A stretch of 64,000 nt of DNA from contig CAWDKS010000008.1 of assembly GCA_963802965.1 (NCBI GenBank), forward strand, positions 5,053 through 69,052, written 5' to 3'. This DNA comes from an uncultured Verrucomicrobiae bacterium. GTDB lineage: Bacteria > Verrucomicrobiota > Verrucomicrobiia > Limisphaerales > UBA11358. The position numbers and the translations under genes were made by a program. Below, in pieces: positions 1 to 64,000 of this stretch. Position 1 is the first letter of the stretch, and each line of letters begins with the position of its first letter. The notes under the pieces were generated by a model. That model was not told the DNA's origin. It did no database searches and was given only the letters and a program-made list of their open reading frames with translations.

Positions 1-720
1 ATGGCTGGCATCGCGCAACAAGAGCGGAGTCGTAAGAGTTGATTTCTTCAGTTCAACCAAGTCAGCAAAACCATCTACGCTCAAATAAATCAGGTCAGCC
101 CTGGATTCGAGACCGATTGTCCGCTTTGGGATGCGGGCGATGTATCGTTTTCCAAAAATCCACGTATGCTCATCAAACCATTTTTGCAGCACTGGTTCGC
201 TGGTATCCGCATTGACGAGTCTCCCAAGGGTTTGGAGGCTCTCTTCCATTTTGACGTAACGGACCGCACTTTCAAGCTTCTCAACAATTTGCGGGTTGAC
301 GATTTTCGCCAACTTTTTGATGTTCTCGTCATCTAATGAGGCGACCAACTGTTTGATTGAGGTGATATCCCGCTCTGTCAGTTTGCGAAGGGTTTCTGAA
401 TCTCCGCCGCGCAAGACAACTACATCATCCCCCGGCGTTACGTTCTGAAGGAGAGTCTGCGCTTTGACGGCGGCTGCAAGCTTTCCTATGTCATCTTCGC
501 CCAGATTGATTTTTTGATCCGGCTCGTTAGGAAAATTGGGATCCGTGGGTTTCTTTTTGTATTGCTCGATTCGCAAGCTGACGTGTTTACGATCCGGCTC
601 TGAACTCGGAACGACCCAGAAAACCGCATCAATCCGCATCCGATCCGTCCGGTGAATCGCGAATTCCTGGCGAAGGCGATCACCGCCGCCGCCGATTTGC
701 GGCTGAAGGATATCTGTCAT
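1..720 (-). CDS. Shedu-like (SduA/DUF4263) anti-phage nuclease, 3'-truncated by the window edge
   Basis: Absent from the ORF track because there is no stop in the window. Manual translation from ATG at 720 is open for 240 codons: MTDILQPQIG...SEPVLQKWFDEHTWIFGKRY...RADLIYLSVDGFADLVELKK...DASH. This matches the DUF4263 pattern E..Q.F....WIFG..Y / D....DG..D.VE.K. Confidence 0.72.
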   Translation of the reverse strand, partial: MTDILQPQIGGGGDRLRQEFAIHRTDRMRIDAVFWVVPSSEPDRKHVSLRIEQYKKKPTDPNFPNEPDQKINLGEDDIGKLAAAVKAQTLLQNVTPGDDVVVLRGGDSETLRKLTERDITSIKQLVASLDDENIKKLAKIVNPQIVEKLESAVRYVKMEESLQTLGRLVNADTSEPVLQKWFDEHTWIFGKRYIARIPKRTIGLESRADLIYLSVDGFADLVELKKSTLTTPLLLRDASH

Positions 721-760
721 AATTCGCGCCAAGTTAAATTCATAGGTTCGTTTTGGAATT

Positions 761-804
761 CATGTTCGCAAATTCCGCCGCCGCCGCAAGGATTCCTTCC
801 TGGC
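761..804. repeat. 44-bp direct repeat, copy 1 (leader/promoter-like, upstream of the Shedu-like gene)
   Basis: 40/44 identical to 1409-1452; core 768-799 is 31/32 identical to 1416-1447. Confidence 0.85.
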
Positions 805-860
805 CAAACCCAAAGGCGCGTGGTGGGAAACTGGCCTTCGCCCGTCTGCCACGCAGTTGA

Positions 861-1121
861 TTATTTCTTTCCGTATTTCACCAGCTTGTCGTGGAGCACC
901 AGCGGACCGGCGACGGATTCAAGCCCTTCCAATGTCACGGCGGGAATTTTAGCCGGGCCAAGAATGGATTTGGCGTCCAAAATCTCAATCCCCACCAGCT
1001 TCTCCCCCTCGCCAATGTTTAACGCCACTTCTTCGGACAGGCGCACGGTGCGGCACTCGTGTCGCCCTTCCCGCAGCCGGATGTAAAGCGCGTCAATCTC
1101 TGGATCGTAACTGATTTTCAT
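861..1121 (-). CDS. DUF2283 family protein, putative antitoxin
   Basis: MKISYDPEIDALYIRL...GEKLVGIEILDA signature; directly downstream of a DUF4258-like gene. Confidence 0.8.
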   Translation of the reverse strand: MKISYDPEIDALYIRLREGRHECRTVRLSEEVALNIGEGEKLVGIEILDAKSILGPAKIPAVTLEGLESVAGPLVLHDKLVKYGKK

Positions 1122-1133
1122 GGCCGGTCTCTT

Positions 1134-1388
1134 TCAAAAATAGAACGTATAAACGGTAATGACAACTATTTCGCTGGCCTTTTCGACCATGACCGGCGCA
1201 ACCTGCTTGATGGCATACGGTTTGCCCTGCCATTTGCGCCCGAAGGTAAAATTATACCGGCACAGATCCCGCCCGTGTTTGGCCGGTTCGCGCGCTCCCT
1301 TGCGAACGGCTTCAGCCACTTCAGCGGCGGTTACGCCGCGTTCCTGCGCCTGTTCTTTGGCATGTCTGGAAAACCGGATGGGTTTCAT
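1134..1388 (-). CDS. DUF4258 family protein, putative toxin
   Basis: MKPIRFSRHAKEQAQERGV...IVVITVY; 84 aa from ATG at 1388; typical pairing with DUF2283. Confidence 0.72.
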   Translation of the reverse strand: MKPIRFSRHAKEQAQERGVTAAEVAEAVRKGAREPAKHGRDLCRYNFTFGRKWQGKPYAIKQVAPVMVEKASEIVVITVYTFYF

Positions 1389-1408
1389 TGCATTCCGATG
1401 TCGCGACG

Positions 1409-1452
1409 CATCTTTGCAAATTCCACCGCCGCCGCAAGGATTCCTTCGTGGC
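1409..1452. repeat. 44-bp direct repeat, copy 2 (upstream of the TA pair)
   Basis: Matches 761-804; minus strand contains TTGCGG-N16-AAAGAT. Confidence 0.85.
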
Positions 1453-1527
1453 TTTGATTTTGCCACGCCCGGGCAAAAGTTCAACACGCCCCTTTACAGG
1501 TTCGCGCGCGGGGACTAAAGTCGTTTC

Positions 1528-2199
1528 ATGGCTGCTGATTACGATACAACCGAATTTGTGGACACCGATTTTCAAACCCAGAAATCGCCTTACGGAAACC
1601 CCGCGCCTGTCGGCGACCCGCTCCGCGCGCCCACGCGCGAGGAAGTGGACCGCAAGGTTGTCGAGGCGCAGCAAAAGCTCGCCGAACTCAAACGCGCGCA
1701 GGAGGGCTTGGAACGCGAACGCGCCGCGCTCGAGGAATTGCGCCGCCGCCAGAATGAATTCCAAACCGGCCGGCAGGAAATGGTCCACAGCCTCACGCGC
1801 GGCCTCGGCCTGCTCGAAGAGGCCGAGTTCAACGCCCGCCGCGACGCCGAGCAAATGGTCAAAACCGTCGCCGATTTCCGCGACGCGCTCGACAAGCTCC
1901 AGGCCATCCACGACGAAAGCTGGAGCAAGGAGAATTTCAGCATCGAACTCACACGCGCGCTGACCACCATCGAAAACTCGCGCATGGAATGGAACGCCGC
2001 GCGGCTCAAGTTTCCCATCCTGTCGGGCGAAACCCCGGCAAACGCGGAAGCTGAAAACGCGCCGCCGCCCGCCGCATCACCCTTCGCCAGCATGAATTTG
2101 GGCGAGCTTTGCAAGGTCGGTTTCGGGCTGACGTGGCCGCTGGCGCTCATCGCGTTGCTCGCGCTCGGTCTGATGATGGCCGTTTTGTTGCGCCACTGA
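1528..2199 (+). CDS. Coiled-coil protein with C-terminal TM helix, unknown function
   Basis: Host-like codon usage; E/R/Q heptad region; hydrophobic C-terminus; TTTACA-N17-TAAAGT promoter ending 6 nt before the ATG. Confidence 0.75.
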   Translation: MAADYDTTEFVDTDFQTQKSPYGNPAPVGDPLRAPTREEVDRKVVEAQQKLAELKRAQEGLERERAALEELRRRQNEFQTGRQEMVHSLTRGLGLLEEAEFNARRDAEQMVKTVADFRDALDKLQAIHDESWSKENFSIELTRALTTIENSRMEWNAARLKFPILSGETPANAEAENAPPPAASPFASMNLGELCKVGFGLTWPLALIALLALGLMMAVLLRH

Positions 2200-2212
2200 A
2201 AGTTGAAGCCGT

Positions 2213-2731
2213 ATGGCGTTTGCAAAGAAAAAGGCGAAAACGGTTGACCCGATTTCCGACCGCGCACGCACCCTGAACACCCAGATCGCCGCGCTCGAAA
2301 CCGAAATCAAAAGGCTCGATACGCAGCTTCAGCACACTCCCGGGCCGCGCCTGCGTTCCACCGCCATTCCGCACGGCGCGACCATTAACCGCATGCATGA
2401 GTCGCCGCCGCCTCCGCCCGCGCAGGAGCCGGTCTTTGAGGAGGTCAAACCGGTTCCGGCGAACGACGAGACCGCCGCGCCCGACCAGTTCAACGACCTC
2501 GGCGTGCGCAAATACGATTTGCCCGCGCTCATCCAGCGCCTGCGCCGGCGTTTCAGCCGGCCGGTGGCTTCCAATCCGCGGCTCGTGACCTATCTGGCCG
2601 CCGGCGGCGTGCACGGCCTGCGCCCGTTGCGGTACGAAAAGCGCGTGGCGCGGAACCGTTTCATCGTGTTCGCCGGCGGCCTATTCCTGCTGCTGCTCGG
2701 CATCATCCTCATCTATCTGCACAACCACTGA
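2213..2731 (+). CDS. Hypothetical protein with C-terminal TM helix
   Basis: 13 nt after the previous gene; N-terminal coiled coil; hydrophobic tail. Confidence 0.7.
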   Translation: MAFAKKKAKTVDPISDRARTLNTQIAALETEIKRLDTQLQHTPGPRLRSTAIPHGATINRMHESPPPPPAQEPVFEEVKPVPANDETAAPDQFNDLGVRKYDLPALIQRLRRRFSRPVASNPRLVTYLAAGGVHGLRPLRYEKRVARNRFIVFAGGLFLLLLGIILIYLHNH

Positions 2732-2743
2732 CCGAATACGCCC

Positions 2744-3262
2744 GTGAATAATCAATTGTTCCAACTGTCCATCCGCACGCCGGATGGCCAATTCATCGCG
2801 CGTTATTCCGCCAAAGGATTGGCTGAACTGAAATTCCCACGGGTAGGGTCGGCGCGCTGCGCCGACCGGACATCGCAGCGCGATGTCCCTACCAACAAAA
2901 TCCCCGCCCAAATTCTCCGCTGGCATCGCGCAACGGCGGCCGGACTGAAAAGTTCCCTGGCCGGACGCAAACCGAAAAACCTGCCGCCGCTGGATTTGGA
3001 AGGAACAGAATTTCAAAAAAGCGTCTGGAACGCGCTACGGAAGATTTCCACCGGTCGGACGAAAAGCTACGGCGAAATCGCGCGGGCGGTTGGCAAGCCA
3101 AAAGCTGTTCGCGCCGTCGGTGGCGCGTGCGGCGCGAATCCGATTCCGGTTCTCGTGCCCTGCCACCGTGTGCTGGCTGCGCAAGGAAAAATCGGCGGGT
3201 TTGGCGGCGGATTGGATTGGAAACGCAACCTGCTCGCACGCGAAGGCATTTCGTTTCGGTAG
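2744..3262 (+). CDS. ogt: Methylated-DNA--protein-cysteine methyltransferase
   Basis: GTEFQKSVW, SYGEIA, RAVGGA and PCHRV active-site motifs; carries an in-frame REP-like insert. Confidence 0.93.
   Translation: MNNQLFQLSIRTPDGQFIARYSAKGLAELKFPRVGSARCADRTSQRDVPTNKIPAQILRWHRATAAGLKSSLAGRKPKNLPPLDLEGTEFQKSVWNALRKISTGRTKSYGEIARAVGKPKAVRAVGGACGANPIPVLVPCHRVLAAQGKIGGFGGGLDWKRNLLAREGISFR
2842..2893 (+). repeat. GTAG-type REP doublet, family A, in frame in ogt
   Basis: GGTAGGG...CCCTACC termini with two hairpins; translated as VGSARCADRTSQRDVPT; siblings at 8428 and 19108. Confidence 0.88.
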
Positions 3263-3287
3263 GGCGCGTCACTCCGTGCGCGCCGTT
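3258..3287 (+). repeat. GTAG-type REP, family B; supplies the ogt stop codon
   Basis: GGTAGGGCGCGTCACTCCGTGCGCGCCG; reverse complement occurs inside metH at about 57521-57549. Confidence 0.8.
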
Positions 3288-3294
3288 AGCAGTT

Positions 3295-3894
3295 ATGATA
3301 GAATTATTTTCTTCCGACAAAGCTATGGGGTACCGCCTTTTGGTTGGCGTCTTCATGTGTTTAATGCTGCCATTTGCGAGCCTTTTCCTATCCGCCAGAG
3401 TGCGAAACAAACTCGGAACGCGTGGGGTCATTGCAGGATTGATTCTACTATTAGTCGTTATTCCAGTCGTGCTGGCGATCACCGCACCTGTATGGCTTGA
3501 GTCGCCCTATATTCGTTTCACGCATAAAAACCAAAAGTATTATGCCGAGATTTCCAGGGCCTCTGATTTGCTGCTACAGCAACACACGACTTTCTACAAA
3601 CATTCGGAGCCACTTTCGCAACAGCATCCCAAAACTGATTTTCATTGGATAGATACAAACGACGTTGTCTGGGATATGATTGCCCTTTCAGGGCAAGATC
3701 CGACGCTTCCCAAGACCATCCGCCGACTACATCCATACCAAATCCTTATTGCACCCAATCATGTTAGTATCTGGATCGGTGTCAGACCTGACTACACGAT
3801 AAATTGGGACCAAGATGAGACGAAAACCAACTCTTGGACTCTGACGTGCGGCGGTGAAGGAGTGGGGGAAAGCCTTTATGTCGAAACGAGGTAA
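3295..3894 (+). CDS. Hypothetical membrane-anchored protein, lower GC
   Basis: Open frame with two N-terminal hydrophobic segments; visibly more AT-rich than its neighbours; start at 3295 is inferred. Confidence 0.55.
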   Translation: MIELFSSDKAMGYRLLVGVFMCLMLPFASLFLSARVRNKLGTRGVIAGLILLLVVIPVVLAITAPVWLESPYIRFTHKNQKYYAEISRASDLLLQQHTTFYKHSEPLSQQHPKTDFHWIDTNDVVWDMIALSGQDPTLPKTIRRLHPYQILIAPNHVSIWIGVRPDYTINWDQDETKTNSWTLTCGGEGVGESLYVETR

Positions 3895-3946
3895 CAAAGC
3901 CACGACGACTGGCTGCTAATTTTCCTTTCTTTGTCTTTGCCAACGT

Positions 3947-4954
3947 TCACCCTGCCGTCAAGCGGATGATTTCACGCAATGATGTTTGAGGTTTGAAATT
4001 TACGAACCGTTCCAGTTTTTTCACCAGCGGCTTGCGTCGCCGCATGTCATCAAATCCGGGCGAATACGCCTCGTCGTAAGGAATCAGTTTAATCTTCGAT
4101 TTTGAGCCGAGCGTTTTGACCACCAATCGCGCGAGTTCGAGGATGCTGATTTCCTCCGTGCCGCCGATGTTGAAAATTTCGCCGAGAACACTTTGGCATG
4201 AGAGAGCTGGCGTCCCGCCGGCGTTTTGAGTTCGCAGGCGGGACGCCTGCGCTACTTTTTGCAAACGCACCAACGCTTCCACCGCGTCATTCACCAGACA
4301 AAAACATCGCGTCTGCCTGCCGTTGCCAAAGACTTTCAGCGGTTCATTCTTTTTCGCTGCCGCGATGAAGCGGGGCAGCACCATGCCGTAACGCCCGGTC
4401 TGGCGCGGGCCGACGGTGTTGAACAGCCGCGCGATGGTGACTGGCAGGTTTTTTTCGCGCGCGTAGGCCAGCGCGAGAAATTCGTCGGTGAGTTTCGAGC
4501 ACGCGTAGCTCCAGCGCGATTGCCCCGGCGGGCCGATGAGCAAATCGTCGTCCTCGCCGAACGCCGGCTTTGCGTTCTTGCCATAGACTTCCGAGGTCGA
4601 GGTCAGCAGGAGCGGCGTGCGGTTCGCGGCGGCGGCGCGCAGCAAAATCTGCGTTTCGTAAAAACTCGCCTCCAAAACGTGCAGCGCGGATTTGACGACG
4701 AGTTCAACGCCAACGGTCGCGGCCAGATGAAAAATAAATTCCGCGTTCGCCGCCAGTTTTGGCAATTCGGCGCACGTGGAAATTTTGGATTCAATCACGC
4801 GCAGCCGCGGATGGTTTCTTACCGTGCGCAGATTTTCCAACCGGCCGGTTGAAAAATCGTCAATGACGACGACACGATTGCCGTTGGCCAGCAGTTGCTC
4901 GACCAGGTGCGAGCCGATGAAGCCGGCTCCTCCTGTGACAAGGATATGTTTCAT
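3947..4954 (-). CDS. NAD-dependent nucleotide-sugar epimerase/dehydratase
   Basis: MKHILVTGGAGFIGSHL, TSTSEVYG, YACSK (YxxxK), RLFNTVGPRQ. Confidence 0.92.
   Translation of the reverse strand: MKHILVTGGAGFIGSHLVEQLLANGNRVVVIDDFSTGRLENLRTVRNHPRLRVIESKISTCAELPKLAANAEFIFHLAATVGVELVVKSALHVLEASFYETQILLRAAAANRTPLLLTSTSEVYGKNAKPAFGEDDDLLIGPPGQSRWSYACSKLTDEFLALAYAREKNLPVTIARLFNTVGPRQTGRYGMVLPRFIAAAKKNEPLKVFGNGRQTRCFCLVNDAVEALVRLQKVAQASRLRTQNAGGTPALSCQSVLGEIFNIGGTEEISILELARLVVKTLGSKSKIKLIPYDEAYSPGFDDMRRRKPLVKKLERFVNFKPQTSLREIIRLTAG
4201..4255 (-). repeat. REP-like palindrome, family C, in frame in the epimerase
   Basis: GTAGCGCAGGCGTCCCGCCTGCG...GCCGGCGGGACGCCAGC; peptide VAQASRLRTQNAGGTPAL. Confidence 0.75.
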
Positions 4955-5099
4955 TCGCTGGACGGGTGAAACATCCAATTGATCGTAGCGGCGTCCCGGC
5001 AGAGCGCCGCTAATTTCAAAAAATTCGAGAATGCGGCTCTCTGCCGAGAAGCCGCTACGCCATCTCCGAATTTCGATTCGCCGATGTAACGGTTCGTTT

Positions 5100-6203
5100 T
5101 CATTTGAGCGCGGCAGCGATCGCCTCCGCCAGTTTCTGCCGGTAGTCCGCGCTTTCAATCCGCTTTGCCTCCGCCGGATTCGAGAGGTAGCCGTTTTCAA
5201 CCAAAACCGCCGGACAATTTTGGCCGCGCAGCACTTCGATGTAGCGCACGTGGCGCACGCCGCGGTCTTCCATTCCCGTCGCGCGCAGCAACGCGGTTTG
5301 CAGCTTTACCGCGAGTTGCAGATTTTGCGCGTCAAAATCGTTGCTCGACAATTTTTCCCGCCACAAATCGGCGTAACCGCGCGTGCCGGTCGAGGGCATT
5401 CCGGTCGGAGTGAAACAATAAGTTTCCAGGCCGGCAATGTTCTCGTCCCGGTCGGGCGTCGCATTGAAATGCAGGCTGATGAACAAATCCGCGCGATGCG
5501 CCGTGGCGAAAACGGGGCGGTTGGAATTGGCCACGTAGCTGTCGTTCGTGCGCGTGAGAAACACCGTCCAGCCGTTTGTTTCGAGCAGCGGCTTGAGGCG
5601 TAGCGCCGTGTCGAGCGTGAATTCCTTCTCGAACCGGCCGTCGAGCACGCTGTGCGTGCCGGTATTGCTGCCGCCGTGGCCGGGATCAATCACGATGACG
5701 CGGTTGGTGCCGAACATCAACGGCGGGTCGCACAAAAGCGGTTCAAGATTTCTCCGCAAATCGAGTTCGTGCAGAAAAATCTGATTGTCAATGAGCTGCG
5801 GTTCAAAGCCCAGGTTGATTTCGATGCCGTTCCAGGTCGCTTCGCGGCTGCCGATTTCCAAAACCATCGCGCCGTTTGTCGAACCGATGGCATACGCGGC
5901 CACCGGCAGGCCGGACAGCAAATGCGGCGCGCCGATTTTGTGTTCGACGGCCCAGCGGCTGAGCGAAGTCCACGTTAACACCGGCGCGGGACGAGCGGCG
6001 TTCGCCGGGTGAACGACCGGCGGCAGGGATGTTTTGACGACCGGTGTGCTGGGACGAGGCGGTTGCGGCATTTGCGGCTTTTGAACTTCATTGGTCGCGG
6101 GCCAGTTGGGCGGCAGCGGTTCGTTGGGGGCGCTGCGCGGCGTGGTCGCGCAGCCCGCCAAAAAAAACGCCGCGATGAAAATGAGGCCAGCCGGTTTTAA
6201 CAC
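5100..6203 (-). CDS. N-acetylmuramoyl-L-alanine amidase (Amidase_3), lipoprotein
   Basis: Lipobox LAGC; IDPGHGG, EK, TR, SLHFNA and PAVLVENGYLSN motifs. Confidence 0.9.
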   Translation of the reverse strand: MLKPAGLIFIAAFFLAGCATTPRSAPNEPLPPNWPATNEVQKPQMPQPPRPSTPVVKTSLPPVVHPANAARPAPVLTWTSLSRWAVEHKIGAPHLLSGLPVAAYAIGSTNGAMVLEIGSREATWNGIEINLGFEPQLIDNQIFLHELDLRRNLEPLLCDPPLMFGTNRVIVIDPGHGGSNTGTHSVLDGRFEKEFTLDTALRLKPLLETNGWTVFLTRTNDSYVANSNRPVFATAHRADLFISLHFNATPDRDENIAGLETYCFTPTGMPSTGTRGYADLWREKLSSNDFDAQNLQLAVKLQTALLRATGMEDRGVRHVRYIEVLRGQNCPAVLVENGYLSNPAEAKRIESADYRQKLAEAIAAALK

Positions 6204-6255
6204 GCGGCCATTGTGCGGCAGGCAAAACCGGACTCAAGCTGTTTCGAGTTCAATC

Positions 6256-6356
6256 CTCCTCGTCGTCGTCCTCGTTCTCGTAATCGAACTGTGGAATTCG
6301 AGGACGAGGACGAGGACGAGAACGAGGACGAGGACGAGAACGAGGACGAGGACGAG
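6256..6356. repeat. Hairpin of inverted hexamer tandem repeats (CTCGTC / GAGGAC)
   Basis: Left arm 6256-6287; right arm (GAGGAC/GAGAAC)n at 6298-6356. Confidence 0.85.
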
Positions 6357-6401
6357 CGGGATGGGTTGCTCGTTTGAAACGGCTCGGTCATAATCCGGCC
6401 A

Positions 6402-6959
6402 GTGAAGATCTTGGTTGCCATCACCGGAGCCAGCGGCGCGCTTTATGCGCAACGCCTGCTCGATAATCTCGACCCGCGCCGGCATGAATTGAATGTCGTG
6501 ATAAGCCATTACGCGCAGCAGGTCATTGCCGGGGAATTGCCCGGTGGCCTGCGCCTGCCCGCCGGGGTCAGGACGCACAACCTCAAGAGCATGAACGCGC
6601 CGTTTGCCAGCGGGTCGAATCCGCCCGACGCCATGGTCGTCATCCCCTGCACCATGGGCACGATGGGCCGCATCGCGCACGGTTACAGCGAGGACGTGCT
6701 GCTCCGCGCCGCCGACGTGGTGTTGAAGGAACGGAAAAAATTGGTTTTGGTCCCCCGCGAAACACCGTTAAGCCTCGTTCACGTCAAAAACATGGAACTG
6801 TTGCTGCAGGCTGGGGCGACGATTCTGCCGGCGAACCCGGGGTTTTACTCGAACCCGAAAACCGTCCAGGACGTGGTGGACACCGTGGTGGCGCGCGTGC
6901 TGGATCATCTGGGCCTGCCGCAAAAGCTCGTGCCGCGCTGGTCGGAAGAAAAAGAATGA
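6402..6959 (+). CDS. ubiX: Flavin prenyltransferase UbiX
   Basis: ILVAITGASG, APFASGS, PCTMGT, RAADVVLKERKKLVLVPRETP. Confidence 0.95.
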   Translation: MKILVAITGASGALYAQRLLDNLDPRRHELNVVISHYAQQVIAGELPGGLRLPAGVRTHNLKSMNAPFASGSNPPDAMVVIPCTMGTMGRIAHGYSEDVLLRAADVVLKERKKLVLVPRETPLSLVHVKNMELLLQAGATILPANPGFYSNPKTVQDVVDTVVARVLDHLGLPQKLVPRWSEEKE

Positions 6960-6963
6960 AGAC

Positions 6964-7048
6964 TTAACGCGGAGGCGCAGAGAACGCAGAGTTGAAATGA
7001 AAAATCTTTGCGTTTCTTTCTCTACGCTCTCTGCGCCTCTGCGATGAA
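6964..7048. repeat. Hairpin of inverted 9-mer repeats (CGCAGAG-type)
   Basis: TTAACGCGGAGGCGCAGAGAACGCAGAG ... CTCTACGCTCTCTGCGCCTCTGCGATGAA. Confidence 0.8.
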
Positions 7049-7060
7049 GAAAATTCACCG

Positions 7061-7957
7061 ATGATTCAGATATTACAAAAATGGGGCGGGTTCGTCCGCT
7101 TCTCGCACACGGTCTTCGCGCTGCCGTTTGCGCTGGCGGCGATGATGGTGGCGGCGCGCGATAACCGTGGCTGGCCGGGCTGGAAAATTTTCGGACTGAT
7201 TCTCGCGGCGATGGTTTGCGCGCGAACGTGCGCGATGGCGTTCAATCGCATCGTTGACCGCAAATTCGACGCGCTGAATCCGCGCACGGCCAGGCGCCAC
7301 TTGCCCGCCGGACAAATTTCACTGACGAGCGCAATCGCGCTTTGCCTGTTGAGTGGCGTGGGATTGGTCGTTACCAGCCATTTTCTGAATCCACTGTGCT
7401 TTTATTTGTCGCCCGTCGCATTGGTGGTGGTTTGTTTTTATTCGTTCACGAAACGGTTCACGGATTGCACCCACGTTTTTCTCGGAATTTCACTGGCGCT
7501 CGCGCCGGTCGGCGCGTGGCTGGCGGTGAAAGGCGCGGATGTTTCCGTTCTGGAAATTTTGCAGATGACCGCGCTCGCGCTGGCCGTGGTTCTGTGGCTG
7601 GTCGGTTTCGACATCATTTACGCGCTGCAGGATTACGAGTTCGACAAGGCGCACGGGCTGCGCTCGCTCGTCGTGGCATGGGGACCGAAGAACGCGCTGG
7701 CGGCCGCGTTTCTGGCGCACATGATGATGTGCGGATTGCTGGTGCTGTTCGGACTGCTCTGTGGATTTCGCATCGCCTATTTCCTCGGCTGGTTTGTCAT
7801 CGTCGGCTGCCTCGTGCTGGAGCATTGGATTGCCCGCCGCCGCAGCTTGAACTGGATCAATCTCGCCTTTTTCCGCCTGAACGCGCTCGTCAGCGCCGTT
7901 TTTCTGATCGTCACCGCCGCCGAAGTGATTTTTCAAGGCGGATTCAAGCTGCGCTGA
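7061..7957 (+). CDS. mqnP: UbiA-family prenyltransferase of the futalosine pathway (MqnP-like)
   Basis: FSHTVFALPF, NRIVDRKFDALNPRT, YSFTKRFT, GFDIIYALQDYEFD; mqn gene context. Confidence 0.85.
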   Translation: MIQILQKWGGFVRFSHTVFALPFALAAMMVAARDNRGWPGWKIFGLILAAMVCARTCAMAFNRIVDRKFDALNPRTARRHLPAGQISLTSAIALCLLSGVGLVVTSHFLNPLCFYLSPVALVVVCFYSFTKRFTDCTHVFLGISLALAPVGAWLAVKGADVSVLEILQMTALALAVVLWLVGFDIIYALQDYEFDKAHGLRSLVVAWGPKNALAAAFLAHMMMCGLLVLFGLLCGFRIAYFLGWFVIVGCLVLEHWIARRRSLNWINLAFFRLNALVSAVFLIVTAAEVIFQGGFKLR

Positions 7958-8005
7958 CCGCAAACGCGAATTTGCCAAACGCGCAATTTCTGCTAATCCT
8001 GTCGC

Positions 8006-9238
8006 GTGAATTTTTTTATTCAACGCAGCGAATTGCGCGACCTCTACGACAAGGTCGCCGCCGGGGAGCGCATTTCCGAGGCCGACGCGCTGCGGCTGTT
8101 TGAATCCAAAGACCTGAACGCCGTCGGCGCCATCGCGGATTTTGCGCACCAGAAAAAAACCGGCAACAACCGCGCCAGCTACATTATCAACCGCTACGTC
8201 AACTACTCGAACTACTGCATCCTGTCGTGCCAGTTCTGCTCCTTTGCGCGCAAGAAACGCGACGCCGACGGCTTCCAATTCACGGTTGACGAAATTGTGC
8301 AAAAGGCGCGCGAGGCGTTGAAGCTCGGCATTACCGAATTGCACATCGTCGGCGGACTGCATCCGTCGCTGCCGTTCAGCTATTACACGGACATGCTCAA
8401 GGCGCTGCGCGCTTTGAATAATGAAATGGTAGGGTCGTCGCGCTGCAACGACCGGACGGCGCAGCGCGCCGTCCCTACCCAGCGCCTGCAATTGAAATGC
8501 TTCACCGCCATAGAAATTTTGCACCTCGCCTGGCTCGCCAAAAAATCCGTCGAGCAGACGTTGATTGAATTGAAAGATGCCGGACTGGATTCGCTCACCG
8601 GCGGTGGCGCGGAGATTTTCCGCAAGGAAGTCCGTTCGGCCATCGCCAAAGGCAAGGAATCCGCCGAGGAATATCTGGACGTGCATCGCACCTGGCATCG
8701 CATGGGCGGGCGCAGCACCTGCACGATGCTTTACGGCCACGTCGAATCACTGGCCGACCGCGTGGCCCATCTGCGGCAATTGCGCACGCTGCAGGACGAG
8801 ACGCACGGTTTCACCGGCTTTGTGCCGCTGCCGTATCAGCCGGAGGACAACGACATTCCTGTGGAGAATCCACCGACCGGCTTCGATTCGCTCCGCACCA
8901 TCGCCGTCAGCCGCATCTACCTGGACAACTTCGACCACGTCACCGCGTATTGGGTCGGCCTCGGCCTGAAGCTGGCGCAGGTGGCGTTGAGCTACGGCGC
9001 GGACGATCTGCATGGCACCATCATCGAAGAACACATCTTCCACATGGCCGGCGCGACCTCACCGCAGTTGCAGACGGAAGCGGACATGATCAAGGCCATC
9101 CGTGAAGCCGGACGCACGCCGATCCAACGCAACACCTTCTACGAGCCGATAAAAATTCTGGAAAACGCGCCAGAGCCCGAAGCGACGGAAAATTCAGTGC
9201 GTTCCAAGGTGCTGGAGGATAATCTGGCGACGGCATGA
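8006..9238 (+). CDS. mqnE: Aminofutalosine synthase MqnE (radical SAM)
   Basis: NYSNYCILSCQFCSF (CxxxCxxC), ELHIVGGLHP, GGGAEIF, TMLYGHVE, GTIIEEHIFHMAGA. Confidence 0.9.
   Translation: MNFFIQRSELRDLYDKVAAGERISEADALRLFESKDLNAVGAIADFAHQKKTGNNRASYIINRYVNYSNYCILSCQFCSFARKKRDADGFQFTVDEIVQKAREALKLGITELHIVGGLHPSLPFSYYTDMLKALRALNNEMVGSSRCNDRTAQRAVPTQRLQLKCFTAIEILHLAWLAKKSVEQTLIELKDAGLDSLTGGGAEIFRKEVRSAIAKGKESAEEYLDVHRTWHRMGGRSTCTMLYGHVESLADRVAHLRQLRTLQDETHGFTGFVPLPYQPEDNDIPVENPPTGFDSLRTIAVSRIYLDNFDHVTAYWVGLGLKLAQVALSYGADDLHGTIIEEHIFHMAGATSPQLQTEADMIKAIREAGRTPIQRNTFYEPIKILENAPEPEATENSVRSKVLEDNLATA
8428..8479 (+). repeat. GTAG-type REP doublet, family A, in frame in mqnE
   Basis: Peptide VGSSRCNDRTAQRAVPT; same architecture as 2842-2893. 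Confidence 0.88.
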
Positions 9239-9309
9239 CGCAGGACGTTTCGAAACCATACATCGGCCCGGCGCATTCTTTCCGCGCCGCGCCGGTCCGT
9301 TATCTAGCG

Positions 9310-10029
9310 ATGTCCCTGCTTTTGATATTGCTGCTGACCGGCTGCTCAACCGTGACAACGTATAAATCGAACATGGCTGCCGGACCAGCGAAGCCGCTTG
9401 GCTATCCCGTTCTCGTCTATACGGAGGACATGACGGTTCCCCGGCCGTGCGAGGTGATCGGGACGGTTTCCATCGGCGACAGCTACTTCACCATGATTGG
9501 TGGATCGGTCGAAAGCGAGATGGCAAAGGTGATGCGAACCGCCCGGGAAAAGGGCGCCGACGCCGTGCAGATGAAGTCGGTCGAAAAACCGGGTTTTTCA
9601 GATGCGAATTATCACCTGGTGGCCGACCTGCTCCGCTACACGGATATTTGGGAGACCATTGCCATTCCGGAGCAGGAGTTCGCCAATTATCTCGACACAA
9701 ACCGGCGGAACCTCGACCCGATTGAAGGGGTCTGGAACGGGAACGGACAGATTCCGCACCGCATCGGCATCATGAGAGATAATTCAAAGCCGGGCCGGGA
9801 TTTCATCGGCGTTATTCTTAACACGGAAAATCCGACGTGGCACAAAGGCTACAAAAAAATTGACATCCATCGCGGCCCCCAACCCGGAACCTACCTTTTC
9901 GACTACTACCTCGACGATTTCAGCAAACGGGAAACCACCATTATTTTGGGCGCGGGAATGACATTCACGCTGGCCATCCCGACATCTGATGAAAAAACCG
10001 ACCTCATCACCTATTCCAAGAACAGGTAA
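9310..10029 (+). CDS. Lipoprotein with a YbjQ-like (heavy-metal-binding-like) domain
   Basis: Lipobox LLTGC; PRPCEVIGTV...AREKGADAV. The ORF extends upstream to 9235, which may be a relic (see findings). Confidence 0.6.
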   Translation: MSLLLILLLTGCSTVTTYKSNMAAGPAKPLGYPVLVYTEDMTVPRPCEVIGTVSIGDSYFTMIGGSVESEMAKVMRTAREKGADAVQMKSVEKPGFSDANYHLVADLLRYTDIWETIAIPEQEFANYLDTNRRNLDPIEGVWNGNGQIPHRIGIMRDNSKPGRDFIGVILNTENPTWHKGYKKIDIHRGPQPGTYLFDYYLDDFSKRETTIILGAGMTFTLAIPTSDEKTDLITYSKNR

Positions 10030-10043
10030 TTCACGTAAATCCT

Positions 10044-10868
10044 TTGGACCATTCACCGACTGAAATGCCCGCCGCCGAAGTTCCAAAATTCCGCATCGGC
10101 TCGGTGCAATATCTCAACGCCGTGCCGCTCACGCGCGGCATCGAGGACCAGGTCATTTTCGCCACGCCCGCCGAACTCGCCGAAATGCTCCGGCGCGATG
10201 AACTCGACGCCGCGCTCGTCAGCACAGCGGAGGTTTTGCTCACCGACCGCTATGACATTCTCGACGGCGTTGCCATCGCGTCGCTGGGCGAGGTTTACAG
10301 CGTGCTGCTGGCTCATCGCCGGCCTCTCGCGGAGTTAAAGGAGATTTTCTGTCATACCGCGTCGCTGTCGGGCTTGAATCTTTTGAAGGTTCTGCTGGCG
10401 GAACGCGGGTTGAAGCCGGAATTCAAGCCGCTGCCCGACCCGCAAACGGCGGCGGAACACGACGCGGTGCTGCTCATCGGCGATCCGGCGATTGATTTCC
10501 AACGCTCCCGTCCGCCTTCGCGCGATTCCGGCGCGACAAGCACTCCGCACGAAATTTTCGATCTTGGCACGGCATGGTACGAACTGACCCATCTGCCGTT
10601 TGTGTTTGCCGTCTGGGCATTGCGACGCGGCATCGAGAACAAGGAACTGCGCCGCGAACTGCTGGAAGCCAGACAATTCGGCCTCGAAACGCTGGATTAC
10701 CTCATCGAAACCCGCGCGGAATACGACGAGAATTTCCGCCGGGATTACCTCGGCTGGCACGTGCATTACCACCTGGCCTCGGACGAAAAGCGCGGCATTG
10801 CGAAATTCGCAGAACTGCTCCAGAAACACGGGCTGGGGCCGGTGTTTGAACCAAAATATGTTTCGTAA
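10044..10868 (+). CDS. mqnA: Chorismate dehydratase MqnA
   Basis: RIGSVQYLNAVPL, LLIGDPAI, DLGTAWYELTHLPFVFAVW; start uncertain (10044 or 10065). Confidence 0.9.
   Translation: MDHSPTEMPAAEVPKFRIGSVQYLNAVPLTRGIEDQVIFATPAELAEMLRRDELDAALVSTAEVLLTDRYDILDGVAIASLGEVYSVLLAHRRPLAELKEIFCHTASLSGLNLLKVLLAERGLKPEFKPLPDPQTAAEHDAVLLIGDPAIDFQRSRPPSRDSGATSTPHEIFDLGTAWYELTHLPFVFAVWALRRGIENKELRRELLEARQFGLETLDYLIETRAEYDENFRRDYLGWHVHYHLASDEKRGIAKFAELLQKHGLGPVFEPKYVS
10510..10541 (+). repeat. CCGCCTT...CGGCGCGACA repeat, family E, in frame in mqnA
   Basis: Peptide RPPSRDSGATS; siblings at about 29333 and 47378-47446. Confidence 0.65.
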
Positions 10869-10871
10869 AAT

Positions 10872-10933
10872 GGGAGGGTCGCCGTGTCGGCGACCCAAAT
10901 TTTGTTTTGGGATGGCGACACGCCGTCCCTCCC
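10872..10933. repeat. GGAG-type REP doublet, family D, between convergent genes (possible terminator)
   Basis: GGGAGGG...CCCTCCC termini; siblings at 60130-60187 (in metH) and 37267-37290. Confidence 0.82.
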
Positions 10934-10934
10934 G

Positions 10935-11684
10935 TTAATTTTCCTTTTCCAATCGCGCCAGTGTTTCCGGGTCGCGCACGTCCGCCCAGCGGCCTTGAAT
11001 CTCCAGCCCGGCCAGCTTTTGTCCGGCAGCGACCATCGCGCTGATGGCGTCGGTCAATTCGTATTCGCCGCGCGGCGACTTTTGCAGCCGCGCCGTGAAA
11101 CCGAACAGCGCCGGGCGGAAAATATAAATACCCGCGTTATACCAGACCGGCATGTTGGGCTTGAGCCAGCCGTCACGGCGCAATTCTTCCAACTGCTCCG
11201 GCGCCGGTTTTTCCACAAGCCGTTTCAGACAAAATTGTTCGTCGAAAAAATTCACGCCGCCCTTCGCCACGTCCTCGCCGCGCGTGACGGTGATGACGCC
11301 CGCGAAATCGCCTTCGCCGAAACGCCGGAGCATTTGCGGATAGGTTGCGGGTGGAACGAGAATGTCGCCGTAAGTCAGCAGAAACGGCGAGTCGCCGACG
11401 AACTCCTTCGCCACTTCCGGCGCCTTGCCCGTGCCGTCCTGGACGATTTGTCGTCCGAACGCGATGCTTGCATCGAATTTTTTGCCGTTACCAAAATGGT
11501 TTTCGACAATCTCGGCGCGCCAGCCAGTGACGATGAAAATGTCGCGGATGCCAGCCGCCAGAATTCCGGCAACGATGTGCTCGAGGATGGGTTTGCCCTG
11601 GACGCGGAGCATGGGCTTCGGCAACTCATTGGTGAGTTCCCGCATGCGCGTGCCCTTGCCGGCAGCCAGAATCACAGCCTTCAC
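10935..11684 (-). CDS. Sugar-phosphate nucleotidyltransferase
   Basis: MKAVILAAGKGTRM, PKPML, YGD, VEKP, SPRGEYELTDA. Confidence 0.92.
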   Translation of the reverse strand: MKAVILAAGKGTRMRELTNELPKPMLRVQGKPILEHIVAGILAAGIRDIFIVTGWRAEIVENHFGNGKKFDASIAFGRQIVQDGTGKAPEVAKEFVGDSPFLLTYGDILVPPATYPQMLRRFGEGDFAGVITVTRGEDVAKGGVNFFDEQFCLKRLVEKPAPEQLEELRRDGWLKPNMPVWYNAGIYIFRPALFGFTARLQKSPRGEYELTDAISAMVAAGQKLAGLEIQGRWADVRDPETLARLEKEN

Positions 11685-11693
11685 GAGCGAAAT

Positions 11694-11767
11694 TTAACCA
11701 CGGATGGACACGGATGAACACGGATTTTTGAGGCCAGGAAGTTTAAATCTGCACAATCCGCGGTTAA
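11694..11767. repeat. Hairpin of inverted 10-mer repeats (CACGGATGAA-type)
   Basis: TTAACCACGGATGGACACGGATGAACACGGAT ... AATCCGCGGTTAA; overlaps the PfkB stop codon. Confidence 0.78.
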
Positions 11768-12663
11768 AACTTCGTCAGCTTCTCCAATTCCCGGACGCGG
11801 CGGTCAATGTGAGCGCGCTTGATTTTGGTGGTTCGGGTCAGGCCAAAACCTTCACAGCAGAACGAGGCCACGACACTGCCGTAAATCATCGCGCGGCGGA
11901 GGTTCGCCTCCACCGGGCCCCGCGCCGTCGCCAGATGCCCCATCAAACCGCCGGCAAACGAATCGCCCGCGCCGGTCGGGTCCACGAGCTTTTTCAGGGG
12001 ATAGGCCGGCGCGACAAACATGCCGTTTGGCGACGACAAAATCGCGCCGTGTTCGCCCTTCTTGATGATGACATGGCGCGGGCCGAGCTTGTGAAGCCTG
12101 GGCAGCGCGGCAATGACATTGTCTTCCTTCGTCAACTGGTGCGCTTCGCTGTCGTTGAGGATGAACAGGTCCACGCGCTTGAGCAGGCGCAGCAAATCCG
12201 GCAGCGCGATGTTCAGCCACAAATCCATCGTGTCGGCGGCGACAAAGCGCGGACGCGCCATCTGGTCGAGCACGTGGTGTTGGAGCGCGGGCGCGATGTT
12301 CGCCAGCAGAACGAACGACACGCGCCGGTGGGATTCCGGCAGCGTGGGCGTGAAAGTCTCGAACACACCGAGTTCGGTTTCGAGCGTGCGACGGCGGTTC
12401 ATGTTCACCTCGTATTCGCCCGACCAGTGGAAGGTTTTGCCGGGGCAAATTTGCAGGCCTTCAAGGTCAATTTTATGCCGCCGGTAGAGCTGGAGATATT
12501 TCTTCGGAAAATCGTCACCGACGACCCCGATCAATTTGACCGGGCTAAAAAAGCTTGCGGCCACGGCGGCGTGGCTGGCCGACCCGCCCAGCAGGCGCGG
12601 ATTTTCCGCGTTCGGAGTTTTGATGGAATCCAACGCGGTGGAGCCGACAATTAAAACGCTCAT
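11764..12663 (-). CDS. PfkB-family carbohydrate kinase
   Basis: LGGSASHAA, NDSEA, KKGEHGA, DPTGAGDSFAGG. Confidence 0.93.
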   Translation of the reverse strand: MSVLIVGSTALDSIKTPNAENPRLLGGSASHAAVAASFFSPVKLIGVVGDDFPKKYLQLYRRHKIDLEGLQICPGKTFHWSGEYEVNMNRRRTLETELGVFETFTPTLPESHRRVSFVLLANIAPALQHHVLDQMARPRFVAADTMDLWLNIALPDLLRLLKRVDLFILNDSEAHQLTKEDNVIAALPRLHKLGPRHVIIKKGEHGAILSSPNGMFVAPAYPLKKLVDPTGAGDSFAGGLMGHLATARGPVEANLRRAMIYGSVVASFCCEGFGLTRTTKIKRAHIDRRVRELEKLTKF

Positions 12664-12686
12664 GTTAATAATTTTTGAAGCGAAAT

Positions 12687-13409
12687 CTAAGGACGGAATC
12701 GAATAGCTAACATTGTGACTTGTGTGTCACCATCGGGAAGATTTTTTATATCTTGCAACACAAGGGCATCAGCCTCTTTTGAAATAGCAACAGCGGCCAG
12801 TTGTTTGCCCGCCATTCCACTGCTTACGGTTGTGCCTAGAACATCGTAAGGTTTTTCTGGAGAATCAAAATAGCACGAAATACCGTTGATTATCTGCTTG
12901 GGAGATCCTGTTTTAATCGGCCAATCTTGTTGTTTTGCAGTATAAGGTGTGAAATCTATTTTAACAGGGAAGTTTGCCTGCTTGGTAATTTCATCGGCCG
13001 TTTCAAATTTGATGGCAGCATATCTGGCGGTGGTGGCATAGACAGGGACACTTACGGAAGTGCCAAAGGCCGATGCAAAATATGGGTTGCCGGAGGCATA
13101 GGCATTTCCAGTTGTTAGGTTTCCGCGATAAGAAGTATTGGCATCAATAAAAATAAGCGCGTCGGCACCTTTAGACTTGGCGATGCGGGCTGCATCGAAA
13201 CGATCGCGCGTATTAAGTTCGCCAATTATCTTATACTCTTTACTGGGCGCGCTGGAATAAATTGGAATAGCAAGCCCTTCAGTTTCGACTGCGGCGTAGA
13301 TTCCAGTTCTGCCAACTAAAGGTTGTTCCATTGGTGCGAAAACCGTGCGAGGGTTGTAAGCGCAGCCAGCCAATAAGGCAGTTGAAAATGCAAAAATGAT
13401 AATTTTCAT
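12687..13409 (-). CDS. Low-GC lipoprotein with two YbjQ-like repeats
   Basis: Lipobox LAGC; PSKEYKIIG...AKSKGADALI and PEKPYDVLG...AISKEADALV; AT-rich. Confidence 0.62.
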   Translation of the reverse strand: MKIIIFAFSTALLAGCAYNPRTVFAPMEQPLVGRTGIYAAVETEGLAIPIYSSAPSKEYKIIGELNTRDRFDAARIAKSKGADALIFIDANTSYRGNLTTGNAYASGNPYFASAFGTSVSVPVYATTARYAAIKFETADEITKQANFPVKIDFTPYTAKQQDWPIKTGSPKQIINGISCYFDSPEKPYDVLGTTVSSGMAGKQLAAVAISKEADALVLQDIKNLPDGDTQVTMLAIRFRP

Positions 13410-13434
13410 ACGAACTTGTTTTGGATTTTCAGTT

Positions 13435-13830
13435 TTAGTAGCCGCCTTTGCCCTTTTGGATCAATTCGATTTCGTAGCCTTCCGGCGCGTCAACGAACGC
13501 GAAGACCGTGCCGGTGGAAGTGGTCGTCGGGCCGTCGGAATATTTCAGGCCGTGTTTTGCCAGATTCCGGCCGAACTCCTCAAGGCTGTCCACCTCGAAA
13601 GCCAGATGCGTGAGGTCGGGCTGCACCTGCACCGGGCCGCCAGCCGGAAAACTGCAGATTTCAATCTCTTCGTCGCTGGCGGGCGCCTTGAGAAAAACGA
13701 GTTCGGAGCCGCGCGGCGATTTGTGCCGCTTGATTTCCTGAAGGCCCAGCACGTCGCGGTAAAACTTGAGGGTGCGTTCCAGATCGTTCACGCGGTAGCG
13801 CGTGTGCAGCAGCTTGTTGACCTTGCTCAT
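13435..13830 (-). CDS. VOC family protein / lactoylglutathione lyase
   Basis: LLHTRYRVNDLERTLKFY, HLAFEV, APEGYEIELI. Confidence 0.88.
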   Translation of the reverse strand: MSKVNKLLHTRYRVNDLERTLKFYRDVLGLQEIKRHKSPRGSELVFLKAPASDEEIEICSFPAGGPVQVQPDLTHLAFEVDSLEEFGRNLAKHGLKYSDGPTTTSTGTVFAFVDAPEGYEIELIQKGKGGY

Positions 13831-13848
13831 GTGCGAAGTTTTAACAAG

Positions 13849-13933
13849 TCCAATGTCCAAAGTGCAATGTCCAAAGTGCGCCGCATTGTTTGACTTTGGA
13901 CTTTAGACTTTGGATTTTAGAGTTTAGAATTTG
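13849..13933. repeat. Hairpin of inverted heptamer repeats (TCCAAAG / GACTTTG)
   Basis: Four heptamers, a spacer, then six complementary heptamers between divergent genes. Confidence 0.8.
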
Positions 13934-13937
13934 ATTT

Positions 13938-14438
13938 ATGGGCAAACGCCGTGAAGCGCGCGAACGCGCCGTGCAATTTTTGTTTCAGCACGATTTGAAT
14001 CCGCCGGAGGATTTGGACCGGGCGCTCAATGAATTTTGGGACACACAACGCGCGGCGGCCATCGCCGAGGAAAAAGGCCCGGCGACGTGGGGCCAGCCCC
14101 ACGAACTGCCGCCGCCCACCGCCGGGGAGGCCGAGACGCGGTTGTTTGCCGACCCGCTCATCCGCGGCGTGGTCGAGCACCGCGAGGAAATTGACACGCG
14201 CATCCGGGGACACGCGAAAAACTGGGAGTTCCATCGCATCGCCACGGTGGACCGCAACATCATGCGGCTGGCGATTTACGAAATGCTGTTCCGCGAGGAC
14301 ATCCCGCCCATCGTCAGCATCAACGAGGCGGTGGATATTGCCAAAAAGTTTTCCACGCAGGACAGCGGCAAGTTCGTCAATGGCATCCTGGACAAGGTGA
14401 AGGGCGAATTGTTGCGCCCTGCCAGAATTGTGAAATGA
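13938..14438 (+). CDS. nusB: Transcription antitermination factor NusB
   Basis: RREARERAVQFLFQ, DRNIMRLAIYE, INEAVDIAKKFS, FVNGILD. Confidence 0.95.
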   Translation: MGKRREARERAVQFLFQHDLNPPEDLDRALNEFWDTQRAAAIAEEKGPATWGQPHELPPPTAGEAETRLFADPLIRGVVEHREEIDTRIRGHAKNWEFHRIATVDRNIMRLAIYEMLFREDIPPIVSINEAVDIAKKFSTQDSGKFVNGILDKVKGELLRPARIVK

Positions 14439-15280
14439 AATTCGCCGATCTCCATCTGCACACGAATTTTTCCGACGGCACGTTTTCGCCGGAGGAGCTG
14501 GCCGGACACGCCCAGCGGCTCGGCTTCGCGGCGCTCGCGTTGACAGACCATGATTCGGTCGAAGGCTGCGCGCGCATGGCGGCGGTTTGCGGCGCGGCGG
14601 GCATTGAATTTATCACCGGCACGGAACTCACCGCCGAGCACAACGACACCGAACTTCATCTGCTCGGCTATTTCGTGGACACGCAAAATGAAAAATTCCT
14701 CGTGGATATCGCCCGGTTCCAGGGCGTCCGGCAGGACCGCATCCGCGAGATGGTGGCGCGCCTCAACAAATTGAACGTGCCATTGGAGGTGGAAACCGTT
14801 TTTGCGCTGGCCAATTGCAAATCACCCGGACGCCCGCACGTCGCGCGCGCCCTCGTGCAGGCCGGGCTTTGCAAATCGCTCGACGAGGCGTTCGAGCGTT
14901 TTCTCAAAAAAAACCGTCCGGCGTGGGTGCCCAAGGCCAAGATGTCCGCGCTCGAAGGTGTCGAGTTGATTCATCAGGCCGGCGGGCTGGCGGTGATGGC
15001 GCACCCCGGCTTGAACCGCACGGACGATGTCATCCCCGTGCTCGTGGACGCCGGGCTGGACGGCATCGAATGTTTTCACACGAAACACTCGACGGCGACG
15101 TCCGCGCGCTATCTGGAAATCGCCGGCAAATTTCATCTGCTCGTGACGGGCGGCTCCGACTGCCACGGCTTCAGCAAGGGCAAACCGCTCATCGGCACCG
15201 TCAAGCTGCCTTATGAACACGTGGAAAAATTGAAGCAGAAACACGATGAAGCGTTGAAGAGTTTAAGCGTTAGACCGTGA
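14435..15280 (+). CDS. PHP-domain phosphoesterase
   Basis: DLHLHTNFSDG, TDHD, GRPHVARAL, AHP, TGGSDCHG. Confidence 0.92.
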   Translation: MKFADLHLHTNFSDGTFSPEELAGHAQRLGFAALALTDHDSVEGCARMAAVCGAAGIEFITGTELTAEHNDTELHLLGYFVDTQNEKFLVDIARFQGVRQDRIREMVARLNKLNVPLEVETVFALANCKSPGRPHVARALVQAGLCKSLDEAFERFLKKNRPAWVPKAKMSALEGVELIHQAGGLAVMAHPGLNRTDDVIPVLVDAGLDGIECFHTKHSTATSARYLEIAGKFHLLVTGGSDCHGFSKGKPLIGTVKLPYEHVEKLKQKHDEALKSLSVRP

Positions 15281-15319
15281 ACGCCGCTTCAACGCTTGAA
15301 CCCTTCAACGCTTTAACGC
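15244..15319. repeat. Hairpin of inverted octamer repeats (CGTTGAAG / CTTCAACG)
   Basis: Left arm 15244-15274 lies inside the PHP 3' end; right arm 15288-15319 abuts the ftsY start. Confidence 0.75.
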
Positions 15320-15320
15320 G

Positions 15321-16256
15321 ATGAATTTGTTCCAAAAATTCAAAGCCGGCCTGCAAAAAACCCACAGCCAGCTGGCCCGCGAAATTAAGCGCATCGTCAC
15401 GCGCTCGCCGAAGCTGGACGCGGCATCGCTGGAAGAACTTGAAGCCGCGCTCATTGCCGCCGACCTCGGCCCAACCGTGACGGCGCAGATCGTCGCCGCT
15501 GTCAAACAAGCCTACGAATCGCAGGGAACGACCGGCCACGACGTGTTCGCCATCGCGCGTGCTGAAGTCGAAAAGAATCTTTTGACGGACACGCCCGGCT
15601 TGATCAAGGCCGCGCATGGGCCGACCGTGGTTTCCGTCGTTGGCGTCAACGGCACGGGCAAGACCACCACGGCCGCCAAGCTCGCGCACCTGATTCAATC
15701 GCAGAAGAAAACCGCCTTGCTGGCCGCGTGCGACACGTTTCGCGCGGCGGCGATTGAGCAGATCAAATTGTGGGGACAACGATTGAAGGTCGAAGTCATT
15801 GCCGGCGCTTACGGCGCGGACGCGGCGTCCGTGGCGCACGACGCCGTCACCGCCGCGCAAGCGCGCAAGGCGGATTACCTCTTCATTGACACGGCGGGCC
15901 GCCTGCACACGAAGCACAACTTGATGCAGGAATTGCAGAAGCTCCATCGCGTCATCGGCAAGCAGCTCGCTGGCGCGCCGCACGAGGTGCTGCTGGTGCT
16001 CGACGCGACGACCGGCATGAACGCGCTGAACCAGGCGCGCGAATTCCACAAGGCCGTGCCGCTCACCGGCCTGGTGGTGACCAAGCTCGACGGCACGAGC
16101 AAAGGCGGCATGGTGGTGGCGATCCAGCAGGAACTCGGCCTGCCCATCAAATTCATCGGCCTCGGCGAGCAGCCGGACGATTTGCAGCCCTTCGATGCCA
16201 AACAGTTCGCGGAGGCATTGTTTGCGGATGAAGGATTCGCGGGCAAGCGCGATTGA
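15321..16256 (+). CDS. ftsY: Signal recognition particle receptor FtsY
   Basis: GVNGTGKTTT, DTFRAAA, DTAGRLH, TKLDGTSKGG. Confidence 0.96.
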   Translation: MNLFQKFKAGLQKTHSQLAREIKRIVTRSPKLDAASLEELEAALIAADLGPTVTAQIVAAVKQAYESQGTTGHDVFAIARAEVEKNLLTDTPGLIKAAHGPTVVSVVGVNGTGKTTTAAKLAHLIQSQKKTALLAACDTFRAAAIEQIKLWGQRLKVEVIAGAYGADAASVAHDAVTAAQARKADYLFIDTAGRLHTKHNLMQELQKLHRVIGKQLAGAPHEVLLVLDATTGMNALNQAREFHKAVPLTGLVVTKLDGTSKGGMVVAIQQELGLPIKFIGLGEQPDDLQPFDAKQFAEALFADEGFAGKRD

Positions 16257-16300
16257 GGCTTGTCCAAGGCAGTTCTGACCTATAGAAAATGCCCCAGCGC

Positions 16301-18508
16301 ATGAATCCATTCACCCGCCGCGTTTTATTTTTTCTTTTCTTTTTGTCCGGGTTTTGCGGACTCGTCTATCAAGTGGTCTGGACCCGGATGGCGTTCGCTT
16401 CGTTCGGGATCATCACCCCGGTGCTTTCCATCGTCCTCTCGGTGTTCATGCTGGGCCTGTCCGCAGGGGCCTGGGCCGGCGGACGATTCATCGTTCCATT
16501 GACCCGGAAAACCGGACTCTCGGCGGTCATCTTTTACGGGTCGGTGGAACTGGTGATCGGGCTGGGTGCCTTTGCGGTCCAGAAATTGTTTGCCTTGGGC
16601 GAACACTTGTTGCTGGGCACCGGCGAAACCAATTCCTTCGCCTACCTTTCACTATCGGCGCTGGTGCTGGCCGCCTCGATTCTGCCCTGGTGTCTTTGCA
16701 TGGGGACGACCTTTCCTTTGATGATGGCTTTCATCCGGGAGCGGGATTCCCGGAACACGGACAGTTTCAGTTTTCTTTATCTGGCCAATGTGCTCGGGGC
16801 GATGACCGGGACGTTCATGACAGCCATTGCCTGGATCGAGGTCATGGGGTTCCACCACACGCTCTGGCTGGCGGCGGCGGGCAACTTCACCATCGCGTTC
16901 ATCAGCTTCTGCCTGGGCTGGGAACAGCGGTTCGCCGCCATTCCCGCGGAAGCAACGGACCACGCCGAATCCTCCGCCGGTTCGTCCGCTCTCCCGGCCC
17001 GCCGGAACGGGATGACCCGTATGATCCTGTTCTCGACGGGTTTTGTGGCGATGGCGACGGAGGTGGTCTGGACCCGGGCCTTCACGCCGGTCTTGAAAAC
17101 GCAGGTTTATTCCTTTGCCCTGATCGTTTTCACTTATCTGGGGGCCACTTTCTTCGGTTCGTTGATGTATCGCCGAAACCTTCGGCAGCGGCGTTTGTTT
17201 TCAACGGTGGAATTGATTGCTGGTCTGACGGTGGCGGCATTTTTGCCCGTGCTGTTCAACGATCCCCGGCTGGTAACGGCTCACTGGGCCGGGTGGGCTT
17301 ACCCCCGCAGCGTGTTCATTCTGCTGGCCAGCATTTGTCCGTTCTGTGCCGTGCTGGGATATTTGACGCCGGGTTTGATTGACGGATACGCCACCGGTCA
17401 TCCGGCAAGCGCCGGTGCGGCCTATGCCATCAATGTCCTCGGCTGCATCCTGGGACCGCTTTTCGCCTGTTATATTCTGCTGCCCCATTTGAGCGAGCGC
17501 CACGCCTTGATTTTGCTCAACCTGCCGTTCGTGGTTTTTTTCATCCTGCTCGGCGGCCACCAATCCCGGCGGCGGCGCCTCGGCTGGGGACTGGCCATCG
17601 GCATCGTGCTGGCCTGCTCGCTGTTTGTCTCGGAAGACTTTGAAAACATGCTGTTCCGCAGCCAGAAACACACTGCGGTCCGGCGCGACTACGCTGCTTC
17701 GGTGATTTCCTTCGGCGAAAACCGGGACAAACATCTTCTGGTCGATGGCGTTGGCATGACGGGGCTGACTCCCATCACCAAGTTCATCGTCCACTTGCCA
17801 CTGGCTTTTCACATGGGCCGGCCCCAGTCGGCTCTGGTCATTTGTTTCGGCATGGGCACGACTTATCGTTCGGCTTTGAGCTGGAACATTGAAACGACGA
17901 CCGTGGAATTGGTGCCCAGTGTGACCAAGGCGTTCGGGTTCTATCACGCGGACGCGGACCGTTTCCTCACCAATCCTCTGGGTCACATCATCATCGACGA
18001 TGGCCGGCGCTACCTGAAACGGACTTCGAAAAAGTTCGACGTCATCACGGTGGACCCGCCGCCGCCGGTTGAAGCGGCAGGTTCCAGCCTCCTTTTTTCC
18101 AGGGAATTCTATGCCATCGCCCGGCAACACTTGAACCCCGGCGGTGTTCTTCAGATGTGGTTTCCCGGCGGGGAACTCCTCACCGAACAAGCCGTCATCC
18201 GGTCCATCCACGAGTCGTTTCCCCATGTTCGCTGTTTTCGTTCCGTGGAAGGATGGGGAATCCACTTGCTGGCTTCCTCGGAACCCATCGAACGACTCGA
18301 CGCGAATCAGCTCGCGGCGCGGATGCCCGAAAGCGCGAAGCAGGACCTTTTGGAATGGAACGACTCCCAGGATGCCCCGGCTTATATCGGGCGGGTTATT
18401 AACAATGAAGTTTCTGTCCCCGAGCTCCTCAACCCCGACCCTGAAGTCGAAGTCACCGACGACCAGCCCTACAATGAATATTTTCTGCTGCGAGTTCTGC
18501 TGCGTTGA
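16301..18508 (+). CDS. Fused multi-TM / spermidine-synthase-like protein
   Basis: SGFCGLVYQVVWTR and MGTTFP in about 12 TM segments, then a Rossmann-like domain (FGMGTT, VELVP, DDGRRYL, DVITVDPPPP). Confidence 0.8.
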   Translation: MNPFTRRVLFFLFFLSGFCGLVYQVVWTRMAFASFGIITPVLSIVLSVFMLGLSAGAWAGGRFIVPLTRKTGLSAVIFYGSVELVIGLGAFAVQKLFALGEHLLLGTGETNSFAYLSLSALVLAASILPWCLCMGTTFPLMMAFIRERDSRNTDSFSFLYLANVLGAMTGTFMTAIAWIEVMGFHHTLWLAAAGNFTIAFISFCLGWEQRFAAIPAEATDHAESSAGSSALPARRNGMTRMILFSTGFVAMATEVVWTRAFTPVLKTQVYSFALIVFTYLGATFFGSLMYRRNLRQRRLFSTVELIAGLTVAAFLPVLFNDPRLVTAHWAGWAYPRSVFILLASICPFCAVLGYLTPGLIDGYATGHPASAGAAYAINVLGCILGPLFACYILLPHLSERHALILLNLPFVVFFILLGGHQSRRRRLGWGLAIGIVLACSLFVSEDFENMLFRSQKHTAVRRDYAASVISFGENRDKHLLVDGVGMTGLTPITKFIVHLPLAFHMGRPQSALVICFGMGTTYRSALSWNIETTTVELVPSVTKAFGFYHADADRFLTNPLGHIIIDDGRRYLKRTSKKFDVITVDPPPPVEAAGSSLLFSREFYAIARQHLNPGGVLQMWFPGGELLTEQAVIRSIHESFPHVRCFRSVEGWGIHLLASSEPIERLDANQLAARMPESAKQDLLEWNDSQDAPAYIGRVINNEVSVPELLNPDPEVEVTDDQPYNEYFLLRVLLR

Positions 18509-18733
18509 TCTTCCCAACTCCCCTGGCAATTTTGATCCAGGCGAATGCCTTCCGGTTGGGAAACCTCAATTCCAGGGGCACACTCCCCTGAAGCGTTTTT
18601 CGGTGATGCAGATTTGTGATGTTCAAAATCCGTGCCCCTCCGTCCCGTATTGCGGGATCCGTGGTTGATTTTCATTCCGGCTCGCAACCCTTTCCGTTTG
18701 AGCCTGTTCCCGTCAACGGCTACGCTGCGCACG

Positions 18734-19984
18734 ATGTCTGACGCCCAATTCATGCGCCTCGCCCTCCGGCTCGCCCGGCGCGGCTACGGCGCGACTTCGC
18801 CGAATCCGATGGTCGGCGCGGTGCTGGTGAAGGGCGGAAAAATCATCGGACGCGGCTGGCATCGGCGCGCGGGCTTGCCACACGCGGAAATCGAGGCGCT
18901 CCGCAACGCGCAGAAGCGCGGCCACAATCCGCGCGGCGCGTCGCTTTACGTGACGCTCGAACCGTGTTCCACGCACGGTCGCACGCCGCCTTGCACGGAC
19001 GCCATCATCGCCGCCGGCATCAAACGCGTGGTTGTCGGCGCGGTTGACCCGAATCCGGAACATTCGGGGCGTGCTTTCAAAATTTTGAAACGCGCGGGAA
19101 TTGAAATGGTAGGGTCATCGCGTCCACCCTCCGCAGTACTGCTACGGAGGACGCGCTGCGATGACCGGACGGCGCAGCGCGCCGTCCCCACCCGGCTTGC
19201 CGACGAATGCGCCCGGCTCAATGAGGCCTTTAACCACTGGATTGTTTATCGCACGCCGTTCGTCATGGTCAAAGCGGCGATGACGCTGGATGGCAAAATT
19301 GCCACGGCCAGCGGCGAATCGAAATGGATCACCGGTGAAAAGGCGCGCACTTGCGCGATGAAACTACGCCAGGGCAGCGATGCGGTCCTCGTGGGCATCA
19401 ACACAATTTTGGCGGATGATCCGTCGCTGACTGTGCGGAGCGTAACGCCGAGCACCGTCTCGGCTCGAAACGAAGCCATGCCGCAACACGCCGAGGCGGT
19501 GCTTGGCGCTCCGGGATTGCGCCGGATCGTTCTGGATTCGCTGGCGCGAACGCCGTTGAAGGCGAAAATGGTGAGCGACAAATTCGCCAGTCTGACCACC
19601 ATCGTTGTAAGCAAACGCGCGCCCCAAAACCGTGTCACGGCGCTGGCGAAACGCGCGCGTGTCATCGTCGCCCCTCTGGCCAAATCGGCAACCGGCAACC
19701 GGCAACCGGCAATTGACCTGCGCTGGCTGTTGAAAAAGCTGGGTGGGGAAAACGTCACGAGCCTGCTGGTCGAAGGCGGCGGCGAGGTCAACGCGTCGTT
19801 CCTGCTCGGCGGCCTCGCGCAGCGCGCGGCGTTTTTTTACGCGCCGAAAATTCTGGGCGGACGGGATGCGCGGAAGGCCGTGGCCGGCGACGGCGCGAAA
19901 TTCCTGGCAGAAGCGCTCCCGCTTCAGGACGTGGAATGGAAACAACTCGGCCAGGATTTATTGCTGATGGCGCGGGTGGAGTAA
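18734..19984 (+). CDS. ribD: Bifunctional riboflavin deaminase/reductase RibD with three repeat-derived insertions
   Basis: SPNPMVGA, HAE, TLEPCSTHGRTPPC, TLDGKIA, SKWIT, LLVEGG; start at 18734 follows TTGAGC-N17-TACGCT. Confidence 0.95.
   Translation: MSDAQFMRLALRLARRGYGATSPNPMVGAVLVKGGKIIGRGWHRRAGLPHAEIEALRNAQKRGHNPRGASLYVTLEPCSTHGRTPPCTDAIIAAGIKRVVVGAVDPNPEHSGRAFKILKRAGIEMVGSSRPPSAVLLRRTRCDDRTAQRAVPTRLADECARLNEAFNHWIVYRTPFVMVKAAMTLDGKIATASGESKWITGEKARTCAMKLRQGSDAVLVGINTILADDPSLTVRSVTPSTVSARNEAMPQHAEAVLGAPGLRRIVLDSLARTPLKAKMVSDKFASLTTIVVSKRAPQNRVTALAKRARVIVAPLAKSATGNRQPAIDLRWLLKKLGGENVTSLLVEGGGEVNASFLLGGLAQRAAFFYAPKILGGRDARKAVAGDGAKFLAEALPLQDVEWKQLGQDLLLMARVE
19108..19192 (+). repeat. Family A REP doublet with a nested 33-nt palindrome, in frame in ribD
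   Basis: 52-nt family A element plus CCTCCGCAGTACTGCTACGGAGG inserted in the first loop. Confidence 0.85.
19436..19513 (+). repeat. GGAG-type palindrome in frame in ribD
   Basis: CGGAGCG..CCGAGCACCGTCTCGGC ... GCCGAGGCGGTGCTTGGCGCTCCG. Confidence 0.75.
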
Positions 19985-20027
19985 ACACGGCTCGACGGAG
20001 TCTCGCCCCACCGTTAAGGTGGTGAGA

Positions 20028-20639
20028 ATGTTCACGGGCATTGTTGAAGAAGCTGGCATCGTCGAGCGCATCAAACCGGCGGCGAAATCCATTGAGCTGA
20101 CCGTCCGCGCCAACGTGACGGGCCGCGGTCTGAAACCCGGAGGCAGCCTCGCGGTGAACGGCTGTTGCCTCACCGCCGTAAAAGTTTCCACGCGCGGCAG
20201 ATTCAAACGGGTTCAATTTGATTTGCTCCAGGAAACGTGGCGGCGCACCAACCTGCAATTCGCGAAAGCCGGTTCGCTTGTGAACCTGGAGCGGCCGTTG
20301 CGGGCGGACGGCGAGTTCGGCGGTCATTTTGTGACCGGCCACATTGACGGCATCGGCAAAATCATCCGCTGGGAACGCGCCGCCCGGGACCACGTGCTCG
20401 ACATCGCCGCGCCGGCGGAGGTGATGCGTTACGTCATTTTCAAAGGCTCGGTGGCCGTGGACGGCATCAGCCTGACGGTCGCGGGCGTGGGCAAAAAAAG
20501 TTTTCGCATCTGGATCATTCCGCACACTTACGAAATCACGGCGTTGCGCGAGCGCAAAGTCGGCGACGCGGTGAACCTCGAAGCCGACCTGCTTGGCAAA
20601 TACGCGGAGAAATTTATCGCGGCGCGTGGCGGGCGTTGA
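20028..20639 (+). CDS. ribE: Riboflavin synthase
   Basis: MFTGIVEE, AVNGCCLT, VNLER, GGHFVTGH, KGSVAVDGISLTV. Confidence 0.95.
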   Translation: MFTGIVEEAGIVERIKPAAKSIELTVRANVTGRGLKPGGSLAVNGCCLTAVKVSTRGRFKRVQFDLLQETWRRTNLQFAKAGSLVNLERPLRADGEFGGHFVTGHIDGIGKIIRWERAARDHVLDIAAPAEVMRYVIFKGSVAVDGISLTVAGVGKKSFRIWIIPHTYEITALRERKVGDAVNLEADLLGKYAEKFIAARGGR

Positions 20640-20643
20640 AGTT

Positions 20644-20728
20644 TGGTGCGCATAGCAGGACTTGAACCTGCACGGGTTGCCCCACTACCACCTCAAAGTA
20701 GCGTGTCTGCCAATTCCACCATATGCGC
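20644..20728 (-). tRNA. tRNA-Leu(GAG)
   Basis: GCGCATATGGTGGAATTGGCAGACACGCTACTTTGAGGTGGTAG...GGTTCAAGTCC...GCGCACCA; long variable arm; encoded CCA. Confidence 0.95.
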
Positions 20729-20804
20729 ATCCGGCTCAATAATGAAGCAGGCAGGAGCACGGCACGCAAGGCGATTTTGAATCGGGAAACGGCCGTTCCA
20801 ATTT

Positions 20805-22010
20805 TCAATCAAAAATATGCTGCCAGCCGCGCCATTGGGAGGGTTGCGCGGAATGGAAACTCTTGCTGCGCAAAGGGCCGAGGTCAAGTTGCATGAGCAG
20901 GCCGACGCTGTTCGCGCCGCGCCCGTGCGAGCGGATGGCGTCAATGCCGTAGGCGTAATTCAGCATGATTTTCCAGCGGTCGGACTGCGAGTGATATAAA
21001 ATGCCGCCGCCCACGCCGTTGAGCCAGTTGCCGGGTTGCGATTCGCCGGGCAGATAATCCACAAACGCGCTGGCCGCGTTCACGTCAATGTTCCAGCGTT
21101 TTTTTTGGTCGAGCGGCAAAAGGTAATTGGCGTTGAAGAGCACAAACTGGCGCGCGCTGATTTCCTGATAAAAATAGCCGGGCAGCGACAGCGGGAATTC
21201 CGCGATGAGCGGCAGAAATCCGCCGAGCCGGTACGCGCTGAAACGGTCGGCGTCCACGCTCGTGCCGGCCGTCAGGCGGACGTAAAAACTTTGCTGGCTT
21301 TTGGGCAGCGTGTACGCCAGCGCCGCTTCCGCCCAAAACAGATGCGATTGCTCCTTGAGTTCGCGGTCGCCGCCAAAACCATACGCGCCGGAATCGCTGC
21401 GCAGATGGCCTTCATACCAGACGGACAGTTCCATGGCCAGCGGCGGAAACAGGGTCGGTTCGACGCCGCCCCAGCGCAGGCCGGTGCGCACGCTGAAGTC
21501 GCCGTGGTCGCCGGGCAGCGTGAAATTGGTCGCGGTGTTGTCGTCACGGTTGTAAACGGAATAATGCGCCGTGCCGCGCAAAACAAAGTTCAGCGGGATT
21601 TCATCGCCGGGATTGAACAGATGATAAATGCTCGCAGAAATTTCCCCGCCGTTGCCGTCAAACGATTCGTTTTGCAAATATGCGCCGCCGCGAATCTCGT
21701 TGTAGCCGTCCGCAAAACCTCCGCCGGCCACGCCGATGGCAAAATCCGTGTTGGGTCCCAGTCCGCCAACGAAGCCCAGCTCCGAATCGAGATAAACCGG
21801 CGCGAGCGCGAGCCGCAAGGTGAGGTTCGTTCGCAGAAAATCCGGCTGGTTGTGATAGTAAAACGCGTAGCCGGCCAGCGGGGCGCGGCCTTCGAATGCG
21901 GCGTTGTAGCCAACCTGAATCAGATCGCGCTTGACGGGATCAATTTGCGCGGAAGCAAAGGCGGGGGCGAACAACGTCAGCCACAACAGCACGCGCCCGA
22001 ATCTTTTCAT
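20805..22010 (-). CDS. Secreted protein, probable outer-membrane beta-barrel
   Basis: Signal peptide MKRFGRV...ASA-Q; alternating aromatic/Gly-rich strands. Confidence 0.6.
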   Translation of the reverse strand: MKRFGRVLLWLTLFAPAFASAQIDPVKRDLIQVGYNAAFEGRAPLAGYAFYYHNQPDFLRTNLTLRLALAPVYLDSELGFVGGLGPNTDFAIGVAGGGFADGYNEIRGGAYLQNESFDGNGGEISASIYHLFNPGDEIPLNFVLRGTAHYSVYNRDDNTATNFTLPGDHGDFSVRTGLRWGGVEPTLFPPLAMELSVWYEGHLRSDSGAYGFGGDRELKEQSHLFWAEAALAYTLPKSQQSFYVRLTAGTSVDADRFSAYRLGGFLPLIAEFPLSLPGYFYQEISARQFVLFNANYLLPLDQKKRWNIDVNAASAFVDYLPGESQPGNWLNGVGGGILYHSQSDRWKIMLNYAYGIDAIRSHGRGANSVGLLMQLDLGPLRSKSFHSAQPSQWRGWQHIFD

Positions 22011-22107
22011 CGCCGCTTTTCGTAACGTAAACCGGCCCGGGCGGCAAGCGGATTTGGGCAATCGCGCTGGACATGGCGGAGGCTTTGCGGCTTAATGTTC
22101 GGGCAAA

Positions 22108-23907
22108 ATGCCGCCACTGAATCCTGAATTGTTGGCCAAAGCAAAAGGTTTGGGTTTTTCCGACCGGCAGATCGCCCATTTGACCGGCGCCACCGAGGAT
22201 GAAATCCGCGCGCGGCGGAAAAAGCTCGGCCTCGTGCCCAGCTACCGGCTGGTGGACACCTGCGCCGCCGAGTTCGAGGCTTACACGCCGTATTATTATT
22301 CGACCTACGACCGCGGTGACGACGAGGTCAGACAGTCGCCAAAGAAGAAGGTGATGATTCTCGGCGGCGGGCCGAACCGCATCGGGCAGGGAATTGAATT
22401 CGACTACTGCTGTGTGCACGCCGCCTTTGCGCTCAAGGAAGACGGCTTCGAGACCATCATGGTCAATTCCAACCCGGAAACCGTCTCCACCGACTACGAC
22501 ACGAGCGACCAGCTTTTCTTCGAGCCGCTCACGCTCGAAGACGTGCTGCACATTTACGAGCGCGAGCAATGCTGGGGCGCCATCGCGCAATTCGGCGGCC
22601 AGACGCCGCTCAACCTCGCGCTCGGCCTCCAGAAAAACGGCGTCAACATCATCGGCACCTCGCCGCAGGGCATCGAAACCGCCGAGGACCGCAAGCTCTT
22701 CGCCGCGATGCTGGACAAGCTCGAGATTCCGCAGCCGCCCAACGGCATGGCCACCAACGAAGCCGAGGCGCTCAAGGCCGCCAAAAAACTCGGCTACCCG
22801 ATTTTGGTCCGTCCGTCCTTTGTGCTGGGCGGCCGCGCGATGCAAATTGTTTATTCCGACGCCGAGCTGCAGCATTACATGCGCTTTGCGGTCGAGGCCT
22901 CGCCGAAACGCCCGGTGCTCGTGGACAAATTTTTGGAGGACGCCACGGAAGTGGACGTGGACTGCATCGCGGATGTCGGACAGTTCAAAGAGCCGGACGA
23001 GGGAACCATTGTCATCGGCGGGATGCTGGAGCACATCGAGTTTGCCGGTGTCCACTCCGGCGATGCCGCGATGGTGCTGCCGCCGCATGCGCTGGCCAAA
23101 AAGGTCATCGAAACAATCCGCGATTACACGCACGCCATGGCGCGGGAATTAAAAGTCATCGGCCTGATGAACGTGCAATACGCGGTAAAAGGTGACACGG
23201 TCTATTGCCTCGAAGTCAATCCGCGCGCGTCGCGCACCGTGCCGTTCGTATCCAAGGCCATCGGTGTGCCGCTGGCAAAGCTGGCGGCGAAAGTCATGGC
23301 CGGCAGGACGCTCAAGGAACTGGGTTTCACGAAGGAAATCCGGCGGAAGTATTGGGCGGTGAAGGAGTCGGTTTTCCCGTTCAACCGTTTTCACGGGCAG
23401 GACATTTTGCTCTCGCCGGAAATGCGCTCGACCGGCGAGGTCATGGGCCTGGACGCCGACCTCGGCATCGCCTACGCGAAATCGCAAATCGCCGCCGGCG
23501 CGTCCCTGCCGTTGAGCGGAAAGATTTTCATCAGCGTGAGCGACGCGCACAAAAAACAGGTTGCGGCGGTGGCCAGACAATTTGTCGAACTGGGCTTTGA
23601 ACTGGTCGCCACCGGCGGCACGGCGGGCGTGTTGGAAAAGGCCGGGCTGAAAGTTCAGCGCATTTTCAAGCTGGCCGAGGGGCGGCCCAACGCGATTGAC
23701 CTGCTCAAGAACAAGGAAATCCAGTTCGTCATCAACACGCCGAGCGGCGCCACGCCGCGCGCCGACGAAATCAAAATCCGCACCACTGCCGTCTATACCG
23801 GCACACCGATCATGACGACGCTGAGCGGCGCCAAGGCCGCCGTACTCGGCATCGCCGCGCTCAAGAAATCAGGCTACAGCGTGAAGACGTTGCAGGAGTA
23901 TCATTAG
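22108..23907 (+). CDS. carB: Carbamoyl-phosphate synthase large subunit, C-terminal half only
   Basis: GFSDRQIA, VDTCAAEF, LGGGPNRIGQGIEFDYCCVHA, RPSFVLGGRAM, EVNPRASRT and an MGS domain; 599 aa. Confidence 0.9.
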   Translation: MPPLNPELLAKAKGLGFSDRQIAHLTGATEDEIRARRKKLGLVPSYRLVDTCAAEFEAYTPYYYSTYDRGDDEVRQSPKKKVMILGGGPNRIGQGIEFDYCCVHAAFALKEDGFETIMVNSNPETVSTDYDTSDQLFFEPLTLEDVLHIYEREQCWGAIAQFGGQTPLNLALGLQKNGVNIIGTSPQGIETAEDRKLFAAMLDKLEIPQPPNGMATNEAEALKAAKKLGYPILVRPSFVLGGRAMQIVYSDAELQHYMRFAVEASPKRPVLVDKFLEDATEVDVDCIADVGQFKEPDEGTIVIGGMLEHIEFAGVHSGDAAMVLPPHALAKKVIETIRDYTHAMARELKVIGLMNVQYAVKGDTVYCLEVNPRASRTVPFVSKAIGVPLAKLAAKVMAGRTLKELGFTKEIRRKYWAVKESVFPFNRFHGQDILLSPEMRSTGEVMGLDADLGIAYAKSQIAAGASLPLSGKIFISVSDAHKKQVAAVARQFVELGFELVATGGTAGVLEKAGLKVQRIFKLAEGRPNAIDLLKNKEIQFVINTPSGATPRADEIKIRTTAVYTGTPIMTTLSGAKAAVLGIAALKKSGYSVKTLQEYH

Positions 23908-24580
23908 CGCGTTTCAATTTCGCCACGGCGATGTCCGCCTGCCGCGTCGGTTCGGGGATGCGATGGCGCGTGCAGCAGGCCAGAACCAGTTTGATGGCTG
24001 ACGCCAAATCCACGCGCTGCCCGACGCTCACAAACACCGGGCGGATTCCTTTTTGCGTCCGCAGCACGGCGCCGATTTGTTCATCCCCATCCTTGAGCGC
24101 CGTCGTTGCGCCGGCATTTGATGCCAGTTTTCCGAATGTCCCAATCAACCTGCTTTTGGCGACGCCGACCCCGGGTTTGTCCAATTGAATCGCCAGATGC
24201 GATGCGATGCCGCAGCGGCGCGGGTGCGCGAAGCCTTGCCCGTCGAAAAGAATCGCGCCGAATTCGTGTCGTAACGCGCGAATCGCCTGCATCACCGCCG
24301 GGCCTTCACGAAAGCTGAGAAAGCCGGGAACGTAGGGGAATTCCGCCGGCCGGGTGGCGTGCGCGACCTCGATGATGCGATGCGTTTCGCGGTCGTAAAC
24401 AACAGCGGCGGCGAAGACGGTTTGTTTGTCGTTGGAAAACGCGCAATCGGCCCCGGCGACGAATCGCGGCAGCGGTTTCAGCGGTGCGAAAATCATCCGC
24501 TCGCACAGATGCGATTGTTCGGCCTTCCATTTGGCGATGAGCGCGGACCAATCGGGATCGAATTTGCCGCGTAGCGTCAT
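23861..24580 (-). CDS. nfi: Endonuclease V
   Basis: VAGAD, FPYVPGFLSFRE, DGQGFAHPRRCGIASH, GVAKSRL, RIPEPTRQAD. Confidence 0.93.
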   Translation of the reverse strand: MTLRGKFDPDWSALIAKWKAEQSHLCERMIFAPLKPLPRFVAGADCAFSNDKQTVFAAAVVYDRETHRIIEVAHATRPAEFPYVPGFLSFREGPAVMQAIRALRHEFGAILFDGQGFAHPRRCGIASHLAIQLDKPGVGVAKSRLIGTFGKLASNAGATTALKDGDEQIGAVLRTQKGIRPVFVSVGQRVDLASAIKLVLACCTRHRIPEPTRQADIAVAKLKRANDTPATSSRCSLIS

Positions 24581-27500
24581 AGACCCGCTTCCTTTGGCGG
24601 CGCGCGCAACACGCGATAGGTGTGCGTCCAGGGATCAATCCGGCAGGCGGCGCGGTAATCACAATATTCGCAGGGTGTTTCGCTGCCTTTGCGATACGGG
24701 TCCACTTTCGCCACGCCGGAAAAAATCGCGCGGCCCATGTCGCGCAATTGCCTCTCAACGCGGTCGAGCAATTTTTCAAATTCCACTCGTGGCAACGCCT
24801 CGGCCGAACCTTTGCGCAACGAGCCGTCCTTGTTCCGCTGATAGCTGAATTGATCCGCCGCTCCAATGCGGTCCAGTTTCGGCAACACGCTGGCGTCGAA
24901 CCGTCCCGTGTGGCGGTAGGCGCGTTTGCGCGCGGCGCCGGCATCCTCCAGCGCCTCGGCCCGCGTGCTGCCGCTTTCGTATTGGCCGCGCAGGTTCACG
25001 TAAAAAACACCCGCCGGAACCAGACGCGCCACGCCGAGCGCGTCGCGCGGGTTCGCCCAATGCCGGAGCACATTCAAATATGCCAGCAACTGCAACTGCA
25101 CACCATGCTCCAACAATATCGCATCAAGCTTTTTGCCGCTGGATTTGTAGTCCATCACCAACGCCAGCGCGGTATCGCTGCCCGGCTCACGCCACAAATC
25201 CACGCGGTCAATCCGCCCGTGCAGCTCGACCCGGTGGCCATCGCCCCAATCCAATTCCCACGCCGGCGCGCGGGCGCCGTCACCACCGAAATCCAGTTCC
25301 GCCGCCGCCGGGTCAAATTCGTTCTGCTCCCGCAGCCACGTCACCACAACCTCGATGAAATCCTGCAGCGACTCGGTCATCGCGCGCGCCTCGAACTGCG
25401 ACTGCGCCGTGTCGCGCAGCAATCCGCCGCGGAAATTTCCCGTCAATTCAACCGCGATGGCGCGAATTCGTTCCCGCGCTTCGGGCGGCGTCAAATCGCG
25501 CCAACGCGCGCCTTCGGCGGCCAGGCGTTCATGGAAAACTTTCAGCACGTCGTGCTGGAAACTGCCCCGTTCCCGCGCGTCGAGTTCAAAAATCTTCCGT
25601 TCCCCGGCCCGCAAACCGCTGCGGACAAAAAACCGGAACGGGCATTGGGCAAATTCCTCGAGCCGGCTCACCGACGTCTGCAGCGCCGGGCCGAAAAGTT
25701 TTTCCGCCAGTGCCGGCGACAAATTTTCCGCCGGGTCCGGCTCACGCAAACACCGCAAGCTTTCGGCGAGCGATTTCAAGGAAGGCAGTTCGAGCAATTC
25801 GGACCAGCCAACATTTGTAGGAGACGACGTAAGGAGTCGCTTTTTTGATTTGAGCCTCGTTACCTCGGCTCCTACGGAATTTTGAATTTCGACCAGCGGC
25901 GCGGCAATTTCGGCGGGATGCACCACTTCAGCCATGCCAATTTCGCCGCCGAATTCCTCGATTTCCAGTTTGGGAAACAACCGTCGCAAATGTGAAATGA
26001 ACGGCGATGGATTCAGCGTTTTGCCGCCGGCATCGTGGCGGGCGAAGGTCACGGCCAGTCGTTCGCTGGCGCGGGTGCAGGCGATGTAACCGTAGTAACG
26101 TTCGCGCGCCAGCCGTTCCCGCAAATCCGGGCCGAGCGTGACGCCGCCTTGCTCCAATTCATCGCGGTCGGCGTCCGTCAAAATGGACGGCGCGGCGGGC
26201 GCGGCGGGAAAGACGGATTCGTTCACGCCGAGCACGAGCACAAATTTCAAGTTCGGGTTGCGGGCGCGGTCAATGGCGCCGACCAGCACTTCATCAAGCA
26301 CGGGCGGAATCACGCCGACGGTCAGGCTGGCCAAGCCCGCCTCCAAAACCGGCAGCCAGTCGCGCAAGGGCAGCGCTTCGCGAGGGAACGCGAGCGCCAC
26401 GTTGTCCAGCCACACATTCATTTGCTCCCAAACGGTCTGGTGGATTGACGATTGACGATTGACGATTGACGATTGTTCCCGGCCGGCCAGGCTCCAACGT
26501 TCCAGGGTTTTTTCCACGTCAAGTTCGTCCCAGAATTCGCGAAGTGCGTCGGCAAGCTCTCCGCCGGCCGGCTGGTTTTTGTGCTGCGCGAGTCGCGCGG
26601 CGAAATCCCCAAACGGCGGAAGAATTTCTCGGCGCAGCCGTTCCAGCGAATGGTCATCGGTTGGCAGCGGCGCGCGCCATTTTGTGCCGCGCCAGCCAAA
26701 TTCCAGCGCGGCATTTTCGAGCCGGTCAATTTCGTTTTCGTCAACGCCGGAAAACCCGGCCTTGAGCGCGGCAAACCAGTCGTCATGCGGCCAGTCGAAG
26801 GCGACCGTCCGAAGCGCGCTGCGGGTGAGTTCGGCCAGCGGGTGATGCGCGACGGATTCACGGCGGTCCAGGAAAAACGGGACACCATAACGACGAAACA
26901 CGCGCGCCAGCGGTTGGTGATAACTATCGAGGTTCCGCACGAGCACGGCGCAGTCGCGGAACCGGTTGCGGCGGTTTTTGTCACGGACAAATTTCAGAAT
27001 TTCGCGCGCGGCGAAAGTCGCTTCGGCTTCGGGATTCGTGCAGGCGCTCAAGGAGATGGCAGATGGGAGTTGGGAATTGGAGGCTGGCTTCGCCCAGTTT
27101 TCTTCGAGTTGTGCGAGGTCGGAATTTTTGGCAAAGCGCCTTTTGAACGAATCACGTTTAAGAATTTCGATTTTGCCGTCCGGCAGATTTTCAATCCGCC
27201 GACGGCATTGCTGAAAGGTTTTTCCGACCGGCGACCAGATGGAGGGCCACGAAGTTTCCGCTTCAGGCTCGTTTTCGAGGCAGAACGCGAGCGTCGCTCG
27301 CTCGCAATGCGGCAAAATGGCGGCGAGCAAGTCCAATTCCTGCGGCGTCATTTCCGCGAAACCGTCGAGCCACAGGCCGTCAAAGTTGAGGGTTGAGGGT
27401 TGAGGGTTGAGGGTTGCTCGACGCAGCGCGGCGGTGGCAAAACCGAGCAGGCGGTTCGCATCCTGCAATCGGTGTCGGGCGAGCCAGCTTGCGTAAACTT

Positions 27501-28002
27501 CGTCCAGCAGCGCGAGGTCGTGAAGTTTGTCCTGCAGTTCGCGGCGTCCCGCCAGGCGGGAGGCGAGCGCGCGGAGTCTGGCGGGTGTGAACTGGTGTTG
27601 TTGCAGTTCGCCGAGCAACCGGCTGAGTTCCCGGGAGAACCCCGGCCGGCGCGCGCTTCGGCGGAACAGCTTCAATTCCTTCTCGTGCAGCAGCAACAGG
27701 GCGCGCAAGACCATCACGCGGCCTTCTTCGGTGAGCAGTTGCGGCGGCGCGACGTTCAATTTTTCAAGGACAAATTGCGCCAGCCGCTCGAACGAAAAAA
27801 TATGGAGCCGCGTATAACCATCGAACCCCGCCGCTGCGGGATCGGCAAGCAACTGCCGTTCGAGCTGGAACGTGGCCTGTTTGGGCGCGAGCAAAATCAG
27901 CGGCGGACCCTCCGCGCCTTCCCGCAAGGCGGCGCGGATTTCGGCCAGGCAGCGGAACGTTTTGCCGCTGCCGGCGGGCCCGAGAAGAAAGCGCGCTGGC
28001 AC
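24577..28002 (-). CDS. addB: AddB-like ATP-dependent helicase/nuclease subunit
   Basis: GPAGSGKT, SVSRLEEFAQCPFRFF, GRIDRVD, DYKSS, LQLLAY, CEYCDYRAAC (Fe-S staple); GTG start at 28002 inferred. Confidence 0.9.
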   Translation of the reverse strand: MPARFLLGPAGSGKTFRCLAEIRAALREGAEGPPLILLAPKQATFQLERQLLADPAAAGFDGYTRLHIFSFERLAQFVLEKLNVAPPQLLTEEGRVMVLRALLLLHEKELKLFRRSARRPGFSRELSRLLGELQQHQFTPARLRALASRLAGRRELQDKLHDLALLDEVYASWLARHRLQDANRLLGFATAALRRATLNPQPSTLNFDGLWLDGFAEMTPQELDLLAAILPHCERATLAFCLENEPEAETSWPSIWSPVGKTFQQCRRRIENLPDGKIEILKRDSFKRRFAKNSDLAQLEENWAKPASNSQLPSAISLSACTNPEAEATFAAREILKFVRDKNRRNRFRDCAVLVRNLDSYHQPLARVFRRYGVPFFLDRRESVAHHPLAELTRSALRTVAFDWPHDDWFAALKAGFSGVDENEIDRLENAALEFGWRGTKWRAPLPTDDHSLERLRREILPPFGDFAARLAQHKNQPAGGELADALREFWDELDVEKTLERWSLAGREQSSIVNRQSSIHQTVWEQMNVWLDNVALAFPREALPLRDWLPVLEAGLASLTVGVIPPVLDEVLVGAIDRARNPNLKFVLVLGVNESVFPAAPAAPSILTDADRDELEQGGVTLGPDLRERLARERYYGYIACTRASERLAVTFARHDAGGKTLNPSPFISHLRRLFPKLEIEEFGGEIGMAEVVHPAEIAAPLVEIQNSVGAEVTRLKSKKRLLTSSPTNVGWSELLELPSLKSLAESLRCLREPDPAENLSPALAEKLFGPALQTSVSRLEEFAQCPFRFFVRSGLRAGERKIFELDARERGSFQHDVLKVFHERLAAEGARWRDLTPPEARERIRAIAVELTGNFRGGLLRDTAQSQFEARAMTESLQDFIEVVVTWLREQNEFDPAAAELDFGGDGARAPAWELDWGDGHRVELHGRIDRVDLWREPGSDTALALVMDYKSSGKKLDAILLEHGVQLQLLAYLNVLRHWANPRDALGVARLVPAGVFYVNLRGQYESGSTRAEALEDAGAARKRAYRHTGRFDASVLPKLDRIGAADQFSYQRNKDGSLRKGSAEALPRVEFEKLLDRVERQLRDMGRAIFSGVAKVDPYRKGSETPCEYCDYRAACRIDPWTHTYRVLRAPPKEAGL
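25817..25875. repeat. GTAG-type REP doublet, family F, in frame in addB
   Basis: 24 nt (GAGCCTCGTTACCTCGGCTCCTAC) identical to intergenic 50395-50418; peptide VGAEVTRLKSKKRLLTSSPT. Confidence 0.85.
26443..26475. repeat. (GATTGAC)x4.7 heptamer tract in addB
   Basis: Peptide QSSIVNRQSSI. Confidence 0.85.
27385..27416. repeat. (GTTGAGG)x4.6 heptamer tract in addB
   Basis: Peptide TLNPQPSTLN; same unit intergenic at 50740-50767. Confidence 0.85.
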
Positions 28003-28174
28003 AAGGGATTTTTTGTCCAAAATCGCGCGGTCGCAACGCAATTTATCCAAAAAATGGCAAAGGCCGTGCGGTGGGCGGCTGTATTTTTTATTTCCTTTTG
28101 AGCGGGTTGGACTATGATTGCCCGCTGTTGAAAAAATCCGGATTCGATTCAACAACAAACAACATGGAAAGCTT

Positions 28175-29140
28175 ATGCCACTGACACACACCCGGGAATT
28201 GTTTGCGAAGGCGTTGAAGGGCAAATACGCCCTCGGCGCGTTCAACGTCAACAACATGGAGCTGCTTCAGGCCATCGTCGAGGCGTGCGAGGAGGAAAAG
28301 GCGCCGGTGATGCTCCAGATTTCCAAGGGCGCGCGCCAATACGCCAACCCCGTCTATCTCAAGAAGCTCATCGAGGCGGCCGTCAGCCTGTCCACCATCC
28401 CGATTGCGGTGCATTTGGACCACGGCGACACGTTCGAACTGTGCAAGGACTGCATTGACGAGGGGTTCACCAGCGTGATGATTGACGCCAGCCACGAGCC
28501 GTTCGAGAAAAACGTCGAAATCACCAAAAAGGTCGTGGAATACGCGCACAAGCACAATTGCGTGGTGGAATCCGAACTCGGCCATCTCGTCGGCGCGCAA
28601 TTTGACGAAGGCGAGGAAGGCGGCGCGCATTCCGCCAGCGGCCATTACACCGTGCCGGAAGACGTGGTCAAATTCGTCAAGGAATCCGGCTGCGATTCAC
28701 TGGCCGTGGCCATTGGCAATTCGCACGGCGCCTACAAGTTCAAGGGCGAGCAGCACCTCGATCTGGAACGTCTCAAGCTCATCAAAAAGGCGCTCATGGA
28801 TGCCGGAATGGGCGACTATCCACTGGTGCTGCACGGAGCGTCGAGCGTGCCGAAGGAACTGGCCGAGGAAATCAACAAATACGGCGGCAAGCTGGGTACC
28901 GACACCGCCGGCGTGCCGGAGGCGGACATCGAGGTCGCGCGCCGCACCGGCTGCACCAAGGTGAACATTGACACCGATCTACGCCTCGCGATGACGGCAG
29001 CCATTCGCCAGGCGATGTTTGAGAATCCAAAGGAATTTGATCCGCGCAAATATCTCGGCCCGGCCCGCAACAAGGTGAAAGACCTCGTCCGGCATAAAAT
29101 CAAAGACGTGCTCTGCTGCGCCGGTCACGCGTTTGATTAG
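28175..29140 (+). CDS. fba: Class II fructose-bisphosphate aldolase
   Basis: GAFNVNNME, HLDHG, SVMIDAS, LAVAIGNSHGAYK, LVLHGASS, KVNIDTD, DPRKYL. Confidence 0.95.
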   Translation: MPLTHTRELFAKALKGKYALGAFNVNNMELLQAIVEACEEEKAPVMLQISKGARQYANPVYLKKLIEAAVSLSTIPIAVHLDHGDTFELCKDCIDEGFTSVMIDASHEPFEKNVEITKKVVEYAHKHNCVVESELGHLVGAQFDEGEEGGAHSASGHYTVPEDVVKFVKESGCDSLAVAIGNSHGAYKFKGEQHLDLERLKLIKKALMDAGMGDYPLVLHGASSVPKELAEEINKYGGKLGTDTAGVPEADIEVARRTGCTKVNIDTDLRLAMTAAIRQAMFENPKEFDPRKYLGPARNKVKDLVRHKIKDVLCCAGHAFD

Positions 29141-29210
29141 TCACGGATCAAAAGATTGGAGAAAAGTTGGTTTGGCCGGGCCGCAGCCCGCTGGCACGAT
29201 GTTGAACCAG

Positions 29211-29394
29211 CCCGCCTGCGCGCTCGACGCTTTAGCGCGGCAGCCTTTTCGCCCTCGCTTCGCCGCTGTAAAAATTGAGCTGGCCTGCCGAGCCGTAGCT
29301 CGGAGCGCTTGTGATTGGAAAATTGTTTTGCCGTCCGCCTTTACTTCGTTTCGGCGCGACAGCCTTCGCTCTCCGCTGCGTTCCGAGCGAAGGC
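29211..29394. repeat. Family E repeat cluster 3' of tRNA-Tyr
   Basis: Two CCGCCT...GCGC(G)(G/A)CAGCCTT units and the hairpin CAGCCTTCGCTC...GAGCGAAGGCTG. Confidence 0.6.
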
Positions 29395-29479
29395 TGGTGG
29401 TAGGTGATGGATTCGAACCATCGAAGGCATAGCCAGCAGATTTACAGTCTGCCCCCGTTGGCCACTTGGGTAACCTACC
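29395..29479 (-). tRNA. tRNA-Tyr(GTA)
   Basis: GGTAGGTTACCCAAGTGGCCAACGGGGGCAGACTGTAAATCTGC...GGTTCGAATCC...CCTACCACCA. Confidence 0.95.
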
Positions 29480-29550
29480 AATGTGTGGCCGGATATTAAG
29501 CCACGCCGCCGCGCGCTTGTCAATTCGCCCGCGCTTGTTAGTTTGATGCG

Positions 29551-30897
29551 GTGTTCGATTCGTTAAGCGGCAAGCTCCAGAACGCCTTCCGGAACCTGCG
29601 CGGGCTTGGAAAAATTTCCGAGGCCAACGTCGCCGATTCCCTGCGCGAAGTCCGCATGGCATTGCTGGAGGCCGACGTGAATTTCAAGGTTGCACGCGAC
29701 TTCATCGAGCGCGTCAAAACCAAATCGCTCGGCGCCGAAGTCGTCGCCAGCGTCCAGCCCGGCCAGCAAATCATCAAAATCATCCATGACGAACTCGTGG
29801 ACCTGCTCGGCTCGCAAAACGCCGGGCTGAATTTGAACGGCAATCCGACCTGCATCCTGATGGTCGGCCTGCATGGCTCCGGCAAGACGACTTCCAGCGG
29901 CAAGCTCGCGCGGCTGCTCCAAAAGCAGGGACGCCAGCCGTTGCTCGTCGCGGCGGACGTTTACCGTCCGGCAGCCATGGACCAATTGGAAACGCTCGGA
30001 AAGCAGCTTGAATTGCCGGTGTTCGTCAAACACGGCGAAACGGATGTTTCGAAAATTGCGCGTGAGGCGCTCGATTTCGCGAAAACAAACAACCGCAACG
30101 TCTTGATTTTTGACACCGCCGGCCGGTTGCAGATTGACGAACCTCTCGTGCAGGAGCTCGTGCGCCTGCAAGACCTCGTGAAGCCGCAGGAAATCCTGCT
30201 CGTGCTGGATGCCGCCACCGGACAGGAAGCCGTGAACGTCGCCACGCATTTTGATCAGGCGCTGCAAATCACCGGCTCCATCCTGACCAAGCTCGACGGC
30301 GACGCGCGCGGCGGCGCGGCATTGAGCCTGAAGGCCGTCACCGGCAAGCCCATCAAGTTTGCCGGCATGGGTGAAAAGCTGGACGAGTTCGAGCCGTTTC
30401 ATCCCGAGCGCATGGCGTCGCGGATTCTCGGCATGGGCGATGTTGTCAGTCTTGTCGAGAAGGCCGCCGAGGCCGTGGATTTGGAGGATGCAAAGCGCAT
30501 GGAAGAAAAAATGCGCAAGGGCCAGTTCACGCTGGAGGATTTTCTCGGGCAACTGCGCCAGATGAAAAAGCTCGGCTCGCTCGAAAGCGTCGTCGGGATG
30601 CTGCCGGGGGGCGCGGAGATGTTGAAGCAGCAGGGCGATTTGTCGAAGCAGGAAAAGGAATTCCACCGGATGGAAGCGATGATTTGCGGCATGACGCCGC
30701 AGGAACGCAAAAGCCCGCAAATCCTGAACGCCAAACGCCGCATTCGCATCGCCAAGGGCAGCGGCGTGAGCGTGACGGAATTGAACACCATGCTCAACAA
30801 GTTCGGCCAGATGCAGCAGATGATGAAGAAAATGGGCAAGTTTACTAAGATGATGGCCAAGATGGGCGGCGGCTTGCCGGGGATGTTGCGGAGGTGA
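29551..30897 (+). CDS. ffh: Signal recognition particle protein Ffh
   Basis: LLEADV, GLHGSGKTT, DVYRPAA, DTAGR, DGDARGGAALS, Met-rich M domain. Confidence 0.97.
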   Translation: MFDSLSGKLQNAFRNLRGLGKISEANVADSLREVRMALLEADVNFKVARDFIERVKTKSLGAEVVASVQPGQQIIKIIHDELVDLLGSQNAGLNLNGNPTCILMVGLHGSGKTTSSGKLARLLQKQGRQPLLVAADVYRPAAMDQLETLGKQLELPVFVKHGETDVSKIAREALDFAKTNNRNVLIFDTAGRLQIDEPLVQELVRLQDLVKPQEILLVLDAATGQEAVNVATHFDQALQITGSILTKLDGDARGGAALSLKAVTGKPIKFAGMGEKLDEFEPFHPERMASRILGMGDVVSLVEKAAEAVDLEDAKRMEEKMRKGQFTLEDFLGQLRQMKKLGSLESVVGMLPGGAEMLKQQGDLSKQEKEFHRMEAMICGMTPQERKSPQILNAKRRIRIAKGSGVSVTELNTMLNKFGQMQQMMKKMGKFTKMMAKMGGGLPGMLRR

Positions 30898-30933
30898 AAT
30901 TTGTTCCGGGTTTGCCGTGCAACCGAACAGAAA

Positions 30934-31557
30934 ATGGACGTGAACAAAATCAAGTCCGCGCTGGCTGACATCACGGCCGAGCGGGACCCGACGCTCAAAA
31001 GCGCCAAGCTCGCCTCGCTGTGTAGCGCGTTGTGGGCGGCGCGCGGCGTGGAACTCGTCGTGGTCGGCGGTTCGGCGATTGAGATATTGACGGAAGGCGC
31101 GTATGCCTCCGGCGACCTCGATATGTGCCACATCACGAAGGCGACCTTGCCGATTGTTGAGCGGAAAGCAATCATGGGCTTGCTTGGCGCCAAAGGCGGT
31201 CCGCGCAACTGGCAGGTGGCTGGCATGTATCTGGATTTGCTCGGCCCTGCGGAAAGCTTCGCGCACACGCCGTTCCGCCGCATCGAAGCGCCTTACGGAA
31301 GTTTTCTGGTGATGAAGCCGGAAGATTTGCTGGTCGAGCGCGTCTTGATGACGTTTTATCCTGGCGAAAGTCAAACGGCGCATGACTGTGCGAAAAAATT
31401 TATCTCGGTCATTCTCACAGGCGGCGTTGCTGTGAATTGGAATGAGGTGCGCAGACTTGCGAATCTGCCGGAATATCGTAACCTTCCACAGTGCGTGAAA
31501 CTGGTGCAAGAAGTCGCCGATGAACTCAAAATCAAAAGTCCCCTGCATCCCGATTGA
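30934..31557 (+). CDS. Nucleotidyltransferase-fold protein (DUF6036-like), putative TA component
   Basis: VVVGGSAIE...YASGDLD (hG[GS]...DxD) and PEDLLVER. Confidence 0.6.
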   Translation: MDVNKIKSALADITAERDPTLKSAKLASLCSALWAARGVELVVVGGSAIEILTEGAYASGDLDMCHITKATLPIVERKAIMGLLGAKGGPRNWQVAGMYLDLLGPAESFAHTPFRRIEAPYGSFLVMKPEDLLVERVLMTFYPGESQTAHDCAKKFISVILTGGVAVNWNEVRRLANLPEYRNLPQCVKLVQEVADELKIKSPLHPD

Positions 31558-31729
31558 AGGCTCGATCAGTTGGGAAGACTGGTTGAAAGGCCGGCGGTTT
31601 CGTCGTAAAATGGGCAATCGGGTCGCGCCGGAAATCATCCGGCGCAAGCGCAGTTCCAGCGACCGGCGGCTGAAAAAACTCTTCAACGGCGAACGCGGCC
31701 TGCCCTTCACGCCCACAGAAAAACTTTGA
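31520..31729 (+). CDS. Small basic hypothetical protein, putative partner of the NTase
   Basis: 69 aa, Arg/Lys-rich; overlaps the NTase 3' end and ends at the duplicated ffh segment. Confidence 0.4.
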   Translation: MNSKSKVPCIPIEGSISWEDWLKGRRFRRKMGNRVAPEIIRRKRSSSDRRLKKLFNGERGLPFTPTEKL

Positions 31730-31800
31730 AGAAGACAGGTCAGTTCCAGAAAATGATGGCCCGCATGGGCGGTGGCCTGCCGGGAATGTTGCGGAGATAA
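31726..31800 (+). pseudogene. Diverged duplicate of the last 25 codons of ffh
   Basis: Reads LKKTGQFQKMMARMGGGLPGMLRR* versus ffh MKKMGKFTKMMAKMGGGLPGMLRR*; 56/75 nt identical to 30823-30897. Confidence 0.9.
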
Positions 31801-31849
31801 AATCGGTGAATCGACCTCTCAACGATTTCACTTTTGCTCAAAATAATGT

Positions 31850-31879
31850 CACTCATCGCCGATAGACTCATTTCCGACA
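31850..31879 (+). promoter_or_regulatory. C-box-like tandem operator
   Basis: CACTCATCGCCGATA GACTCATTTCCGACA: two ACTCAT boxes at 15-bp period, 19 nt before the XRE start codon. Confidence 0.5.
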
Positions 31880-31898
31880 ACGGTGTGAAATATGCGTC

Positions 31899-32126
31899 AT
31901 GCGTAAGCGTGACTCCATCCTTTGCTCGTTCGGGCAAAGCGTAGCAAAGCATCGGCGAGCCCAAGGTCTTTCCCAAGAAGTCCTCGCAGAAAAAGCTGAC
32001 CTCGACCGCACTTACCTCAGCGACATTGAGCGCGGCGTCCGCAATCCCGGGATCAAAAATGTTATTCTGATCGCCAAAGCTTTGGGCATCACGCCCGCCG
32101 ATTTGTTGAAGGGAGTCGGCGGATGA
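31899..32126 (+). CDS. XRE-family HTH regulator resembling R-M controller (C) proteins
   Basis: GLSQEVLAEKADLDRTYLSDIERGVRNP; 75 aa; ATGA overlap with the next gene. Confidence 0.85.
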   Translation: MRKRDSILCSFGQSVAKHRRAQGLSQEVLAEKADLDRTYLSDIERGVRNPGIKNVILIAKALGITPADLLKGVGG

Positions 32127-34094
32127 ACCAAATCCGGACCATGCGGTTAAAAATCGCCGCCCTCTTTGAATTCGAGGGAAAAACTCCGCTCGCGAATGCA
32201 AACGATGTTGTTTCCATCACGCCGCTTGTTTTGAAGCAGTTCGGTTTTCTTCCGCAACCCGTGATGGTGACAGTCGAAGGCGATGAGGTTGTAATTCAAT
32301 GTCCCGAAGAAACAGCGGCTGCCCAAACTGAAGCCGCCCGGCTCGCCGAACGCGCCGGAAAACGCGCAGCCGAGGGCAACTATGAAAAAGCCATCGGCAT
32401 TCTCAAGCGTGTTTTGCAATTGCAACCTTCGCTGCATAAGGCACGCCGCGACCTAGCAATGGCTTATGTCGAGACCGGCGACGTTGACAACGCGACGAAT
32501 CATCTGATTGAGGTTCTCCGGCTTGATCCGGGCGATGCGTGGAGTTGGGTCGTGCTGGCCAATCTTTACATCCGGGAAAAGTCAGACAAAGAAACCGGAG
32601 AAAAGTTTCTGCGCAAAGCACTTGAAATCGCGCCGAATGACGCATGGGCGTTAAACAGCCTGGCATCCGTGACTTTTGAACACGGCAAGACCGATGAAGC
32701 CATTTCACTTTTCGAGCAGGCGATTAAATCCAATTCTGAATTTGCAAATGCATACTACGGCGAAGCCATCGCCTACGCAAAAATAGGGCAGCCGGACAAA
32801 TCACTCACCGCACTCGAAAGACTTTTTGCCCACGCAAAAATGCAAGATGCGCGGTCGAAAACGGTTTACGACGGCGCCCGGCAGCTCTTCGGCAAACTGC
32901 AGGTTGACCTTGCCCAGCGCAACGAATCGGAAACTTTCAAGCTCGTCCAGAATTACAAAGCCGAGATGGAAATCCTGTCTGGCTATCCGATCCGAATTCA
33001 GGAGGAGAATTTCGAAAGCAAAATCGGCGCGACAATTCTGATGGCCTGGAAGCACAGGCGCGATTTCCATTTGGTGAAGATTAGAGCGGATTACCCCCCC
33101 CCCATTAGTCAATCACTTAGAGAGCCACGAACTCACCCATCTCAAGCTGGAATCCGAGGCTCGCAAGGTTGGTAAAAATCTTTTCTTTGCCACCACCGCC
33201 AAGACGCGAGACACGGCCATTCGTGCGGTTGCCGGAGACATCCGCAAGTGGGAAAAGGCCGGGCGCTCCGAAGAACAAATCACCAAGATCACCTTGATGC
33301 TGGTCGGCGGGCTTTGTGAGTTTCTGTTTAATTGTCCGCTCGACATGCTGATTGAGCGGCATCTGCGCGACACATTCAAACCACTCCAACCCGCGCAGTT
33401 CCTCTCCGTGCAGCTCATGGCAAACGAAGCGTGGCAGACGAATAGCAACCCGGAGATCCGCCGGTTGACGCCGCGAAAGATTTTTCAGGCGAGTCTCACC
33501 TTGAACGGAGCTTACGGTTTGTTCTTGGATGATCTCTTTCACAGTGCATCGACCTTTGCGGCGCAGTATCGAAGCTCGGACACTTTCGGTTTATCACAGC
33601 GGCTTTACAAACATTGGCAGGAGCGCGCCAAGAATCTTGGGCCTGGCGACGAGTATGGTTTGGTTGATGAATTTGCCGACATGACCGGTCTGCGTGACTG
33701 GTATGAATGGCGGCCTGACCCCGGCCATCACGAGGCGACCGCCGAACCGCTCAAACAAGGCATAACCAATCCGGCGCTGCTCAAAGTAAAACAGCCGGCG
33801 GCGGTTTTTTATTTCCTAGACGCTTTCAAGCGATTTGATGCTATGACGCCGGAGCAGGTGCGCGACGTCGCGTTTGAAATCGCGCTGCTGGGCCGGGACG
33901 GACTTGACTACGCCGCGCCTGACGAGAAATACGAACTCCGCGCGCTGCCCGACCGGAAATTCTCCGGCTTGCACCTCATGTGCCTCATGTATGCGGGCTT
34001 TAAGCGCGTCGCACCGGAACACGACCCTGGGATGGATTTAATCGACCCTTTTTTAACTGCGCTGCAATTACACCAAGCACAAGGAGGCAAGTGA
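32123..34094 (+). pseudogene. TPR + HExxH protein, frameshifted at C10 (33094-33103)
   Basis: ORFs 32123-33175 (TPR repeats) and 33294-34094 join into 656 aa if one C is removed: ...DYPPPLVNHLESHELTHLKLE...NCPLDMLIE. Confidence 0.78.
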
Positions 34095-36487
34095 TGAGAC
34101 TCTACGCTGGTTCGAGTGAGGAATTTATTTCCGATTCGGTTAATAACCGGATTGCGGACAAGCTAAAAACTGCTTTCTTTGGAGAATTCCGTTATAACCC
34201 TTCGCCAGGTGAAGTAAATTCTTGGCGAAATTCGCTTCGCGCTTTGTCACAGGTTTTCCAATATGGGGAATTCAGGGGGCACGGTGTGTTGCTGGAATAT
34301 GAGCTTCCCCTCACGTCAAAACGGTTGGATTGTTTGATTACTGGTCGAGACAATTTGCTCAACGATCAAGCGGCAATTATCGAATTGAAGCAGTGGGAGA
34401 AGTGCGAAGAAGGCGACGCCGAACGAATTGTCACATTTGTTGGAGGCAACAATCGCGATGTTCTTCACCCCTCGGTTCAAGTTGGCCAATACCGCCGCTA
34501 TCTCGCCGATTATCAGCCCGCGTTTTATGAAGGCGAATCTCCCATCGGCCTGCGGGCCTGTTCATACTTGCATAATTACACACCGGAAGACGGCGACGCC
34601 TTGTTCGCTCTACAATACGCGCCATATATCAAGGAGTGTCCACTGTTCACCGGCGACGATGTCGCAGAGCTGACAGGCTATTTGCGTGAGTTCTTGGTCA
34701 AAGGCGATGACCAACACGCGCTCCGCCGGATACTCGAAGGTAAATTCCGTCCAAGCAAAAAACTCCTTGACCATGTCGGGAAGGTTTTGGACGGCAAACC
34801 TGAATATGTATTGCTTGATGAGCAGTTGGTTGCATTTGAGCGGGTGATCGCAACCGTGCGCGAAGGAATTAAACAGCGGCAGAAAGCGGCAATTATTATT
34901 CGGGGCGGTCCGGGCACGGGAAAGTCCGTCATCGCACTCAATCTTTTATCCGCACTCGCTCGTGAGGGGGTAAGCGCTCAATACGTTACAGGCTCAAAAG
35001 CATTCACAGAAACCTTGAGGAAAATTGTTGGCGATAGAGCCGATACGCAAGTCAACTATTTTAACAGTTATATGCAGTCGGATTTTAATGAGCATGATGT
35101 TCTGTTGTGCGATGAAGCTCATCGAATCCGGGAAACCAGCAACAATCGTTTTACCAGAGCGGCGCATCGTTCAAACCGTTCACAAATTGAGGAACTTTTC
35201 CATGCGGGTAAGGTGCTTGTCTTCTTCATCGATGACCGTCAGGTCGTTCGTCCTGGGGAGATTGGTTCAGCAACAGTCATCACAGATTCGGCGAAAGTTC
35301 AAGGGGTAAGGCTCTTCGACTACAAACTAGAGGCGCAATTCCGATGTGCTGGGTCGGCTGGCTTTGTGAACTGGATTGAAAACACCCTTGAAATCGAGCG
35401 GACGGCAAATGTGTTGTGGAATGTGAATGATAAATTCGAATTCGGGATTGTCGATTCACCGCAAGCATTGGATAAAATCGTCCGCAGCAAACTCGAAGCG
35501 GGAAACTCGGCTCGCCTGATGGCAGGTTTTTGTTGGGACTGGTCTGACCCGTTGCAGGACGGCAATTTGGTTGATGATGTCGTCGTCGGTGATTTTAAGC
35601 GCCCTTGGAATGCGAAGCCCGGCGCTGGTCGCGTAAAACGAGGAATACCCAAGGCGACACTGTGGGCTCACGACGCACGTGGAGTGGAACAGGTCGGCTG
35701 CGTATACACGGCACAAGGTTTTGAGTTCGACTACGCCGGTGTCATTTTTGGGCCAGATTTGGTTTACCGTCCGGGAAAAGGTTGGATTGGTCAGCATGAG
35801 AATTCGTTTGATACAGTGGTCAAACGGTCAAAAGAAAATTTTTTAGAACTTGTGAAGAACACCTATCGGGTTCTTTTTTCCCGCGCAATGAAAGGTTGCT
35901 ACGTTTATTTCGTCGACAAGGAAACGGAAAACTTCTTTCGAAGCCGTATCGAGGGCGGCGCAATTGTGGATGAAGTCGAAACTACAAAAGAATTGGTTCC
36001 GCCTCTACCTTTCCGCATTTTGGAAGAACACGAGTTGGAACGTTTTGTAAACGCCGTTCCCATCTTCGATTTACAAATCGCGGCAGGGTCTTTCAGCGAA
36101 GAGCAGTGGATCGACGAATGTAAGTGGGCTCAGTTGCCTGATCCGTTTGTAGCAAAGAAGGGGTTTTTCTTAGCGAAAGTCGTGGGCGAATCGATGAACA
36201 AGAGAATTCCAAATGGATCGTGGTGCATGTTTAAAGCATCACCGGAAGGCAGTCGGCAGGGCAAAGTTGTTTTGGTGCAGCATCGCAAGATTCAAGATCC
36301 AGACAGCGGGCAGTTTACCATAAAGATTTACGACAGTAAGAAAATCGCCCTTGAGGATTCTTGGAGGCACGAACGTATCATTTTAAGGCCCGATTCGCAC
36401 GAAAGTGGTTTTAAAGAGATCGTCCTGCATCGAGATGACGCTGCTGAATTGAAGGTGATTGGCGAATTTGTAGCTGTTGTGGGCTAA
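34091..36487 (+). CDS. DUF2075 (Schlafen group 3-like) nuclease-helicase with C-terminal S24-like domain
   Basis: RLDCLITG..IIELKQW, HPSVQV, GGPGTGKS, CDEAHR, QFRC, VYTAQGFEFDY; C-terminal IAAGSF...VGESMN...FTIKIY; lower GC. Confidence 0.82.
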   Translation: MMRLYAGSSEEFISDSVNNRIADKLKTAFFGEFRYNPSPGEVNSWRNSLRALSQVFQYGEFRGHGVLLEYELPLTSKRLDCLITGRDNLLNDQAAIIELKQWEKCEEGDAERIVTFVGGNNRDVLHPSVQVGQYRRYLADYQPAFYEGESPIGLRACSYLHNYTPEDGDALFALQYAPYIKECPLFTGDDVAELTGYLREFLVKGDDQHALRRILEGKFRPSKKLLDHVGKVLDGKPEYVLLDEQLVAFERVIATVREGIKQRQKAAIIIRGGPGTGKSVIALNLLSALAREGVSAQYVTGSKAFTETLRKIVGDRADTQVNYFNSYMQSDFNEHDVLLCDEAHRIRETSNNRFTRAAHRSNRSQIEELFHAGKVLVFFIDDRQVVRPGEIGSATVITDSAKVQGVRLFDYKLEAQFRCAGSAGFVNWIENTLEIERTANVLWNVNDKFEFGIVDSPQALDKIVRSKLEAGNSARLMAGFCWDWSDPLQDGNLVDDVVVGDFKRPWNAKPGAGRVKRGIPKATLWAHDARGVEQVGCVYTAQGFEFDYAGVIFGPDLVYRPGKGWIGQHENSFDTVVKRSKENFLELVKNTYRVLFSRAMKGCYVYFVDKETENFFRSRIEGGAIVDEVETTKELVPPLPFRILEEHELERFVNAVPIFDLQIAAGSFSEEQWIDECKWAQLPDPFVAKKGFFLAKVVGESMNKRIPNGSWCMFKASPEGSRQGKVVLVQHRKIQDPDSGQFTIKIYDSKKIALEDSWRHERIILRPDSHESGFKEIVLHRDDAAELKVIGEFVAVVG

Positions 36488-36651
36488 ATGGTGATCAATG
36501 CCTGTATACGACATTGATGCTGCTAAGCCGCCCGCCCTTGCCAACCAAACTCCTCGCGCCCCTTCAGGGCGCATATTTTTGTGGGACGATTTCCGTAGCG
36601 CCTTCAGCGCATTTCAGTTTGCGCCAATTCGTGCAATTCGTGTCAAAATCT

Positions 36652-37206
36652 TCAACTTGGCAGCGGCCCGCCGGCATTGATTTTGTGTTTCAAGCAGTAA
36701 GCGCCGTTGTCCACGTATTTCTCCGCCCACCATTTCAGTCCGGCGCGTTCTTTCTTGGATAATTTGCGGACGACTTTTGCCGGCGCGCCGAGCACGAGCG
36801 AGCCTGGCGGGATTTTTGTTCCCTGCGTCACCAGCGCCTTCGCGCCGATGAGCGATTGTTTGCCGATGACCGCGCCGTCCAAAATCACCGCGCCCATGCC
36901 GACCAACACTTCGTCGCCGACTTTGCAGGCGTGAACTATCGCGCCGTGGCCGACGGTGACCCAGTTGCCGACGATGCACGGAAAATCGTCGGCGAGGTGC
37001 AGCACGGCGTTGTCCTGGATGTTGGTGTGATGGCCGACGACGATGCGGTTGATGTCGCCGCGCAGCACCGCGCCATACCACACGCTGGAATACGCGCCGA
37101 GCGTCACGTCGCCGAGGACGACTGCGGTTCGGGCGAGATAGACACCCCGGCCGAGCCGCGGCTGTCTGCGCAGGAACGTGTCGAGTTGTTTCACCGTATT
37201 TTTCAC
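36652..37206 (-). CDS. Gamma carbonic anhydrase family protein
   Basis: AVLRGD, TNIQDNAVLH, TVGHGAIVHAC hexapeptide repeats. Confidence 0.92.
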   Translation of the reverse strand: MKNTVKQLDTFLRRQPRLGRGVYLARTAVVLGDVTLGAYSSVWYGAVLRGDINRIVVGHHTNIQDNAVLHLADDFPCIVGNWVTVGHGAIVHACKVGDEVLVGMGAVILDGAVIGKQSLIGAKALVTQGTKIPPGSLVLGAPAKVVRKLSKKERAGLKWWAEKYVDNGAYCLKHKINAGGPLPS

Positions 37207-37352
37207 GCGGGAAATTTAATCCCGCAAGGCGGGAATGTCGCGGATTGATTTTCAAAGTTCAAATGCGGACGGCGACACGCCGTCCCTCCCAAAATGAAAA
37301 CGGCGTTTTGCATTTCATTCGGTGCACGCAAGGATTAAAATGCGGTTGTCGT

Positions 37353-38282
37353 ATGACGAAACCGGTTTTACCACGTCCCGCCGCGCCGCGCCGGCGGCTG
37401 CCGCGTTCCTTCAAGGATTTGACGCCGTCGAAGCATTTCAATCCGCGCACGTTTTTTCAGGAACTCATCTGGAAGGCCCTGCTGACCCGGCGCACCGGTC
37501 AGCAGCGCCGCCCGATTTTCCCCAAATTGTCACACGGCCAGGTCGCCGTCACCTGGATCGGTCATGCCTCGTTTTTAATCCAGTTCACGGACCTGAACGT
37601 CTTGATTGATCCGAACTTTGCGAACTGGCTGTTCCTCCTGAAGCGCATCAAGCGGTCCGGCTTGAAAATCCGGGACCTGCCGCGGATTGATCTGGTGCTG
37701 CTCACGCACGCGCATTTCGATCATTTTCACAAGCCGACGCTGCGCCGCCTGCCGCGCCCGAAAATCGGCGTGATGCCGTGGGGCGTCGGCGATCTGGCCC
37801 AAAACCTCGGCTTCGCGCGGGTGATCGAGCTGGAATGGTGGGAAAGTTTTTCGCAAGCGGACTGGCAGGTCACGTTCACGCCGAGCCAGCATTGGGGCGC
37901 GCGCACGTTGCACGATCACCATCGCGGTTACGGCGGGTTCGTTTTGGAGCATCAAGGCCGGAGAATTTATCACGCGGGCGACAGCGCCTATTTTGAGGGC
38001 TTCAAGGAAATCGGGAACAAGATTTCCCCGGAAATCGCGCTGCTGCCCATCGGCGCGTATCACCCGGAATCGTTCCGCCGCGTCCACATGGGCCCGGACG
38101 AGGCGGTGCGGGCGTTCCGGGATTTGCGGGCGCGGTGGCTGGTGCCGATGCATTACGGGACCTTCAAATTGTCGTTCGAGGAAATGGACGAGCCGCCGCG
38201 CTGGCTCCGCGAAATTGCCGCGAAGGAAAATCTCACGCAAAAAGTCCGGATGCTTGACGAAGGCGTGCCAATGGTGTTTTGA
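37353..38282 (+). CDS. MBL-fold metallo-hydrolase
   Basis: WIGHASFL, THAHFDH, AGDSAY, LPIGAY, PMHYGTF. Confidence 0.9.
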   Translation: MTKPVLPRPAAPRRRLPRSFKDLTPSKHFNPRTFFQELIWKALLTRRTGQQRRPIFPKLSHGQVAVTWIGHASFLIQFTDLNVLIDPNFANWLFLLKRIKRSGLKIRDLPRIDLVLLTHAHFDHFHKPTLRRLPRPKIGVMPWGVGDLAQNLGFARVIELEWWESFSQADWQVTFTPSQHWGARTLHDHHRGYGGFVLEHQGRRIYHAGDSAYFEGFKEIGNKISPEIALLPIGAYHPESFRRVHMGPDEAVRAFRDLRARWLVPMHYGTFKLSFEEMDEPPRWLREIAAKENLTQKVRMLDEGVPMVF

Positions 38283-38306
38283 TCTTAAAAATTGCGCCGC
38301 GCCAAC

Positions 38307-39851
38307 ATGACCGACGACCACGGCAATCACCGCGCCACACTCCTTGACCCGCTCCGGCGTTATGTTCCGCTGGCGGTGTGGGTGATTGTCATCTTGGTCA
38401 TCCTGGCCATCCCCTTGAAAATCATCAGCTATGGTTATTTGCCGGGCGATGATGCCTTGCGGCACGCAGCCAAGGCGGTGAGCGGCAAGCCGTGGTCGGA
38501 AATCCTCGTCCTCAACCACGCCTACCAGATTGACCATGAGTTCGGCTGGAACCTGCTGCTGGAGAAAATCCATCATTGGGAAAACTGGGATGCTGAAAAG
38601 CTGGTGGTTTTTTCCGTGGTGGCGCTTTTCGTTCTGACGGGCTGGTCGGTGCTGCCCTGGCTGAAACGGCCGGAGGCATGGCTGATTACGCTGACGGCGG
38701 CGATGATTGTTTCGGACATCCCCCAACGGTTCATGCTGGGGCGGCCTTATCTGGTGAGCATTTCGGTTTTGATGACGTTGTTTCTGTTGTGGCAAAGGCA
38801 CGGCGCATCACCGCCGAAATGGTGGATGGCAGGTCTGATGACGGGCTTGTTTGCCATTGCAACCTTTGTGCATGGAGTCTGGTATCTGTGGGCGCTGCCG
38901 ATTGCGGCGTTTTTCTTCGCCGGACAATTTCGCTGGGGACTGATGCTGGGGGTGAGCTGGGCCATTGGCGTTTTGGTGGGTGCGGCGCTCACCGGACATC
39001 CGGTGGCCTACCCCACGCAAGCCTTGAAACTGGCGCTGCTCGCCGTCGGGATGCACGCCACCGTCCGCACGATGGCAACGGAACTGCAACCGGACACGGG
39101 TGACGCGCTGGCGCTGATCATTCTGGGCGGCCTGTTGATTTTACGCCAACTGGCCAGGCTAAACGCGCGGCCGTTGACCGCCACGCCGGCGTTCTGGCTG
39201 CTCTGTTTCAGTTGGCCCCTCGGCTTCAAAGTCGGGCGCTTTTGGGACGATTGGGGCTGGCCGGCGCTGATGGTTTTGATGACGTGCGATTTGCAGGCGC
39301 TTTTGCAGGCGCGTTTCGCGGTGGATTCGTTCAAGCGATTGGGGCTGACTTGCGGCCTGGCCCTGGCGGCTTATCTGTGTTTGACCAGCGACCTCAACAG
39401 CCGCTGGTCGGCAACGCTGGTGAATCAATATCTGACGACGGCGGAACATCCCGAACTCAACGGCTGGATGCCGGACAAAGGCGGCATTTTTTACTCGGCG
39501 GACATGACGCTGTTTTATCAGACCTTTTTCAAAAATCCGAACGGCGACTGGCGTTACCTGCTCGGCTTTGAACCGACATGGATGCCGAAGGAGGATTTCG
39601 AGGTTTATCACAAGGTATTGTGGAATTACGGCGACGCCAAAGCCTACTCACCGTGGGTGCAGAAAATGCGGCCGGAAGACCGCTTGGTGATTCGCGCCGG
39701 ACGCGCCAGTCCGCCCAACATTCCGCAACTCGAATGGGACTACGGCGTCAGCGGTATCTGGGTCGGACGGCTGCCGCGCACCAACGCCCCCGCGCCAGGA
39801 GCGCCGCCGGCCATTCCGGCGACGGCGCCGCGCGACGGTTCAGCGAAGTGA
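38307..39851 (+). CDS. Multi-pass membrane protein (GT-C-like), unknown function
   Basis: About 10 hydrophobic segments; DDALRH motif after the first TM helix. Confidence 0.6.
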   Translation: MTDDHGNHRATLLDPLRRYVPLAVWVIVILVILAIPLKIISYGYLPGDDALRHAAKAVSGKPWSEILVLNHAYQIDHEFGWNLLLEKIHHWENWDAEKLVVFSVVALFVLTGWSVLPWLKRPEAWLITLTAAMIVSDIPQRFMLGRPYLVSISVLMTLFLLWQRHGASPPKWWMAGLMTGLFAIATFVHGVWYLWALPIAAFFFAGQFRWGLMLGVSWAIGVLVGAALTGHPVAYPTQALKLALLAVGMHATVRTMATELQPDTGDALALIILGGLLILRQLARLNARPLTATPAFWLLCFSWPLGFKVGRFWDDWGWPALMVLMTCDLQALLQARFAVDSFKRLGLTCGLALAAYLCLTSDLNSRWSATLVNQYLTTAEHPELNGWMPDKGGIFYSADMTLFYQTFFKNPNGDWRYLLGFEPTWMPKEDFEVYHKVLWNYGDAKAYSPWVQKMRPEDRLVIRAGRASPPNIPQLEWDYGVSGIWVGRLPRTNAPAPGAPPAIPATAPRDGSAK

Positions 39852-40124
39852 CAATTCGTCGAATTTTCGCGCGAGCACAAAATCCTTTTTCGTCAATCCG
39901 CCCGCGTCATGCGTCGTGAGCGTGAGCGTCACCTTGTTCCAGCGGATGTCAATGTCCGGATGATGCCAGGCTTGCTCGGCGAGTTTGGCGACGGCGTCCA
40001 CGAATTTTATCGCGGCGGGAAAATCCTTGAATTGAAACGTCCGCGCAATTGTCGCGTCCTGTTTTTTCCAGTCCGGCGCGCCGGCGAGCGCGGTCTTGAT
40101 TTGAGCGGCGGTGAATTTTTTCAT
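39840..40124 (-). CDS. phhB: Pterin-4-alpha-carbinolamine dehydratase
   Basis: AEQAWHHPDIDIRWNKV, THDAGGLT. Confidence 0.92.
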   Translation of the reverse strand: MKKFTAAQIKTALAGAPDWKKQDATIARTFQFKDFPAAIKFVDAVAKLAEQAWHHPDIDIRWNKVTLTLTTHDAGGLTKKDFVLARKFDELSLR

Positions 40125-40126
40125 GG

Positions 40127-40585
40127 TCAAAACCATTCCTTGCGGCCGTCCACGTATACCCGCACGAATTCCTCGTCCGGCTTGCACAGGTAAATAATGC
40201 CTTCGATGAGGCCGATGAGGTGCATGATGGGCGAAAGGGTGAAACAGGAAAGCACGGTGACCAGCAGCATGATCAAACCGGCGCCGGTGTAACCGAGGAT
40301 GAATTTATGGATGCCAAGCGAACCCAGCAGTATCCCGAAAATGCCCGCCGCGATTTTTTGCGACGCCCGCGCGGCCACGGCGCCGGACGCCGGCAGGATT
40401 GGCGGCGGAGCGGCATTCAACCCGGCGGCGAATTCGGGCAGGGAACCCAGCGGTTTCCAATCCTGGGCGCCTTCCGTCTGAACCAGGGTTTGGGCGTGAA
40501 CGCGGTTCTCGGTGAACCAGCGCCGGATTTGCTCCGCGTTCACTGGCCCGTATCGCCGGCCATCGGTTCCGATGATTTTATACAT
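40127..40585 (-). CDS. GYF_2 (DUF4339) + TM2 domain protein
   Basis: MYKIIGTDGRRYGPV...WKPL..LPEF; KIAAGIFGILLGSLGIHKFILG. Confidence 0.8.
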   Translation of the reverse strand: MYKIIGTDGRRYGPVNAEQIRRWFTENRVHAQTLVQTEGAQDWKPLGSLPEFAAGLNAAPPPILPASGAVAARASQKIAAGIFGILLGSLGIHKFILGYTGAGLIMLLVTVLSCFTLSPIMHLIGLIEGIIYLCKPDEEFVRVYVDGRKEWF

Positions 40586-40630
40586 GCGACCTTCTCCAGA
40601 GTTTTGTCATGCCGCCGGACGAATCCAGGT

Positions 40631-41038
40631 TCAAGCCTTCGGCGGGACGGAACCGCCGGTGGAATCAATTTGTCCGGAAGCTTCCGCCGGGGCACTCCGG
40701 CGGGCTTCAATAAACAGGCTGATGCTCGTCACCAAAGCCCAAAACCAGGATGCGACAAATACAATCCCGCCGGTTACGCCAATCCAGCCGACCGGATGTG
40801 GCTGCGCGTCGCCGCCGATCTGGTCATAATACTGAATCATCACTTTGAAAAACCACACGACGACCATGATGAAACCCGCCACGGCCAGGGCCAGTTGTCC
40901 ACTGCCCGCGATCCAGCGCCCGGCCATCAGCGAGCCGAGACCGGGTGTGGCCAGTTGATTCACCAACGCGGCGTTCCGGGCGCTGACGATGTCAACCGGT
41001 TTGCGACCCGGCTGAGGAAAAGATGGTTTCATACGCAT
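40631..41038 (-). CDS. Small membrane protein
   Basis: NQLATPGLGSL followed by two TM helices; within the GYF gene run. Confidence 0.65.
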   Translation of the reverse strand: MRMKPSFPQPGRKPVDIVSARNAALVNQLATPGLGSLMAGRWIAGSGQLALAVAGFIMVVVWFFKVMIQYYDQIGGDAQPHPVGWIGVTGGIVFVASWFWALVTSISLFIEARRSAPAEASGQIDSTGGSVPPKA

Positions 41039-41981
41039 ACATCAATGCCCCCAAGCCGATGGGCATGGTGAACAACAAGCCGACGCAGCACAGTAACACG
41101 CCAACGACGTTGAGCAAGCTCACCAAAACAAACAATCCAAAAACCAACCACCAATGTTTGTTGACCATTTTCCAACTCGTCTTCATCGCCTGCCAAAATT
41201 CCATTTGCTTGTCCATGATGAGCGGCAGGGTGAAGGACCAGCTTATCTGCAAATATACCGTCGGAATCAGGCATATCAATAAAACCGGCAGGATAACCGG
41301 AAGCTGGTTCTCAAAGACCTGGGTGATCATTTGGGGGTCCGGGGCCGCGCCATGCGCGGCCGCAGCCGCACGCACAATCCCAATGACCAGCACAATGAGG
41401 AAAGGAATCATGCATAAACCCGTCAGCAATCCGCGCACGAGATAACCGAGAAAAAGCTGCAGGAAAGCCTTGCGAAACCCGGCAAATACATCGCCAACCT
41501 CCGCCGGTTGGCCGCGGATCGCCTGGATAAACATGTAAAAAACGCCGCCCATCAACGGTCCGGTAATGAACAGATTCGCAATCGAGAACAGCGGGCCGAT
41601 AATGGGAATCGAGCCCAAACCCGCAATGGCGCCTACGATCAGGAAGTAAATCAAAACGCCGGCGAAGAGCAGCCCGAAATTATTTTTCAACAATGTCCAT
41701 CCGCGGCCGATGCAACCGCCAATGTCGAGATCGTAATCACGTTCCAGCAGGTTGGCGGATGAGACCGATGCCGGTGGTGGCAGTGTTTCTGGAGCTGCGG
41801 CCGCGAGCGCGGCCGCGAATTCCGGGAACCCCCCGAGCGGACGAAATTCCACATCGTCTTCCACCTTTGCCAACGTCTGCGCGTTGAGCCGGCCCTCGGC
41901 AATCCATCGGCGCATGTCTTCCGCCGAAACCATGCTGTATTCCTTTTGGTCGCCGCCGATGATTTTATACATGACTGCCAT
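40992..41981 (-). CDS. GYF_2 domain + multi-TM membrane protein
   Basis: MYKIIGGDQKEY...WIAEGRLNAQT...FPEF; about 6 TM segments ending GVLLCCVGLLFT. Confidence 0.8.
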   Translation of the reverse strand: MAVMYKIIGGDQKEYSMVSAEDMRRWIAEGRLNAQTLAKVEDDVEFRPLGGFPEFAAALAAAAPETLPPPASVSSANLLERDYDLDIGGCIGRGWTLLKNNFGLLFAGVLIYFLIVGAIAGLGSIPIIGPLFSIANLFITGPLMGGVFYMFIQAIRGQPAEVGDVFAGFRKAFLQLFLGYLVRGLLTGLCMIPFLIVLVIGIVRAAAAAHGAAPDPQMITQVFENQLPVILPVLLICLIPTVYLQISWSFTLPLIMDKQMEFWQAMKTSWKMVNKHWWLVFGLFVLVSLLNVVGVLLCCVGLLFTMPIGLGALMYAYETIFSSAGSQTG

Positions 41982-42014
41982 TTTGAGTTACACGGGAATT
42001 GGGTTGTTTCCGGT

Positions 42015-42899
42015 TCATGGATCCCAACGAAGTGTGTTGATCTGTGATTCGCGCAATTGCCGGACGCTGCCGTCCGCAAAGGCAACCACGAACAATCGGT
42101 CGTGACGCGGTTTGCCAATCATCAGTTCCGGGCCGCCATTCGCGTTCCAGCCGCCGTCCGACTCAAAAATCATCACGGTGTCCGGGGCGATTTTGCTTCC
42201 GTCCATGCCGCCCAATTTGGCGTTGAAGGCATAATCGCAGCGGCTGCTGGAATTCGCGGCGGCACATTTGAAGGCTTTTCCCGATCCAACGTTGACTTTG
42301 ATGGCGTCGCACCAGTTTGCAGCGGGCGGTAATTGTCCGTTGTGATCACCGGAATAAATTTTTACGGCTACCGCAAGTTGCGTTTCGTTGTTCACGCAAT
42401 TAATGGCCTCGGCTTTTTGCTTCGCCGCCGCCAATGCCGGAAGCAGCATGGCGGCGAAAATCGGAATCATGATCACAAAGATTGAGGACACGATCACCCC
42501 GGCCAGCGCGAAGCCATTGACTCCCAGCGCGCTCCGGTTCTGTTTGGCCTTTACCAGGGCAATGATTCCAAAAACCAATCCAAACAACGCCGTGAAGCCG
42601 CAGGTGAACAGTCCCAAAATCCCCAGCACCAGCGAGGTAATGGCCAGGCCGTTGGTGTTTGCAGGCAGGGGCGGCGCGGCGGACGGCAAAGACGGTGGCG
42701 TGCCGGAGACGGCGGACCTGGTGGCGAGCGCGGCGGCGAATTCGGGAAAAGCCGAGAGCGGACGCCATTCCGCATCGCTCTCCGCCTTTGCCTGGGATTG
42801 CGGGTTCAGCCGGCCATCCAAAATCCATTGGCGCAACTGTTCCTCCGTTACCGGGCCATATTCTTTTTGATCGCCCCCGATGAGGATGTAGGTCGCCAT
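42015..42899 (-). CDS. GYF_2 + DUF4190 + pilin-like helix / H-X9-DG protein
   Basis: YILIGGDQKEYGPV; TNGLAITSLVLGILG; AMLLPALAAAKQKA...CVNN; HDRLFVVAFADG. Confidence 0.78.
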   Translation of the reverse strand: MATYILIGGDQKEYGPVTEEQLRQWILDGRLNPQSQAKAESDAEWRPLSAFPEFAAALATRSAVSGTPPSLPSAAPPLPANTNGLAITSLVLGILGLFTCGFTALFGLVFGIIALVKAKQNRSALGVNGFALAGVIVSSIFVIMIPIFAAMLLPALAAAKQKAEAINCVNNETQLAVAVKIYSGDHNGQLPPAANWCDAIKVNVGSGKAFKCAAANSSSRCDYAFNAKLGGMDGSKIAPDTVMIFESDGGWNANGGPELMIGKPRHDRLFVVAFADGSVRQLRESQINTLRWDP

Positions 42900-42960
42900 A
42901 ATTTTGTCCCGCGTTTGCCGACTTCTAGTCCATCGCGCGAATTGACGCAAGCCGTTTCGC

Positions 42961-44067
42961 TCACGTGTTCCGCACAAACAATTTTCCCGGCAATTGCCTG
43001 ACCACCCGTTTCATTTCCAAACCCAGCAACGCCACGCTCGCCGCCGAACTCGGCAGGCCGCTGCGCCGGATCACCTCGTCAATGGAGGATTCCTCGTGGT
43101 TCAGCGCGTCATAGACTTTCCGCTCGTTTTCGCCCAGTTCAAGCGCGGGCAGCACGCCGGTTTCGCCCGGTGACGGCGGACGATTGCTGGCCGGGAACAG
43201 ATATTCGAACTCGCTCAAAATGTCCTCCGCGCCTTCGCACAGCTTCGCGCCTTTTTTGATCAAATCGTGGCAGCCCTTGCTGCGCGGTGAATCAATCCGG
43301 CCCGGCACGGCAAAAACCTGCCGGCCGTATTCCGTCGCAAAATTCGACGTGATGAGCGCGCCGCTGTGCAGGTCGGCCTCGACCACCACCGTGCCCAGGG
43401 TCATGCCGGCAATGATGCGGTTGCGGATGGCAAAGGATTGTTTGTCGCCGTTGCGGTTGAAGGGGAATTGCGTGATGACCGCGCCGTTCTCCGCGATGCG
43501 CGTGAACAAATCCCGGTTCTCCGGCGGGAACACCAGGTTGATGCCCGTGCCCAGCACGCACACCGTCCGTCCTTTCGCCGCCAGCGCGCCCTGGTGCGCC
43601 GCCGTGTCAATGCCGCGCGCGCCGCCGCTCACGACCGTCACGCCGACGTAGGCCAGTTGATACGCCAGCTTGCGCGCGGTCTCGAGGCCGTAATGCGTCG
43701 TCATCCGCGAGCCGACCATCGCCACGGCGCTTTTGTCCTTCGCAGTCAGGGCGCCTTTGACGTAAAGCACCAGCGGCGGGTCGTATATTTGCCGGAGCGA
43801 TTCGGGATAATCGCCATCAGATTGGATCAAAACGTGGCAGCCGAACTCCTGAATGCGCCTAAGTTCACTCGCAAGGTCAATGGCCTTTTCCCATCCGACA
43901 ATCGCGTCGGCGGTTTCCTCGCCGATATTGCGGACGCGGAGCAGTTCGTGTCGGGATGCCTGAAGAATCCTGGGCGCGTCGCCGAAATGTTCGAGCAACA
44001 GCCGCGCGCGCACCGGCCCGACGTGCTCGACCAAGTTCAAAACAATGAGCGCTTCTTTCGGTTCCAC
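42961..44067 (-). CDS. dprA: DNA-processing protein DprA
   Basis: DPPLVLY, VGSR, VSGGARGID, RNRIIAG, SGALIT, AVPG, LIKKGA. Confidence 0.95.
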   Translation of the reverse strand: MEPKEALIVLNLVEHVGPVRARLLLEHFGDAPRILQASRHELLRVRNIGEETADAIVGWEKAIDLASELRRIQEFGCHVLIQSDGDYPESLRQIYDPPLVLYVKGALTAKDKSAVAMVGSRMTTHYGLETARKLAYQLAYVGVTVVSGGARGIDTAAHQGALAAKGRTVCVLGTGINLVFPPENRDLFTRIAENGAVITQFPFNRNGDKQSFAIRNRIIAGMTLGTVVVEADLHSGALITSNFATEYGRQVFAVPGRIDSPRSKGCHDLIKKGAKLCEGAEDILSEFEYLFPASNRPPSPGETGVLPALELGENERKVYDALNHEESSIDEVIRRSGLPSSAASVALLGLEMKRVVRQLPGKLFVRNT

Positions 44068-44155
44068 GCAGCTTCAATAACTTTTTATGATTTGTACCGC
44101 AAGCAAAAGCTGTGCGCACCGTTGCAATTCTCAAATTTTCTGCTACTGATGGCGT

Positions 44156-44980
44156 GTGCCTGATCCCAGCTTGCTGCTGCTCATTCCGGCTTACAACGAG
44201 GCCCGCCGCATCGAACCGGTGCTGCGCGATTACGCGGAATTTTTCAGGCTGAATTATTCCGGCGAATTCCAAATCGTCGTCGTGCTCAACGGTTGCACGG
44301 ACAACACGCTCGGCGTGGTGCGTCGCGTCGCGGCGGAATTTTCCGCCGTTCACACGCTCGAATTTCGCGAGGCCATCGGCAAGGGCGGCGCGCTCATCGA
44401 AGGCCTCAAGCTCGCAACACATGCGGATTTGATCGGCTACACCGACGCCGACGGGGCAACGCCGCCGCGCGCCTTTCTCGAATTGGTCCGGCACGTCGGC
44501 GAGGCCGATTGCGTCATCGGCTCGCGCTGGATTCGTGGCGCGGTCATTCATCAGTCACAGGCCGGCCACCGGCAATTTGCCAGCCGCGCGTTCCATTTGA
44601 TTGTGCAAGTGTTCTTTTGGTTGAACATCCACGACACGCAGTGCGGCGCGAAGGTGCTGAAACGCGAGGTCGTCGAAAAAATCCATCCCTACCTGCGCAT
44701 CGCCGACATGGCGTTCGACATCAATCTGCTGGTGGCCATCAAACGCGCGGGCTTTCGCATCCTCGAAGTGCCGACCGAATGGACGGACCAGGCCGGTTCC
44801 AAAGTCATGTTGTTTCACTCCTCGCTGGCCATGTTCCTTTCCGTGGTGCGGTTGTGGTTGATCTACTGGCCATTCGTTTACAAATTAATGCGCCCGCTGC
44901 GCCCGTTGGAAGGCTGGGTTTACAAAAAACTGCGCGCGCCGCCGCCGTTGCCCGGACCGGACTTGAGAGATGGGAGATAG
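44156..44980 (+). CDS. GT2 glycosyltransferase (dolichyl-phosphate glucosyltransferase-like)
   Basis: IPAYNEA, GKGGAL, DADG, IGSR, DTQCGAK. Confidence 0.9.
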   Translation: MPDPSLLLLIPAYNEARRIEPVLRDYAEFFRLNYSGEFQIVVVLNGCTDNTLGVVRRVAAEFSAVHTLEFREAIGKGGALIEGLKLATHADLIGYTDADGATPPRAFLELVRHVGEADCVIGSRWIRGAVIHQSQAGHRQFASRAFHLIVQVFFWLNIHDTQCGAKVLKREVVEKIHPYLRIADMAFDINLLVAIKRAGFRILEVPTEWTDQAGSKVMLFHSSLAMFLSVVRLWLIYWPFVYKLMRPLRPLEGWVYKKLRAPPPLPGPDLRDGR

Positions 44981-45060
44981 CAGATCGAAGTTGAGGTGGC
45001 TTGGTTGAAGTGAAAACCATCATTTCTCCCCATCTCCAAACTGCTGTCTCCGATCTCCGG
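44966..45060. repeat. Inverted heptamer (GGAGATG-type) hairpin overlapping two convergent 3' ends
   Basis: AGAGATG GGAGATA GCAGATC ... CATTTCTCCCCATCTCC...GATCTCC. Confidence 0.65.
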
Positions 45061-46312
45061 TTTTGCCCCACGTGAACCACGCACAGGCGCCCAGCAGCAA
45101 CAGGTTGAAAACGCCGAGGGTTTTCAGCACCGTTATCAGGCTGTCGTGAAATTGAGTCAGCGCGACGCCGTAAGCCGCGGCGAGCAGCAACAGCACCGGC
45201 ACGATGCGGAATTGCGACCGCGCCAGCAGGTTGTTGACCAGTGCGTAGGCCAGGGACAGCGGCACCATCGCCCACGCATACCACGGCAAAACCGCCGCCG
45301 CGACGGAAACATAGTCTTTCGAGTAAGCCAGTTTGATGACCCACGGTCCCAGCACCGTCAACCCCAGCGCGCCGCCCGCCGCCAGAACGGCCGTGCCGAG
45401 CAGCACGACGCCCAGCAGGCTGCTTTTTTCCGAGCGCGCGACGCTGTGAACAATTTTTGGAAACATCACCGTGGCCAGCGGCACCACCAGCCACAGAAGT
45501 CCGCGCGACAACGTCCCGGCGCTCACGTAAAACGCCGCATCATCGCCGGAAAAACAGGCCTTCACGAACATGGTGTCGGCGGTGAAAAAAAATTGAACCG
45601 CGCCGAACCCCAGCATCAGCGGGCCGATTTGCGCCAGCAGGCTGCGCCAGTCGAACGGTTGCGCGCGCCTCAGCCACAGTGACCGCGTCTGCCAGATGCT
45701 GATGCCGACCGCGATGACCAGCCCCAGGCAAACACCCACCATCATTCCCGCCGCGTAACCGCCGAGCAACAGCACAATAACCGACGCCAGGCCCAGCCGT
45801 CCGACGGCGTTGAAAATGTTCGACCAGCCCAGCCAGAAAAAATTCTGTTGCCCCTGCAACACGCCCCAGAACAGCGGCAGCCAGAACGAAAGCAACACCA
45901 CCAGCAGCGTAATCCACAAGCCGGCCGGGTTCGTCAGTTTCCAGGCTGCGAGAATTTCCGCCTGCCAGATCCACGCGCCGATGGCCAGCAGGAGACACAG
46001 TCCAAGCGTTCCCAGCCATGCCAGCCGGATCATGCCTGCCAGTTCGCGCTCCCGGTTCGTGGCCAGTGCTTTGGCGGTTTGCTGGGCAAACACCATCTGC
46101 AACGGCAGGTTCGGCACGAACATCGCCACCGCCAGCAGCACGCCGAACACGCCGTATTCCCCCGCCGGGATTTTTTTATTCAATAAATGAACAGCATACA
46201 TCAGCAGGCCGCCGCCCACGTTCGCAATCATGAGCCAGCCGCTCTGCCGGAAAAAGGCGGCGTGATGCGAAGCGGAACCTGCCGGGGTCGTCTCGGTTAT
46301 GGCTGCGGACAT
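45020..46312 (-). CDS. Oligosaccharide flippase (Wzx/MOP family)
   Basis: About 12 TM segments; FFRQSGWLMIAN, EYGVF, MFPKIV. Confidence 0.75.
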   Translation of the reverse strand: MSAAITETTPAGSASHHAAFFRQSGWLMIANVGGGLLMYAVHLLNKKIPAGEYGVFGVLLAVAMFVPNLPLQMVFAQQTAKALATNRERELAGMIRLAWLGTLGLCLLLAIGAWIWQAEILAAWKLTNPAGLWITLLVVLLSFWLPLFWGVLQGQQNFFWLGWSNIFNAVGRLGLASVIVLLLGGYAAGMMVGVCLGLVIAVGISIWQTRSLWLRRAQPFDWRSLLAQIGPLMLGFGAVQFFFTADTMFVKACFSGDDAAFYVSAGTLSRGLLWLVVPLATVMFPKIVHSVARSEKSSLLGVVLLGTAVLAAGGALGLTVLGPWVIKLAYSKDYVSVAAAVLPWYAWAMVPLSLAYALVNNLLARSQFRIVPVLLLLAAAYGVALTQFHDSLITVLKTLGVFNLLLLGACAWFTWGKTGDRRQQFGDGEK

Positions 46313-46342
46313 GGGGGTAGGACAATAAAAGAACCAGACGGT

Positions 46343-47500
46343 TCAAGGAAGCGATTTCAGAAAGTTCAAAAGCAGGTTTTTGCCGCGCTCCAGCGACGCC
46401 AGTGAAATCCATTCGTCCGCCGTGTGCGCCTGCGCGATGTCGCCGGGGCCGAAGACCACGCTCGGAATGCCGGCGCCGGACAGCACCGCCGCGTCGCAAA
46501 AATAATCCACGCCCGCCGGCTTCGACTGGCCCACGGTCCGCAAAAATTGCCGGACGAGCGGCAGCTTCGGGTTCGTTTCCAGTGGCAGCGCCGGCGCCAG
46601 CTTCGTGCTGGAAATTTTCGCGGACAAATTTTTCGAGTTCAGGAACGCGGCAATTTCGCGGCGAACACCGGTTTCCGTTTCGCCCGGCAGCGTCCGGCGG
46701 TCAATTGTGATGGCGCAACGGTCGGGCACGATGTTCGGTTGCGCGCCACCACAAATGGCGCCAACGTTTACCGTCGCCGTGCCGAGCAGCGGATGTTTTT
46801 GTTTCCGCAACCGCGCGGCGTAATCCGTTTCGAGGGCAACCACGATGCGCGCCATTTCATGGACGGCATTCTGGCCGAGTTGTGGCGCCGCGCCGTGCGC
46901 CGCCTTGCCGCGCGTTTCGAGTTGCAGCCACAAACTGCCCTTGTGCGCGGTGACCACCTGCAACCGGGTCGGCTCGCCGACGATGGCCAAATCAGCTTTG
47001 AATCCGCTCGCGGCCAGCGCGCGCGAACCCGCCTGCGCATTTTCCTCGTCAATCAAGCCGGCGAAAACAATTTCGGTTTCGTTCGGACGCGATTTGGCGT
47101 TCGCCAGTTCGCAAAGGGCGGTGAGCATGGCGGCGACGGAACCTTTCGTATCGCACGCGCCGCGCCCGTGCAAGCGGCCGTTTTTCCAGCGCGGGACGAA
47201 TTGCGATTCGCCCGCGCCGATGGTGTCCAGGTGCGGCGCGAGCAAAATGGTCCGGCGGATTTTGTTTCGCGGCAGCAACCGCGCGATGAGGTTGGAACGA
47301 CCGGGAAGGACTTTCTGAAATTCCACTTCGAGTCCGGCTTTGGCAGCAACCGATGCCAGGAAATCCGCAACGTGCTTTTCACCATAATGCGATTGACGAA
47401 GGCGGGCCTGTCGCGCCGAAGCTCCATCGGATGGAGCAAAGGCGGGATTCACGCTGGGGAGCGCGATGAGTTCGGCCAGAAGTTTTCCCGTGCGCGTCAT
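46343..47500 (-). CDS. M20 metallopeptidase (ArgE/DapE family)
   Basis: HLDT, GRGACDTKG, DEE, GEPT, AHKG, GPGDIAQAHTADE; family E insert near the N-terminus. Confidence 0.9.
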   Translation of the reverse strand: MTRTGKLLAELIALPSVNPAFAPSDGASARQARLRQSHYGEKHVADFLASVAAKAGLEVEFQKVLPGRSNLIARLLPRNKIRRTILLAPHLDTIGAGESQFVPRWKNGRLHGRGACDTKGSVAAMLTALCELANAKSRPNETEIVFAGLIDEENAQAGSRALAASGFKADLAIVGEPTRLQVVTAHKGSLWLQLETRGKAAHGAAPQLGQNAVHEMARIVVALETDYAARLRKQKHPLLGTATVNVGAICGGAQPNIVPDRCAITIDRRTLPGETETGVRREIAAFLNSKNLSAKISSTKLAPALPLETNPKLPLVRQFLRTVGQSKPAGVDYFCDAAVLSGAGIPSVVFGPGDIAQAHTADEWISLASLERGKNLLLNFLKSLP

Positions 47501-47658
47501 GGCCGCAGAATGACACGAGCTTGAAATCTTTGAAAGTCAATTGGACAGCGGCATATTCGGCATTGCCTGACGATGTCGCTCCTGACGGAGCTTGATTCAT
47601 GGGCTTCGCCAAACTACAAAGATGCCAGCCCGACGGGCTTTAAACATCACAAACCGAT

Positions 47659-48435
47659 ATGAAAAATTTGATTCCCGTTTTTCTGGCTTTAAGTTGCGCC
47701 ACGACCGTGCGCGCGGACATCCACACCAAAACCGTTGAATACACGCAGGGCGGCGTCACGCTCGAAGGATTTGTCGCCTACGACGACGCCATCCCGGGCA
47801 AACGCCCCGGCGTGCTCGTCGTGCATCAATGGATGGGGCTGACCGATTACGAAAAGCACCGCGCGGAGATGCTCGCCCAACTCGGTTACGTCGCGTTTTG
47901 CGCGGACATTTACGGCAAGGGCGTCCGCCCGCAGAACACGGCGGAAGCCGGCGCGCAGGCGGGCAAATACAAAAGCGACCGCCAGCTTCTGCGCGTCCGC
48001 GTCAATGCCGGTCTGGACGCGCTGCGGCAGCAGCCGCTCGTGGACCCCAAACGCATCGCCGCCATTGGCTATTGTTTCGGCGGCACGACGGTGCTGGAAC
48101 TGGCGCGCAGCGGCGCGGACGTCGCCGGCGTCGTGAGTTTTCACGGCGGATTGGATGCGCCGGACCCGACGGACGGCAAAAACATCAAATGCAAGGTGCT
48201 GGTCTGCCATGGCGCGGACGATCCCTTTTCATCGCCCCAAGACATCGCCGCCTTTGAAAACGAAATGCGCCAGGGCGGCGTGGATTGGCAGCTCATCAAA
48301 TACGGCGGCGCGGTCCATTCCTTCACCCAGCCCATGGCGGGCAATGACAATTCCAAAGCGGCGGCCTACAACGAAAAGGCGGACCAGCGTTCGTGGGCGG
48401 CCATGAAACAATTCTTCGCCGAAATTTTTAAATAA
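47659..48435 (+). CDS. Dienelactone hydrolase family protein, secreted
   Basis: Signal peptide; GYCFGG, SFHG, HSFT. Confidence 0.92.
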   Translation: MKNLIPVFLALSCATTVRADIHTKTVEYTQGGVTLEGFVAYDDAIPGKRPGVLVVHQWMGLTDYEKHRAEMLAQLGYVAFCADIYGKGVRPQNTAEAGAQAGKYKSDRQLLRVRVNAGLDALRQQPLVDPKRIAAIGYCFGGTTVLELARSGADVAGVVSFHGGLDAPDPTDGKNIKCKVLVCHGADDPFSSPQDIAAFENEMRQGGVDWQLIKYGGAVHSFTQPMAGNDNSKAAAYNEKADQRSWAAMKQFFAEIFK

Positions 48436-48441
48436 CTAAAT

Positions 48442-48513
48442 CGGAGGGGCGAGTTACACGAGCCCCTAAACCACAAACCATTTGGAATGGGACTCGTGTA
48501 ATTCGCCCCTCCG
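48442..48513. repeat. GGAG-type palindromic element / possible terminator
   Basis: CGGAGGGGCGAGTTACACGAG...CTCGTGTAATTCGCCCCTCCG. Confidence 0.75.
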
Positions 48514-48522
48514 AAAATTAAA

Positions 48523-49116
48523 ATGCGCATCACCGGCGGCAAAGCGGCGCGGCGGATTCTGAAAGTCCCCAAAGGACTCGACGTTCGTCCGACGCCCGAC
48601 CTTGTCAAACAGGCGGTCTTCAACAGCCTTGGCGCGCGGGTTGTCGGCGCGCGGGTGCTGGAATTGTTCGCCGGTTCCGGCGCGTTGAGCCTGGATGGCC
48701 TGAGCCGCGGCGCAGCCTCGGCGCTGTGCGTTGAAAAATCACACCGGCACGCCGGATTTATCCGGAGCAACGCGGAAACGGCCGGCTACGGGGAAATGCT
48801 CGACGTTCGCACGCAGGACGTGTTTCCGGCGATGCACCAGCTTGTCGAAAGCGGCCGGCAGTTTGACTTGATTTTTGCCGACCCGCCCTACGGCGAAAAG
48901 AACATCGGCCACCGCTCCATTTCATTCGCGCAGCAACTGCTCGACGAGGCGAGCCTGCCGAAGCTGCTTGCGCCGGGCGGACGATTCATCCTCGGCCATG
49001 CCCGACGCGACACGCTGGAAATCGTCGCGCCTTGGCGCGAAGTGAAGGCGCTCAAGCACGGCGACAGCATGATGCGTTTTTTGGAAATTGCAGCAGCGGA
49101 CGTCAGTCTGCTCTGA
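48523..49116 (+). CDS. rsmD: 16S rRNA m2G966 methyltransferase
   Basis: MRITGG, RPTPD, LFAGSGAL, DPPY. Confidence 0.9.
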   Translation: MRITGGKAARRILKVPKGLDVRPTPDLVKQAVFNSLGARVVGARVLELFAGSGALSLDGLSRGAASALCVEKSHRHAGFIRSNAETAGYGEMLDVRTQDVFPAMHQLVESGRQFDLIFADPPYGEKNIGHRSISFAQQLLDEASLPKLLAPGGRFILGHARRDTLEIVAPWREVKALKHGDSMMRFLEIAAADVSLL

Positions 49117-49150
49117 CTGATTTTTTTAGCCGACTTACGCCGGCTGCTAC
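49090..49150. repeat. GTAG-type REP doublet overlapping the rsmD and obgE 3' ends
   Basis: GCAGCAGCGGACGTCAGT...ACTTACGCCGGCTGCTAC; supplies the obgE TAG. Confidence 0.72.
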
Positions 49151-50325
49151 GAAGATTCTTCCACCGCTTCCCGGATCATCTTCCTGAACTTCTCAAGACC
49201 CTGATCAAATGCGGCGGAGATGGGCAGCAACGAAACCTTTTTTATCTTCTTTTTGAACTGGTTCAGGTTCTTTTCGGCGACCGCTTCATCCATTTTGTTC
49301 GCGACGACGAGGCGCGGTTTTTCCAGCAACGCCTGGTCATAAAGCTTCAGTTCGCTCAATAACTGCTGGTAATCATCCCACGGCGCGCGGCCATCCGTGC
49401 CGGCCATGTCGAGCAGCAGGACGAGGATTTTGCAGCGTTCGATGTGGCGCAGGAACGCGTGGCCGAGCCCGACGTTTTGGTGCGCGCCTTCGATCAATCC
49501 CGGCACGTCGCAAACCGTGAGCCGGTGGAAGTCGGCATATTCCAAAATGCCGATTTGCGGATGCAACGTGGTGAACGGATACGGCGCGATTTTCGGGCGC
49601 GCCTTGGAAATGGCCGTGAGCAGCGTGGACTTACCCGCGTTGGGATAGCCGACCAGGCCGACCTCGGCCATGATGCGCAGTTCGAAAAGATAATCGCCTT
49701 CCCCGCCCGGCTCGCCCGGCTGCGCGAAACGCGGCGTCTGGCGGGCGGCGGTGGCGAAATTGCGGTTGCCCAGACCGCCGCGCCCGCCCTTGCACAGCAC
49801 GAATTGTTGTCCGTTTTCGGTGAGGTCGGCGACCAGTTCGCCTTTTCCCGGTTCGCCGGTGGAAAATTCCCCCGTGTCTTCCCGGCTCAAATCAATTTCC
49901 TGCGCCAGCGCGCCGCCCGCGCTGCGAATCAACGGCCGTCTGCCGGTGCTGGTTTTGAAAACCGGTTTCTCGTCCTCGTCCTCGTCCTCGTCCTTCATTC
50001 TTTTCGTTTCGATGGGCGGCGTGGTATCCGCGAGCCGCCACACGAGCGTGCCGCAGGGGACTTTGACGATGAGGTCTTTTCCGGCGTGGCCGTCCATGCC
50101 CTTGCCGAGGCCGGGCTGTCCGTCCGGCGCGATGAGGCGCGGCTGATAATACTGGGCGATGAGATTGTTGAGGTCGTGGTCGGCCTGCAAAATCACGCTG
50201 CCGCCCCGACCGCCATTGCCGCCGCTCGGTCCGCCCTTGGGCACGAACGCCTCGCGATGGAACGCGACGCAGCCTTTGCCGCCGTGCCCCGCCCGCGCGT
50301 AAATTTTGATCTCGTCAATGAACAT
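49147..50325 (-). CDS. obgE: GTPase ObgE
   Basis: MFIDE, GGPSGGNGGRGG, GYPNAGKST, YPFTTL, DVPG, NKMD. Confidence 0.96.
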   Translation of the reverse strand: MFIDEIKIYARAGHGGKGCVAFHREAFVPKGGPSGGNGGRGGSVILQADHDLNNLIAQYYQPRLIAPDGQPGLGKGMDGHAGKDLIVKVPCGTLVWRLADTTPPIETKRMKDEDEDEDEKPVFKTSTGRRPLIRSAGGALAQEIDLSREDTGEFSTGEPGKGELVADLTENGQQFVLCKGGRGGLGNRNFATAARQTPRFAQPGEPGGEGDYLFELRIMAEVGLVGYPNAGKSTLLTAISKARPKIAPYPFTTLHPQIGILEYADFHRLTVCDVPGLIEGAHQNVGLGHAFLRHIERCKILVLLLDMAGTDGRAPWDDYQQLLSELKLYDQALLEKPRLVVANKMDEAVAEKNLNQFKKKIKKVSLLPISAAFDQGLEKFRKMIREAVEESS

Positions 50326-50334
50326 CTGTTCAAC

Positions 50335-50418
50335 GTGGGAGCCGACGTGAGGAGGCTCACTTTAAAATTCTCGAATTGAAACCGAATTTAGTCAGAGCCT
50401 CGTTACCTCGGCTCCTAC
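50335..50418. repeat. Family F REP doublet, intergenic
   Basis: GTGGGAGCCGACGTGAGGAGGCTC...GAGCCTCGTTACCTCGGCTCCTAC. Confidence 0.82.
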
Positions 50419-50471
50419 CAACAACAAAAAAGGCGAGGCGCCTGGCCTCGCCCGGAAATTCAATGGCGCGC

Positions 50472-50732
50472 CTAATTTTTCGCGGCGGGTTCAGCCACGA
50501 CGTTTACGCGGGTGCTGTTCTTATCAAACTTCACCTTGCCGTCCGCGAGCGCGAAGAGCGTCCAATCGCGGCCCGTGCCTACGTTCTGGCCGGCGATAAA
50601 TTTTGTGCCGCGCTGCCGGACGATGATGCTGCCGGAGGTGACAAATTCACCGCCAAACGCCTTCACGCCGAGCCGTTTGCTGGCGCTGTCGCGACCGTTG
50701 CGGACGCTGCCTTGACCTTTCTTGTGTGCCAT
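50472..50732 (-). CDS. rpmA: 50S ribosomal protein L27
   Basis: [22 protein letters not shown]. Confidence 0.98.
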
Positions 50733-50779
50733 ATAAAAAGTTGAGGGTTGAAAGTTGAGGGTTGAGGGCGTCTTTGGAA

Positions 50780-51091
50780 CTACGCTTTTATCTCTTTGAT
50801 CTTCACCACTGTCAATTCCTGACGGTGGCCGATGCTTTTGTGATAACCTTCGCGGCGGCGCATCTTGAACGTGAGCTTTTTCTCGCCGCGCTTGTGCCCG
50901 ACCACGTCGGCCACCACGCTCGCGCCGCTCACCGTGGGCGAGCCGACCGAGACCTTGCCGTCGCGGTTGACCAGCAACACGCGGTCAAACGTGACCGGCT
51001 TGCCGGCCTCGACGGTCAAGCGCTCGATTTCCAACGTGTCGCCCGCAGCCACACGATACTGTTTGCTTCCGGTTTCCAACACGGCGTACAT
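50780..51091 (-). CDS. rplU: 50S ribosomal protein L21
   Basis: [14 protein letters not shown]...GHRQ. Confidence 0.98.
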
Positions 51092-51192
51092 AAAATATTT
51101 CCCGCAAAAGGGGTCTGATAAAACCAGAAAGGCGCCGGGCTGTCAATGTTGGATTTCAGGAAAAATGGGTGCCGGTGAGAGCTTGAATTTGC

Positions 51193-51220
51193 TTGCACCG
51201 GTTGGTGCGCCGGCTATAAT
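51193..51220 (+). promoter_or_regulatory. Sigma70-type promoter of the RRM gene
   Basis: TTGCAC-N16-TATAAT. Confidence 0.7.
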
Positions 51221-51355
51221 GCCCGCGTCTGTGAGATAACTTGTCATTTCAAGACATGGCAAATCTTCAGGTGAACCTGGTTCAGTGATGATTTGAAACC
51301 CGATGGTCGGGGACAGTCTGGAAAACGGTTAGTCTGGAACAGCAAATCATCAAAT

Positions 51356-51691
51356 ATGAGCACGAAATTGTTTGTGGGAAATCTTTCCTTCAACACGACG
51401 GAGAACGACCTGCAGGAGGCGTTTGCGGCGCACGGGACGGTGGTGGAAGCCAACCTGATGATGGACCGGACGAGCGGGCGCTCGCGCGGGTTTGCCTTCG
51501 TTACTATGTCCACGCCGGAGGAGGCGCAAAAGGCGATTGAAGCGATGAACGGGGCGACGCTGGGTGACCGCGCGCTGACGGTGAACATTGCGCGTCCGAA
51601 AGAGGAGCGTCCGCGCGGTGACCGCGGCCCGCGCCGCGACTTCGGTGGCGGCGGCGGTGGTGGCGGCGGCGGACGCCGGGATCGTTACTAA
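51356..51691 (+). CDS. RRM (RNP-1) RNA-binding protein with Gly-rich tail
   Basis: KLFVGNLS (RNP2) and RGFAFVTM (RNP1). Confidence 0.95.
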   Translation: MSTKLFVGNLSFNTTENDLQEAFAAHGTVVEANLMMDRTSGRSRGFAFVTMSTPEEAQKAIEAMNGATLGDRALTVNIARPKEERPRGDRGPRRDFGGGGGGGGGGRRDRY

Positions 51692-51891
51692 TCTTTGCCG
51701 CAGACGGCTTTGGCCGGGGCGACGTTCGGCAACGAGCGTCGCCCTGTGGTCTTTGTGGGTAGTCTGACCGCTGCGGTTGGGGACAAGCGCAATCTTGGAA
51801 TCATCTCCCGCGCCGCTTGGTTGCACCGGAGCAACCGGTCGCGTCGCATTGACGCGGAGGAGAGGCGGAATGACCCCGCTGGAAACCGACA

Positions 51892-52413
51892 CTAACCTTC
51901 GTCGCGTTTCACCAAAATGGAAATCTGTCCATTTTCATCCCCCTGAATCACCAGCGGTTTCCCGAAAATGACGATGAACGTGGAATCCAATCCCACCGTA
52001 AGCTGTTGGTAGGACGGCGGGGTTGTTCCATTTGGCCCCTGGGCAGCGCCCGTCATGTAAGGCACGGTGCGGCCGATAAACAATTTGAGCCGGCCCTTTT
52101 CCGGACTCAGCAAGGTGAGGCAGCCGGAGAGTTTAAGCGTGGTGGGAATGTCCGGGCCGTTAATCTTCATCGTGCTGTGTTCGAGCGCGTCGAGATTGAA
52201 GGAGCCTTCGGCGGTCATCATCTGCACGAACCTGCTGCCCAGCTTGGTATCCTTCCATTGCACGCTGATGACATAATTGGCCGGGTCGTTCGTGCTCGTT
52301 GCCGGTGGCGTTGCCATTGATGGGGCGCTGGCCGACGGGGGCGCGAACGTCGGCTGGGCCTGGCACACGACGGCCCAAAGTGTGGCTGCGATAAGAAAAG
52401 GAAGGGCTTTCAT
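51892..52413 (-). CDS. Secreted hypothetical protein
   Basis: Signal peptide MKALPFLIAA...CQA; beta-rich mature part. Confidence 0.6.
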   Translation of the reverse strand: MKALPFLIAATLWAVVCQAQPTFAPPSASAPSMATPPATSTNDPANYVISVQWKDTKLGSRFVQMMTAEGSFNLDALEHSTMKINGPDIPTTLKLSGCLTLLSPEKGRLKLFIGRTVPYMTGAAQGPNGTTPPSYQQLTVGLDSTFIVIFGKPLVIQGDENGQISILVKRDEG

Positions 52414-52549
52414 GGCGGAGCAACCTTCCAGTCGCCGGCAAAATCGTCAAGCAGAAATAATTCCAAATTCCGCCGGATGGTTTGGCCGGTTGTGACCGGC
52501 CTTATTTCTCTTTTGGCGGACGGTTGGTTTGGGATGGGGCGGCCGGCGG

Positions 52550-53146
52550 TTAGCAGAGCCCGGCCTTGATGAAGGGCGCGAGTTCGGCGCCGTAACCCTC
52601 CGCCGCCATTTTTTCCACCGGAACAAATCGCAGGGACGCCGAGTTGATGCAATAACGCAAATGCGCCGGCCCCGGGCCATCGTCGAACACGTGGCCGAGA
52701 TGCGAATCCGCCAGCGCCGAACGCACCTCCGTGCGCTCCATGAAATAGGAATGGTCCGCCTGCTCCTTGAGGCTTGAATCCGCCAAGGGTTTCGAAAAAC
52801 TCGGCCAGCCGCAACCCGAATCGAATTTGTCCAGCGAACTGAACAACGGCTCGCCCGACACCACGTCCACATAAATGCCCGGTTTTTCGTTGTTCCAAAA
52901 CGCATTGTGAAAGGCCGGTTCCGTGGCCGACTCCTGCGTGACCGCGAATTGTTCCGCGGTCAATTGCTTTTTCAACCGCGCCGCATCCGGTTTCTTGAAA
53001 TCCTTCATATCCTTGAGGTTGACTGGTTGATTGGTTGAAATGTCATCCGGCTGCCCGCCGCCCGCGACGCGCATCAGCCCCACGCCCGCCACCAGCGCCA
53101 GTGCGGCGGCCAGCCCGCTGATACCGCGCAAATCCGTTCTTTTCAT
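52550..53146 (-). CDS. msrB: Peptide-methionine (R)-S-oxide reductase MsrB, exported
   Basis: [32 protein letters not shown]; N-terminal hydrophobic segment. Confidence 0.93.
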
Positions 53147-53357
53147 GTTCCATCTTTCTCCGCCAGAAATTCCTGCCGCGCCCCGCCCGTCCCGATTTTC
53201 CGCGAGGCAAGGCGCCAACCGCTCTTATGCCGATAATTAATCGTCTTCATCAATTGCCGCAACATAAAACCTCCCGCCTCTTCTGTCAAAGCACCGCCCA
53301 AATCGCCGCGGTTCGACGCGTGGCCGGTGAAACCAGGGTCCGCCGCCAGACGCCGTT

Positions 53358-54269
53358 TTACAATTTTTTTGAAGCCGTCATGGCGCGATAAGTCACCGGC
53401 ACCTGCCAGTCGGCGTAATTTGGACTGAACGTCTTCATGGCGCTGATGATTTGCTGGCGGAAAGTCGTTTCAATCAAATTGCCCTGTCCCGGCCAGATTT
53501 TGAAGTGGACGCGGACAAAATCCCAACCGCCGCCCGGCGCCGTTTCCAGCGGGCCAACCTCAGGCTCGCTCAAAATGATTGCGCCGAACTGCATCCACAT
53601 TCCGCGGGCGACGTTCCCGATGGCTTGGACGGCCTTGTCCCGGTCCGCGCCCGCCGGAAGCTGGATGTCGGCATACGCATAAACGCCGCCGTGCGGAAAC
53701 CGGCTCACGTTGGCGATGGTCCGGTTGGGGATGAACACCACCTGATTGTAAAAATTGCGGAGCGTGGTGAAGCGCAGGCCAATTTCCTCCACGCGCCCGA
53801 CGACGACGACGGTGCCGGCAATCTCCACCATGTCACCCGCGTCCATCGCGTCCGAAAAAATCAGCGTCAGGCTGATGACCACGTCCTGCACCAGCCCCTG
53901 CGAGCCGAAGCTGATGGCCAGCGCGACGATGGAGGCGGTGGCCAGATAATGCTTCAGGTTCACGCCCAATTCCTGCAGCACCAGTCCCATCGCCAAAAAA
54001 TAGATGACGAACATCACGCTGTTGCCGGCGAGTTGGATGAGCGTGATAAACTTCGGCTGCTGCGTGACGAAGCCGAGCGGACTTTCCTGCGCGTGGCTTT
54101 TGTTGATGATCCATTCGCTGATGCTCCGGATGGCCTTGACCGTCAGATGCACCAGGACGGCCAGAACCACGATGAGCAGCAGCCGCATTCCGGTGGACGA
54201 CTCATGGCCGGAGGCATAATGATATATGCGCCCCATCACCGTTGCGGCGCCTTGGTTGGTCGGGTCCAT
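53358..54269 (-). CDS. MscS-family mechanosensitive channel
   Basis: ISFGSQGLVQD, GRVEEIGLRFT, IPN. Confidence 0.88.
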   Translation of the reverse strand: MDPTNQGAATVMGRIYHYASGHESSTGMRLLLIVVLAVLVHLTVKAIRSISEWIINKSHAQESPLGFVTQQPKFITLIQLAGNSVMFVIYFLAMGLVLQELGVNLKHYLATASIVALAISFGSQGLVQDVVISLTLIFSDAMDAGDMVEIAGTVVVVGRVEEIGLRFTTLRNFYNQVVFIPNRTIANVSRFPHGGVYAYADIQLPAGADRDKAVQAIGNVARGMWMQFGAIILSEPEVGPLETAPGGGWDFVRVHFKIWPGQGNLIETTFRQQIISAMKTFSPNYADWQVPVTYRAMTASKKL

Positions 54270-54440
54270 TAAAATTCCTTTGGTAAATCTTTGGCAAATT
54301 ATAGGCACTCGAGCCGCGTTGCGTCTGACCGGGCGCGCGATGCCCCCGGTCGGGGAACGATTAAACACCATTTCAGAAACTTCGCAAGATTGCGCGTGCC
54401 GCGGCGGGTTGCGGGAGGCATCGTCCGGCCGGGGTTCGCC

Positions 54441-54806
54441 TTAAAGCCCGAGTGCTCTGGCCGCCTCGACCATGCTTTTACAAGTGACCGTCCGCGGATG
54501 ATGCCGGTAATGAAAGCGCGTGAGGATGTTCATCCCAATGTCCTGGCCCGGTTCCAGAATGACCCGCACCACCAAATCCACGCCCGCTTGACCGATCAAA
54601 TCCATCATCCGGCCAAGTTCCGGCGCGCAATCCAGCCCCATGGATTCCATCCGGCTGAAATCCGCCAGCAAGCGAAAGCCCGGCGACAACTCCCCCAATT
54701 GCGCCGTCAGGTCTTCCCGGCCGCCCTGTAACTCCTCCAGCCGCACCGGCCCGATGTAACTGATATGCAGCAACTGCTTCGACTTGTTCGAGGTGACCAG
54801 CAACAT
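54441..54806 (-). CDS. Hypothetical protein, STAS/SEC14-like
   Basis: About 120 aa alpha/beta protein with PGFRLLADFS. Confidence 0.5.
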   Translation of the reverse strand: MLLVTSNKSKQLLHISYIGPVRLEELQGGREDLTAQLGELSPGFRLLADFSRMESMGLDCAPELGRMMDLIGQAGVDLVVRVILEPGQDIGMNILTRFHYRHHPRTVTCKSMVEAARALGL

Positions 54807-54944
54807 GCCCATCACCCTACTTTGCCTCGAAGGAGAATTCGAGCGAATAAGCCGGCGGTCGCGCCGCCGGATTGGTTGGATCTCCCGCCGGGATGCCCGA
54901 AATGGGAGGCGGAAATTCCGGCAGTTGCCCGGCGCGGATGGGAT

Positions 54945-55559
54945 TCAGGCGGTCGCCGGAAGCTGCTTCTTCACGCGGGGTTGCACATCCGGCACCGCCG
55001 GCCCGCGCGCCTGTTTGAAATGCACCGGCGCGCGCAACAGCAGCGTGCCCAGGAACAAATCCGCCAGCGGCAGCACCACGTTGAAATTCCTTTTCATGTA
55101 ACGATGATGCAGCAGGTGATGGCCGTTGAGCCGGAAGAAAATCCCCGACCGTTCCACCTGCCGTTTCTTCGGCAGATGCATGCACCAGTGCATGTATTCA
55201 TAGGCCGCGTAGTAGCTTGCGCACGCCAGCAGCGCGCCGCAGGGGAAACCCCAACTGACCACGAAAAACGCGGCCAGGACGAACGGCGATATCCCCACCG
55301 CCACCAGCACCGGCCCGTTCCACCATGCCATCGGGATCGTTTTGGCGTCCTTGGCGTCAATCAAATGATACGTCTCGTCCGCGCGAAAGACGCGATGATG
55401 CACCAGCGCGTGGCTCTCGAAGGGATAACGGAACCTCCACAGCGGCCGGTGCATCACAAACCGGTGCAGCGTCCACTCGAAGAACGAGGCATAGACCGTG
55501 GCGACGACGAAACCGATGGCCATCCAGAAAATAAAACCTGAAAACAGAGTCATGAACAC
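54945..55559 (-). CDS. Fatty acid hydroxylase / sterol desaturase-like protein
   Basis: His boxes HRFVMH, HALVHH, HWCMH, HHLLHH. Confidence 0.75.
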   Translation of the reverse strand: MFMTLFSGFIFWMAIGFVVATVYASFFEWTLHRFVMHRPLWRFRYPFESHALVHHRVFRADETYHLIDAKDAKTIPMAWWNGPVLVAVGISPFVLAAFFVVSWGFPCGALLACASYYAAYEYMHWCMHLPKKRQVERSGIFFRLNGHHLLHHRYMKRNFNVVLPLADLFLGTLLLRAPVHFKQARGPAVPDVQPRVKKQLPATA

Positions 55560-55846
55560 CCAAGTATGACAGAAAACCCGGGCTAAGGAAGATAATTCGT
55601 GTTTTTAATTCAACGCGCCCGGTCGCGGCGAAATCCGGCCCGTCGCATCGAAGCGCGGCGAATACGGACGACGCGCAATTGTATTTACGGTAAACGCCGC
55701 GGCGCATATGGTTTTCCGACACCGGATGACGGTGTCCACATCATGGCTTTTCTCGAAACCGCCGTGAAGTCCGCGCCATCCGGCGCGAAGTGGACGCGCT
55801 TGGCCGGTATTTCAACAAACAAAAAGTAAAACTTGAAAAACGCAGA

Positions 55847-56668
55847 ATGAAAAACAAATTCCTCCTTCTCACGTTTCTGCTCGCCGCATTCGCGGGCGGT
55901 TCGCCGGCTGTTTCAGCGGCAGATTCAACCAACCCGATTGAAGGCTACAAGGACACGCCCATGCTTCCAGGCGGCAAGTGGCACGTGCATGACCCGGACC
56001 GCCCCCAACCGCTGGTGGTCACGCCCGGCACGTTCAGCACCCAGGCAAATCCTGGCCAGCCGCCGTCGGACGCCATTGTGCTGTTCAATGGCGGCGACCT
56101 CTCCCAGTGGCGCGACAGCAGCGGCAAACCGGCGCAATGGAAGGTGGAAAACGGCGAGATGACCGTCGGCAAAGGCTATCTTTACACGAAACAGGAATTC
56201 GGCGACATACAATTGCACGTTGAATTCGCGGAGCCGACACCGCCGGTCGGCAACGGCCAGGGGCGCGGCAACAGCGGCGTTTTTCTGATGGGCAAATTCG
56301 AGTTGCAAGTGGTGGACAGCTACCAAAGCCCGACCTATCCGGACGGCCAGATGGCGGCTCTCTACGGACAGCATCCGCCGCTCGTCAACGCCTGTTTGCC
56401 GCCGGGTCAATGGCAGGTCTATGACATCATTTTCAACGCGCCACGCTTCGGCAAGGACAACCAGTTGCTTTCACCGGCCTACATAACCGTTTTCCACAAC
56501 GGCGTCGTGGTTCAAAACCACCAGGCCTATTTGGGACCGACCCGCCATCGCAGCCGGCTGCCTTACACGCCGCTGTCGGTTGGCCCGGTCGCTCTGCAGG
56601 ATCATCAATGCCCGGTCCGTTATCGCAACATCTGGGTCCGCCCGCTTCAGACCCCGGACGACCCCTGA
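55847..56668 (+). CDS. DUF1080 (3-keto-disaccharide hydrolase-like) secreted protein
   Basis: [30 protein letters not shown]. Confidence 0.88.
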
Positions 56669-56751
56669 CGGAGACGGGCGTCCGGCGCGAAATCACCGGA
56701 CCTTTTCAATTGGCGTTGGAACCGCGCCAATCCATTTTCAATTGGACAATC

Positions 56752-56783
56752 ATATATCAACATATCAAGATACGTTGATATAT
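56752..56783. promoter_or_regulatory. Palindromic operator upstream of metH (SahR-like)
   Basis: ATATCAA-GATACG-TTGATAT at 56762-56781, within ATATATCAAC...GTTGATATAT. Confidence 0.6.
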
Positions 56784-56849
56784 TTTATTTGCTTCCTGAA
56801 ATCGAAGGGTTATTTTACACGCATAATTGCCAATATTGAATTGAACCGT

Positions 56850-60713
<3,864 letters not shown>

Positions 60714-60718
60714 AATTG

Positions 60719-60912
60719 GTCGCGGAGCGACCTTGGAAATCAGCCGGGGACAACGTCCCCGGAAAACGCCGAGCAACGGAATCTGTCCTGGAAGGGACGG
60801 CGGAAGCGCTCGAAAACAAGGCTGTTTCCAGCGTCCTTCCAGGACGCGGGACTATATCGGACGTCTTCCCCGGCACGTTGTGCCGGGCTAATTTCCCGTG
60901 TCGCTCCGCGAT
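60719..60912. repeat. 194-bp multi-hairpin palindromic element (MITE-like)
   Basis: Terminal inverted repeats GTCGCGGAGCGAC / GTCGCTCCGCGAT and nested internal inverted repeats. Confidence 0.72.
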
Positions 60913-61139
60913 TATTGCCAGCTTGCCCATCGGGGCGCCCCGGTCCAAAACTCTCTAATGCCAATAAAATCAGGAATTACTTAATCTGAGATGTTAATAT
61001 TAACTAATTCAAATGCGAATCCAAAAATTGTCAAGCTTTGGCCAAAACACGGTTGGTCGTTTGGTCGTCCTCCGGCCATCTTTTGGTTTGAAGGGCGCGG
61101 AAACGGCGCCGGCAACAATCAACCAACACAGGAAAAACG

Positions 61140-61484
61140 ATGAAAAAGATATTCGTACTCGCAGCCATGTTTGGCTTCGCCGCCGCGCTAAACGTCTCGG
61201 CTGCGGACGCCAAGGCAAACTGGGATTCGCTCTGCGCCAAGTGCCACGGCGCGGACGGTAAAGGCCAGACCAAGATCGGCGCGAAGCTGGGCGTCAAGGA
61301 TTTCACGGACGCCAAGGTTCAGGCGGCCATCAAGGATGAAGACGCCATCAAGACCATCACGGAAGGAAAGAAAGATCAGGATGGTAAGACCTTGATGAAG
61401 GCGTTCGTCACCGGGGCGGACACCCCCCTGTCGGATGACGAAGTCAAGGCTCTGGTCGCCTATGTCCGTGGTTTGAAGACGTAG
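61140..61484 (+). CDS. Monoheme cytochrome c
   Basis: Signal peptide; CAKCH; distal Met in TLMKAF. Confidence 0.9.
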   Translation: MKKIFVLAAMFGFAAALNVSAADAKANWDSLCAKCHGADGKGQTKIGAKLGVKDFTDAKVQAAIKDEDAIKTITEGKKDQDGKTLMKAFVTGADTPLSDDEVKALVAYVRGLKT

Positions 61485-61566
61485 CAGGATTTGCAGACGG
61501 GGTTGCCGGCCCGGCCATTTGAAAAGGCAGTCCGGCTTCCTCTGAAACGCCAAACCAAAGCCCGAC

Positions 61567-62025
61567 ATGTTGCGCCCCTTCAAATTACCACCGCAAATTC
61601 TGCGGTTGGTTTTGCTGACGCTGGCCATCGTCGGGTTCTACCTGGTCGCACGGGCTTTCCTGACCCCGCCGTCCTTTGGTCAATACGGCTGGTATCGCGG
61701 CGATGCGCTGGCGGAGATTGCGTCGCGGCCGCCTGTATTTGCGGGCAAGAAGGCGTGCGATGAATGTCACTCCGACATCCTGCACAAGCTGGCGGCGGAT
61801 GCGCACAAGACGCTTTCCTGCGAGGCTTGCCACGGCGTGAGCCGGGAGCATACCGACAACCCGGACATCCCGCCGGACAAGGCCACCGGCAGCCATTGCA
61901 TCCGGTGCCACGAAGCCAATCCGGCCCGCCCGGCCTGGCTCAAGCAAATCGTCGTCAAGGATCATTACGGGCCCAAATGCACCGATTGCCACATGCCACA
62001 TCAACCCACCAAAACACCGCCATGA
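61567..62025 (+). CDS. Membrane-anchored tetraheme cytochrome c
   Basis: CDECH, CEACH, CIRCH and CTDCH; N-terminal TM helix. Confidence 0.88.
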   Translation: MLRPFKLPPQILRLVLLTLAIVGFYLVARAFLTPPSFGQYGWYRGDALAEIASRPPVFAGKKACDECHSDILHKLAADAHKTLSCEACHGVSREHTDNPDIPPDKATGSHCIRCHEANPARPAWLKQIVVKDHYGPKCTDCHMPHQPTKTPP

Positions 62026-62831
62026 AGACTAAATTGAGCCGGCGCAGTTCATTGTTGAAAATGGGCGGGGCCATCGCAGGGTTGCTCACTCTTTCCATCG
62101 CGCGCACGGCCAAAGCGGTGGTGCAAAAGGTGTTTGTTTCCACGACAGCGCCCAACGGCTACGACCCGACCCGGCATAAATGGCTGATCTGCATTGACGA
62201 CAACAAGTGCATCGGCTGCGGGCTGTGCGCGGAAGCGTGCAAAAAGGAAAACGGCGTTCCGGAAGGCCCCTACTACCGCACCTGGATTGAACGTTACATC
62301 ATCCCCAAGCCGAAACCGGGTTCGGATCAAACCCGGGGCGAGGCGATCGTGGATTCTCCCGACGGCGGAATGCACGGTTTTCCCGAACCGACCCTGCCGA
62401 AGGACCAGATTGAGCACGCGTTCTTTGTTCCGAAGCTGTGCAACCTGTGCGAGAATCCGCCGTGCGTCCAGGTCTGTCCGGTCGGCGCGACGTTTCGCGC
62501 GCCGGACGGCGCGGTGCTGATTGACCCGAAATATTGCATCGGCTGCGCCTTTTGTGTTCAGGCCTGTCCTTACGGCTCCCGGTTCCTGAACCCGGTCACC
62601 CACACGGCCGAGAAATGCACGCTTTGTTATCATCGCATCACGCGCGGACTGAAGCCGGCCTGTGTCGAGATTTGCCCGGCGGAGGCGCGCATTTTTGGCG
62701 ATTTGAAAAATATGCATGCCGATGACCCACTCCAGAAATTTTACGAAAAAAACCGGGTGCAGGTGCTCAAGCCGCACCTGGGCACCGAACCCCGCGTTCT
62801 CTACGCCGGCCTGGACAAGGAGGTAAGGTAA
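62022..62831 (+). CDS. NrfC/PsrB-like 4Fe-4S protein, Tat-exported
   Basis: SRRSSLLK; CIGCGLC, CNLCENPPCVQVCP, CIGCAFCVQACP, KCTLC. Confidence 0.9.
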   Translation: MKTKLSRRSSLLKMGGAIAGLLTLSIARTAKAVVQKVFVSTTAPNGYDPTRHKWLICIDDNKCIGCGLCAEACKKENGVPEGPYYRTWIERYIIPKPKPGSDQTRGEAIVDSPDGGMHGFPEPTLPKDQIEHAFFVPKLCNLCENPPCVQVCPVGATFRAPDGAVLIDPKYCIGCAFCVQACPYGSRFLNPVTHTAEKCTLCYHRITRGLKPACVEICPAEARIFGDLKNMHADDPLQKFYEKNRVQVLKPHLGTEPRVLYAGLDKEVR

Positions 62832-62832
62832 T

Positions 62833-64000
62833 ATGATTGGCGAGGTGACCAATATCGTCGTGGAGGCGCTGCCGCAGTTTGAGGGGTATGTGTATCCCAA
62901 TGAAGCCAGCTTTCACCCGGTCTGGAGCACGTTGATTGTCATTTATCCCTACATCACCGGACTGGTGGCGGGCGCCTTCATCATGGCCTCGCTGGTGCGG
63001 GTGTTCAAAGTCAAGGCGCTGGAACCGGTGTATCGGCTCTCGATGTTGACGGCGCTGGCGTTTTTGCTTTGCGCCACCCTGCCGCTGCTGTGTCATCTGG
63101 GGCATCCCGAGCGGTGCTACGAAATCATGATGACCCCGCACATGACTTCGCCCATGGCGATTTTCGGCTTTGTCTATGCCTGGTATTTGATGGCGGTCCT
63201 GCTGCTGGAACTGTGGTTTGATTTCCGCCAGGACTTCGTGAAATGGTCAAAAGTCACCTCCGGCTTTCAGGGAATCCTCTATCGGGCGTTGACCCTGGGT
63301 GTGACCGATGTGTCGGAGCAAAGTGTGCGGCTGGACATGAAGATGGAGTGGATCCTTTCAATTGTCGGAATTCCATCCGCCTTTTTGTTGCACGGCTATG
63401 TCGGTTTCATTTTCGGTTCGATCAAGGCCAATCCCTGGTGGGGCAACGTGCTGATGCCGATCATGTTTATTCTGTCAGCCATCGTGTCGGGCATCGCGCT
63501 GTGCGTGTTCAACTACATCGTTCTGACCTGGATTCGCCGCAAGACCGTGGACATGCGCTGCCTGGACACCATGGCGATGTTTCTCTTCTACGCGCTGGTG
63601 GTGGATGCGGTCGTTGAAGGGTTGGACGTGCTCCATCGCGGCTATGCGGCGGAGGAAGGGTTCGCCGTGTTGCAGACCATGATCCGCGAGAAACTCTTTT
63701 ACACGCTGAACATCGGACAGGTTGGCATCGGCACGCTGCTGCCGTTGCTGATGCTGGGATCGCTCCAGCTTTTGCGCCGGCGCGTGCCGGATGCGGCCCG
63801 GCGGACCATGATTTTCTTCAGTGGAGCGGCGATCCTGATCGGCGTGCTGATGATGCGTTGGAACGTCGTCATGGGCGGCCAGTTTTTCTCCAAGAGCCTG
63901 CGCGGCGTGATGAGTTACAAAATGGAGTTTGCCGGACAGGAAGGCTGGCTCATCAGCGCCGTCATCATGTGCCTGCCGTTCATCATTCTGACGGTGCTGG
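62833..64000 (+). CDS. NrfD/PsrC-family membrane subunit, 3'-truncated by the window edge
   Basis: Absent from the ORF track. Manual translation: MIGEVTNI...WSTLIVIYPYITGLVAGAF...HLGHPER. Confidence 0.85.
   Translation, partial: MIGEVTNIVVEALPQFEGYVYPNEASFHPVWSTLIVIYPYITGLVAGAFIMASLVRVFKVKALEPVYRLSMLTALAFLLCATLPLLCHLGHPERCYEIMMTPHMTSPMAIFGFVYAWYLMAVLLLELWFDFRQDFVKWSKVTSGFQGILYRALTLGVTDVSEQSVRLDMKMEWILSIVGIPSAFLLHGYVGFIFGSIKANPWWGNVLMPIMFILSAIVSGIALCVFNYIVLTWIRRKTVDMRCLDTMAMFLFYALVVDAVVEGLDVLHRGYAAEEGFAVLQTMIREKLFYTLNIGQVGIGTLLPLLMLGSLQLLRRRVPDAARRTMIFFSGAAILIGVLMMRWNVVMGGQFFSKSLRGVMSYKMEFAGQEGWLISAVIMCLPFIILTVL

Follow-up and report, generated by a model that had tools for sequence, protein, structure and literature searches.

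Three genes for unrelated enzymes within the window, the whole stretch of 64,000 nucleotides analysed here, contain a palindromic element in the same reading frame. This raises the question of what these elements are, how they could have entered coding sequence and what allows them to stay there. The genes and elements are:

2744..3262, + strand: ogt-like gene, O6-alkylguanine-DNA alkyltransferase with PCHRV site (ORF translation; PF01035 at E 4.5e-35)
2842..2893, + strand: type-A REP doublet, 52 nt, in ogt (covariance model R1, 83.4 bits)
8006..9238, + strand: mqnE-like gene, aminodeoxyfutalosine synthase, radical SAM (Radical_SAM and CofH_C, Pfam; PDB 6xi9, E 1.5e-68)
8428..8479, + strand: type-A REP doublet, 52 nt, in frame in mqnE (covariance model, 81.3 bits)
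18632..19984, + strand: ribD gene, deaminase and reductase (dCMP_cyt_deam_1 and RibD_C, Pfam; PDB 2b3z, E 1.6e-71)
19108..19192, + strand: composite element, 85 nt, in ribD, a type-A REP doublet with a nested hairpin (covariance model, 63.3 bits)
19123..19155, + strand: nested mini-hairpin, 33 nt (TCCACCCTCCG...CGGAGGACGCG), adding 11 codons, in the apical loop of ribD REP hairpin 1

Hairpin doublets of the window and their family in the genome

The 52-nt GGTAGGG...CCCTACC doublet that the sequence-only reading described in three genes (ogt, mqnE and ribD) was confirmed in its coordinates and frame. All three elements lie inside long + strand ORFs, are read as G GTA GGG, and have the GGTAGGG head on both arms. 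The doublet has two hairpins of 9 bp, rich in GC and closed by GGTAG/CTACC; the REP unit folds as a 9-bp stem with a 3-nt loop, and the 52-nt forms are very stable (dG -28 to -50 kcal/mol). The stems of the ogt doublet are GGTCGGCGC/GCGCCGACC in hairpin 1 and GGACATCGC/GCGATGTCC in hairpin 2; the stems quoted earlier were all correct, with the added detail of one C.A mismatch in stem 1 of the mqnE doublet (GGTCGTCGC/GCAACGACC). The ogt doublet is placed in frame in the linker preceding the C-terminal domain of Ogt and matches an intergenic copy at G000:C7:59249-59300 in all 52 of 52 positions. In ribD, whose real start is probably near 18734 (MSDAQF...), the element lies in frame where the deaminase meets the reductase, and it is 85 nt long because the 33-nt hairpin occupies the loop of hairpin 1. 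The encoded peptides are VGSARCADRTSQRDVPT (ogt), VGSSRCNDRTAQRAVPT (mqnE), and VGSSR[PPSAVLLRRTR]CDDRTAQRAVPT (ribD). The claim that the peptide is the same every time holds for these three copies and fails for two other intragenic doublets, which have the phase of the window copies but the opposite orientation and encode VGTARCAVRSSQRDDPA.

Chance origin of the window elements is excluded: the pattern of the 27-nt half-element has 5 matches in the window with 0 expected, and 0 of 100 shuffles reach 5. It was also proposed that structure rather than peptide is conserved, and the data agree, with pairing kept despite sequence change in 64 hairpins and 7 doublets. When seven 52-nt doublets were aligned (alignment A2), 96.4% of cells were paired vs 27-51% with slid partners, and the covariation score was 0.203 vs 0.091 for shuffled data (0/500). 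Across the genome, 58 of 64 single hairpins pair completely at the 4 variable stem positions; over all 64, 247/256 cells are paired, against a shuffle mean of 173 and a maximum of 194.

The family was counted in the own genome, that of a Limisphaerales-like verrucomicrobium, a 3.3-Mb assembly of 12 contigs in which repeats may be under-assembled, with gene calls from a crude iterative self-trained ORF model. Codon and dicodon models trained on all long ORFs were rejected: contamination of the training data by long antisense ORFs limited correct frame assignment to 65-74% of tests. Covariance model R1 at a threshold of at least 49.9 bits gives 11 doublets (5 intragenic and 6 intergenic), and the wider family comprises ~76 elements, so that further copies do exist. 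The genome contains 80 GGTAGGG[AT]C heads; 76 of the 89 GGTAGGG...CCCTACC candidates fold strongly, and the copy number, with 64 type-A hairpin units and ~76 superfamily elements, is moderate for REPs, which often exceed 100 copies per genome. Longer forms of 100-136 nt have terminal hairpins in common with the 52-nt doublets. About 20 of the ~76 elements lie inside Pfam-supported core-gene frames, the hosts being GlnE, GT9, ADH, MnmA, Lpd-like, UvrA, agmatine deiminase, LplA/B, GlnRS-like, SIS, ArgRS, LigA, PyNP, ABC-F, NUDIX, MazG, a TPR protein, and the three window genes. The reading phase in this genome follows the type, with type C in phase 0 (8/8) and types A/B/D/E in phase 2 (11/11). 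The element end is flush with a codon (...CCT ACC) in 19/20 own-genome intragenic copies, and none of these copies uses the TAG-containing phase. The flanks of 76 elements show a T...A preference at the ends (77/152) but otherwise neither a clear target-site duplication nor a motif for the target. Comparing empty with filled MqnE sites likewise showed no consistent duplication of the kind that marks a MITE.

The window elements are GTAG-type REP doublets (minimal REPIN). The hallmarks of such REPs are present, namely the GT(A/G)G head, paired stem-loop, inverted doublet, and a flanked RAYT gene; extragenic location, however, does not hold, since 5 of the 11 doublets are intragenic, but this feature is not universal among REPs, intragenic ones having been published. 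The RAYT gene flanked by the window REP was found as an ORF on contig C1 (locus L007, G000:C1:173.8-174.2 kb) with 89.6 bits on NF047646 (REP-associated tyrosine transposase; curated cut-off 80 bits), and matches above the cut-off number 5 in the genome. This ORF shows PDHVHAL (HUH motif) and YILLNP (catalytic Tyr region), and type A/E REPINs lie on both its sides, their stems ACGG/CCGT and ACAT/ATGT being those of the window copies. A hairpin-mobilising system, claimed earlier as active, is thus present; its activity is suggested by the complete identity of the ogt and intergenic copies and by occupancy differing among species. RAYT counts in 41 relatives show no clean relation to site occupancy, and one genome only 77% complete (G018) has occupied sites without a RAYT match.

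Insert sites across relatives

The window copies are insertions and not ancestral sequence, because alignment revealed empty sites in many relatives (Limisphaerales-like Verrucomicrobiota), including 41 of 81 MqnE orthologues and 12 of 30 RibD loci. Outside the order, empty sites are the rule. In four DNA-contig runs, the sole contig with an empty mqnE site is from a relative (run X2, at least 90% likeness), with 8412-8482 skipped and 9 nt between; neither a transposition event nor a presence/absence polymorphism within a population was seen.

The 40 occupied MqnE sites hold at least 10 named palindrome families and 4 singletons, and their peptides are unrelated in sequence between species. 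All 40 are open and in frame, with 13-54 extra codons in multiples of three and no stop. In the whole protein, inserts of at least 8 aa are confined to two positions: this site, with 39-40 sequences, and one other, with 2. Different families have in common the extra flank residues N-D-E-M, absent from empty sites, a sign of replacement within a site that had been modified before. On the MqnE trees, occupancy must change 11-14 times and the resident family 34-36 times; a single occupied clade is rejected by the AU test (p 0.014), for an occupied group named after the tree was seen, and the single-gene trees are poorly resolved, with 37/77 forks open. Composite or nested states are found at insert sites, e.g., in L101, L122, L060, and the ribD copy.

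The RibD, Ogt, and UvrA loops resemble MqnE in that one site is refilled by differing families, and the inserts there, as well as ~20 in the own genome, are multiples of three with no stop. In relatives, the Ogt linker either has palindromes of other families or lacks them. A short UvrA loop is seen in 7/28 within the order and in 21/21 parsed genomes elsewhere in the phylum.

Mapping onto structures places the inserts in gaps of 2-4 residues between structural elements of MqnE and RibD. The MqnE insert corresponds to residues ~141-157, with a helix on one side and a strand on the other, and query residues 138-159 align opposite 2 residues of 6xi9, the aminodeoxyfutalosine synthase that is the closest solved relative. 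In the AF2 model, which is moderate (mean pLDDT 63.5) and was used only for helix/strand placement of the insert, residues 144-157 have pLDDT <50 and lie between H124-143 and E162-167. RibD query residues 160-188 align opposite 4 residues (134-137) of 2b3z.

How the inserts could arise and turn over

We consider it highly probable that GTAG REP doublets are copied by RAYT, tolerated in frame in loops, and turn over between families. RAYT would recognise the single-stranded hairpin and then copy the element; reading the hairpin as a single strand would explain why pairing is kept and sequence is not. Genic insertions would survive only if they are in frame, stop-free, and situated in a tolerant loop or inter-domain linker. 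The survivors would be translated as Arg/Gly/Ser/Pro-rich peptides of 17-28 residues, and it is frame conservation that argues for translation. The same few loops are re-used across the order, with contents turning over between palindrome families. On top of a strong permissive-site filter, an existing hairpin may attract further hairpin elements, as the 33-nt element nesting in REP loops illustrates. The 10-nt core motif of this 33-nt family is matched 58 times in the genome, and four host palindrome families repeatedly carry the element, three of them in the apical loop and the fourth at a single fixed internal position. The complementarity of its flanks is weakly positive (10/73 at 9/10 or better vs 2.75% of controls), and composites of host and nested units may themselves be the copied unit. 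The small dispersed repeats of heterocystous cyanobacteria, attributed to Elhai et al. 2008, are said to be very short mobile hairpins nesting in other repeats, and the 33-nt element resembles them in this respect. We propose, as a tentative extension, that the loops of Limisphaerales core proteins are docking sites where hairpin families insert, nest, and replace one another in frame, the existing hairpin being the target. If this is true, a single insertion would found a long-lived ‘cassette’ position that renews itself and keeps rewriting a surface peptide, and hairpin-targeted integration would be a mode not described for REP/RAYT elements.

It is conceivable, if somewhat doubtful, that selection alone makes the re-use of sites. 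Insertion would then be random, with nearly all genic hits lethal, and the one or two permissive loops would fill in lineages with many active elements, with no hairpin or site targeting. The location of the sites in loops or inter-domain linkers, the mosaic occupancy of MqnE, RibD, and UvrA among genomes, and flanks with no target motif are all as expected from selection only. So is the result of a seed-based inverted-repeat scan of the genome with triplet-shuffle controls, in which about half of the strong palindromes (dG of -30 or below) are inside ORF interiors (178, with 196 outside; triplet-shuffled 56-61 and 11-13). However, MqnE is a ~390-residue TIM-barrel enzyme with many loops, and occupancy of 40/81 at one position vs 2/81 at any other internal position counts against selection only. 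So do the non-native N-D-E-M flanks common to different families and the nested and tandem composites at the sites.

It is unlikely that the inserts persist because they serve the host. The candidate functions are those of an mRNA or DNA hairpin (a translation pause at domain borders, gyrase/IHF binding, or mRNA stabilisation) and a useful surface peptide. Many inserts do lie at domain boundaries (Ogt, RibD, UvrA, ArgRS, LigA, ABC-F), sites remain occupied while families turn over, and repair genes recur as hosts (Ogt, UvrA, LigA, Vsr, MazG, NUDIX), as in the available part of Di Nocera 2013. Against this, around half of the orthologues are without any insert, the peptides at one site differ between species, and orthologous copies decay, as can be seen from the folding of L012 at -28.4 vs -49.4 for L097 and from the mismatch in mqnE stem 1.

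We regard it as very improbable that the inserts are untranslated, with the hairpin cut out of the mRNA or skipped by the ribosome. The high stability of the hairpins would suit such a mechanism, and the mitochondrial GC-hairpin ‘byp’ elements are a model for ribosome bypass of a hairpin. However, removal or bypass would lift the limits on frame and stops, and the constraints therefore count against it: all 40 occupied MqnE sites, whose elements represent at least 10 families, are in frame with no stop, RibD, Ogt, UvrA, and ~20 own-genome genes are likewise in frame, and the TAG-bearing phase is never used. An ancestral fast-evolving linker with incidental palindromy has practically no likelihood, since its one argument, the variability of the Ogt linker in every relative including outgroups, is set against identical or near-identical 52-nt copies at unrelated loci, some of them intergenic, the empty sites beyond the order, and a chance expectation of 0. 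Intein, intron, CRISPR array, and tandem repeat were ruled out by size, palindromy, and dispersed copies.

Relation to known systems

In-frame intragenic REPs are already known, though uncommon, and the hot-spot and turnover pattern is the notable part. The Rickettsia palindromic elements (RPEs), attributed to Ogata et al. 2000, are reportedly palindromic repeats that sit in functional genes without shifting the frame, always keep to an open phase and presumably lie in surface loops, with insertions mostly shared by descent. The likeness to RPEs is one of behaviour only (in-frame coding palindromes); they differ in having no GTAG head and in their obligate intracellular host, and probably belong to other sequence families. 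Some RPEs are CGTC-type REPs, according to the available part of PMC3733652. The earlier statement, in which known coding palindromes come mainly from Rickettsia, is incomplete: that paper had already described intragenic GTAG REP dimers in the verrucomicrobium Opitutus terrae.

In the part available, Di Nocera, De Gregorio, and Rocco (2013; PMC3733652) describe intragenic GTAG REP dimers, most numerous in O. terrae. Intragenic REPs are mostly dimers of ~20-30 aa within known genes, and RAYT genes are REP-flanked. The elements studied here are similar to those of O. terrae, with the same phylum, GTAG heads, in-gene dimers, and a REP-flanked RAYT, and the uvrA and DNA ligase hosts reported there correspond to UvrA and LigA here. 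Unlike in that account, as far as its available part goes, the same codon position is filled here by different families in related species, the reading phase is family-specific, and a smaller hairpin is nested. The REPINs and RAYTs known from Pseudomonas, Stenotrophomonas, and E. coli, in the parts available of Nunvar 2010 (PMC2817692), Bertels & Rainey 2011 (PMC3116915), and Nunvar 2013 (PMC3686654), are similar in the inverted doublets, GTAG head, hairpin covariation, REP-flanked cognate RAYT, and several REP classes per genome. Those REPINs are described as almost wholly extragenic, whereas here genes contain 5/11 doublets and roughly one in four superfamily members. For the replacement of one class by another at a locus there is a precedent, the ‘orthoswitch’ of Nunvar 2013 (available part of PMC3686654), in which orthologous RAYTs are flanked by different REP classes. 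Literature searches, which reached subscription papers only in part, turned up no description of a single intragenic site being re-used by different palindrome families.

The pattern suggests that REP/RAYT elements reshape proteins genome-wide in a free-living soil lineage, beyond Rickettsia. It would offer a natural catalogue of insertion-tolerant positions (MqnE, RibD, Ogt, UvrA, LigA, aminoacyl-tRNA synthetases), and one codon position re-used by many families would give a handle on the unsolved target choice and movement of REPs. The inserts also give rise to long ORFs in antisense, to split database hits, and to odd ‘hypothetical’ peptides, and the annotation and alignments of Verrucomicrobiota MAGs are therefore distorted.

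Three coding copies and their family

The genome of this Limisphaerales bacterium (3.30 Mb, 12 contigs, 58% GC) carries in the window, which spans C8:5053-69052, three copies of a GTAG-type REP doublet (minimal REPIN), here named type A, each inside a long plus-strand ORF:

2842-2893, in ogt (+): type-A element, GGTAGGG...CCCTACC, 52 nt
8428-8479, in mqnE (+): type-A element, GGTAGGG...CCCTACC, 52 nt
19108-19192, in ribD (+): type-A element, 85-nt version
19123-19155, nested in the ribD copy: 33-nt mini-hairpin element (TCCACCCTCCGCAGTAnTGCTACGGAGGACGGG)

The gene names proposed in the sequence-only reading hold, because Pfam matches and the closest solved structures agree. The ogt product matches PF01035 (Ogt DNA-binding domain) and has the PCHRV site, the mqnE product matches Radical_SAM and CofH_C and is nearest to aminodeoxyfutalosine synthase 6xi9, and the ribD product matches cytidine deaminase and RibD_C and is nearest to RibD/RibG 2b3z. 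The element itself was also seen correctly, except that the ribD form is longer: there the loop of hairpin 1 contains the 33-nt hairpin, which lengthens the reading frame by 11 codons. A pattern for the half-element gives 5 matches in the window against 0 expected by chance (0/100 shuffles). All three copies, as conceptually translated ORFs, are read in one frame (G GTA GGG), giving the common peptide VGSxRCxDRTxQRxVPT.

Each half of the doublet consists of a 9-bp stem and a 3-nt loop (e.g., GGTCGGCGC-GCT-GCGCCGACC), and GGTAG/CTACC closes the two halves. In seven aligned doublets, 96.4% of the cells are paired, compared with 27-51% when the partners are slid, and four stem pairs have changed on both sides. 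Among 64 single hairpins gathered genome-wide and anchored on the constant parts only, 58 have every one of the four variable stem positions paired, with 247 of 256 variable cells paired (shuffles: mean 173, maximum 194, n = 2000) and at least eight common stem variants. The family therefore keeps pairing rather than sequence, as had been proposed for structure against peptide. This constraint is at the family level; orthologous copies decay in place. The mqnE copy has a C.A mismatch in its stem, and the relatives' orthologous copies have folding energies of -28 to -49 kcal/mol.

A genome search with a covariance model built on the doublet yields 11 loci scoring 49.9 bits or more. Five are intragenic (ogt, mqnE, ribD, a GT9 heptosyltransferase, and a SIS-domain protein); the other six are intergenic, and several of these immediately follow a stop codon. 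Longer elements, of 100-136 nt, have matching terminal hairpins, the doublet being their short form. It belongs to a wider GGTAGGG...CCCTACC superfamily, whose other stems were named types B, C, and D; 76 of 89 superfamily candidates fold strongly. The ogt copy is identical (52/52 nt) to an intergenic copy at C7:59249-59300, which is reversed and lies just past a stop codon; this identity is the best hint of recent copying. A candidate mobiliser gene was found at C1:173.8-174.2 kb. This ORF (L007) contains HVH and YILLNP motifs, scores 89.6 bits on NF047646, the REP-associated tyrosine transposase (RAYT) model (cut-off 80 bits), and bears on both sides elements with ACGG/CCGT and ACAT/ATGT stems, as in the window copies. 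The RAYT gene between REP elements is the architecture of published REP/REPIN-RAYT systems. Across the 3.3-Mb genome five matches score above the cut-off, with several others slightly under it. At least two other RAYT-like genes, L008 (C7:512.5 kb, 81.8 bits) and L006 (C3:950.5 kb, 75.7 bits), are flanked by an unlike hairpin family, GGGAGGGACGGCG... (GGGAGGGACGGCGTG.CGCCGTCCC; 44 motif matches in the genome).

Insertion and turnover in orthologues

Judged by comparison with orthologous sequences, the window copies are insertions, and the peptides are not shared by all orthologues. The close relatives compared include Verrucomicrobiota, Limisphaerales, and Pedosphaera MAGs. Of the MqnE proteins (our own and 80 orthologues), 41 have nothing at the site ...LKAL(D/N)^RLQLKCF and 40 carry an insert there (39 from the main parse plus L119). 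The RibD site in 30 relatives' loci is empty in 12, has two extra residues in one, is occupied in 14, and was unparsed in three. Two residues of 6xi9 face MqnE residues 138-159, and four of 2b3z face RibD residues 160-188. The AF2 model, of moderate quality (mean pLDDT 63.5), places the MqnE insert among low-confidence residues that separate helix 124-143 from strand 162-167. The Ogt site is a variable linker, with type A, type C, or a third family (RRRRGNESQ...SSRRLLQ), depending on the species. Some MAG records with MqnE 77-88% identical to our protein are titled Bifidobacteriaceae, Klebsiella, Limnocylindrales, Acidoferrum, or Pseudomonadales (L094, L096, L102, L110, L116, L123, L151, and others); these are probably mislabelled bins.

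The part most worth following up is the pattern of a hot spot with turnover. At least 10 palindrome families can be recognised among the 40 occupied MqnE sites, besides four singletons, and each insert folds strongly. These families include type A (VGSSRC...), type C (GRAALPRG...), type D (VGRAVPCPP...), GGTAGCAGCCGACGTGAGG... (GSSRREEAQ...SLLTSAAT), one whose peptide ends ...HVGGYEK, CGTGVSPV..., GSAGILPA...RRQDAGAP, and others. Inserts of at least 8 aa occur at this site in 39-40 of the 81 sequences and at one other internal position in two (after own residue about 270, ...LQDEARANGFGVPASAGS..., in L132 and L142); none was found at any further position in the 81 orthologues. On trees built on the protein without the insert, 11 occupancy changes are required with FastTree (at least five forced by well-supported branches) and 14 with IQ-TREE in quick mode, and 34-36 changes of family label. 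A single occupied clade is rejected by the AU test (delta lnL 173, p 0.014), with the group named after the tree had been seen. In L115 and L161, copies of one family stand within well-supported clades of empty sites. Occupancy is also a mosaic across genomes (in G001 MqnE is filled and RibD empty, in G013 the reverse), and thus does not reflect one clade-wide event. A non-native N-D-E-M ahead of the element, absent from empty sites, is common to several families, which points to replacement of content inside an already modified site. Composites were seen as well: in L101 a fresh doublet lies beside an old decayed REP, and Ogt of the relative G022 combines another family with a half REP. The pattern recurs in a UvrA loop: 28 genomes of the order were parsed, 21 with 9-31 extra residues of diverse families and 7 with a short loop, and the loop is short in 21/21 parsed genomes elsewhere in the phylum.

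Two explanations of this re-use can be considered. It is proposed that existing hairpins would serve as targets for further hairpin elements, which would explain why a site once struck keeps being struck. The 33-nt element, with 58 core-motif matches in the genome, fits such targeting: it recurs in the apical loops of at least three host families (type-A REP, at GCG^CTG; type B/C; and a GGGAGGG REP), sits at a fixed internal position in a fourth, GTAGCAGCC, and sometimes holds a nested second copy of itself. The nesting is a lead rather than proof, because composites of host and nested unit may themselves be what is copied; flank complementarity of at least 9/10 (10/73, against 2.75% of random positions) is weakly positive. 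Alternatively, pure selection, with few permissive loops, would by itself account for the re-use. Hairpin targeting combined with a permissive-loop filter is slightly, not decisively, ahead of it.

Reading frame and other coding palindromes

None of the inserts at the 40 occupied MqnE sites shifts the reading frame or introduces a stop. In our own genome, the eight intragenic type-C copies (51/60-nt) all read GGT AGG (GR...PT), the 11 of types A, B, D, and E all read G GTA GGG (VG...), and in 19 of 20 intragenic copies the end of the element coincides with a codon boundary (...CCT ACC). The TAG-containing phase is never used; two phases per orientation are open, and therefore the bias is not forced by stops. 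It could result from peptide tolerance, or from a T...A flank preference together with codon-position composition. The conserved frame argues, indirectly, for translation of the inserts and against their removal or ribosomal bypass.

In-frame palindromes are a genome-wide habit, not limited to three window genes. By a crude, self-trained ORF model with a Pfam check, core genes contain about 20 of these superfamily elements (76 in all), each as a discrete peptide block. The hosts are GlnE, MnmA, UvrA, LigA, ArgRS, a GlnRS-like synthetase, agmatine deiminase, lipoate ligase, pyrimidine-nucleoside phosphorylase, an ABC-F ATPase, an Lpd-like oxidoreductase, alcohol dehydrogenase, NUDIX, MazG, a TPR protein, and others. 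A family-blind count (9-bp perfect seed, dG <= -30) gives 178 palindromes in ORF interiors and 196 outside, compared with 56-61 and 11-13 in triplet-shuffled sequence; with dG <= -40 the numbers are 58 and 60, compared with 1-4 and 1-2.

Among coding palindromes, the classic case is the RPEs of Rickettsia. Intragenic GTAG REPs have also been published and were most numerous in Opitutus terrae, a verrucomicrobium, with more than half being dimers or groups encoding 20-30 aa and hosts including uvrA and DNA ligase (Di Nocera et al., 2013, PMC3733652). Orthologous RAYT genes flanked by unlike REP classes were described as "orthoswitches" (Nunvar et al., 2013, PMC3686654). The present case is a known kind of system occurring in a new order; the earlier observation is confirmed, and its hairpin-mobilising interpretation is supported by the RAYT, the empty sites, and covariation. 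In the incompletely covered literature, we found no account of one codon position inside a gene being used repeatedly by many palindrome families, of a family-specific phase, or of a 33-nt loop-nesting element.

The window holds a fourth in-frame palindrome, of a separate family:

4203-4253, in the minus-strand gene 3950-5200 (NAD-dependent epimerase/dehydratase): arms AGAGCTGGCGTCCCGCCGGCG / CGCAGGCGGGACGCCTGCGCT, peptide ...AQASRLRTQNAGGTPALS..., a 19-aa insertion relative to solved 8vr2

Further long palindromes, imperfect and from other families, lie at or near gene borders (6254-6343, 6968-7043, 13846-13924, 15244-15318, and 48441-48514), and the one at 13846-13924 (AAGTCCAATGTCCAAAGT...) resembles ...SKVQSPKSK... 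inserts in the relatives' UvrA loops. Very long antisense open frames occur genome-wide (e.g., 416 aa opposite mqnE, 7490-8740, minus strand), helped by palindromes being open on both strands; these frames distorted a naive coding model and would encourage spurious gene calls.

Follow-up and report, generated by a model that had tools for sequence, protein, structure and literature searches.

How should one explain a series of stem-loops, with arms made of short tandem units, in the spacers between bacterial housekeeping genes? The question is raised by the window analysed here, a stretch of 64,000 nucleotides from the Limisphaerales-like Verrucomicrobiota chromosome of a soil-type bacterium, in which such hairpins sit among housekeeping genes in the Pfam map and, as the map and the sequences together show, fill their spacers exactly. 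A preliminary description, with coordinates right to within a few bases, had taken them for empty shells of mobile mini-elements. The answer we put first, at about an even chance of being right, is that they belong, as members without an ORF, to a class of tandem-armed junction stem-loops that is widespread yet poorly described. In our best reading, the ORF-bearing form of this class carries an S23p (PF05635) gene and is already known from 23S rRNA, where it is called the "intervening sequence". The window hairpins would then resemble the gene-less kin of a little-understood selfish cassette that elsewhere encodes a small ring-forming protein.

Hairpin strength was scored as the z value of the RNA fold against 200 dinucleotide shuffles, on the + and the - strand each, and arm periodicity by autocorrelation without gaps (lags 5-12), with 2000 shuffles of the arm in question as reference (Table 1). 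Six of the eight loci first listed are strong hairpins (z -3.1 to -7.9), and five of these six have significantly periodic arms. The exception is hairpin B, which is strong, but the period of 9 once assigned to its arms is not significant without gaps; TRF finds 2.9 copies with indels (score 36). The remaining two loci fared less well. The supposed half copy at 18628-18668 is indeed a relative of the hairpin C arm family, but a degenerate one that is not periodic, and the supposed 9-mer arm at 36628-36645 consists of two direct copies with no inverted partner and therefore falls outside the hairpin class. Eight control arms from five other window hairpins (2842, 4203, 4984/5033, 10884/10910 and 48441/48489) lacked periodicity (p 0.23-0.90), with one marginal exception (2842-2861, p=0.046). 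A gapless hairpin finder, a crude tool that missed the loci at 15244, 11694 and 44962, returned 9 hairpins with arms of at least 20 nt, compared with a mean of 1.2 (maximum 3) in 20 Markov shuffles; two of the window's had periodic arms and none of the shuffles' did. Neither strand folds consistently better, and so the z values do not point to RNA over DNA as the relevant level. Covariation is weak: compensating changes are confined to 1 of 27 pairs in one case and 2 of 25 in the other, and the covariation term is positive. The arms do have a polarity: among 12 co-directional junction hairpins, the 5' arm is the G-richer one in 9, two being neutral and one opposite.

Table 1. Tandem-armed hairpins and related arrays of the window (z values for + / - strand, with the folded segment in brackets).
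Feature	Position	Strand	Setting and units	Arm periodicity	Fold z
Hairpin A	6254..6362	.	between divergent amidase gene (-) and ubiX (+); left TCCTCG x4.2 (6257-6281), right CGAGGA x9.7 (6299-6356)	6254-6288 and 6297-6362, lag 6, p<=0.0005 each	-6.1 / -5.8 (6250-6365)
Hairpin B	6964..7048	+	ubiX-ubiA spacer, from 5 nt past ubiX stop codon to 13 nt before ubiA start codon; GCGCAGAG / CTCTGCGC type	6968-6991, p=0.31; 7020-7043, p=0.56	-6.4 / -7.1 (6960-7052)
Hairpin C	11694..11767	-	from pfkB stop codon to 10 nt upstream of nucleotidyltransferase gene start, both genes on - strand; period-10 arm TTAACCACGGATGGACACGGATGAACACGGAT, imperfect partner	11694-11728, lag 10, p<=0.0005; partner 11745-11767 not periodic, p=0.29	-3.1 / -2.7 (11690-11770)
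Hairpin D	13846..13937	.	spacer of divergent glyoxalase-family gene (-) and nusB (+); left GTCCAAT/GTCCAAA x3.9, right GACTTTR x5.9	13846-13879 and 13889-13937, lag 7, p<=0.0005 each	-3.8 / -4.5 (13843-13937)
Hairpin E	15244..15319	+	left arm CGTTGAAG encodes last residues of PHP-domain gene (stop codon 15278-15280); right arm CTTCAACG ends 2 nt before ftsY start codon; period 8	15244-15271 and 15291-15318, lag 8, p<=0.0005 each	-7.9 / -7.7 (15240-15322)
Hairpin H	44962..45060	.	overlaps 3' ends of two convergent genes; left GGAGATR-type, right YATCTCC-type; period 7, imperfect	44962-44990, lag 7, p=0.001; 45025-45060, p=0.035	-4.3 / -4.2 (44958-45064)
Degenerate relative of hairpin C arm family	18628..18668	.	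upstream of ribD; ATCCGTG ... ATCCGTGGTTGA	not periodic, p=0.35	only -2.0 / -2.0 (18620-18675)
Two direct 9-mer copies	36625..36645	+	CAATTCGTG
Unpaired array	50737..50768	-	CCCTCAA on - strand, directly upstream of rpmA start codon
Perfect heptamer array	27385..27416	-	GTTGAGG x4.6 in addB coding sequence; encodes TLNPQPSTLNF
Perfect heptamer array	26443..26475	-	GATTGAC x4.7 in addB coding sequence; encodes QSSIVNRQSSI
Perfect heptamer array	19686..19712	+	CGGCAAC x3.9 in variable loop of ribD

At the same junctions in relatives, hairpins have been inherited, altered in copy number or unit, exchanged for those of another arm family, or are missing. Three of the four genomes with the amidase-ubiX junction retain hairpin A, with about 4 copies in the orthologous hairpins of loci L007 and L009 against 9.7 in the window. 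The ubiX-ubiA spacer holds the hairpin B family in two genomes (L009 among them) and the hairpin C family in one (L007), and is missing altogether from two (L011 and L021); B's family recurs at the php-ftsY junction of L019. That junction has an array hairpin in all six genomes compared, with four different unit types. Hairpin D is common to four of six (the window, L001, L003 and L005); L002 and L019 lack it. The hairpin C arm, found in five of six genomes, is identical at 38 of 38 positions in L019, where the proteins on either side share 76-84% identity with those of the window, and near-identical in L005; in L001, one G-to-A change recurs in two of its three period-10 units. The same arm stands at other junctions in L007 and L019, and a 3-unit arm with a fixed terminus, TTTAACCACGGATGRACACRGATGRACACGGAT, occurs at no fewer than four (>=4) non-orthologous junctions. 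Among 634 occurrences of CACGGA in 1.31 Mb, 13 pairs are spaced exactly 10 nt apart and only 1 pair has any other spacing up to 16. These dispersed families bear out the earlier view that the arms are not slippage noise. They also qualify the claim that the units are unrelated, which is true in part, since several belong to families recurring at other loci and in other genomes. The architecture itself extends to Thermoanaerobaculia, Methylacidiphilum, Terriglobales and others. Presence, absence and replacement by other arm types suggest that the window copies may be mobile, a reading drawn from sequence comparison. The loci are variable in copy number, unit and presence among relatives, but they enclose no cargo: no gene lies between the arms at the window's junctions in the relatives compared, and the loops hold only small nested hairpins, GC-rich in L005 and L007 and present also in L019.

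Cargo is found in other taxa. PF05635, or S23p, is an Avd-like pentameric, ring-forming four-helix-bundle protein. Tandem arrays adjoin all 19 of the PF05635 genes examined (18 plasmid-borne, plus one at the Terriglobales locus L079), in a sample that comes almost entirely from cyanobacterial plasmids and contains many cassettes related by descent. The earlier suggestion that arms of this kind are found around small four-helix-bundle genes in other genomes is borne out. Inverted arrays stand on either side of 14 of the 18 plasmid-borne genes, compared with 3 of 40 control junctions in a 50-kb stretch of pNPUN01 (Fisher p=1.6e-7); three more have a 3' array only, and one has direct arrays. At L079 the arms likewise enclose the gene (E=7e-32). 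All 14 inverted-arm cassettes, and L079, have the G-richer arm on the 5' side. The S23p gene begins directly next to the 5' array, and its stop codon is overlapped by the 3' array. The preliminary description had proposed to check whether arm period goes with protein family; the arm unit does go with the S23p protein cluster, even across phyla, as with the AAAAGCY arms that accompany the L079, L081 and L082 proteins (51-72% identical). Nostoc plasmids supply the filled and empty alleles at orthologous junctions that are not seen at the window's own junctions in relatives. Their cassette occupies precisely the interval from a stop codon to a start codon, different plasmids carry cassettes at different junctions of one operon, and at empty junctions the genes abut. 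One ORF-less hairpin lies a single junction away from a filled cassette with the same unit, and ORF-less hairpins outnumber filled ones 3 to 1 over the same 50-kb stretch of pNPUN01. Scans of 88 window ORFs, of about 394 kb from relatives, and of the 8604 ORFs of the window and 80 loci other than L079 turned up no PF05635 gene, and the window's units show loose resemblances to those of S23p clusters with no match. CGAGGA is loosely similar to GAGGACG of Azospirillum, and GGAGATG to AGGAGATA of Picosynechococcus.

The published counterpart is the 23S rRNA intervening sequence of Coxiella burnetii, Leptospira and others, as described in the available part of the C. burnetii report (PMC4990558). 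Its terminal inverted repeats form a long stem, of 28 bp in C. burnetii, around an S23p ORF, and RNase III excises it. Purine-rich tandem heptamers lie in the 5' arm just before the start codon, their number varying among strains, and the authors consider the element selfish. The window elements differ in lying in mRNA spacers, not rRNA, in lacking an ORF, and in having longer arrays with periods of 6-10. In the working we propose, an element of the class we favour would come to sit exactly between a stop and the next start codon, or between convergent or divergent genes. It would be co-transcribed with its neighbours and form a long stem whose 5' arm is the richer in G and whose 3' arm is the richer in C. 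By analogy with the rRNA element, RNase III might cut this stem, which would render the insertion harmless within an operon. Elements could persist for long periods in this way, their arms altered by slippage and by the spread of unit variants (concerted evolution), with loss or replacement of whole elements from time to time. The window copies may derive from S23p cassettes or depend on them, and by some route the elements would move. The direction of cause may also be the reverse, with S23p genes inserting into pre-existing hairpins.

This last idea has a stronger form, in which tandem-armed hairpins are primary and independent, their loops receive S23p genes and small palindromes, and the window hairpins owe nothing to S23p. 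The excess of ORF-less over filled hairpins in pNPUN01, the nested hairpins in the loops of relatives and the lack of S23p genes there would all fit. We consider it quite improbable, given that arm unit matches S23p cluster across phyla and that the arrays abut the start and overlap the stop of the S23p gene, an arrangement more to be expected of a single unit than of invasions repeated independently. A mutational by-product, in which slippage builds tandem arms and template switching (quasi-palindrome correction) copies changes between them, with no mobility or dedicated protein, is doubtful. The right arm of L002/L003, TCCGCAC x4, is not complementary to its left arm and resembles the local loop, and most of 40 addB orthologues carry heptamer arrays at the same three sites, the units differing by single bases; one orthologue is short by exactly 7 residues, or 3 units. 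Such local amplification and persistence in coding regions indicate that in-place slippage alone can build arrays; repetitive arms also tolerate register shifts, and the copy numbers of hairpin A and the shared base change in L001 are of the kind expected. This does not explain identical or near-identical arms with fixed termini at non-orthologous junctions and in different genomes, unit families common to several phyla, whole cassettes present or absent at exact stop-start junctions, or the match between arm units and S23p clusters, and the predominance of period 7 (26 of 45 arrays in relatives) is not predicted by slippage alone.

It is unlikely that the arrays serve host cis-regulation, either by binding a multimeric regulator that recognises DNA or RNA, or as hairpins that couple translation by hiding the start region of the downstream gene until a ribosome arriving from the upstream gene unfolds the stem. 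The arrays adjoin start codons (ubiA, ftsY, rpmA, nusB and the nucleotidyltransferase gene), in B, C and E the 5' arm contains the upstream stop codon or has it at its base, the arms are oriented consistently with respect to transcription, and the hairpin C arm is strongly conserved. Regulator sites have been proposed before, for paired arrays in Geobacter metallireducens (PMC2700814) and, at the post-transcriptional level, for TAACTGA repeats (PMC4679880), in the available parts of these papers. Against this, the genes concerned form no coherent regulon in the Pfam map, no regulator was identified, related species have unrelated units or none at one and the same junction, and coupling cannot apply to divergent or convergent gene pairs. 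Rho-independent termination is very improbable indeed. The stems are stable and intergenic, and H, between convergent genes, is followed by UUUU on the + strand; but A and D separate the starts of divergently transcribed genes, the co-directional pairs that hold B, C and E have their second start codon 2-13 nt beyond the hairpin with no U-tract after the stem, and a consensus scan of 5000-20000 lists no stem as a terminator save a 5-bp fragment inside C.

The earlier statement that no mechanism is described, and that this is a candidate new system, went too far, since related cases are in print (PMC4990558, PMC4692102, PMC2700814, each available in part). In Xanthomonas, GGGAATC heptamer arrays are intergenic and form some 70-75 convergent pairs per genome able to make stem-loops, of a pair type constant across species and variable in length; one such inverted pair lies between groES and groEL, and a GGGAATC x4 array spans the start codon of XCC0516 (PDB 2gsc). 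There is one dominant G-rich unit, which the authors read as a G-quadruplex former, with no S23p link in the available part of the text (PMC4692102); the window has several unrelated units, most of them unable to form quadruplexes. The "global regulator sites" (classes 1-3) of G. metallireducens are 3-5 tandem 7-9-mers (GTTGCTYN, TCTCCGTS[Y], MTYCTGA) in opposite-strand pairs at variable distance, multicopy and also found inside operons such as proB/proA. They differ in being taken for IHF/HU-type binding sites, and some have insertion sequences at a fixed distance (PMC2700814). The TAACTGA repeats are non-coding tandem heptamers a few nucleotides upstream of start codons (PMC4679880, in part), and they, like the STRR of cyanobacteria, are described mainly as direct arrays and not as hairpins.

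STRR, from Mazel et al. 1990, are reportedly tandem heptamers of unknown function in non-coding DNA. REP, BIME and REPIN elements are short extragenic palindromes of operon spacers, non-autonomous, long-lived and arranged in inverted pairs; the REP unit is an imperfect palindrome with a conserved head and depends on the RAYT transposase, whereas the window's arms are tandem arrays and no RAYT is found in the window. Unpaired arrays occur here as well. The one upstream of rpmA is 94% identical over 32 nt to the addB array at 27382-27413 (family D5), this GTTGAGG 32-mer having two occurrences in the window.

Six loci in the window fold as strong hairpins on either strand when each is compared with 200 shuffles, and the sequences at the positions named in a preliminary description of this DNA match what was said of them. 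The periodicity of each arm was judged against 2000 shuffles of the same arm; control arms taken from other hairpins of the window gave no periodicity under this procedure. The hairpins of the window are real and non-random. The preliminary description had placed all of them in a single series of stem-loops with periodic arms. This was borne out at five loci (A, C, D, E and H) and weakened at hairpin B, but it did not hold for the degenerate relative of hairpin C or for a stretch that consists of just two direct copies. The loops of the hairpins are 8-30 nt long. No strand preference was seen in the folding z-scores of the two strands, which had been inspected for a sign of RNA-level selection. 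It should be mentioned that our own hairpin finder overlooked three of the loci.

Hairpins and related loci of the window, with folding scores on the + and - strand, arm periodicity and placement
Feature	Folded segment	z (+/-)	Arms and periodicity	Extent	Placement
Hairpin A	6250-6365	-6.1/-5.8	6254/6297, lag 6, both p<=0.0005	6254-6362	whole spacer between divergent gene starts
Hairpin B	6960-7052	-6.4/-7.1	6968/7020, not significant, p=0.31 and 0.56	6964-7048	same-strand pair, upstream stop codon to 2-13 nt before next start codon
Hairpin C	11690-11770	-3.1/-2.7	11694 locus, one arm, lag 10, p<=0.0005	11694-11767	same-strand pair, as for B
Hairpin D	13843-13937	-3.8/-4.5	13846/13889, lag 7, both p<=0.0005	13846-13937	whole spacer between divergent gene starts
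Hairpin E	15240-15322	-7.9/-7.7	15244/15291, lag 8, both p<=0.0005	15244-15319	same-strand pair, as for B
Hairpin H	44958-45064	-4.3/-4.2	44962/45025, weaker, p=0.001 and 0.035	44962-45060	overlaps ends of two convergent genes
Degenerate relative of C	18620-18675	only -2.0	not significant, p=0.35	18628-18668	
Direct repeat				36625-36645	

The arms belong to arrays that are dispersed families and not noise; those of the window have the units CACGGATGRA, GCGCAGAGG, GGACTTT, CGTTGAAG, CGAGGA and GGAGATG. In the 1.31 Mb compared, the motif CACGGA recurs at an exact spacing of 10 nt 13 times, against a single case for any other spacing up to 16. The period-10 arm, (T)TTAACCACGGATGRACACRGATGRACACGGAT, is fixed in its three-unit form and in its terminus, and recurs at no fewer than four non-orthologous junctions, found in L007, in L019 and in the lineage of the window. 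A 32-nt GTTGAGG array has two copies in the window, 94% identical to each other. The density of tandem repeats found by TRF does not by itself separate the relatives from the outgroups, but the period does: 26 of the 45 arrays in relatives have period 7, compared with 9/53 in outgroups. The architecture, and in part the units, recur in outgroups such as Thermoanaerobaculia (ACACGGACGA), Methylacidiphilum (GGTTGAG) and several others. Clustering of units at one mismatch or fewer was abandoned, as it chained unrelated heptamers and gave matches expected by chance; the comparison was confined to exact or long matches.

Gene order in the relatives was established by tblastn and the junction sequences were then read. 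The window, L007 and L009 all have hairpin A in the spacer between the amidase gene and ubiX, with 9.7 copies of the right-arm unit in the window as against about 4 in the two relatives. The next spacer, between ubiX and ubiA, carries the hairpin B family in L009, the period-10 family and two nested GC-rich hairpins instead in L007, and does not exist in L011 and L021. The left arm of hairpin C is identical in L019 (38/38) and nearly so in L005; it has two units changed alike in L001 and is partly retained in L002. Hairpin D is common to the window, L001, L003 and L005 and is absent from L002 and L019; in L005 its loop contains a nested hairpin roughly 120 nt long. Between php and ftsY, all six genomes have an array hairpin with differing units: CGTTGAAG; CGTTGAA; GTCGAGG facing a complementary arm; GTCGAGG facing a TCCGCAC arm that does not complement it and looks like amplified loop sequence; and the period-10 and GCGCAGAGG families as a nested pair. 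Covariation in the orthologous hairpins is weak (1/27 and 2/25 pairs), in alignments confounded by register shifts. Another feature of this region is the right arm of hairpin A (6297-6377), which gives an acidic run (EDEDEDENEDED...) when read in the ubiX frame. By eye, this reading continues without a stop to ubiX in L009, is interrupted by a stop codon in the window and is not in register with ubiX in L007; that it codes at all, as an acidic micro-ORF or an extension of UbiX, is at most a tentative idea.

One array among the compared loci, in the Terriglobales outgroup L079, carries a gene between its arms. Between dprA and topA, arms of GGCTTTT x4.7 and GCCAAAA x4.6 enclose an ORF of 139 residues that matches PF05635 (E=7e-32), the family of the Avd-like four-helix-bundle protein S23p, as well as TIGR02436, 'four helix bundle protein'. 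By jackhmmer it is the only PF05635 gene in the window and the 80 loci; neither that search nor the 88 ORFs of the window gave an S23p ORF in the hairpin loops. The family is very large, with 7991 of the 8000 candidates scored at E<=1e-10, and the L079 protein matches PDB 2gsc (XCC0516) at E=2.5e-18. A structure has been solved, but to our knowledge the function of S23p is not known.

A search of plasmids with the L079 protein returned 23 matching records, 18 of which were examined. All 18 S23p genes adjoin period-7 or period-8 tandem arrays, inverted on both sides in 14 cases, present only 3' in 3 and direct in 1. Taken together with L079, this upholds the statement in the preliminary description that such arms surround small four-helix-bundle genes elsewhere. 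At other junctions in 50 kb of the plasmid pNPUN01, inverted arrays occur at 3/40 (Fisher p=1.6e-7, a value that overstates the number of independent cases because many cassettes share descent). Each cluster of S23p proteins at 60% identity or more has its own arm unit, and the Terriglobales protein shares the AAAAGCY unit with two cyanobacterial proteins to which it is 51-52% identical. The clearest alleles come from a conserved three-gene operon, A-B-C, of Nostoc plasmids. In four of them a GGAGTCA-armed cassette lies between A and B, and B and C abut; in a fifth, a GGGGAAA-armed cassette lies between B and C, and A and B abut. The inserts extend exactly from stop to start codon, and in two of these plasmids ORF-less GGAGTCA-armed hairpins are found one junction upstream. 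Filled and empty alleles, which the preliminary description had called for, exist at the Nostoc junctions. At those of the window, no cargo was found between the arms in the relatives compared: the extra DNA in L001, L003, L005 and L019 consists of ordinary genes beside the arms. The G-richer arm is 5' in 14/14 inverted-arm cassettes and in L079. Among the 12 co-directional junction hairpins of the window and other loci it is 5' in 9, with 2 neutral and 1 opposite at a doubtful gene call; a rough sign test, entered as 10 vs 1, gives p=0.012. On two plasmids, L081 of Pseudanabaena and L096 of Picosynechococcus, S23p cassettes lie within CRISPR-Cas operons, one separating cas6 from cas4 and the other cas10/cmr2 from cmr3. 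On the Nostoc plasmid record L098 (686-1250), a shortened GGAGTCA-type S23p gene is followed by more arrays with the same unit, and looks like a decaying cassette, an intermediate from filled to empty.

Several published systems resemble these structures. In the passages of PMC4990558 that deal with it, the 23S rRNA intervening sequence of C. burnetii is described as a selfish element of 428 nt with a 28-bp terminal stem and an S23p ORF, with 2-3 tandem heptamers upstream of the ORF start codon and excision by RNase III; for the S23p of X. campestris, the paper cites a ring made of five identical subunits. A likeness of PF05635 to Avd has also been noted (PMC10053308). Similar to the intervening sequence, the hairpins of the window have terminal inverted repeats with a long stem (A, B, D, E and H at z -3.8 to -7.9; C at z -3.1) and tandem repeats in the arms, periodic in A, C (one arm), D, E and H, though not in B. 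They differ from it in having no S23p ORF in the loop and in lying between protein-coding genes, not in helix 25 or 45 of 23S rRNA. ORF-less intervening sequences occur in rRNA, so the hairpins would be at most ORF-less relatives of these elements. Paired arrays outside rRNA are reported for Xanthomonas, with 70-75 inverted pairs per genome in the counts presented in PMC4692102; in the part of its supplement concerned, a GGGAATC x4 array overlaps the start codon of XCC0516 and an inverted pair lies between groES and groEL. Paired tandem 7-9-mers of G. metallireducens are treated as putative regulator sites in the relevant section of PMC2700814. When a paired array is taken as at least three tandem units of 6-10 nt with a reverse complement array close by on the same strand, all in an intergenic position, A, D and E agree with these arrays fully and C and H partly. 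An excess of tandem heptamers among the simple repeats of bacteria was reported in 2007, with no detailed account since, as stated in a passage of PMC4692102. Among the papers listed by our literature search, none connects S23p genes with repeat arms beyond the rRNA setting of the Coxiella paper.

Other readings fit less well. Simple terminators, which the preliminary description had set against its own proposal, are excluded for A-E because these hairpins occupy gene starts or the interior of gene pairs and no U-tract follows them; a terminator scan was unsupportive, and UUUU flanks H on just one side. An Rfam search of 6000-19000 at E<=1 returned 15 matches, 13 of them sub-threshold microRNA-precursor families on the hairpins, a generic long-hairpin signal. 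A promoter-like TTTAGA-17-TAGAAT in the right arm of D carries no weight, since the region has 3 promoter-like sites vs 4.6 expected. CsrA-type GGA sites, arrays of -35-like TTGAC boxes, Chi-like motifs and Shine-Dalgarno/anti-Shine-Dalgarno pairs were each dropped, as they fit only some of the units.

Among mobile elements, REP/REPIN units are imperfect palindromes, 20-40 nt long, that have a conserved head and an associated RAYT gene in the genome, unlike the arms of the window, which are direct arrays and not palindromic; no Y1 transposase is present among the 88 window ORFs. As for MITEs, which combine terminal inverted repeats with a target-site duplication and have a related autonomous insertion sequence, hairpin C has TTAA on both sides, but as part of the palindrome; one Nostoc cassette has 'ATG' on both sides and the other no clear duplication, and no parent insertion sequence was seen. 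The more general idea in the preliminary description, that the hairpins are empty shells of mobile elements, gains from the dispersed arm families and from cargo-bearing forms elsewhere, but the missing cargo at the window's own junctions tells against it. The hairpins are best described as members of a cross-phylum class of stem-loops with tandem-repeat arms at gene junctions, whose ORF-bearing form is the S23p cassette.

We infer that the hairpins of the window may descend from or depend on S23p cassettes, and that they may have some way of moving; by analogy with the Coxiella element, they may also be processed by RNase III. A far more specific proposal, which we regard as rather unlikely, is that S23p, whose pentameric rings are related to the Avd protein of diversity-generating retroelements, would recognise its own arms, with about one subunit per unit and arrays typically of 3-5, and would thereby move, copy or process both its cassettes and any ORF-less hairpins whose arms match, in the manner of a transposase and its miniature elements. 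If it were true, a single mobile system at junctions from stop to start codon would lie behind the unexplained heptamer excess of many bacteria, the intervening sequences of 23S rRNA and the Geobacter 'regulator sites', and the hairpins of the window would be its non-autonomous members in Verrucomicrobiota. Heptamer repeats are tied to S23p by the anatomy of the cassettes, by arm units specific to protein clusters, and by filled and empty alleles exactly between genes; the hairpins of the window and similar ones in several phyla are thereby put in one frame with the rRNA intervening sequences, and three orphan observations become a single model open to bench experiments and to counts across whole genomes.

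There is also a consequence for annotation, as the arrays account for odd C-terminal gene tails and for 7-residue-periodic insertions in conserved enzymes. The left arm of hairpin E codes for the tail of the upstream gene. In-frame heptamer arrays lie in addB (26443-26475, 27052-27075 and 27385-27416) and ribD (19686-19712), and two perfect ones in addB encode TLNPQPSTLNF and QSSIVNRQSSI. Most of 40 addB homologues with 63-78% identity have 7-residue-periodic peptides at the same three sites, with units 1-2 bases apart (SAIRNPQ, SAIGNRQ, SSIVNRQ, NSELRTP, SPVTRHP), and one of the 40 is short by exactly seven residues. The variable loops of RibD behave likewise. The arrays are old, because addB homologues and RibD keep periodic peptides at the same sites. 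Judged from these sequence comparisons, arrays also evolve in place, by the spread of unit variants and, within genes, in steps of three units.

The setting of the hairpins is an ordinary one, with housekeeping genes by Pfam along the whole window (ubiX, ubiA, futalosine-pathway genes, nusB, ftsY, ribD/E, addB, ffh, obg, metH and others). At Rfam gathering thresholds the window has two tRNAs and no rRNA or other known structured RNA. The 80 loci were retrieved with the window's MqnA as query; the closest 22 (L001-L021 and L027) are 63-87% identical and are mostly labelled Verrucomicrobiota, Limisphaerales or Pedosphaera. L010, L018, L015 and L022 are titled Bifidobacteriaceae, Bifidobacterium, Akkermansia and Nitrospinaceae, but in MqnA these four share 56-70% identity with the window, as Verrucomicrobiota loci do, and the bin labels are probably wrong. 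A segment at 32000-37300, with a lower G+C of 0.49-0.56 and genes for an HTH protein, a TPR protein, an unknown product and a Schlafen-group-3-type helicase (PF09848, E=4e-84), may be an acquired defence-type island.

Other repeats were met along the way. On the - strand at 861-1487, neighbouring small genes with DUF2283 and DUF4258 domains have the appearance of a toxin-antitoxin pair and are bracketed by a 44-nt repeat (761-804 and 1409-1452). The 3' end of ffh (30824-30900) recurs about 900 nt downstream at 31727-31803 with 77% identity, and two adjoining genes for GYF-domain membrane proteins have a 160-nt stretch in common (41803-41962 vs 42724-42883, 76% identity). A third small repeat, GGACGGCGACACGCCGTCCCTCCC, has copies 92-100% identical at 10910-10934, 37267-37291 and 60164-60188, one of which is a strong hairpin between mqnA and a convergent nucleotidyltransferase gene. 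A 57-nt double-hairpin repeat family (GGTAGGGTCG...CCCTACC) has three copies in the window, at 2841-2897, 8427-8483 and 19140-19196, the latter two in frame within an mqnE-like gene and ribD, respectively; 'RRAEDCAPC' peptide insertions related to this repeat are found in RibD of L001 and L002.

What the first reader, a model, noticed from the sequence alone, without database searches (positions are those of the whole stretch)
30823..31800. Second ffh 3' end with mostly synonymous divergence brackets an integrase-less cassette
Seen: 31726-31800 versus 30823-30897 is 56/75 nt identical; nine codon differences are synonymous (including TGA/TAA), and MGGGLPGMLRR* is unchanged. So both copies evolved under coding selection, which means one arrived from another lineage's ffh rather than by local duplication and decay. 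The ~0.83 kb between them encodes an NTase-fold protein and a small ORF, and a second cargo block follows the relic. Inference: the ffh 3' end is a stacking site where [ffh tail + defence cargo] units replace the gene end. With the 44-bp leader repeat and the possible mqnA relic, this suggests a general integrase-free cassette capture route (for example homology-facilitated recombination during transformation; dprA is in the window).
Basis: partly seen in the sequence, partly recalled or inferred. Interest (0 to 1): 0.72.

Follow-up and report, generated by a model that had tools for sequence, protein, structure and literature searches.

The report
Leftover ffh gene end marks insertions
A second, unused copy of the last 24 codons of the essential gene ffh lies 0.9 kb behind the real one, a scar of DNA spliced in from a related bacterium; such scars are a known kind of thing and no new capture mechanism is shown.

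Summary
A 77-nt direct repeat (30824-30900 / 31727-31803) repeats the ffh 3' end: 56 of 75 nt identical, 9 synonymous and 5 non-synonymous codon differences. Random mutation does not give this pattern (P<2e-5).

Four syntenic relatives have ffh abutting a convergent gamma-carbonic-anhydrase-like gene. The window therefore carries about 5.75 kb inserted there, in two blocks.
- **Block 1:** an AbiEii/MenT-like nucleotidyltransferase plus a 69-aa protein. The pair is clade-conserved (1424 and 999 homologues) with near-native composition.
- **Block 2:** a GC-poor, defence-like block (controller HTH, frameshifted TPR gene with an HExxH motif, Schlafen-type helicase fused to S24 peptidase).

The relic sits between the two blocks.

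The working ffh end looks native: its rare Thr is shared with the closest relatives. The relic carries another lineage's tail. So the gene end was probably not replaced.

None of the 59 window proteins scanned matched an integrase or transposase family. There is no third tail. None of 77 other ffh loci has a second tail.

Most likely the relic rode in with imported DNA through host recombination, homologous on one side and illegitimate on the other. A decayed att site (CIME-like) remains a serious rival. Integrase-free island gain at hotspots is already described. Interest is moderate to low.

The parts
29551..30897 (+). ffh (signal recognition particle protein, 448 aa), intact
   Evidence: Pfam SRP54 / SRP_SPB / SRP54_N. 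92-95% identical to the 120 best database relatives.
30824..30900 (+). Repeat copy 1: the working ffh 3' end (last 24 codons, stop, AAAT)
   Evidence: Its Thr at tail position 8 is shared with the closest relatives.
30934..31557 (+). Nucleotidyltransferase-fold protein, 207 aa (AbiEii / MenT / DUF2204-like). Gene 1 of a clade-conserved module.
   Evidence: 1424 homologues; 116 of the 120 listed are 207 aa and the 120 are 80-92% identical. AlphaFold2 pLDDT 96.3. Foldseek hits: 5uvd, ANT(2'')-Ia, MenT1, MenT3. DUF2204 matched weakly by 17 of 33 family members. Atlas neighbours are named AbiEii/AbiGii. GC3 0.68.
31520..31729 (+). Small basic protein, 69 aa. Gene 2 of the module. It overlaps gene 1 by 38 nt, and its stop codon is the first three bases of the relic repeat.
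   Evidence: 999 homologues, the 120 listed being 83-100% identical. 110 of 120 are 69 aa, and 119 of 120 end at the same residue. It shares 11 exact 'longest contig' lengths with the NTase list, against 2.0 expected.
31727..31803 (+). Repeat copy 2: relic ffh 3' end, not part of any called gene
   Evidence: blastn matches the ffh 3' ends of 13 relatives, and every alignment starts at 31727. Residues 7-24 all occur in functional relatives. Residues 1, 4 and 6 occur in none of 109. Four of the five relic-unique bases lie in the first 16 nt.
31899..32126 (+). XRE-type HTH, controller-protein-like. First gene of the GC-poor block.
   Evidence: Pfam HTH_3 E 3.6e-17. PADLOC Control_protein E 1.6e-21. 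GC3 0.61.
32123..34094 (+). TPR protein whose downstream part carries an HExxH motif (HELTH). The gene is split by a frameshift in a C10 run at 33094-33103.
   Evidence: Pfam TPR families. Frames read. No Pfam match for the downstream part.
34091..36487 (+). Schlafen-group-3 / DUF2075-type helicase fused to an S24 (LexA-like) peptidase, 798 aa
   Evidence: Pfam SLFN-g3_helicase E 4e-84 and Peptidase_S24 E 2.1e-5. PADLOC PDC-S41, AbiO and Nhi models. GC3 0.50.
36556..36572 (+). Terminator-like hairpin with a T run, closing the GC-poor block
36652..37206 (-). Gamma-carbonic-anhydrase-like hexapeptide protein: the native right flank, convergent with ffh
   Evidence: Pfam Hexapep. NCBIfam gamma carbonic anhydrase E 1.4e-53, below the curated cutoff. 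It lies directly after ffh in L002, L005, L022 and L003. GC3 0.78.

Best explanation
The second ffh tail is a dead passenger: the 3' end of a working ffh from another lineage of the same genus-level clade. It marks a recombination junction inside a small integrase-less insertion spot. That spot is the few-base spacer between the convergent ends of ffh and a gamma-carbonic-anhydrase-like gene.

Two unrelated blocks sit in the spot. One is a clade-conserved NTase plus 69-aa module with near-native composition. The other is a GC-poor, defence-like block of about 4.8 kb.

Most likely reading (inferred): the relic entered as the leading edge of a fragment [ffh end + GC-poor block + right flank]. 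The donor was a relative in which that block lay directly after ffh. Host recombination fixed the fragment, homologous on the right (carbonic-anhydrase / MBL side) and illegitimate or homeologous on the left. This is homology-facilitated illegitimate recombination. The left join fell behind the resident NTase module, so the native ffh end stayed in use.

Shown: the repeat, its coding-type divergence, the empty site in relatives, the two compositional classes, the absence of any recombinase, and the native look of the working tail.
Inferred: the order of events, the donor arrangement and the recombination route.
For: - Repeat and coding-type divergence.
- The relic's last 18 residues occur exactly in 3 of the 120 close Ffh clusters. 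All of its residues 7-24 are seen in functional relatives.
- The working tail's Thr at position 8 occurs in 4 of 109 relatives, ranked 1, 4, 7 and 76. The relic's Arg at position 13 occurs in 7 of 109, ranked 38-96.
- Empty site: ffh is followed within 0 to about 350 nt by the convergent hexapeptide gene, with the MBL gene next, in L002, L005, L022 and L003 (in L003 there is a further 177-aa ORF between them); the 519-aa gene follows in L002, L005 and L022.
- The GC drop to 0.48-0.55 and GC3 of 0.50-0.64 begin right after the relic. The NTase module has GC3 0.66-0.68, against 0.74-0.79 for ffh and the native genes to its right.
- No integrase, transposase or resolvase family in the 59 window proteins scanned. 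No third tail.
- Relic-unique base changes cluster at the left edge, 4 of 5 within 16 nt, as expected near an illegitimate or homeologous join.
- The longest exact match between the copies is 11 nt.
- dprA is present.
- The route is documented in general: HFIR (PMC3240628, abstract) and hotspots without mobile elements that recombine at flanking core genes (PMC5635113, passages).
Against: - No relative in hand shows the required prior state ffh-NTase-module. Among the 19 loci shown, none has the NTase or the small gene within 10 kb of ffh.
- Contig-length coincidences between the NTase and Ffh lists number 2 against 0.61 expected. Between the small-protein and Ffh lists they number 0 against 0.45 expected. 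Adjacency elsewhere is therefore not shown.
- No donor with ffh followed by the GC-poor block was found. blastn of the island against all 80 loci hit only ffh tails.
- The native-tail argument rests on single-residue polymorphisms.
- A mosaic test on Ffh gave no signal.
- The sharp 77-nt repeat that ends at the same AAAT in both copies also fits an att site.
Confidence: 0.4

Rival explanations
1. Decayed site-specific integration. The two tails are attL and attR of an element that targeted the ffh 3' end and carried a surrogate gene end. It later lost its integrase and most genes, making it a cis-mobilizable element (CIME). The GC-poor block would be a second, accreted element whose far att site was deleted.
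For: - A direct repeat that overlaps the 3' end of a conserved gene, with sharp edges, ending 4 nt past both stops.
- Foreign DNA lies alongside.
- The first 6 codons of the relic resemble ffh but are not coding-compatible (3 residues never seen in 109 relatives). The remaining 18 are compatible. This is the pattern expected if an element arm lies left of the crossover and a host tail lies right of it.
- CIMEs and tandem accretion at a gene end are described (PMC5704250, passage read).
Against: - No tyrosine or serine recombinase family in the 59 window proteins scanned.
- No third tail at the end of the GC-poor block or anywhere in the window.
- The bracketed unit is a near-native, clade-conserved pair and not typical element cargo.
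- None of 77 other ffh loci has a second tail.
- No integrase among 41 ORFs downstream of ffh in 13 relatives.
- The longest exact identity is only 11 nt.
- A text search for ffh, integration site and genomic island gave 7 papers. None of those I looked at describes ffh as a target.
Confidence: 0.3
2. The unit [working tail + NTase module] was imported and replaced the gene end, pushing the older tail downstream. ffh would be a general stacking site for such units.
For: The geometry allows it: an insertion of 903 bp at ffh codon 424. The donor would be a close relative, since both tails fall within the clade's diversity. A second small toxin-antitoxin-type pair in the window is also bracketed by an imperfect 44-bp repeat.
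Against: - The working tail shares its rare Thr with the relatives closest in the rest of Ffh.
- There is no mosaic signal in Ffh.
- No stacking in 77 loci.
- Uniform content after ffh in the four syntenic relatives.
- The NTase module is not shown to lie next to ffh anywhere else.
Confidence: 0.12
3. Assembly chimera of two strains, one with ffh followed by the NTase module and one with ffh followed by the GC-poor block.
For: The source is probably a metagenome-type assembly, and the repeat is exactly where two strain variants would differ. Read data could not be checked here.
Against: The join at 31726/31727 lies between sequence unrelated to ffh and the middle of an ffh tail. The two tails share at most 11 identical bases in a row, which is shorter than assembler k-mers. 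No repeat-driven misjoin is therefore expected.
Confidence: 0.04
4. Local tandem duplication of the ffh end, followed by decay of one copy.
For: It is a direct repeat in the same orientation, close by.
Against: Nineteen differences with only 5 non-synonymous codons is not reached in 50,000 random-mutation trials. The relic's variable residues are states used by living relatives.
Confidence: 0.01

Closest known systems
att-site duplication by integrative elements that insert into the 3' end of a gene, and their decayed form, the cis-mobilizable element (CIME), with tandem accretion (PMC5704250, passage read)
   Same: A direct repeat with one copy forming the working gene end. Foreign DNA lies behind it. 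There is no integrase, as in a CIME. Two blocks sit in tandem.
   Different: There is no integrase anywhere in 64 kb, no third repeat, and only 11 nt of exact identity. The bracketed block is a near-native, clade-conserved gene pair. No ffh-targeting element was seen in 77 loci.
Homology-facilitated illegitimate recombination, and island gain by recombination at flanking core genes in hotspots that lack mobile elements (PMC3240628, abstract; PMC5635113, passages)
   Same: No mobility genes. The insertion lies between two conserved core genes. A stretch of donor core-gene sequence sits at the edge of the imported block. A competence-associated gene (dprA) is present.
   Different: Neither donor nor recipient state has been observed. 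Retention of a displaced, intact-looking gene end as a junction fossil is not described in the passages I read. Transformation in this organism is unknown.
Orphan toxin-tip / immunity modules behind CDI and Rhs genes (recalled, not checked in a paper here)
   Same: Displaced 3' gene ends pile up downstream of the working gene, each with its own cargo.
   Different: ffh is a housekeeping gene whose tail is not a variable effector. There is only one displaced end, and it has no conserved recombination motif.
AbiEii / MenT-type nucleotidyltransferase toxin systems
   Same: The fold and the G-S ... D-x-D motif of the 207-aa protein. A small overlapping partner gene is present.
   Different: No Pfam or PADLOC model reaches threshold. 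The partner lies downstream and is a 69-aa basic protein, not an AbiEi-type antitoxin. Toxicity is untested.

Membership tests
Integrative element or CIME at a gene 3' end | Direct repeats (attL/attR) bound the element, one overlapping the target gene's end | tested here: met
   77-nt repeat at 30824-30900 / 31727-31803, 77% identical. This holds only for the 0.83-kb block. The GC-poor block has no far repeat.
Integrative element (autonomous) | Tyrosine or serine recombinase gene next to an att site | tested here: not met
   No such Pfam family in the 59 window proteins scanned. The island proteins also have no such NCBIfam or PADLOC match.
Integrative element or CIME at a gene 3' end | Identical core shared by both att sites | tested here: inconclusive
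   The longest exact run is 11 nt (ATGTTGCGGAG). This is enough for some recombinases and short for most.
Integrative element or CIME at a gene 3' end | Related elements occupy the same site in other genomes | tested here: not met
   None of 77 loci has a second ffh tail at protein or nucleotide level. No integrase among 41 ORFs downstream of ffh in 13 relatives.
Homology-facilitated illegitimate recombination / flank-recombination import | Donor core-gene sequence contiguous with the imported block | tested here: met
   A relic with another lineage's tail states lies directly upstream of the GC-poor block.
Homology-facilitated illegitimate recombination / flank-recombination import | One homologous junction and one illegitimate junction at microhomology, shown by comparing donor and recipient | not testable with these tools
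   No donor or recipient sequence is in hand. 
Integron cassette array / attC cluster | Cassettes separated by structured attC sites | tested here: not met
   The repeat is an ffh coding end. Its folds are no better than shuffles (z -0.44 and +0.33). Rfam finds only the tRNA. No dedicated attC model was run.
AbiEii / MenT nucleotidyltransferase toxins | Family profile match above threshold | tested here: not met
   No Pfam or PADLOC hit for the window protein. DUF2204 scores 12.9 bits against a cutoff of 20.3.
AbiEii / MenT nucleotidyltransferase toxins | Minimal NTase fold with catalytic motif | tested here: met
   pLDDT 96.3. Foldseek hits: 5uvd at E 3e-5, and MenT1 / MenT3 at E 3e-4 to 1e-3 with TM 0.43-0.58. 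The G-G-S ... S-G-D-L-D segment is conserved in the alignment consensus, with G45 invariant.
AbiEii / MenT nucleotidyltransferase toxins | Toxicity neutralised by the partner | not testable with these tools
   Needs expression tests. The complex prediction was never accepted by the queue.

The most novel reading that the evidence does not exclude
The NTase + 69-aa pair is a miniature mobile cassette. It carries an ffh-tail mimic as its own attachment site and is inserted at, and perhaps excised from, the ffh end by a recombinase supplied in trans or by a host enzyme. The 44-bp-bracketed DUF4258 pair at 761-1452 would be a second product of the same integrase-less route.
Probability: 0.08. Interest if true: 0.7.

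Novelty: new member of a known kind. Interest (0 to 1): 0.33.

Why it matters
A displaced gene end that still reads like a working one is a dated fossil of a transfer. It shows that the incoming DNA came from a close relative and where one junction lies, in an uncultured soil Verrucomicrobium for which no genetics exists.

It also defines a very small permissive spot, where two convergent core genes abut, that holds a defence-like block with no mobility gene. This fits the published picture of hotspots fed by host recombination.

It does not by itself reveal a new capture mechanism. With contigs of close relatives, the three histories set out above (HFIR-type import, decayed att site, replacement of the gene end) could be told apart quickly.

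Tried and rejected
- **Third tail or far att site.** Nothing lies in the 164-nt spacer 36488-36651. The whole-window scan found only two copies. A 14-of-15 match at 37230-37244 lies beyond the native hexapeptide gene and is part of a local hairpin. It has no extended similarity and is not conserved in relatives. I judged it chance.
- **Short repeat 30913-30934 / 31701-31722 (16 of 22).** Of the size that all-against-all comparison gives by chance.
- **Translation of the relic.** There is no upstream start in its frame. A +1 slip at CTT-TGA leads to the third frame, not the relic frame (read from the sequence).
- **RNA structure or a known RNA in the repeat.** None.
- **'Longest contig' lengths as a proxy for co-location.** This works for the NTase with the small protein (11 matches against 2.0 expected). 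It is inconclusive for either gene with Ffh.
- **Mosaic structure in Ffh.** No signal.
- **Island against the plasmid collection.** One irrelevant 169-nt match.
- **Sequence searches of the NTase against solved structures.** No significant hit.
- **Complex prediction for the NTase with the small protein.** Never queued, so there is no verdict.
- **Pfam survey of ORFs behind ffh in the 62 distant loci.** Prepared but not run.
- **** had an off-by-one cut of the tail. One search replaces it.
Full report
**What is there**

ffh (29551-30897, Pfam SRP54 / SRP_SPB / SRP54_N) ends with ...MKKMGKFTKMMAKMGGGLPGMLRR*. A second copy of these 24 codons plus a stop lies 903 nt downstream.

- 30823-30897 against 31726-31800 is 56 of 75 nt identical.
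- Of the 25 codons, 11 are identical and 9 differ synonymously (counting TGA/TAA).
- Five differ non-synonymously, all within the first 13 codons.
- The repeat finder gives a 77-nt unit, 30824-30900 / 31727-31803, which includes AAAT after both stops.
- Similarity stops abruptly at both edges.
- Shuffled sequence reaches at most 40 of 75 (20 shuffles).
- The six-frame scan of the whole window finds only these two copies.

**Is the divergence of coding type?**

Yes. In 50,000 simulations of 19 random substitutions, none gave 5 or fewer non-synonymous codons. Five substitutions in the last 12 codons were all silent in 24 of 50,000 trials.

More telling is a comparison with the 109 Ffh relatives of 448 aa, taken from the 120 listed at 92-95% identity. 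Every relic residue from position 7 to 24 is a state used by living relatives. The relic's last 18 residues occur exactly in three clusters.

Only positions 1, 4 and 6 (L, T, Q) are never seen. At nucleotide level, four of the five relic-unique bases lie in its first 16 nt (about 0.009 by binomial, post hoc).

The relic is therefore a real ffh end from a related lineage, damaged only next to its left edge. blastn aligns it to the ffh ends of 13 relatives, always starting at 31727.

**Context**

Sixteen are Pedosphaera-like, with Ffh 71-89% identical.

- In L002, L005, L022 and L003, ffh is followed within 0 to about 350 nt by a convergent gamma-carbonic-anhydrase-like hexapeptide gene and then by an MBL-fold gene. 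In L003 a further 177-aa ORF lies between them. The 519-aa gene follows in L002, L005 and L022.
- The same three genes lie at 36652-39851 in the window.
- The window therefore carries about 5.75 kb inserted into a spacer of a few bases.
- GC falls to 0.48-0.55 across 31-37 kb, against about 0.58-0.60 in the flanks.

**Two blocks, not one**

*Block 1 (30901-31726)* encodes a 207-aa protein and an overlapping 69-aa basic protein.

- The 207-aa protein has no profile hit above threshold.
- Its model is confident (pLDDT 96.3). The best structural matches are nucleotidyltransferases: 5uvd, ANT(2'')-Ia, and MenT1 and MenT3 toxins.
- DUF2204 is matched weakly by 17 of 33 family members.
- Atlas neighbours are named AbiEii/AbiGii.

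Both genes are strikingly conserved.

| Gene | Homologues | Identity of the 120 listed | Length conservation |
|---|---|---|---|
| NTase | 1424 | 80-92% | 116 of 120 are exactly 207 aa |
| 69-aa protein | 999 | 83-100% | 119 of 120 end at the same residue |

- Only 278 clusters exist at the 50% identity level.
- The two lists share 11 exact 'longest contig' lengths, against 2.0 expected. The two genes therefore travel together.
- Their GC3 (0.66-0.68) is near the native range of 0.70-0.79.

This is a clade-typical module, possibly of toxin-antitoxin kind. It is not variable cargo.

*Block 2 (31804 to about 36651)* is compositionally foreign, with GC3 0.50-0.64, and looks like defence. It contains:

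- a controller-type HTH;
- a TPR protein whose continuation carries an HExxH motif, split by a C10 run;
- a Schlafen-type helicase fused to an S24 peptidase;
- its own terminator.

The relic lies exactly between the two blocks.

**Which tail is native?**

The working tail has Thr at position 8. Among the 109 relatives this occurs four times, at ranks 1, 4, 7 and 76 by identity over the rest of the protein. Three of four in the top seven gives about 6.5e-4 by my arithmetic.

The relic's Arg at position 13 occurs seven times, at ranks 38-96.

So the working end goes with the rest of the gene, and the relic is the foreign one. A segment-wise mosaic test on Ffh gave no signal.

**Mobility genes and recurrence**

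- The 59 window proteins scanned matched no integrase, transposase or resolvase family.
- dprA is at 42961-44067.
- In 77 loci with a complete ffh (three run off their contig), none has a second tail. At protein level the best downstream score is 41 (upstream control 46), against 103 in the window. At nucleotide level the best is 34 of 60 (control 36), against 46 in the window. Six of these loci hold under 2 kb of downstream sequence.
- Forty-one ORFs behind ffh in 13 relatives are mostly housekeeping genes that differ between lineages. One is a PIN toxin in L009, 17 have no family, and none is an integrase.
- None of the island genes appears in the 19 loci shown. blastn of the island against all 80 loci hits only ffh tails.
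- Whether the NTase module lies next to ffh in closer relatives could not be settled. Contig-length coincidences with the Ffh list are 2 (0.61 expected) for the NTase and 0 (0.45 expected) for the small protein.

**Explanation**

The facts fit a relic carried in at the edge of imported DNA and fixed by host recombination. The join would be homologous in the right-hand core genes and illegitimate or homeologous at the left, where the base changes cluster.

The route exists in general:

- homology-facilitated illegitimate recombination (PMC3240628, abstract);
- hotspots that lack mobile elements and recombine at flanking core genes, more so in transformable species (PMC5635113, passages).

I give this reading 0.4.

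The main rival, at 0.3, is a decayed att pair, meaning a CIME with accretion (PMC5704250, passage). It explains the sharp 77-nt unit and the non-coding-compatible left arm. It lacks an integrase, a third site and any sister element.

A chimera gets 0.04, because the copies share at most 11 identical bases, too few for a k-mer misjoin. Local duplication gets 0.01.

**Known or new**

A text search for ffh, integration site and genomic island found 7 papers. None of those I inspected names ffh as a target: I saw the listing and abstracts of all 7 and read passages of two, and one concerns ffs. The kind of feature is known, so this is a new member of a known kind.

**Left open**

Still unchecked are the contigs of close relatives, read support across the junctions, and binding of the two module proteins. 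The complex job was never queued.

Noticed in passing
window 761-1452 (minus strand): A 44-bp direct repeat (761-804 / 1409-1452, 40 of 44 identical) brackets a DUF4258 gene (1385-1134) and a small DUF2283-like gene (1121-861; that name is recalled, not tested). The pair sits in the leader of the next gene (732 down to 1). This is a second small two-gene cassette flanked by an imperfect copy of local sequence.
   Followed up: partly
window 2841-2897, 8427-8483, 19140-19196: A 57-nt GC-rich palindromic repeat in three copies (81-84% identical). Each copy lies inside an ORF: an ogt-like gene, a radical-SAM MqnC/CofH-like gene, and ribD. The translated copies hit each other at E about 5e-5. This recalls palindromic elements that insert in frame into genes.
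   Followed up: no
window 33094-33103: A run of ten C splits the TPR gene (32123-33175) from its continuation, which carries an HExxH motif and runs to 34094. It could be a sequencing error, a pseudogene or a phase switch.
   Followed up: partly
window 12687-13409 (minus strand): A 240-aa ORF with GC3 of only 0.38 and no Pfam match, set among high-GC genes near the menaquinone (futalosine-type) genes. It is probably another foreign insert.
   Followed up: no
window 40145-42977 (minus strand): Tandem paralogous membrane-protein genes (DUF975, DUF4190, GYF_2) that share a 160-nt stretch at 76% identity.
   Followed up: no
L009 11346-11744 (minus strand): A PIN-domain (VapC-like) gene sits directly behind ffh in this relative, with an 80-aa ORF beside it. 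It is a small accessory insert at the same gene end, without a second tail.
   Followed up: partly
window 31804-31898: An inverted repeat (GTGAATCG ... CGATTTCAC) lies just upstream of the controller-type HTH gene. It may be its operator.
   Followed up: no
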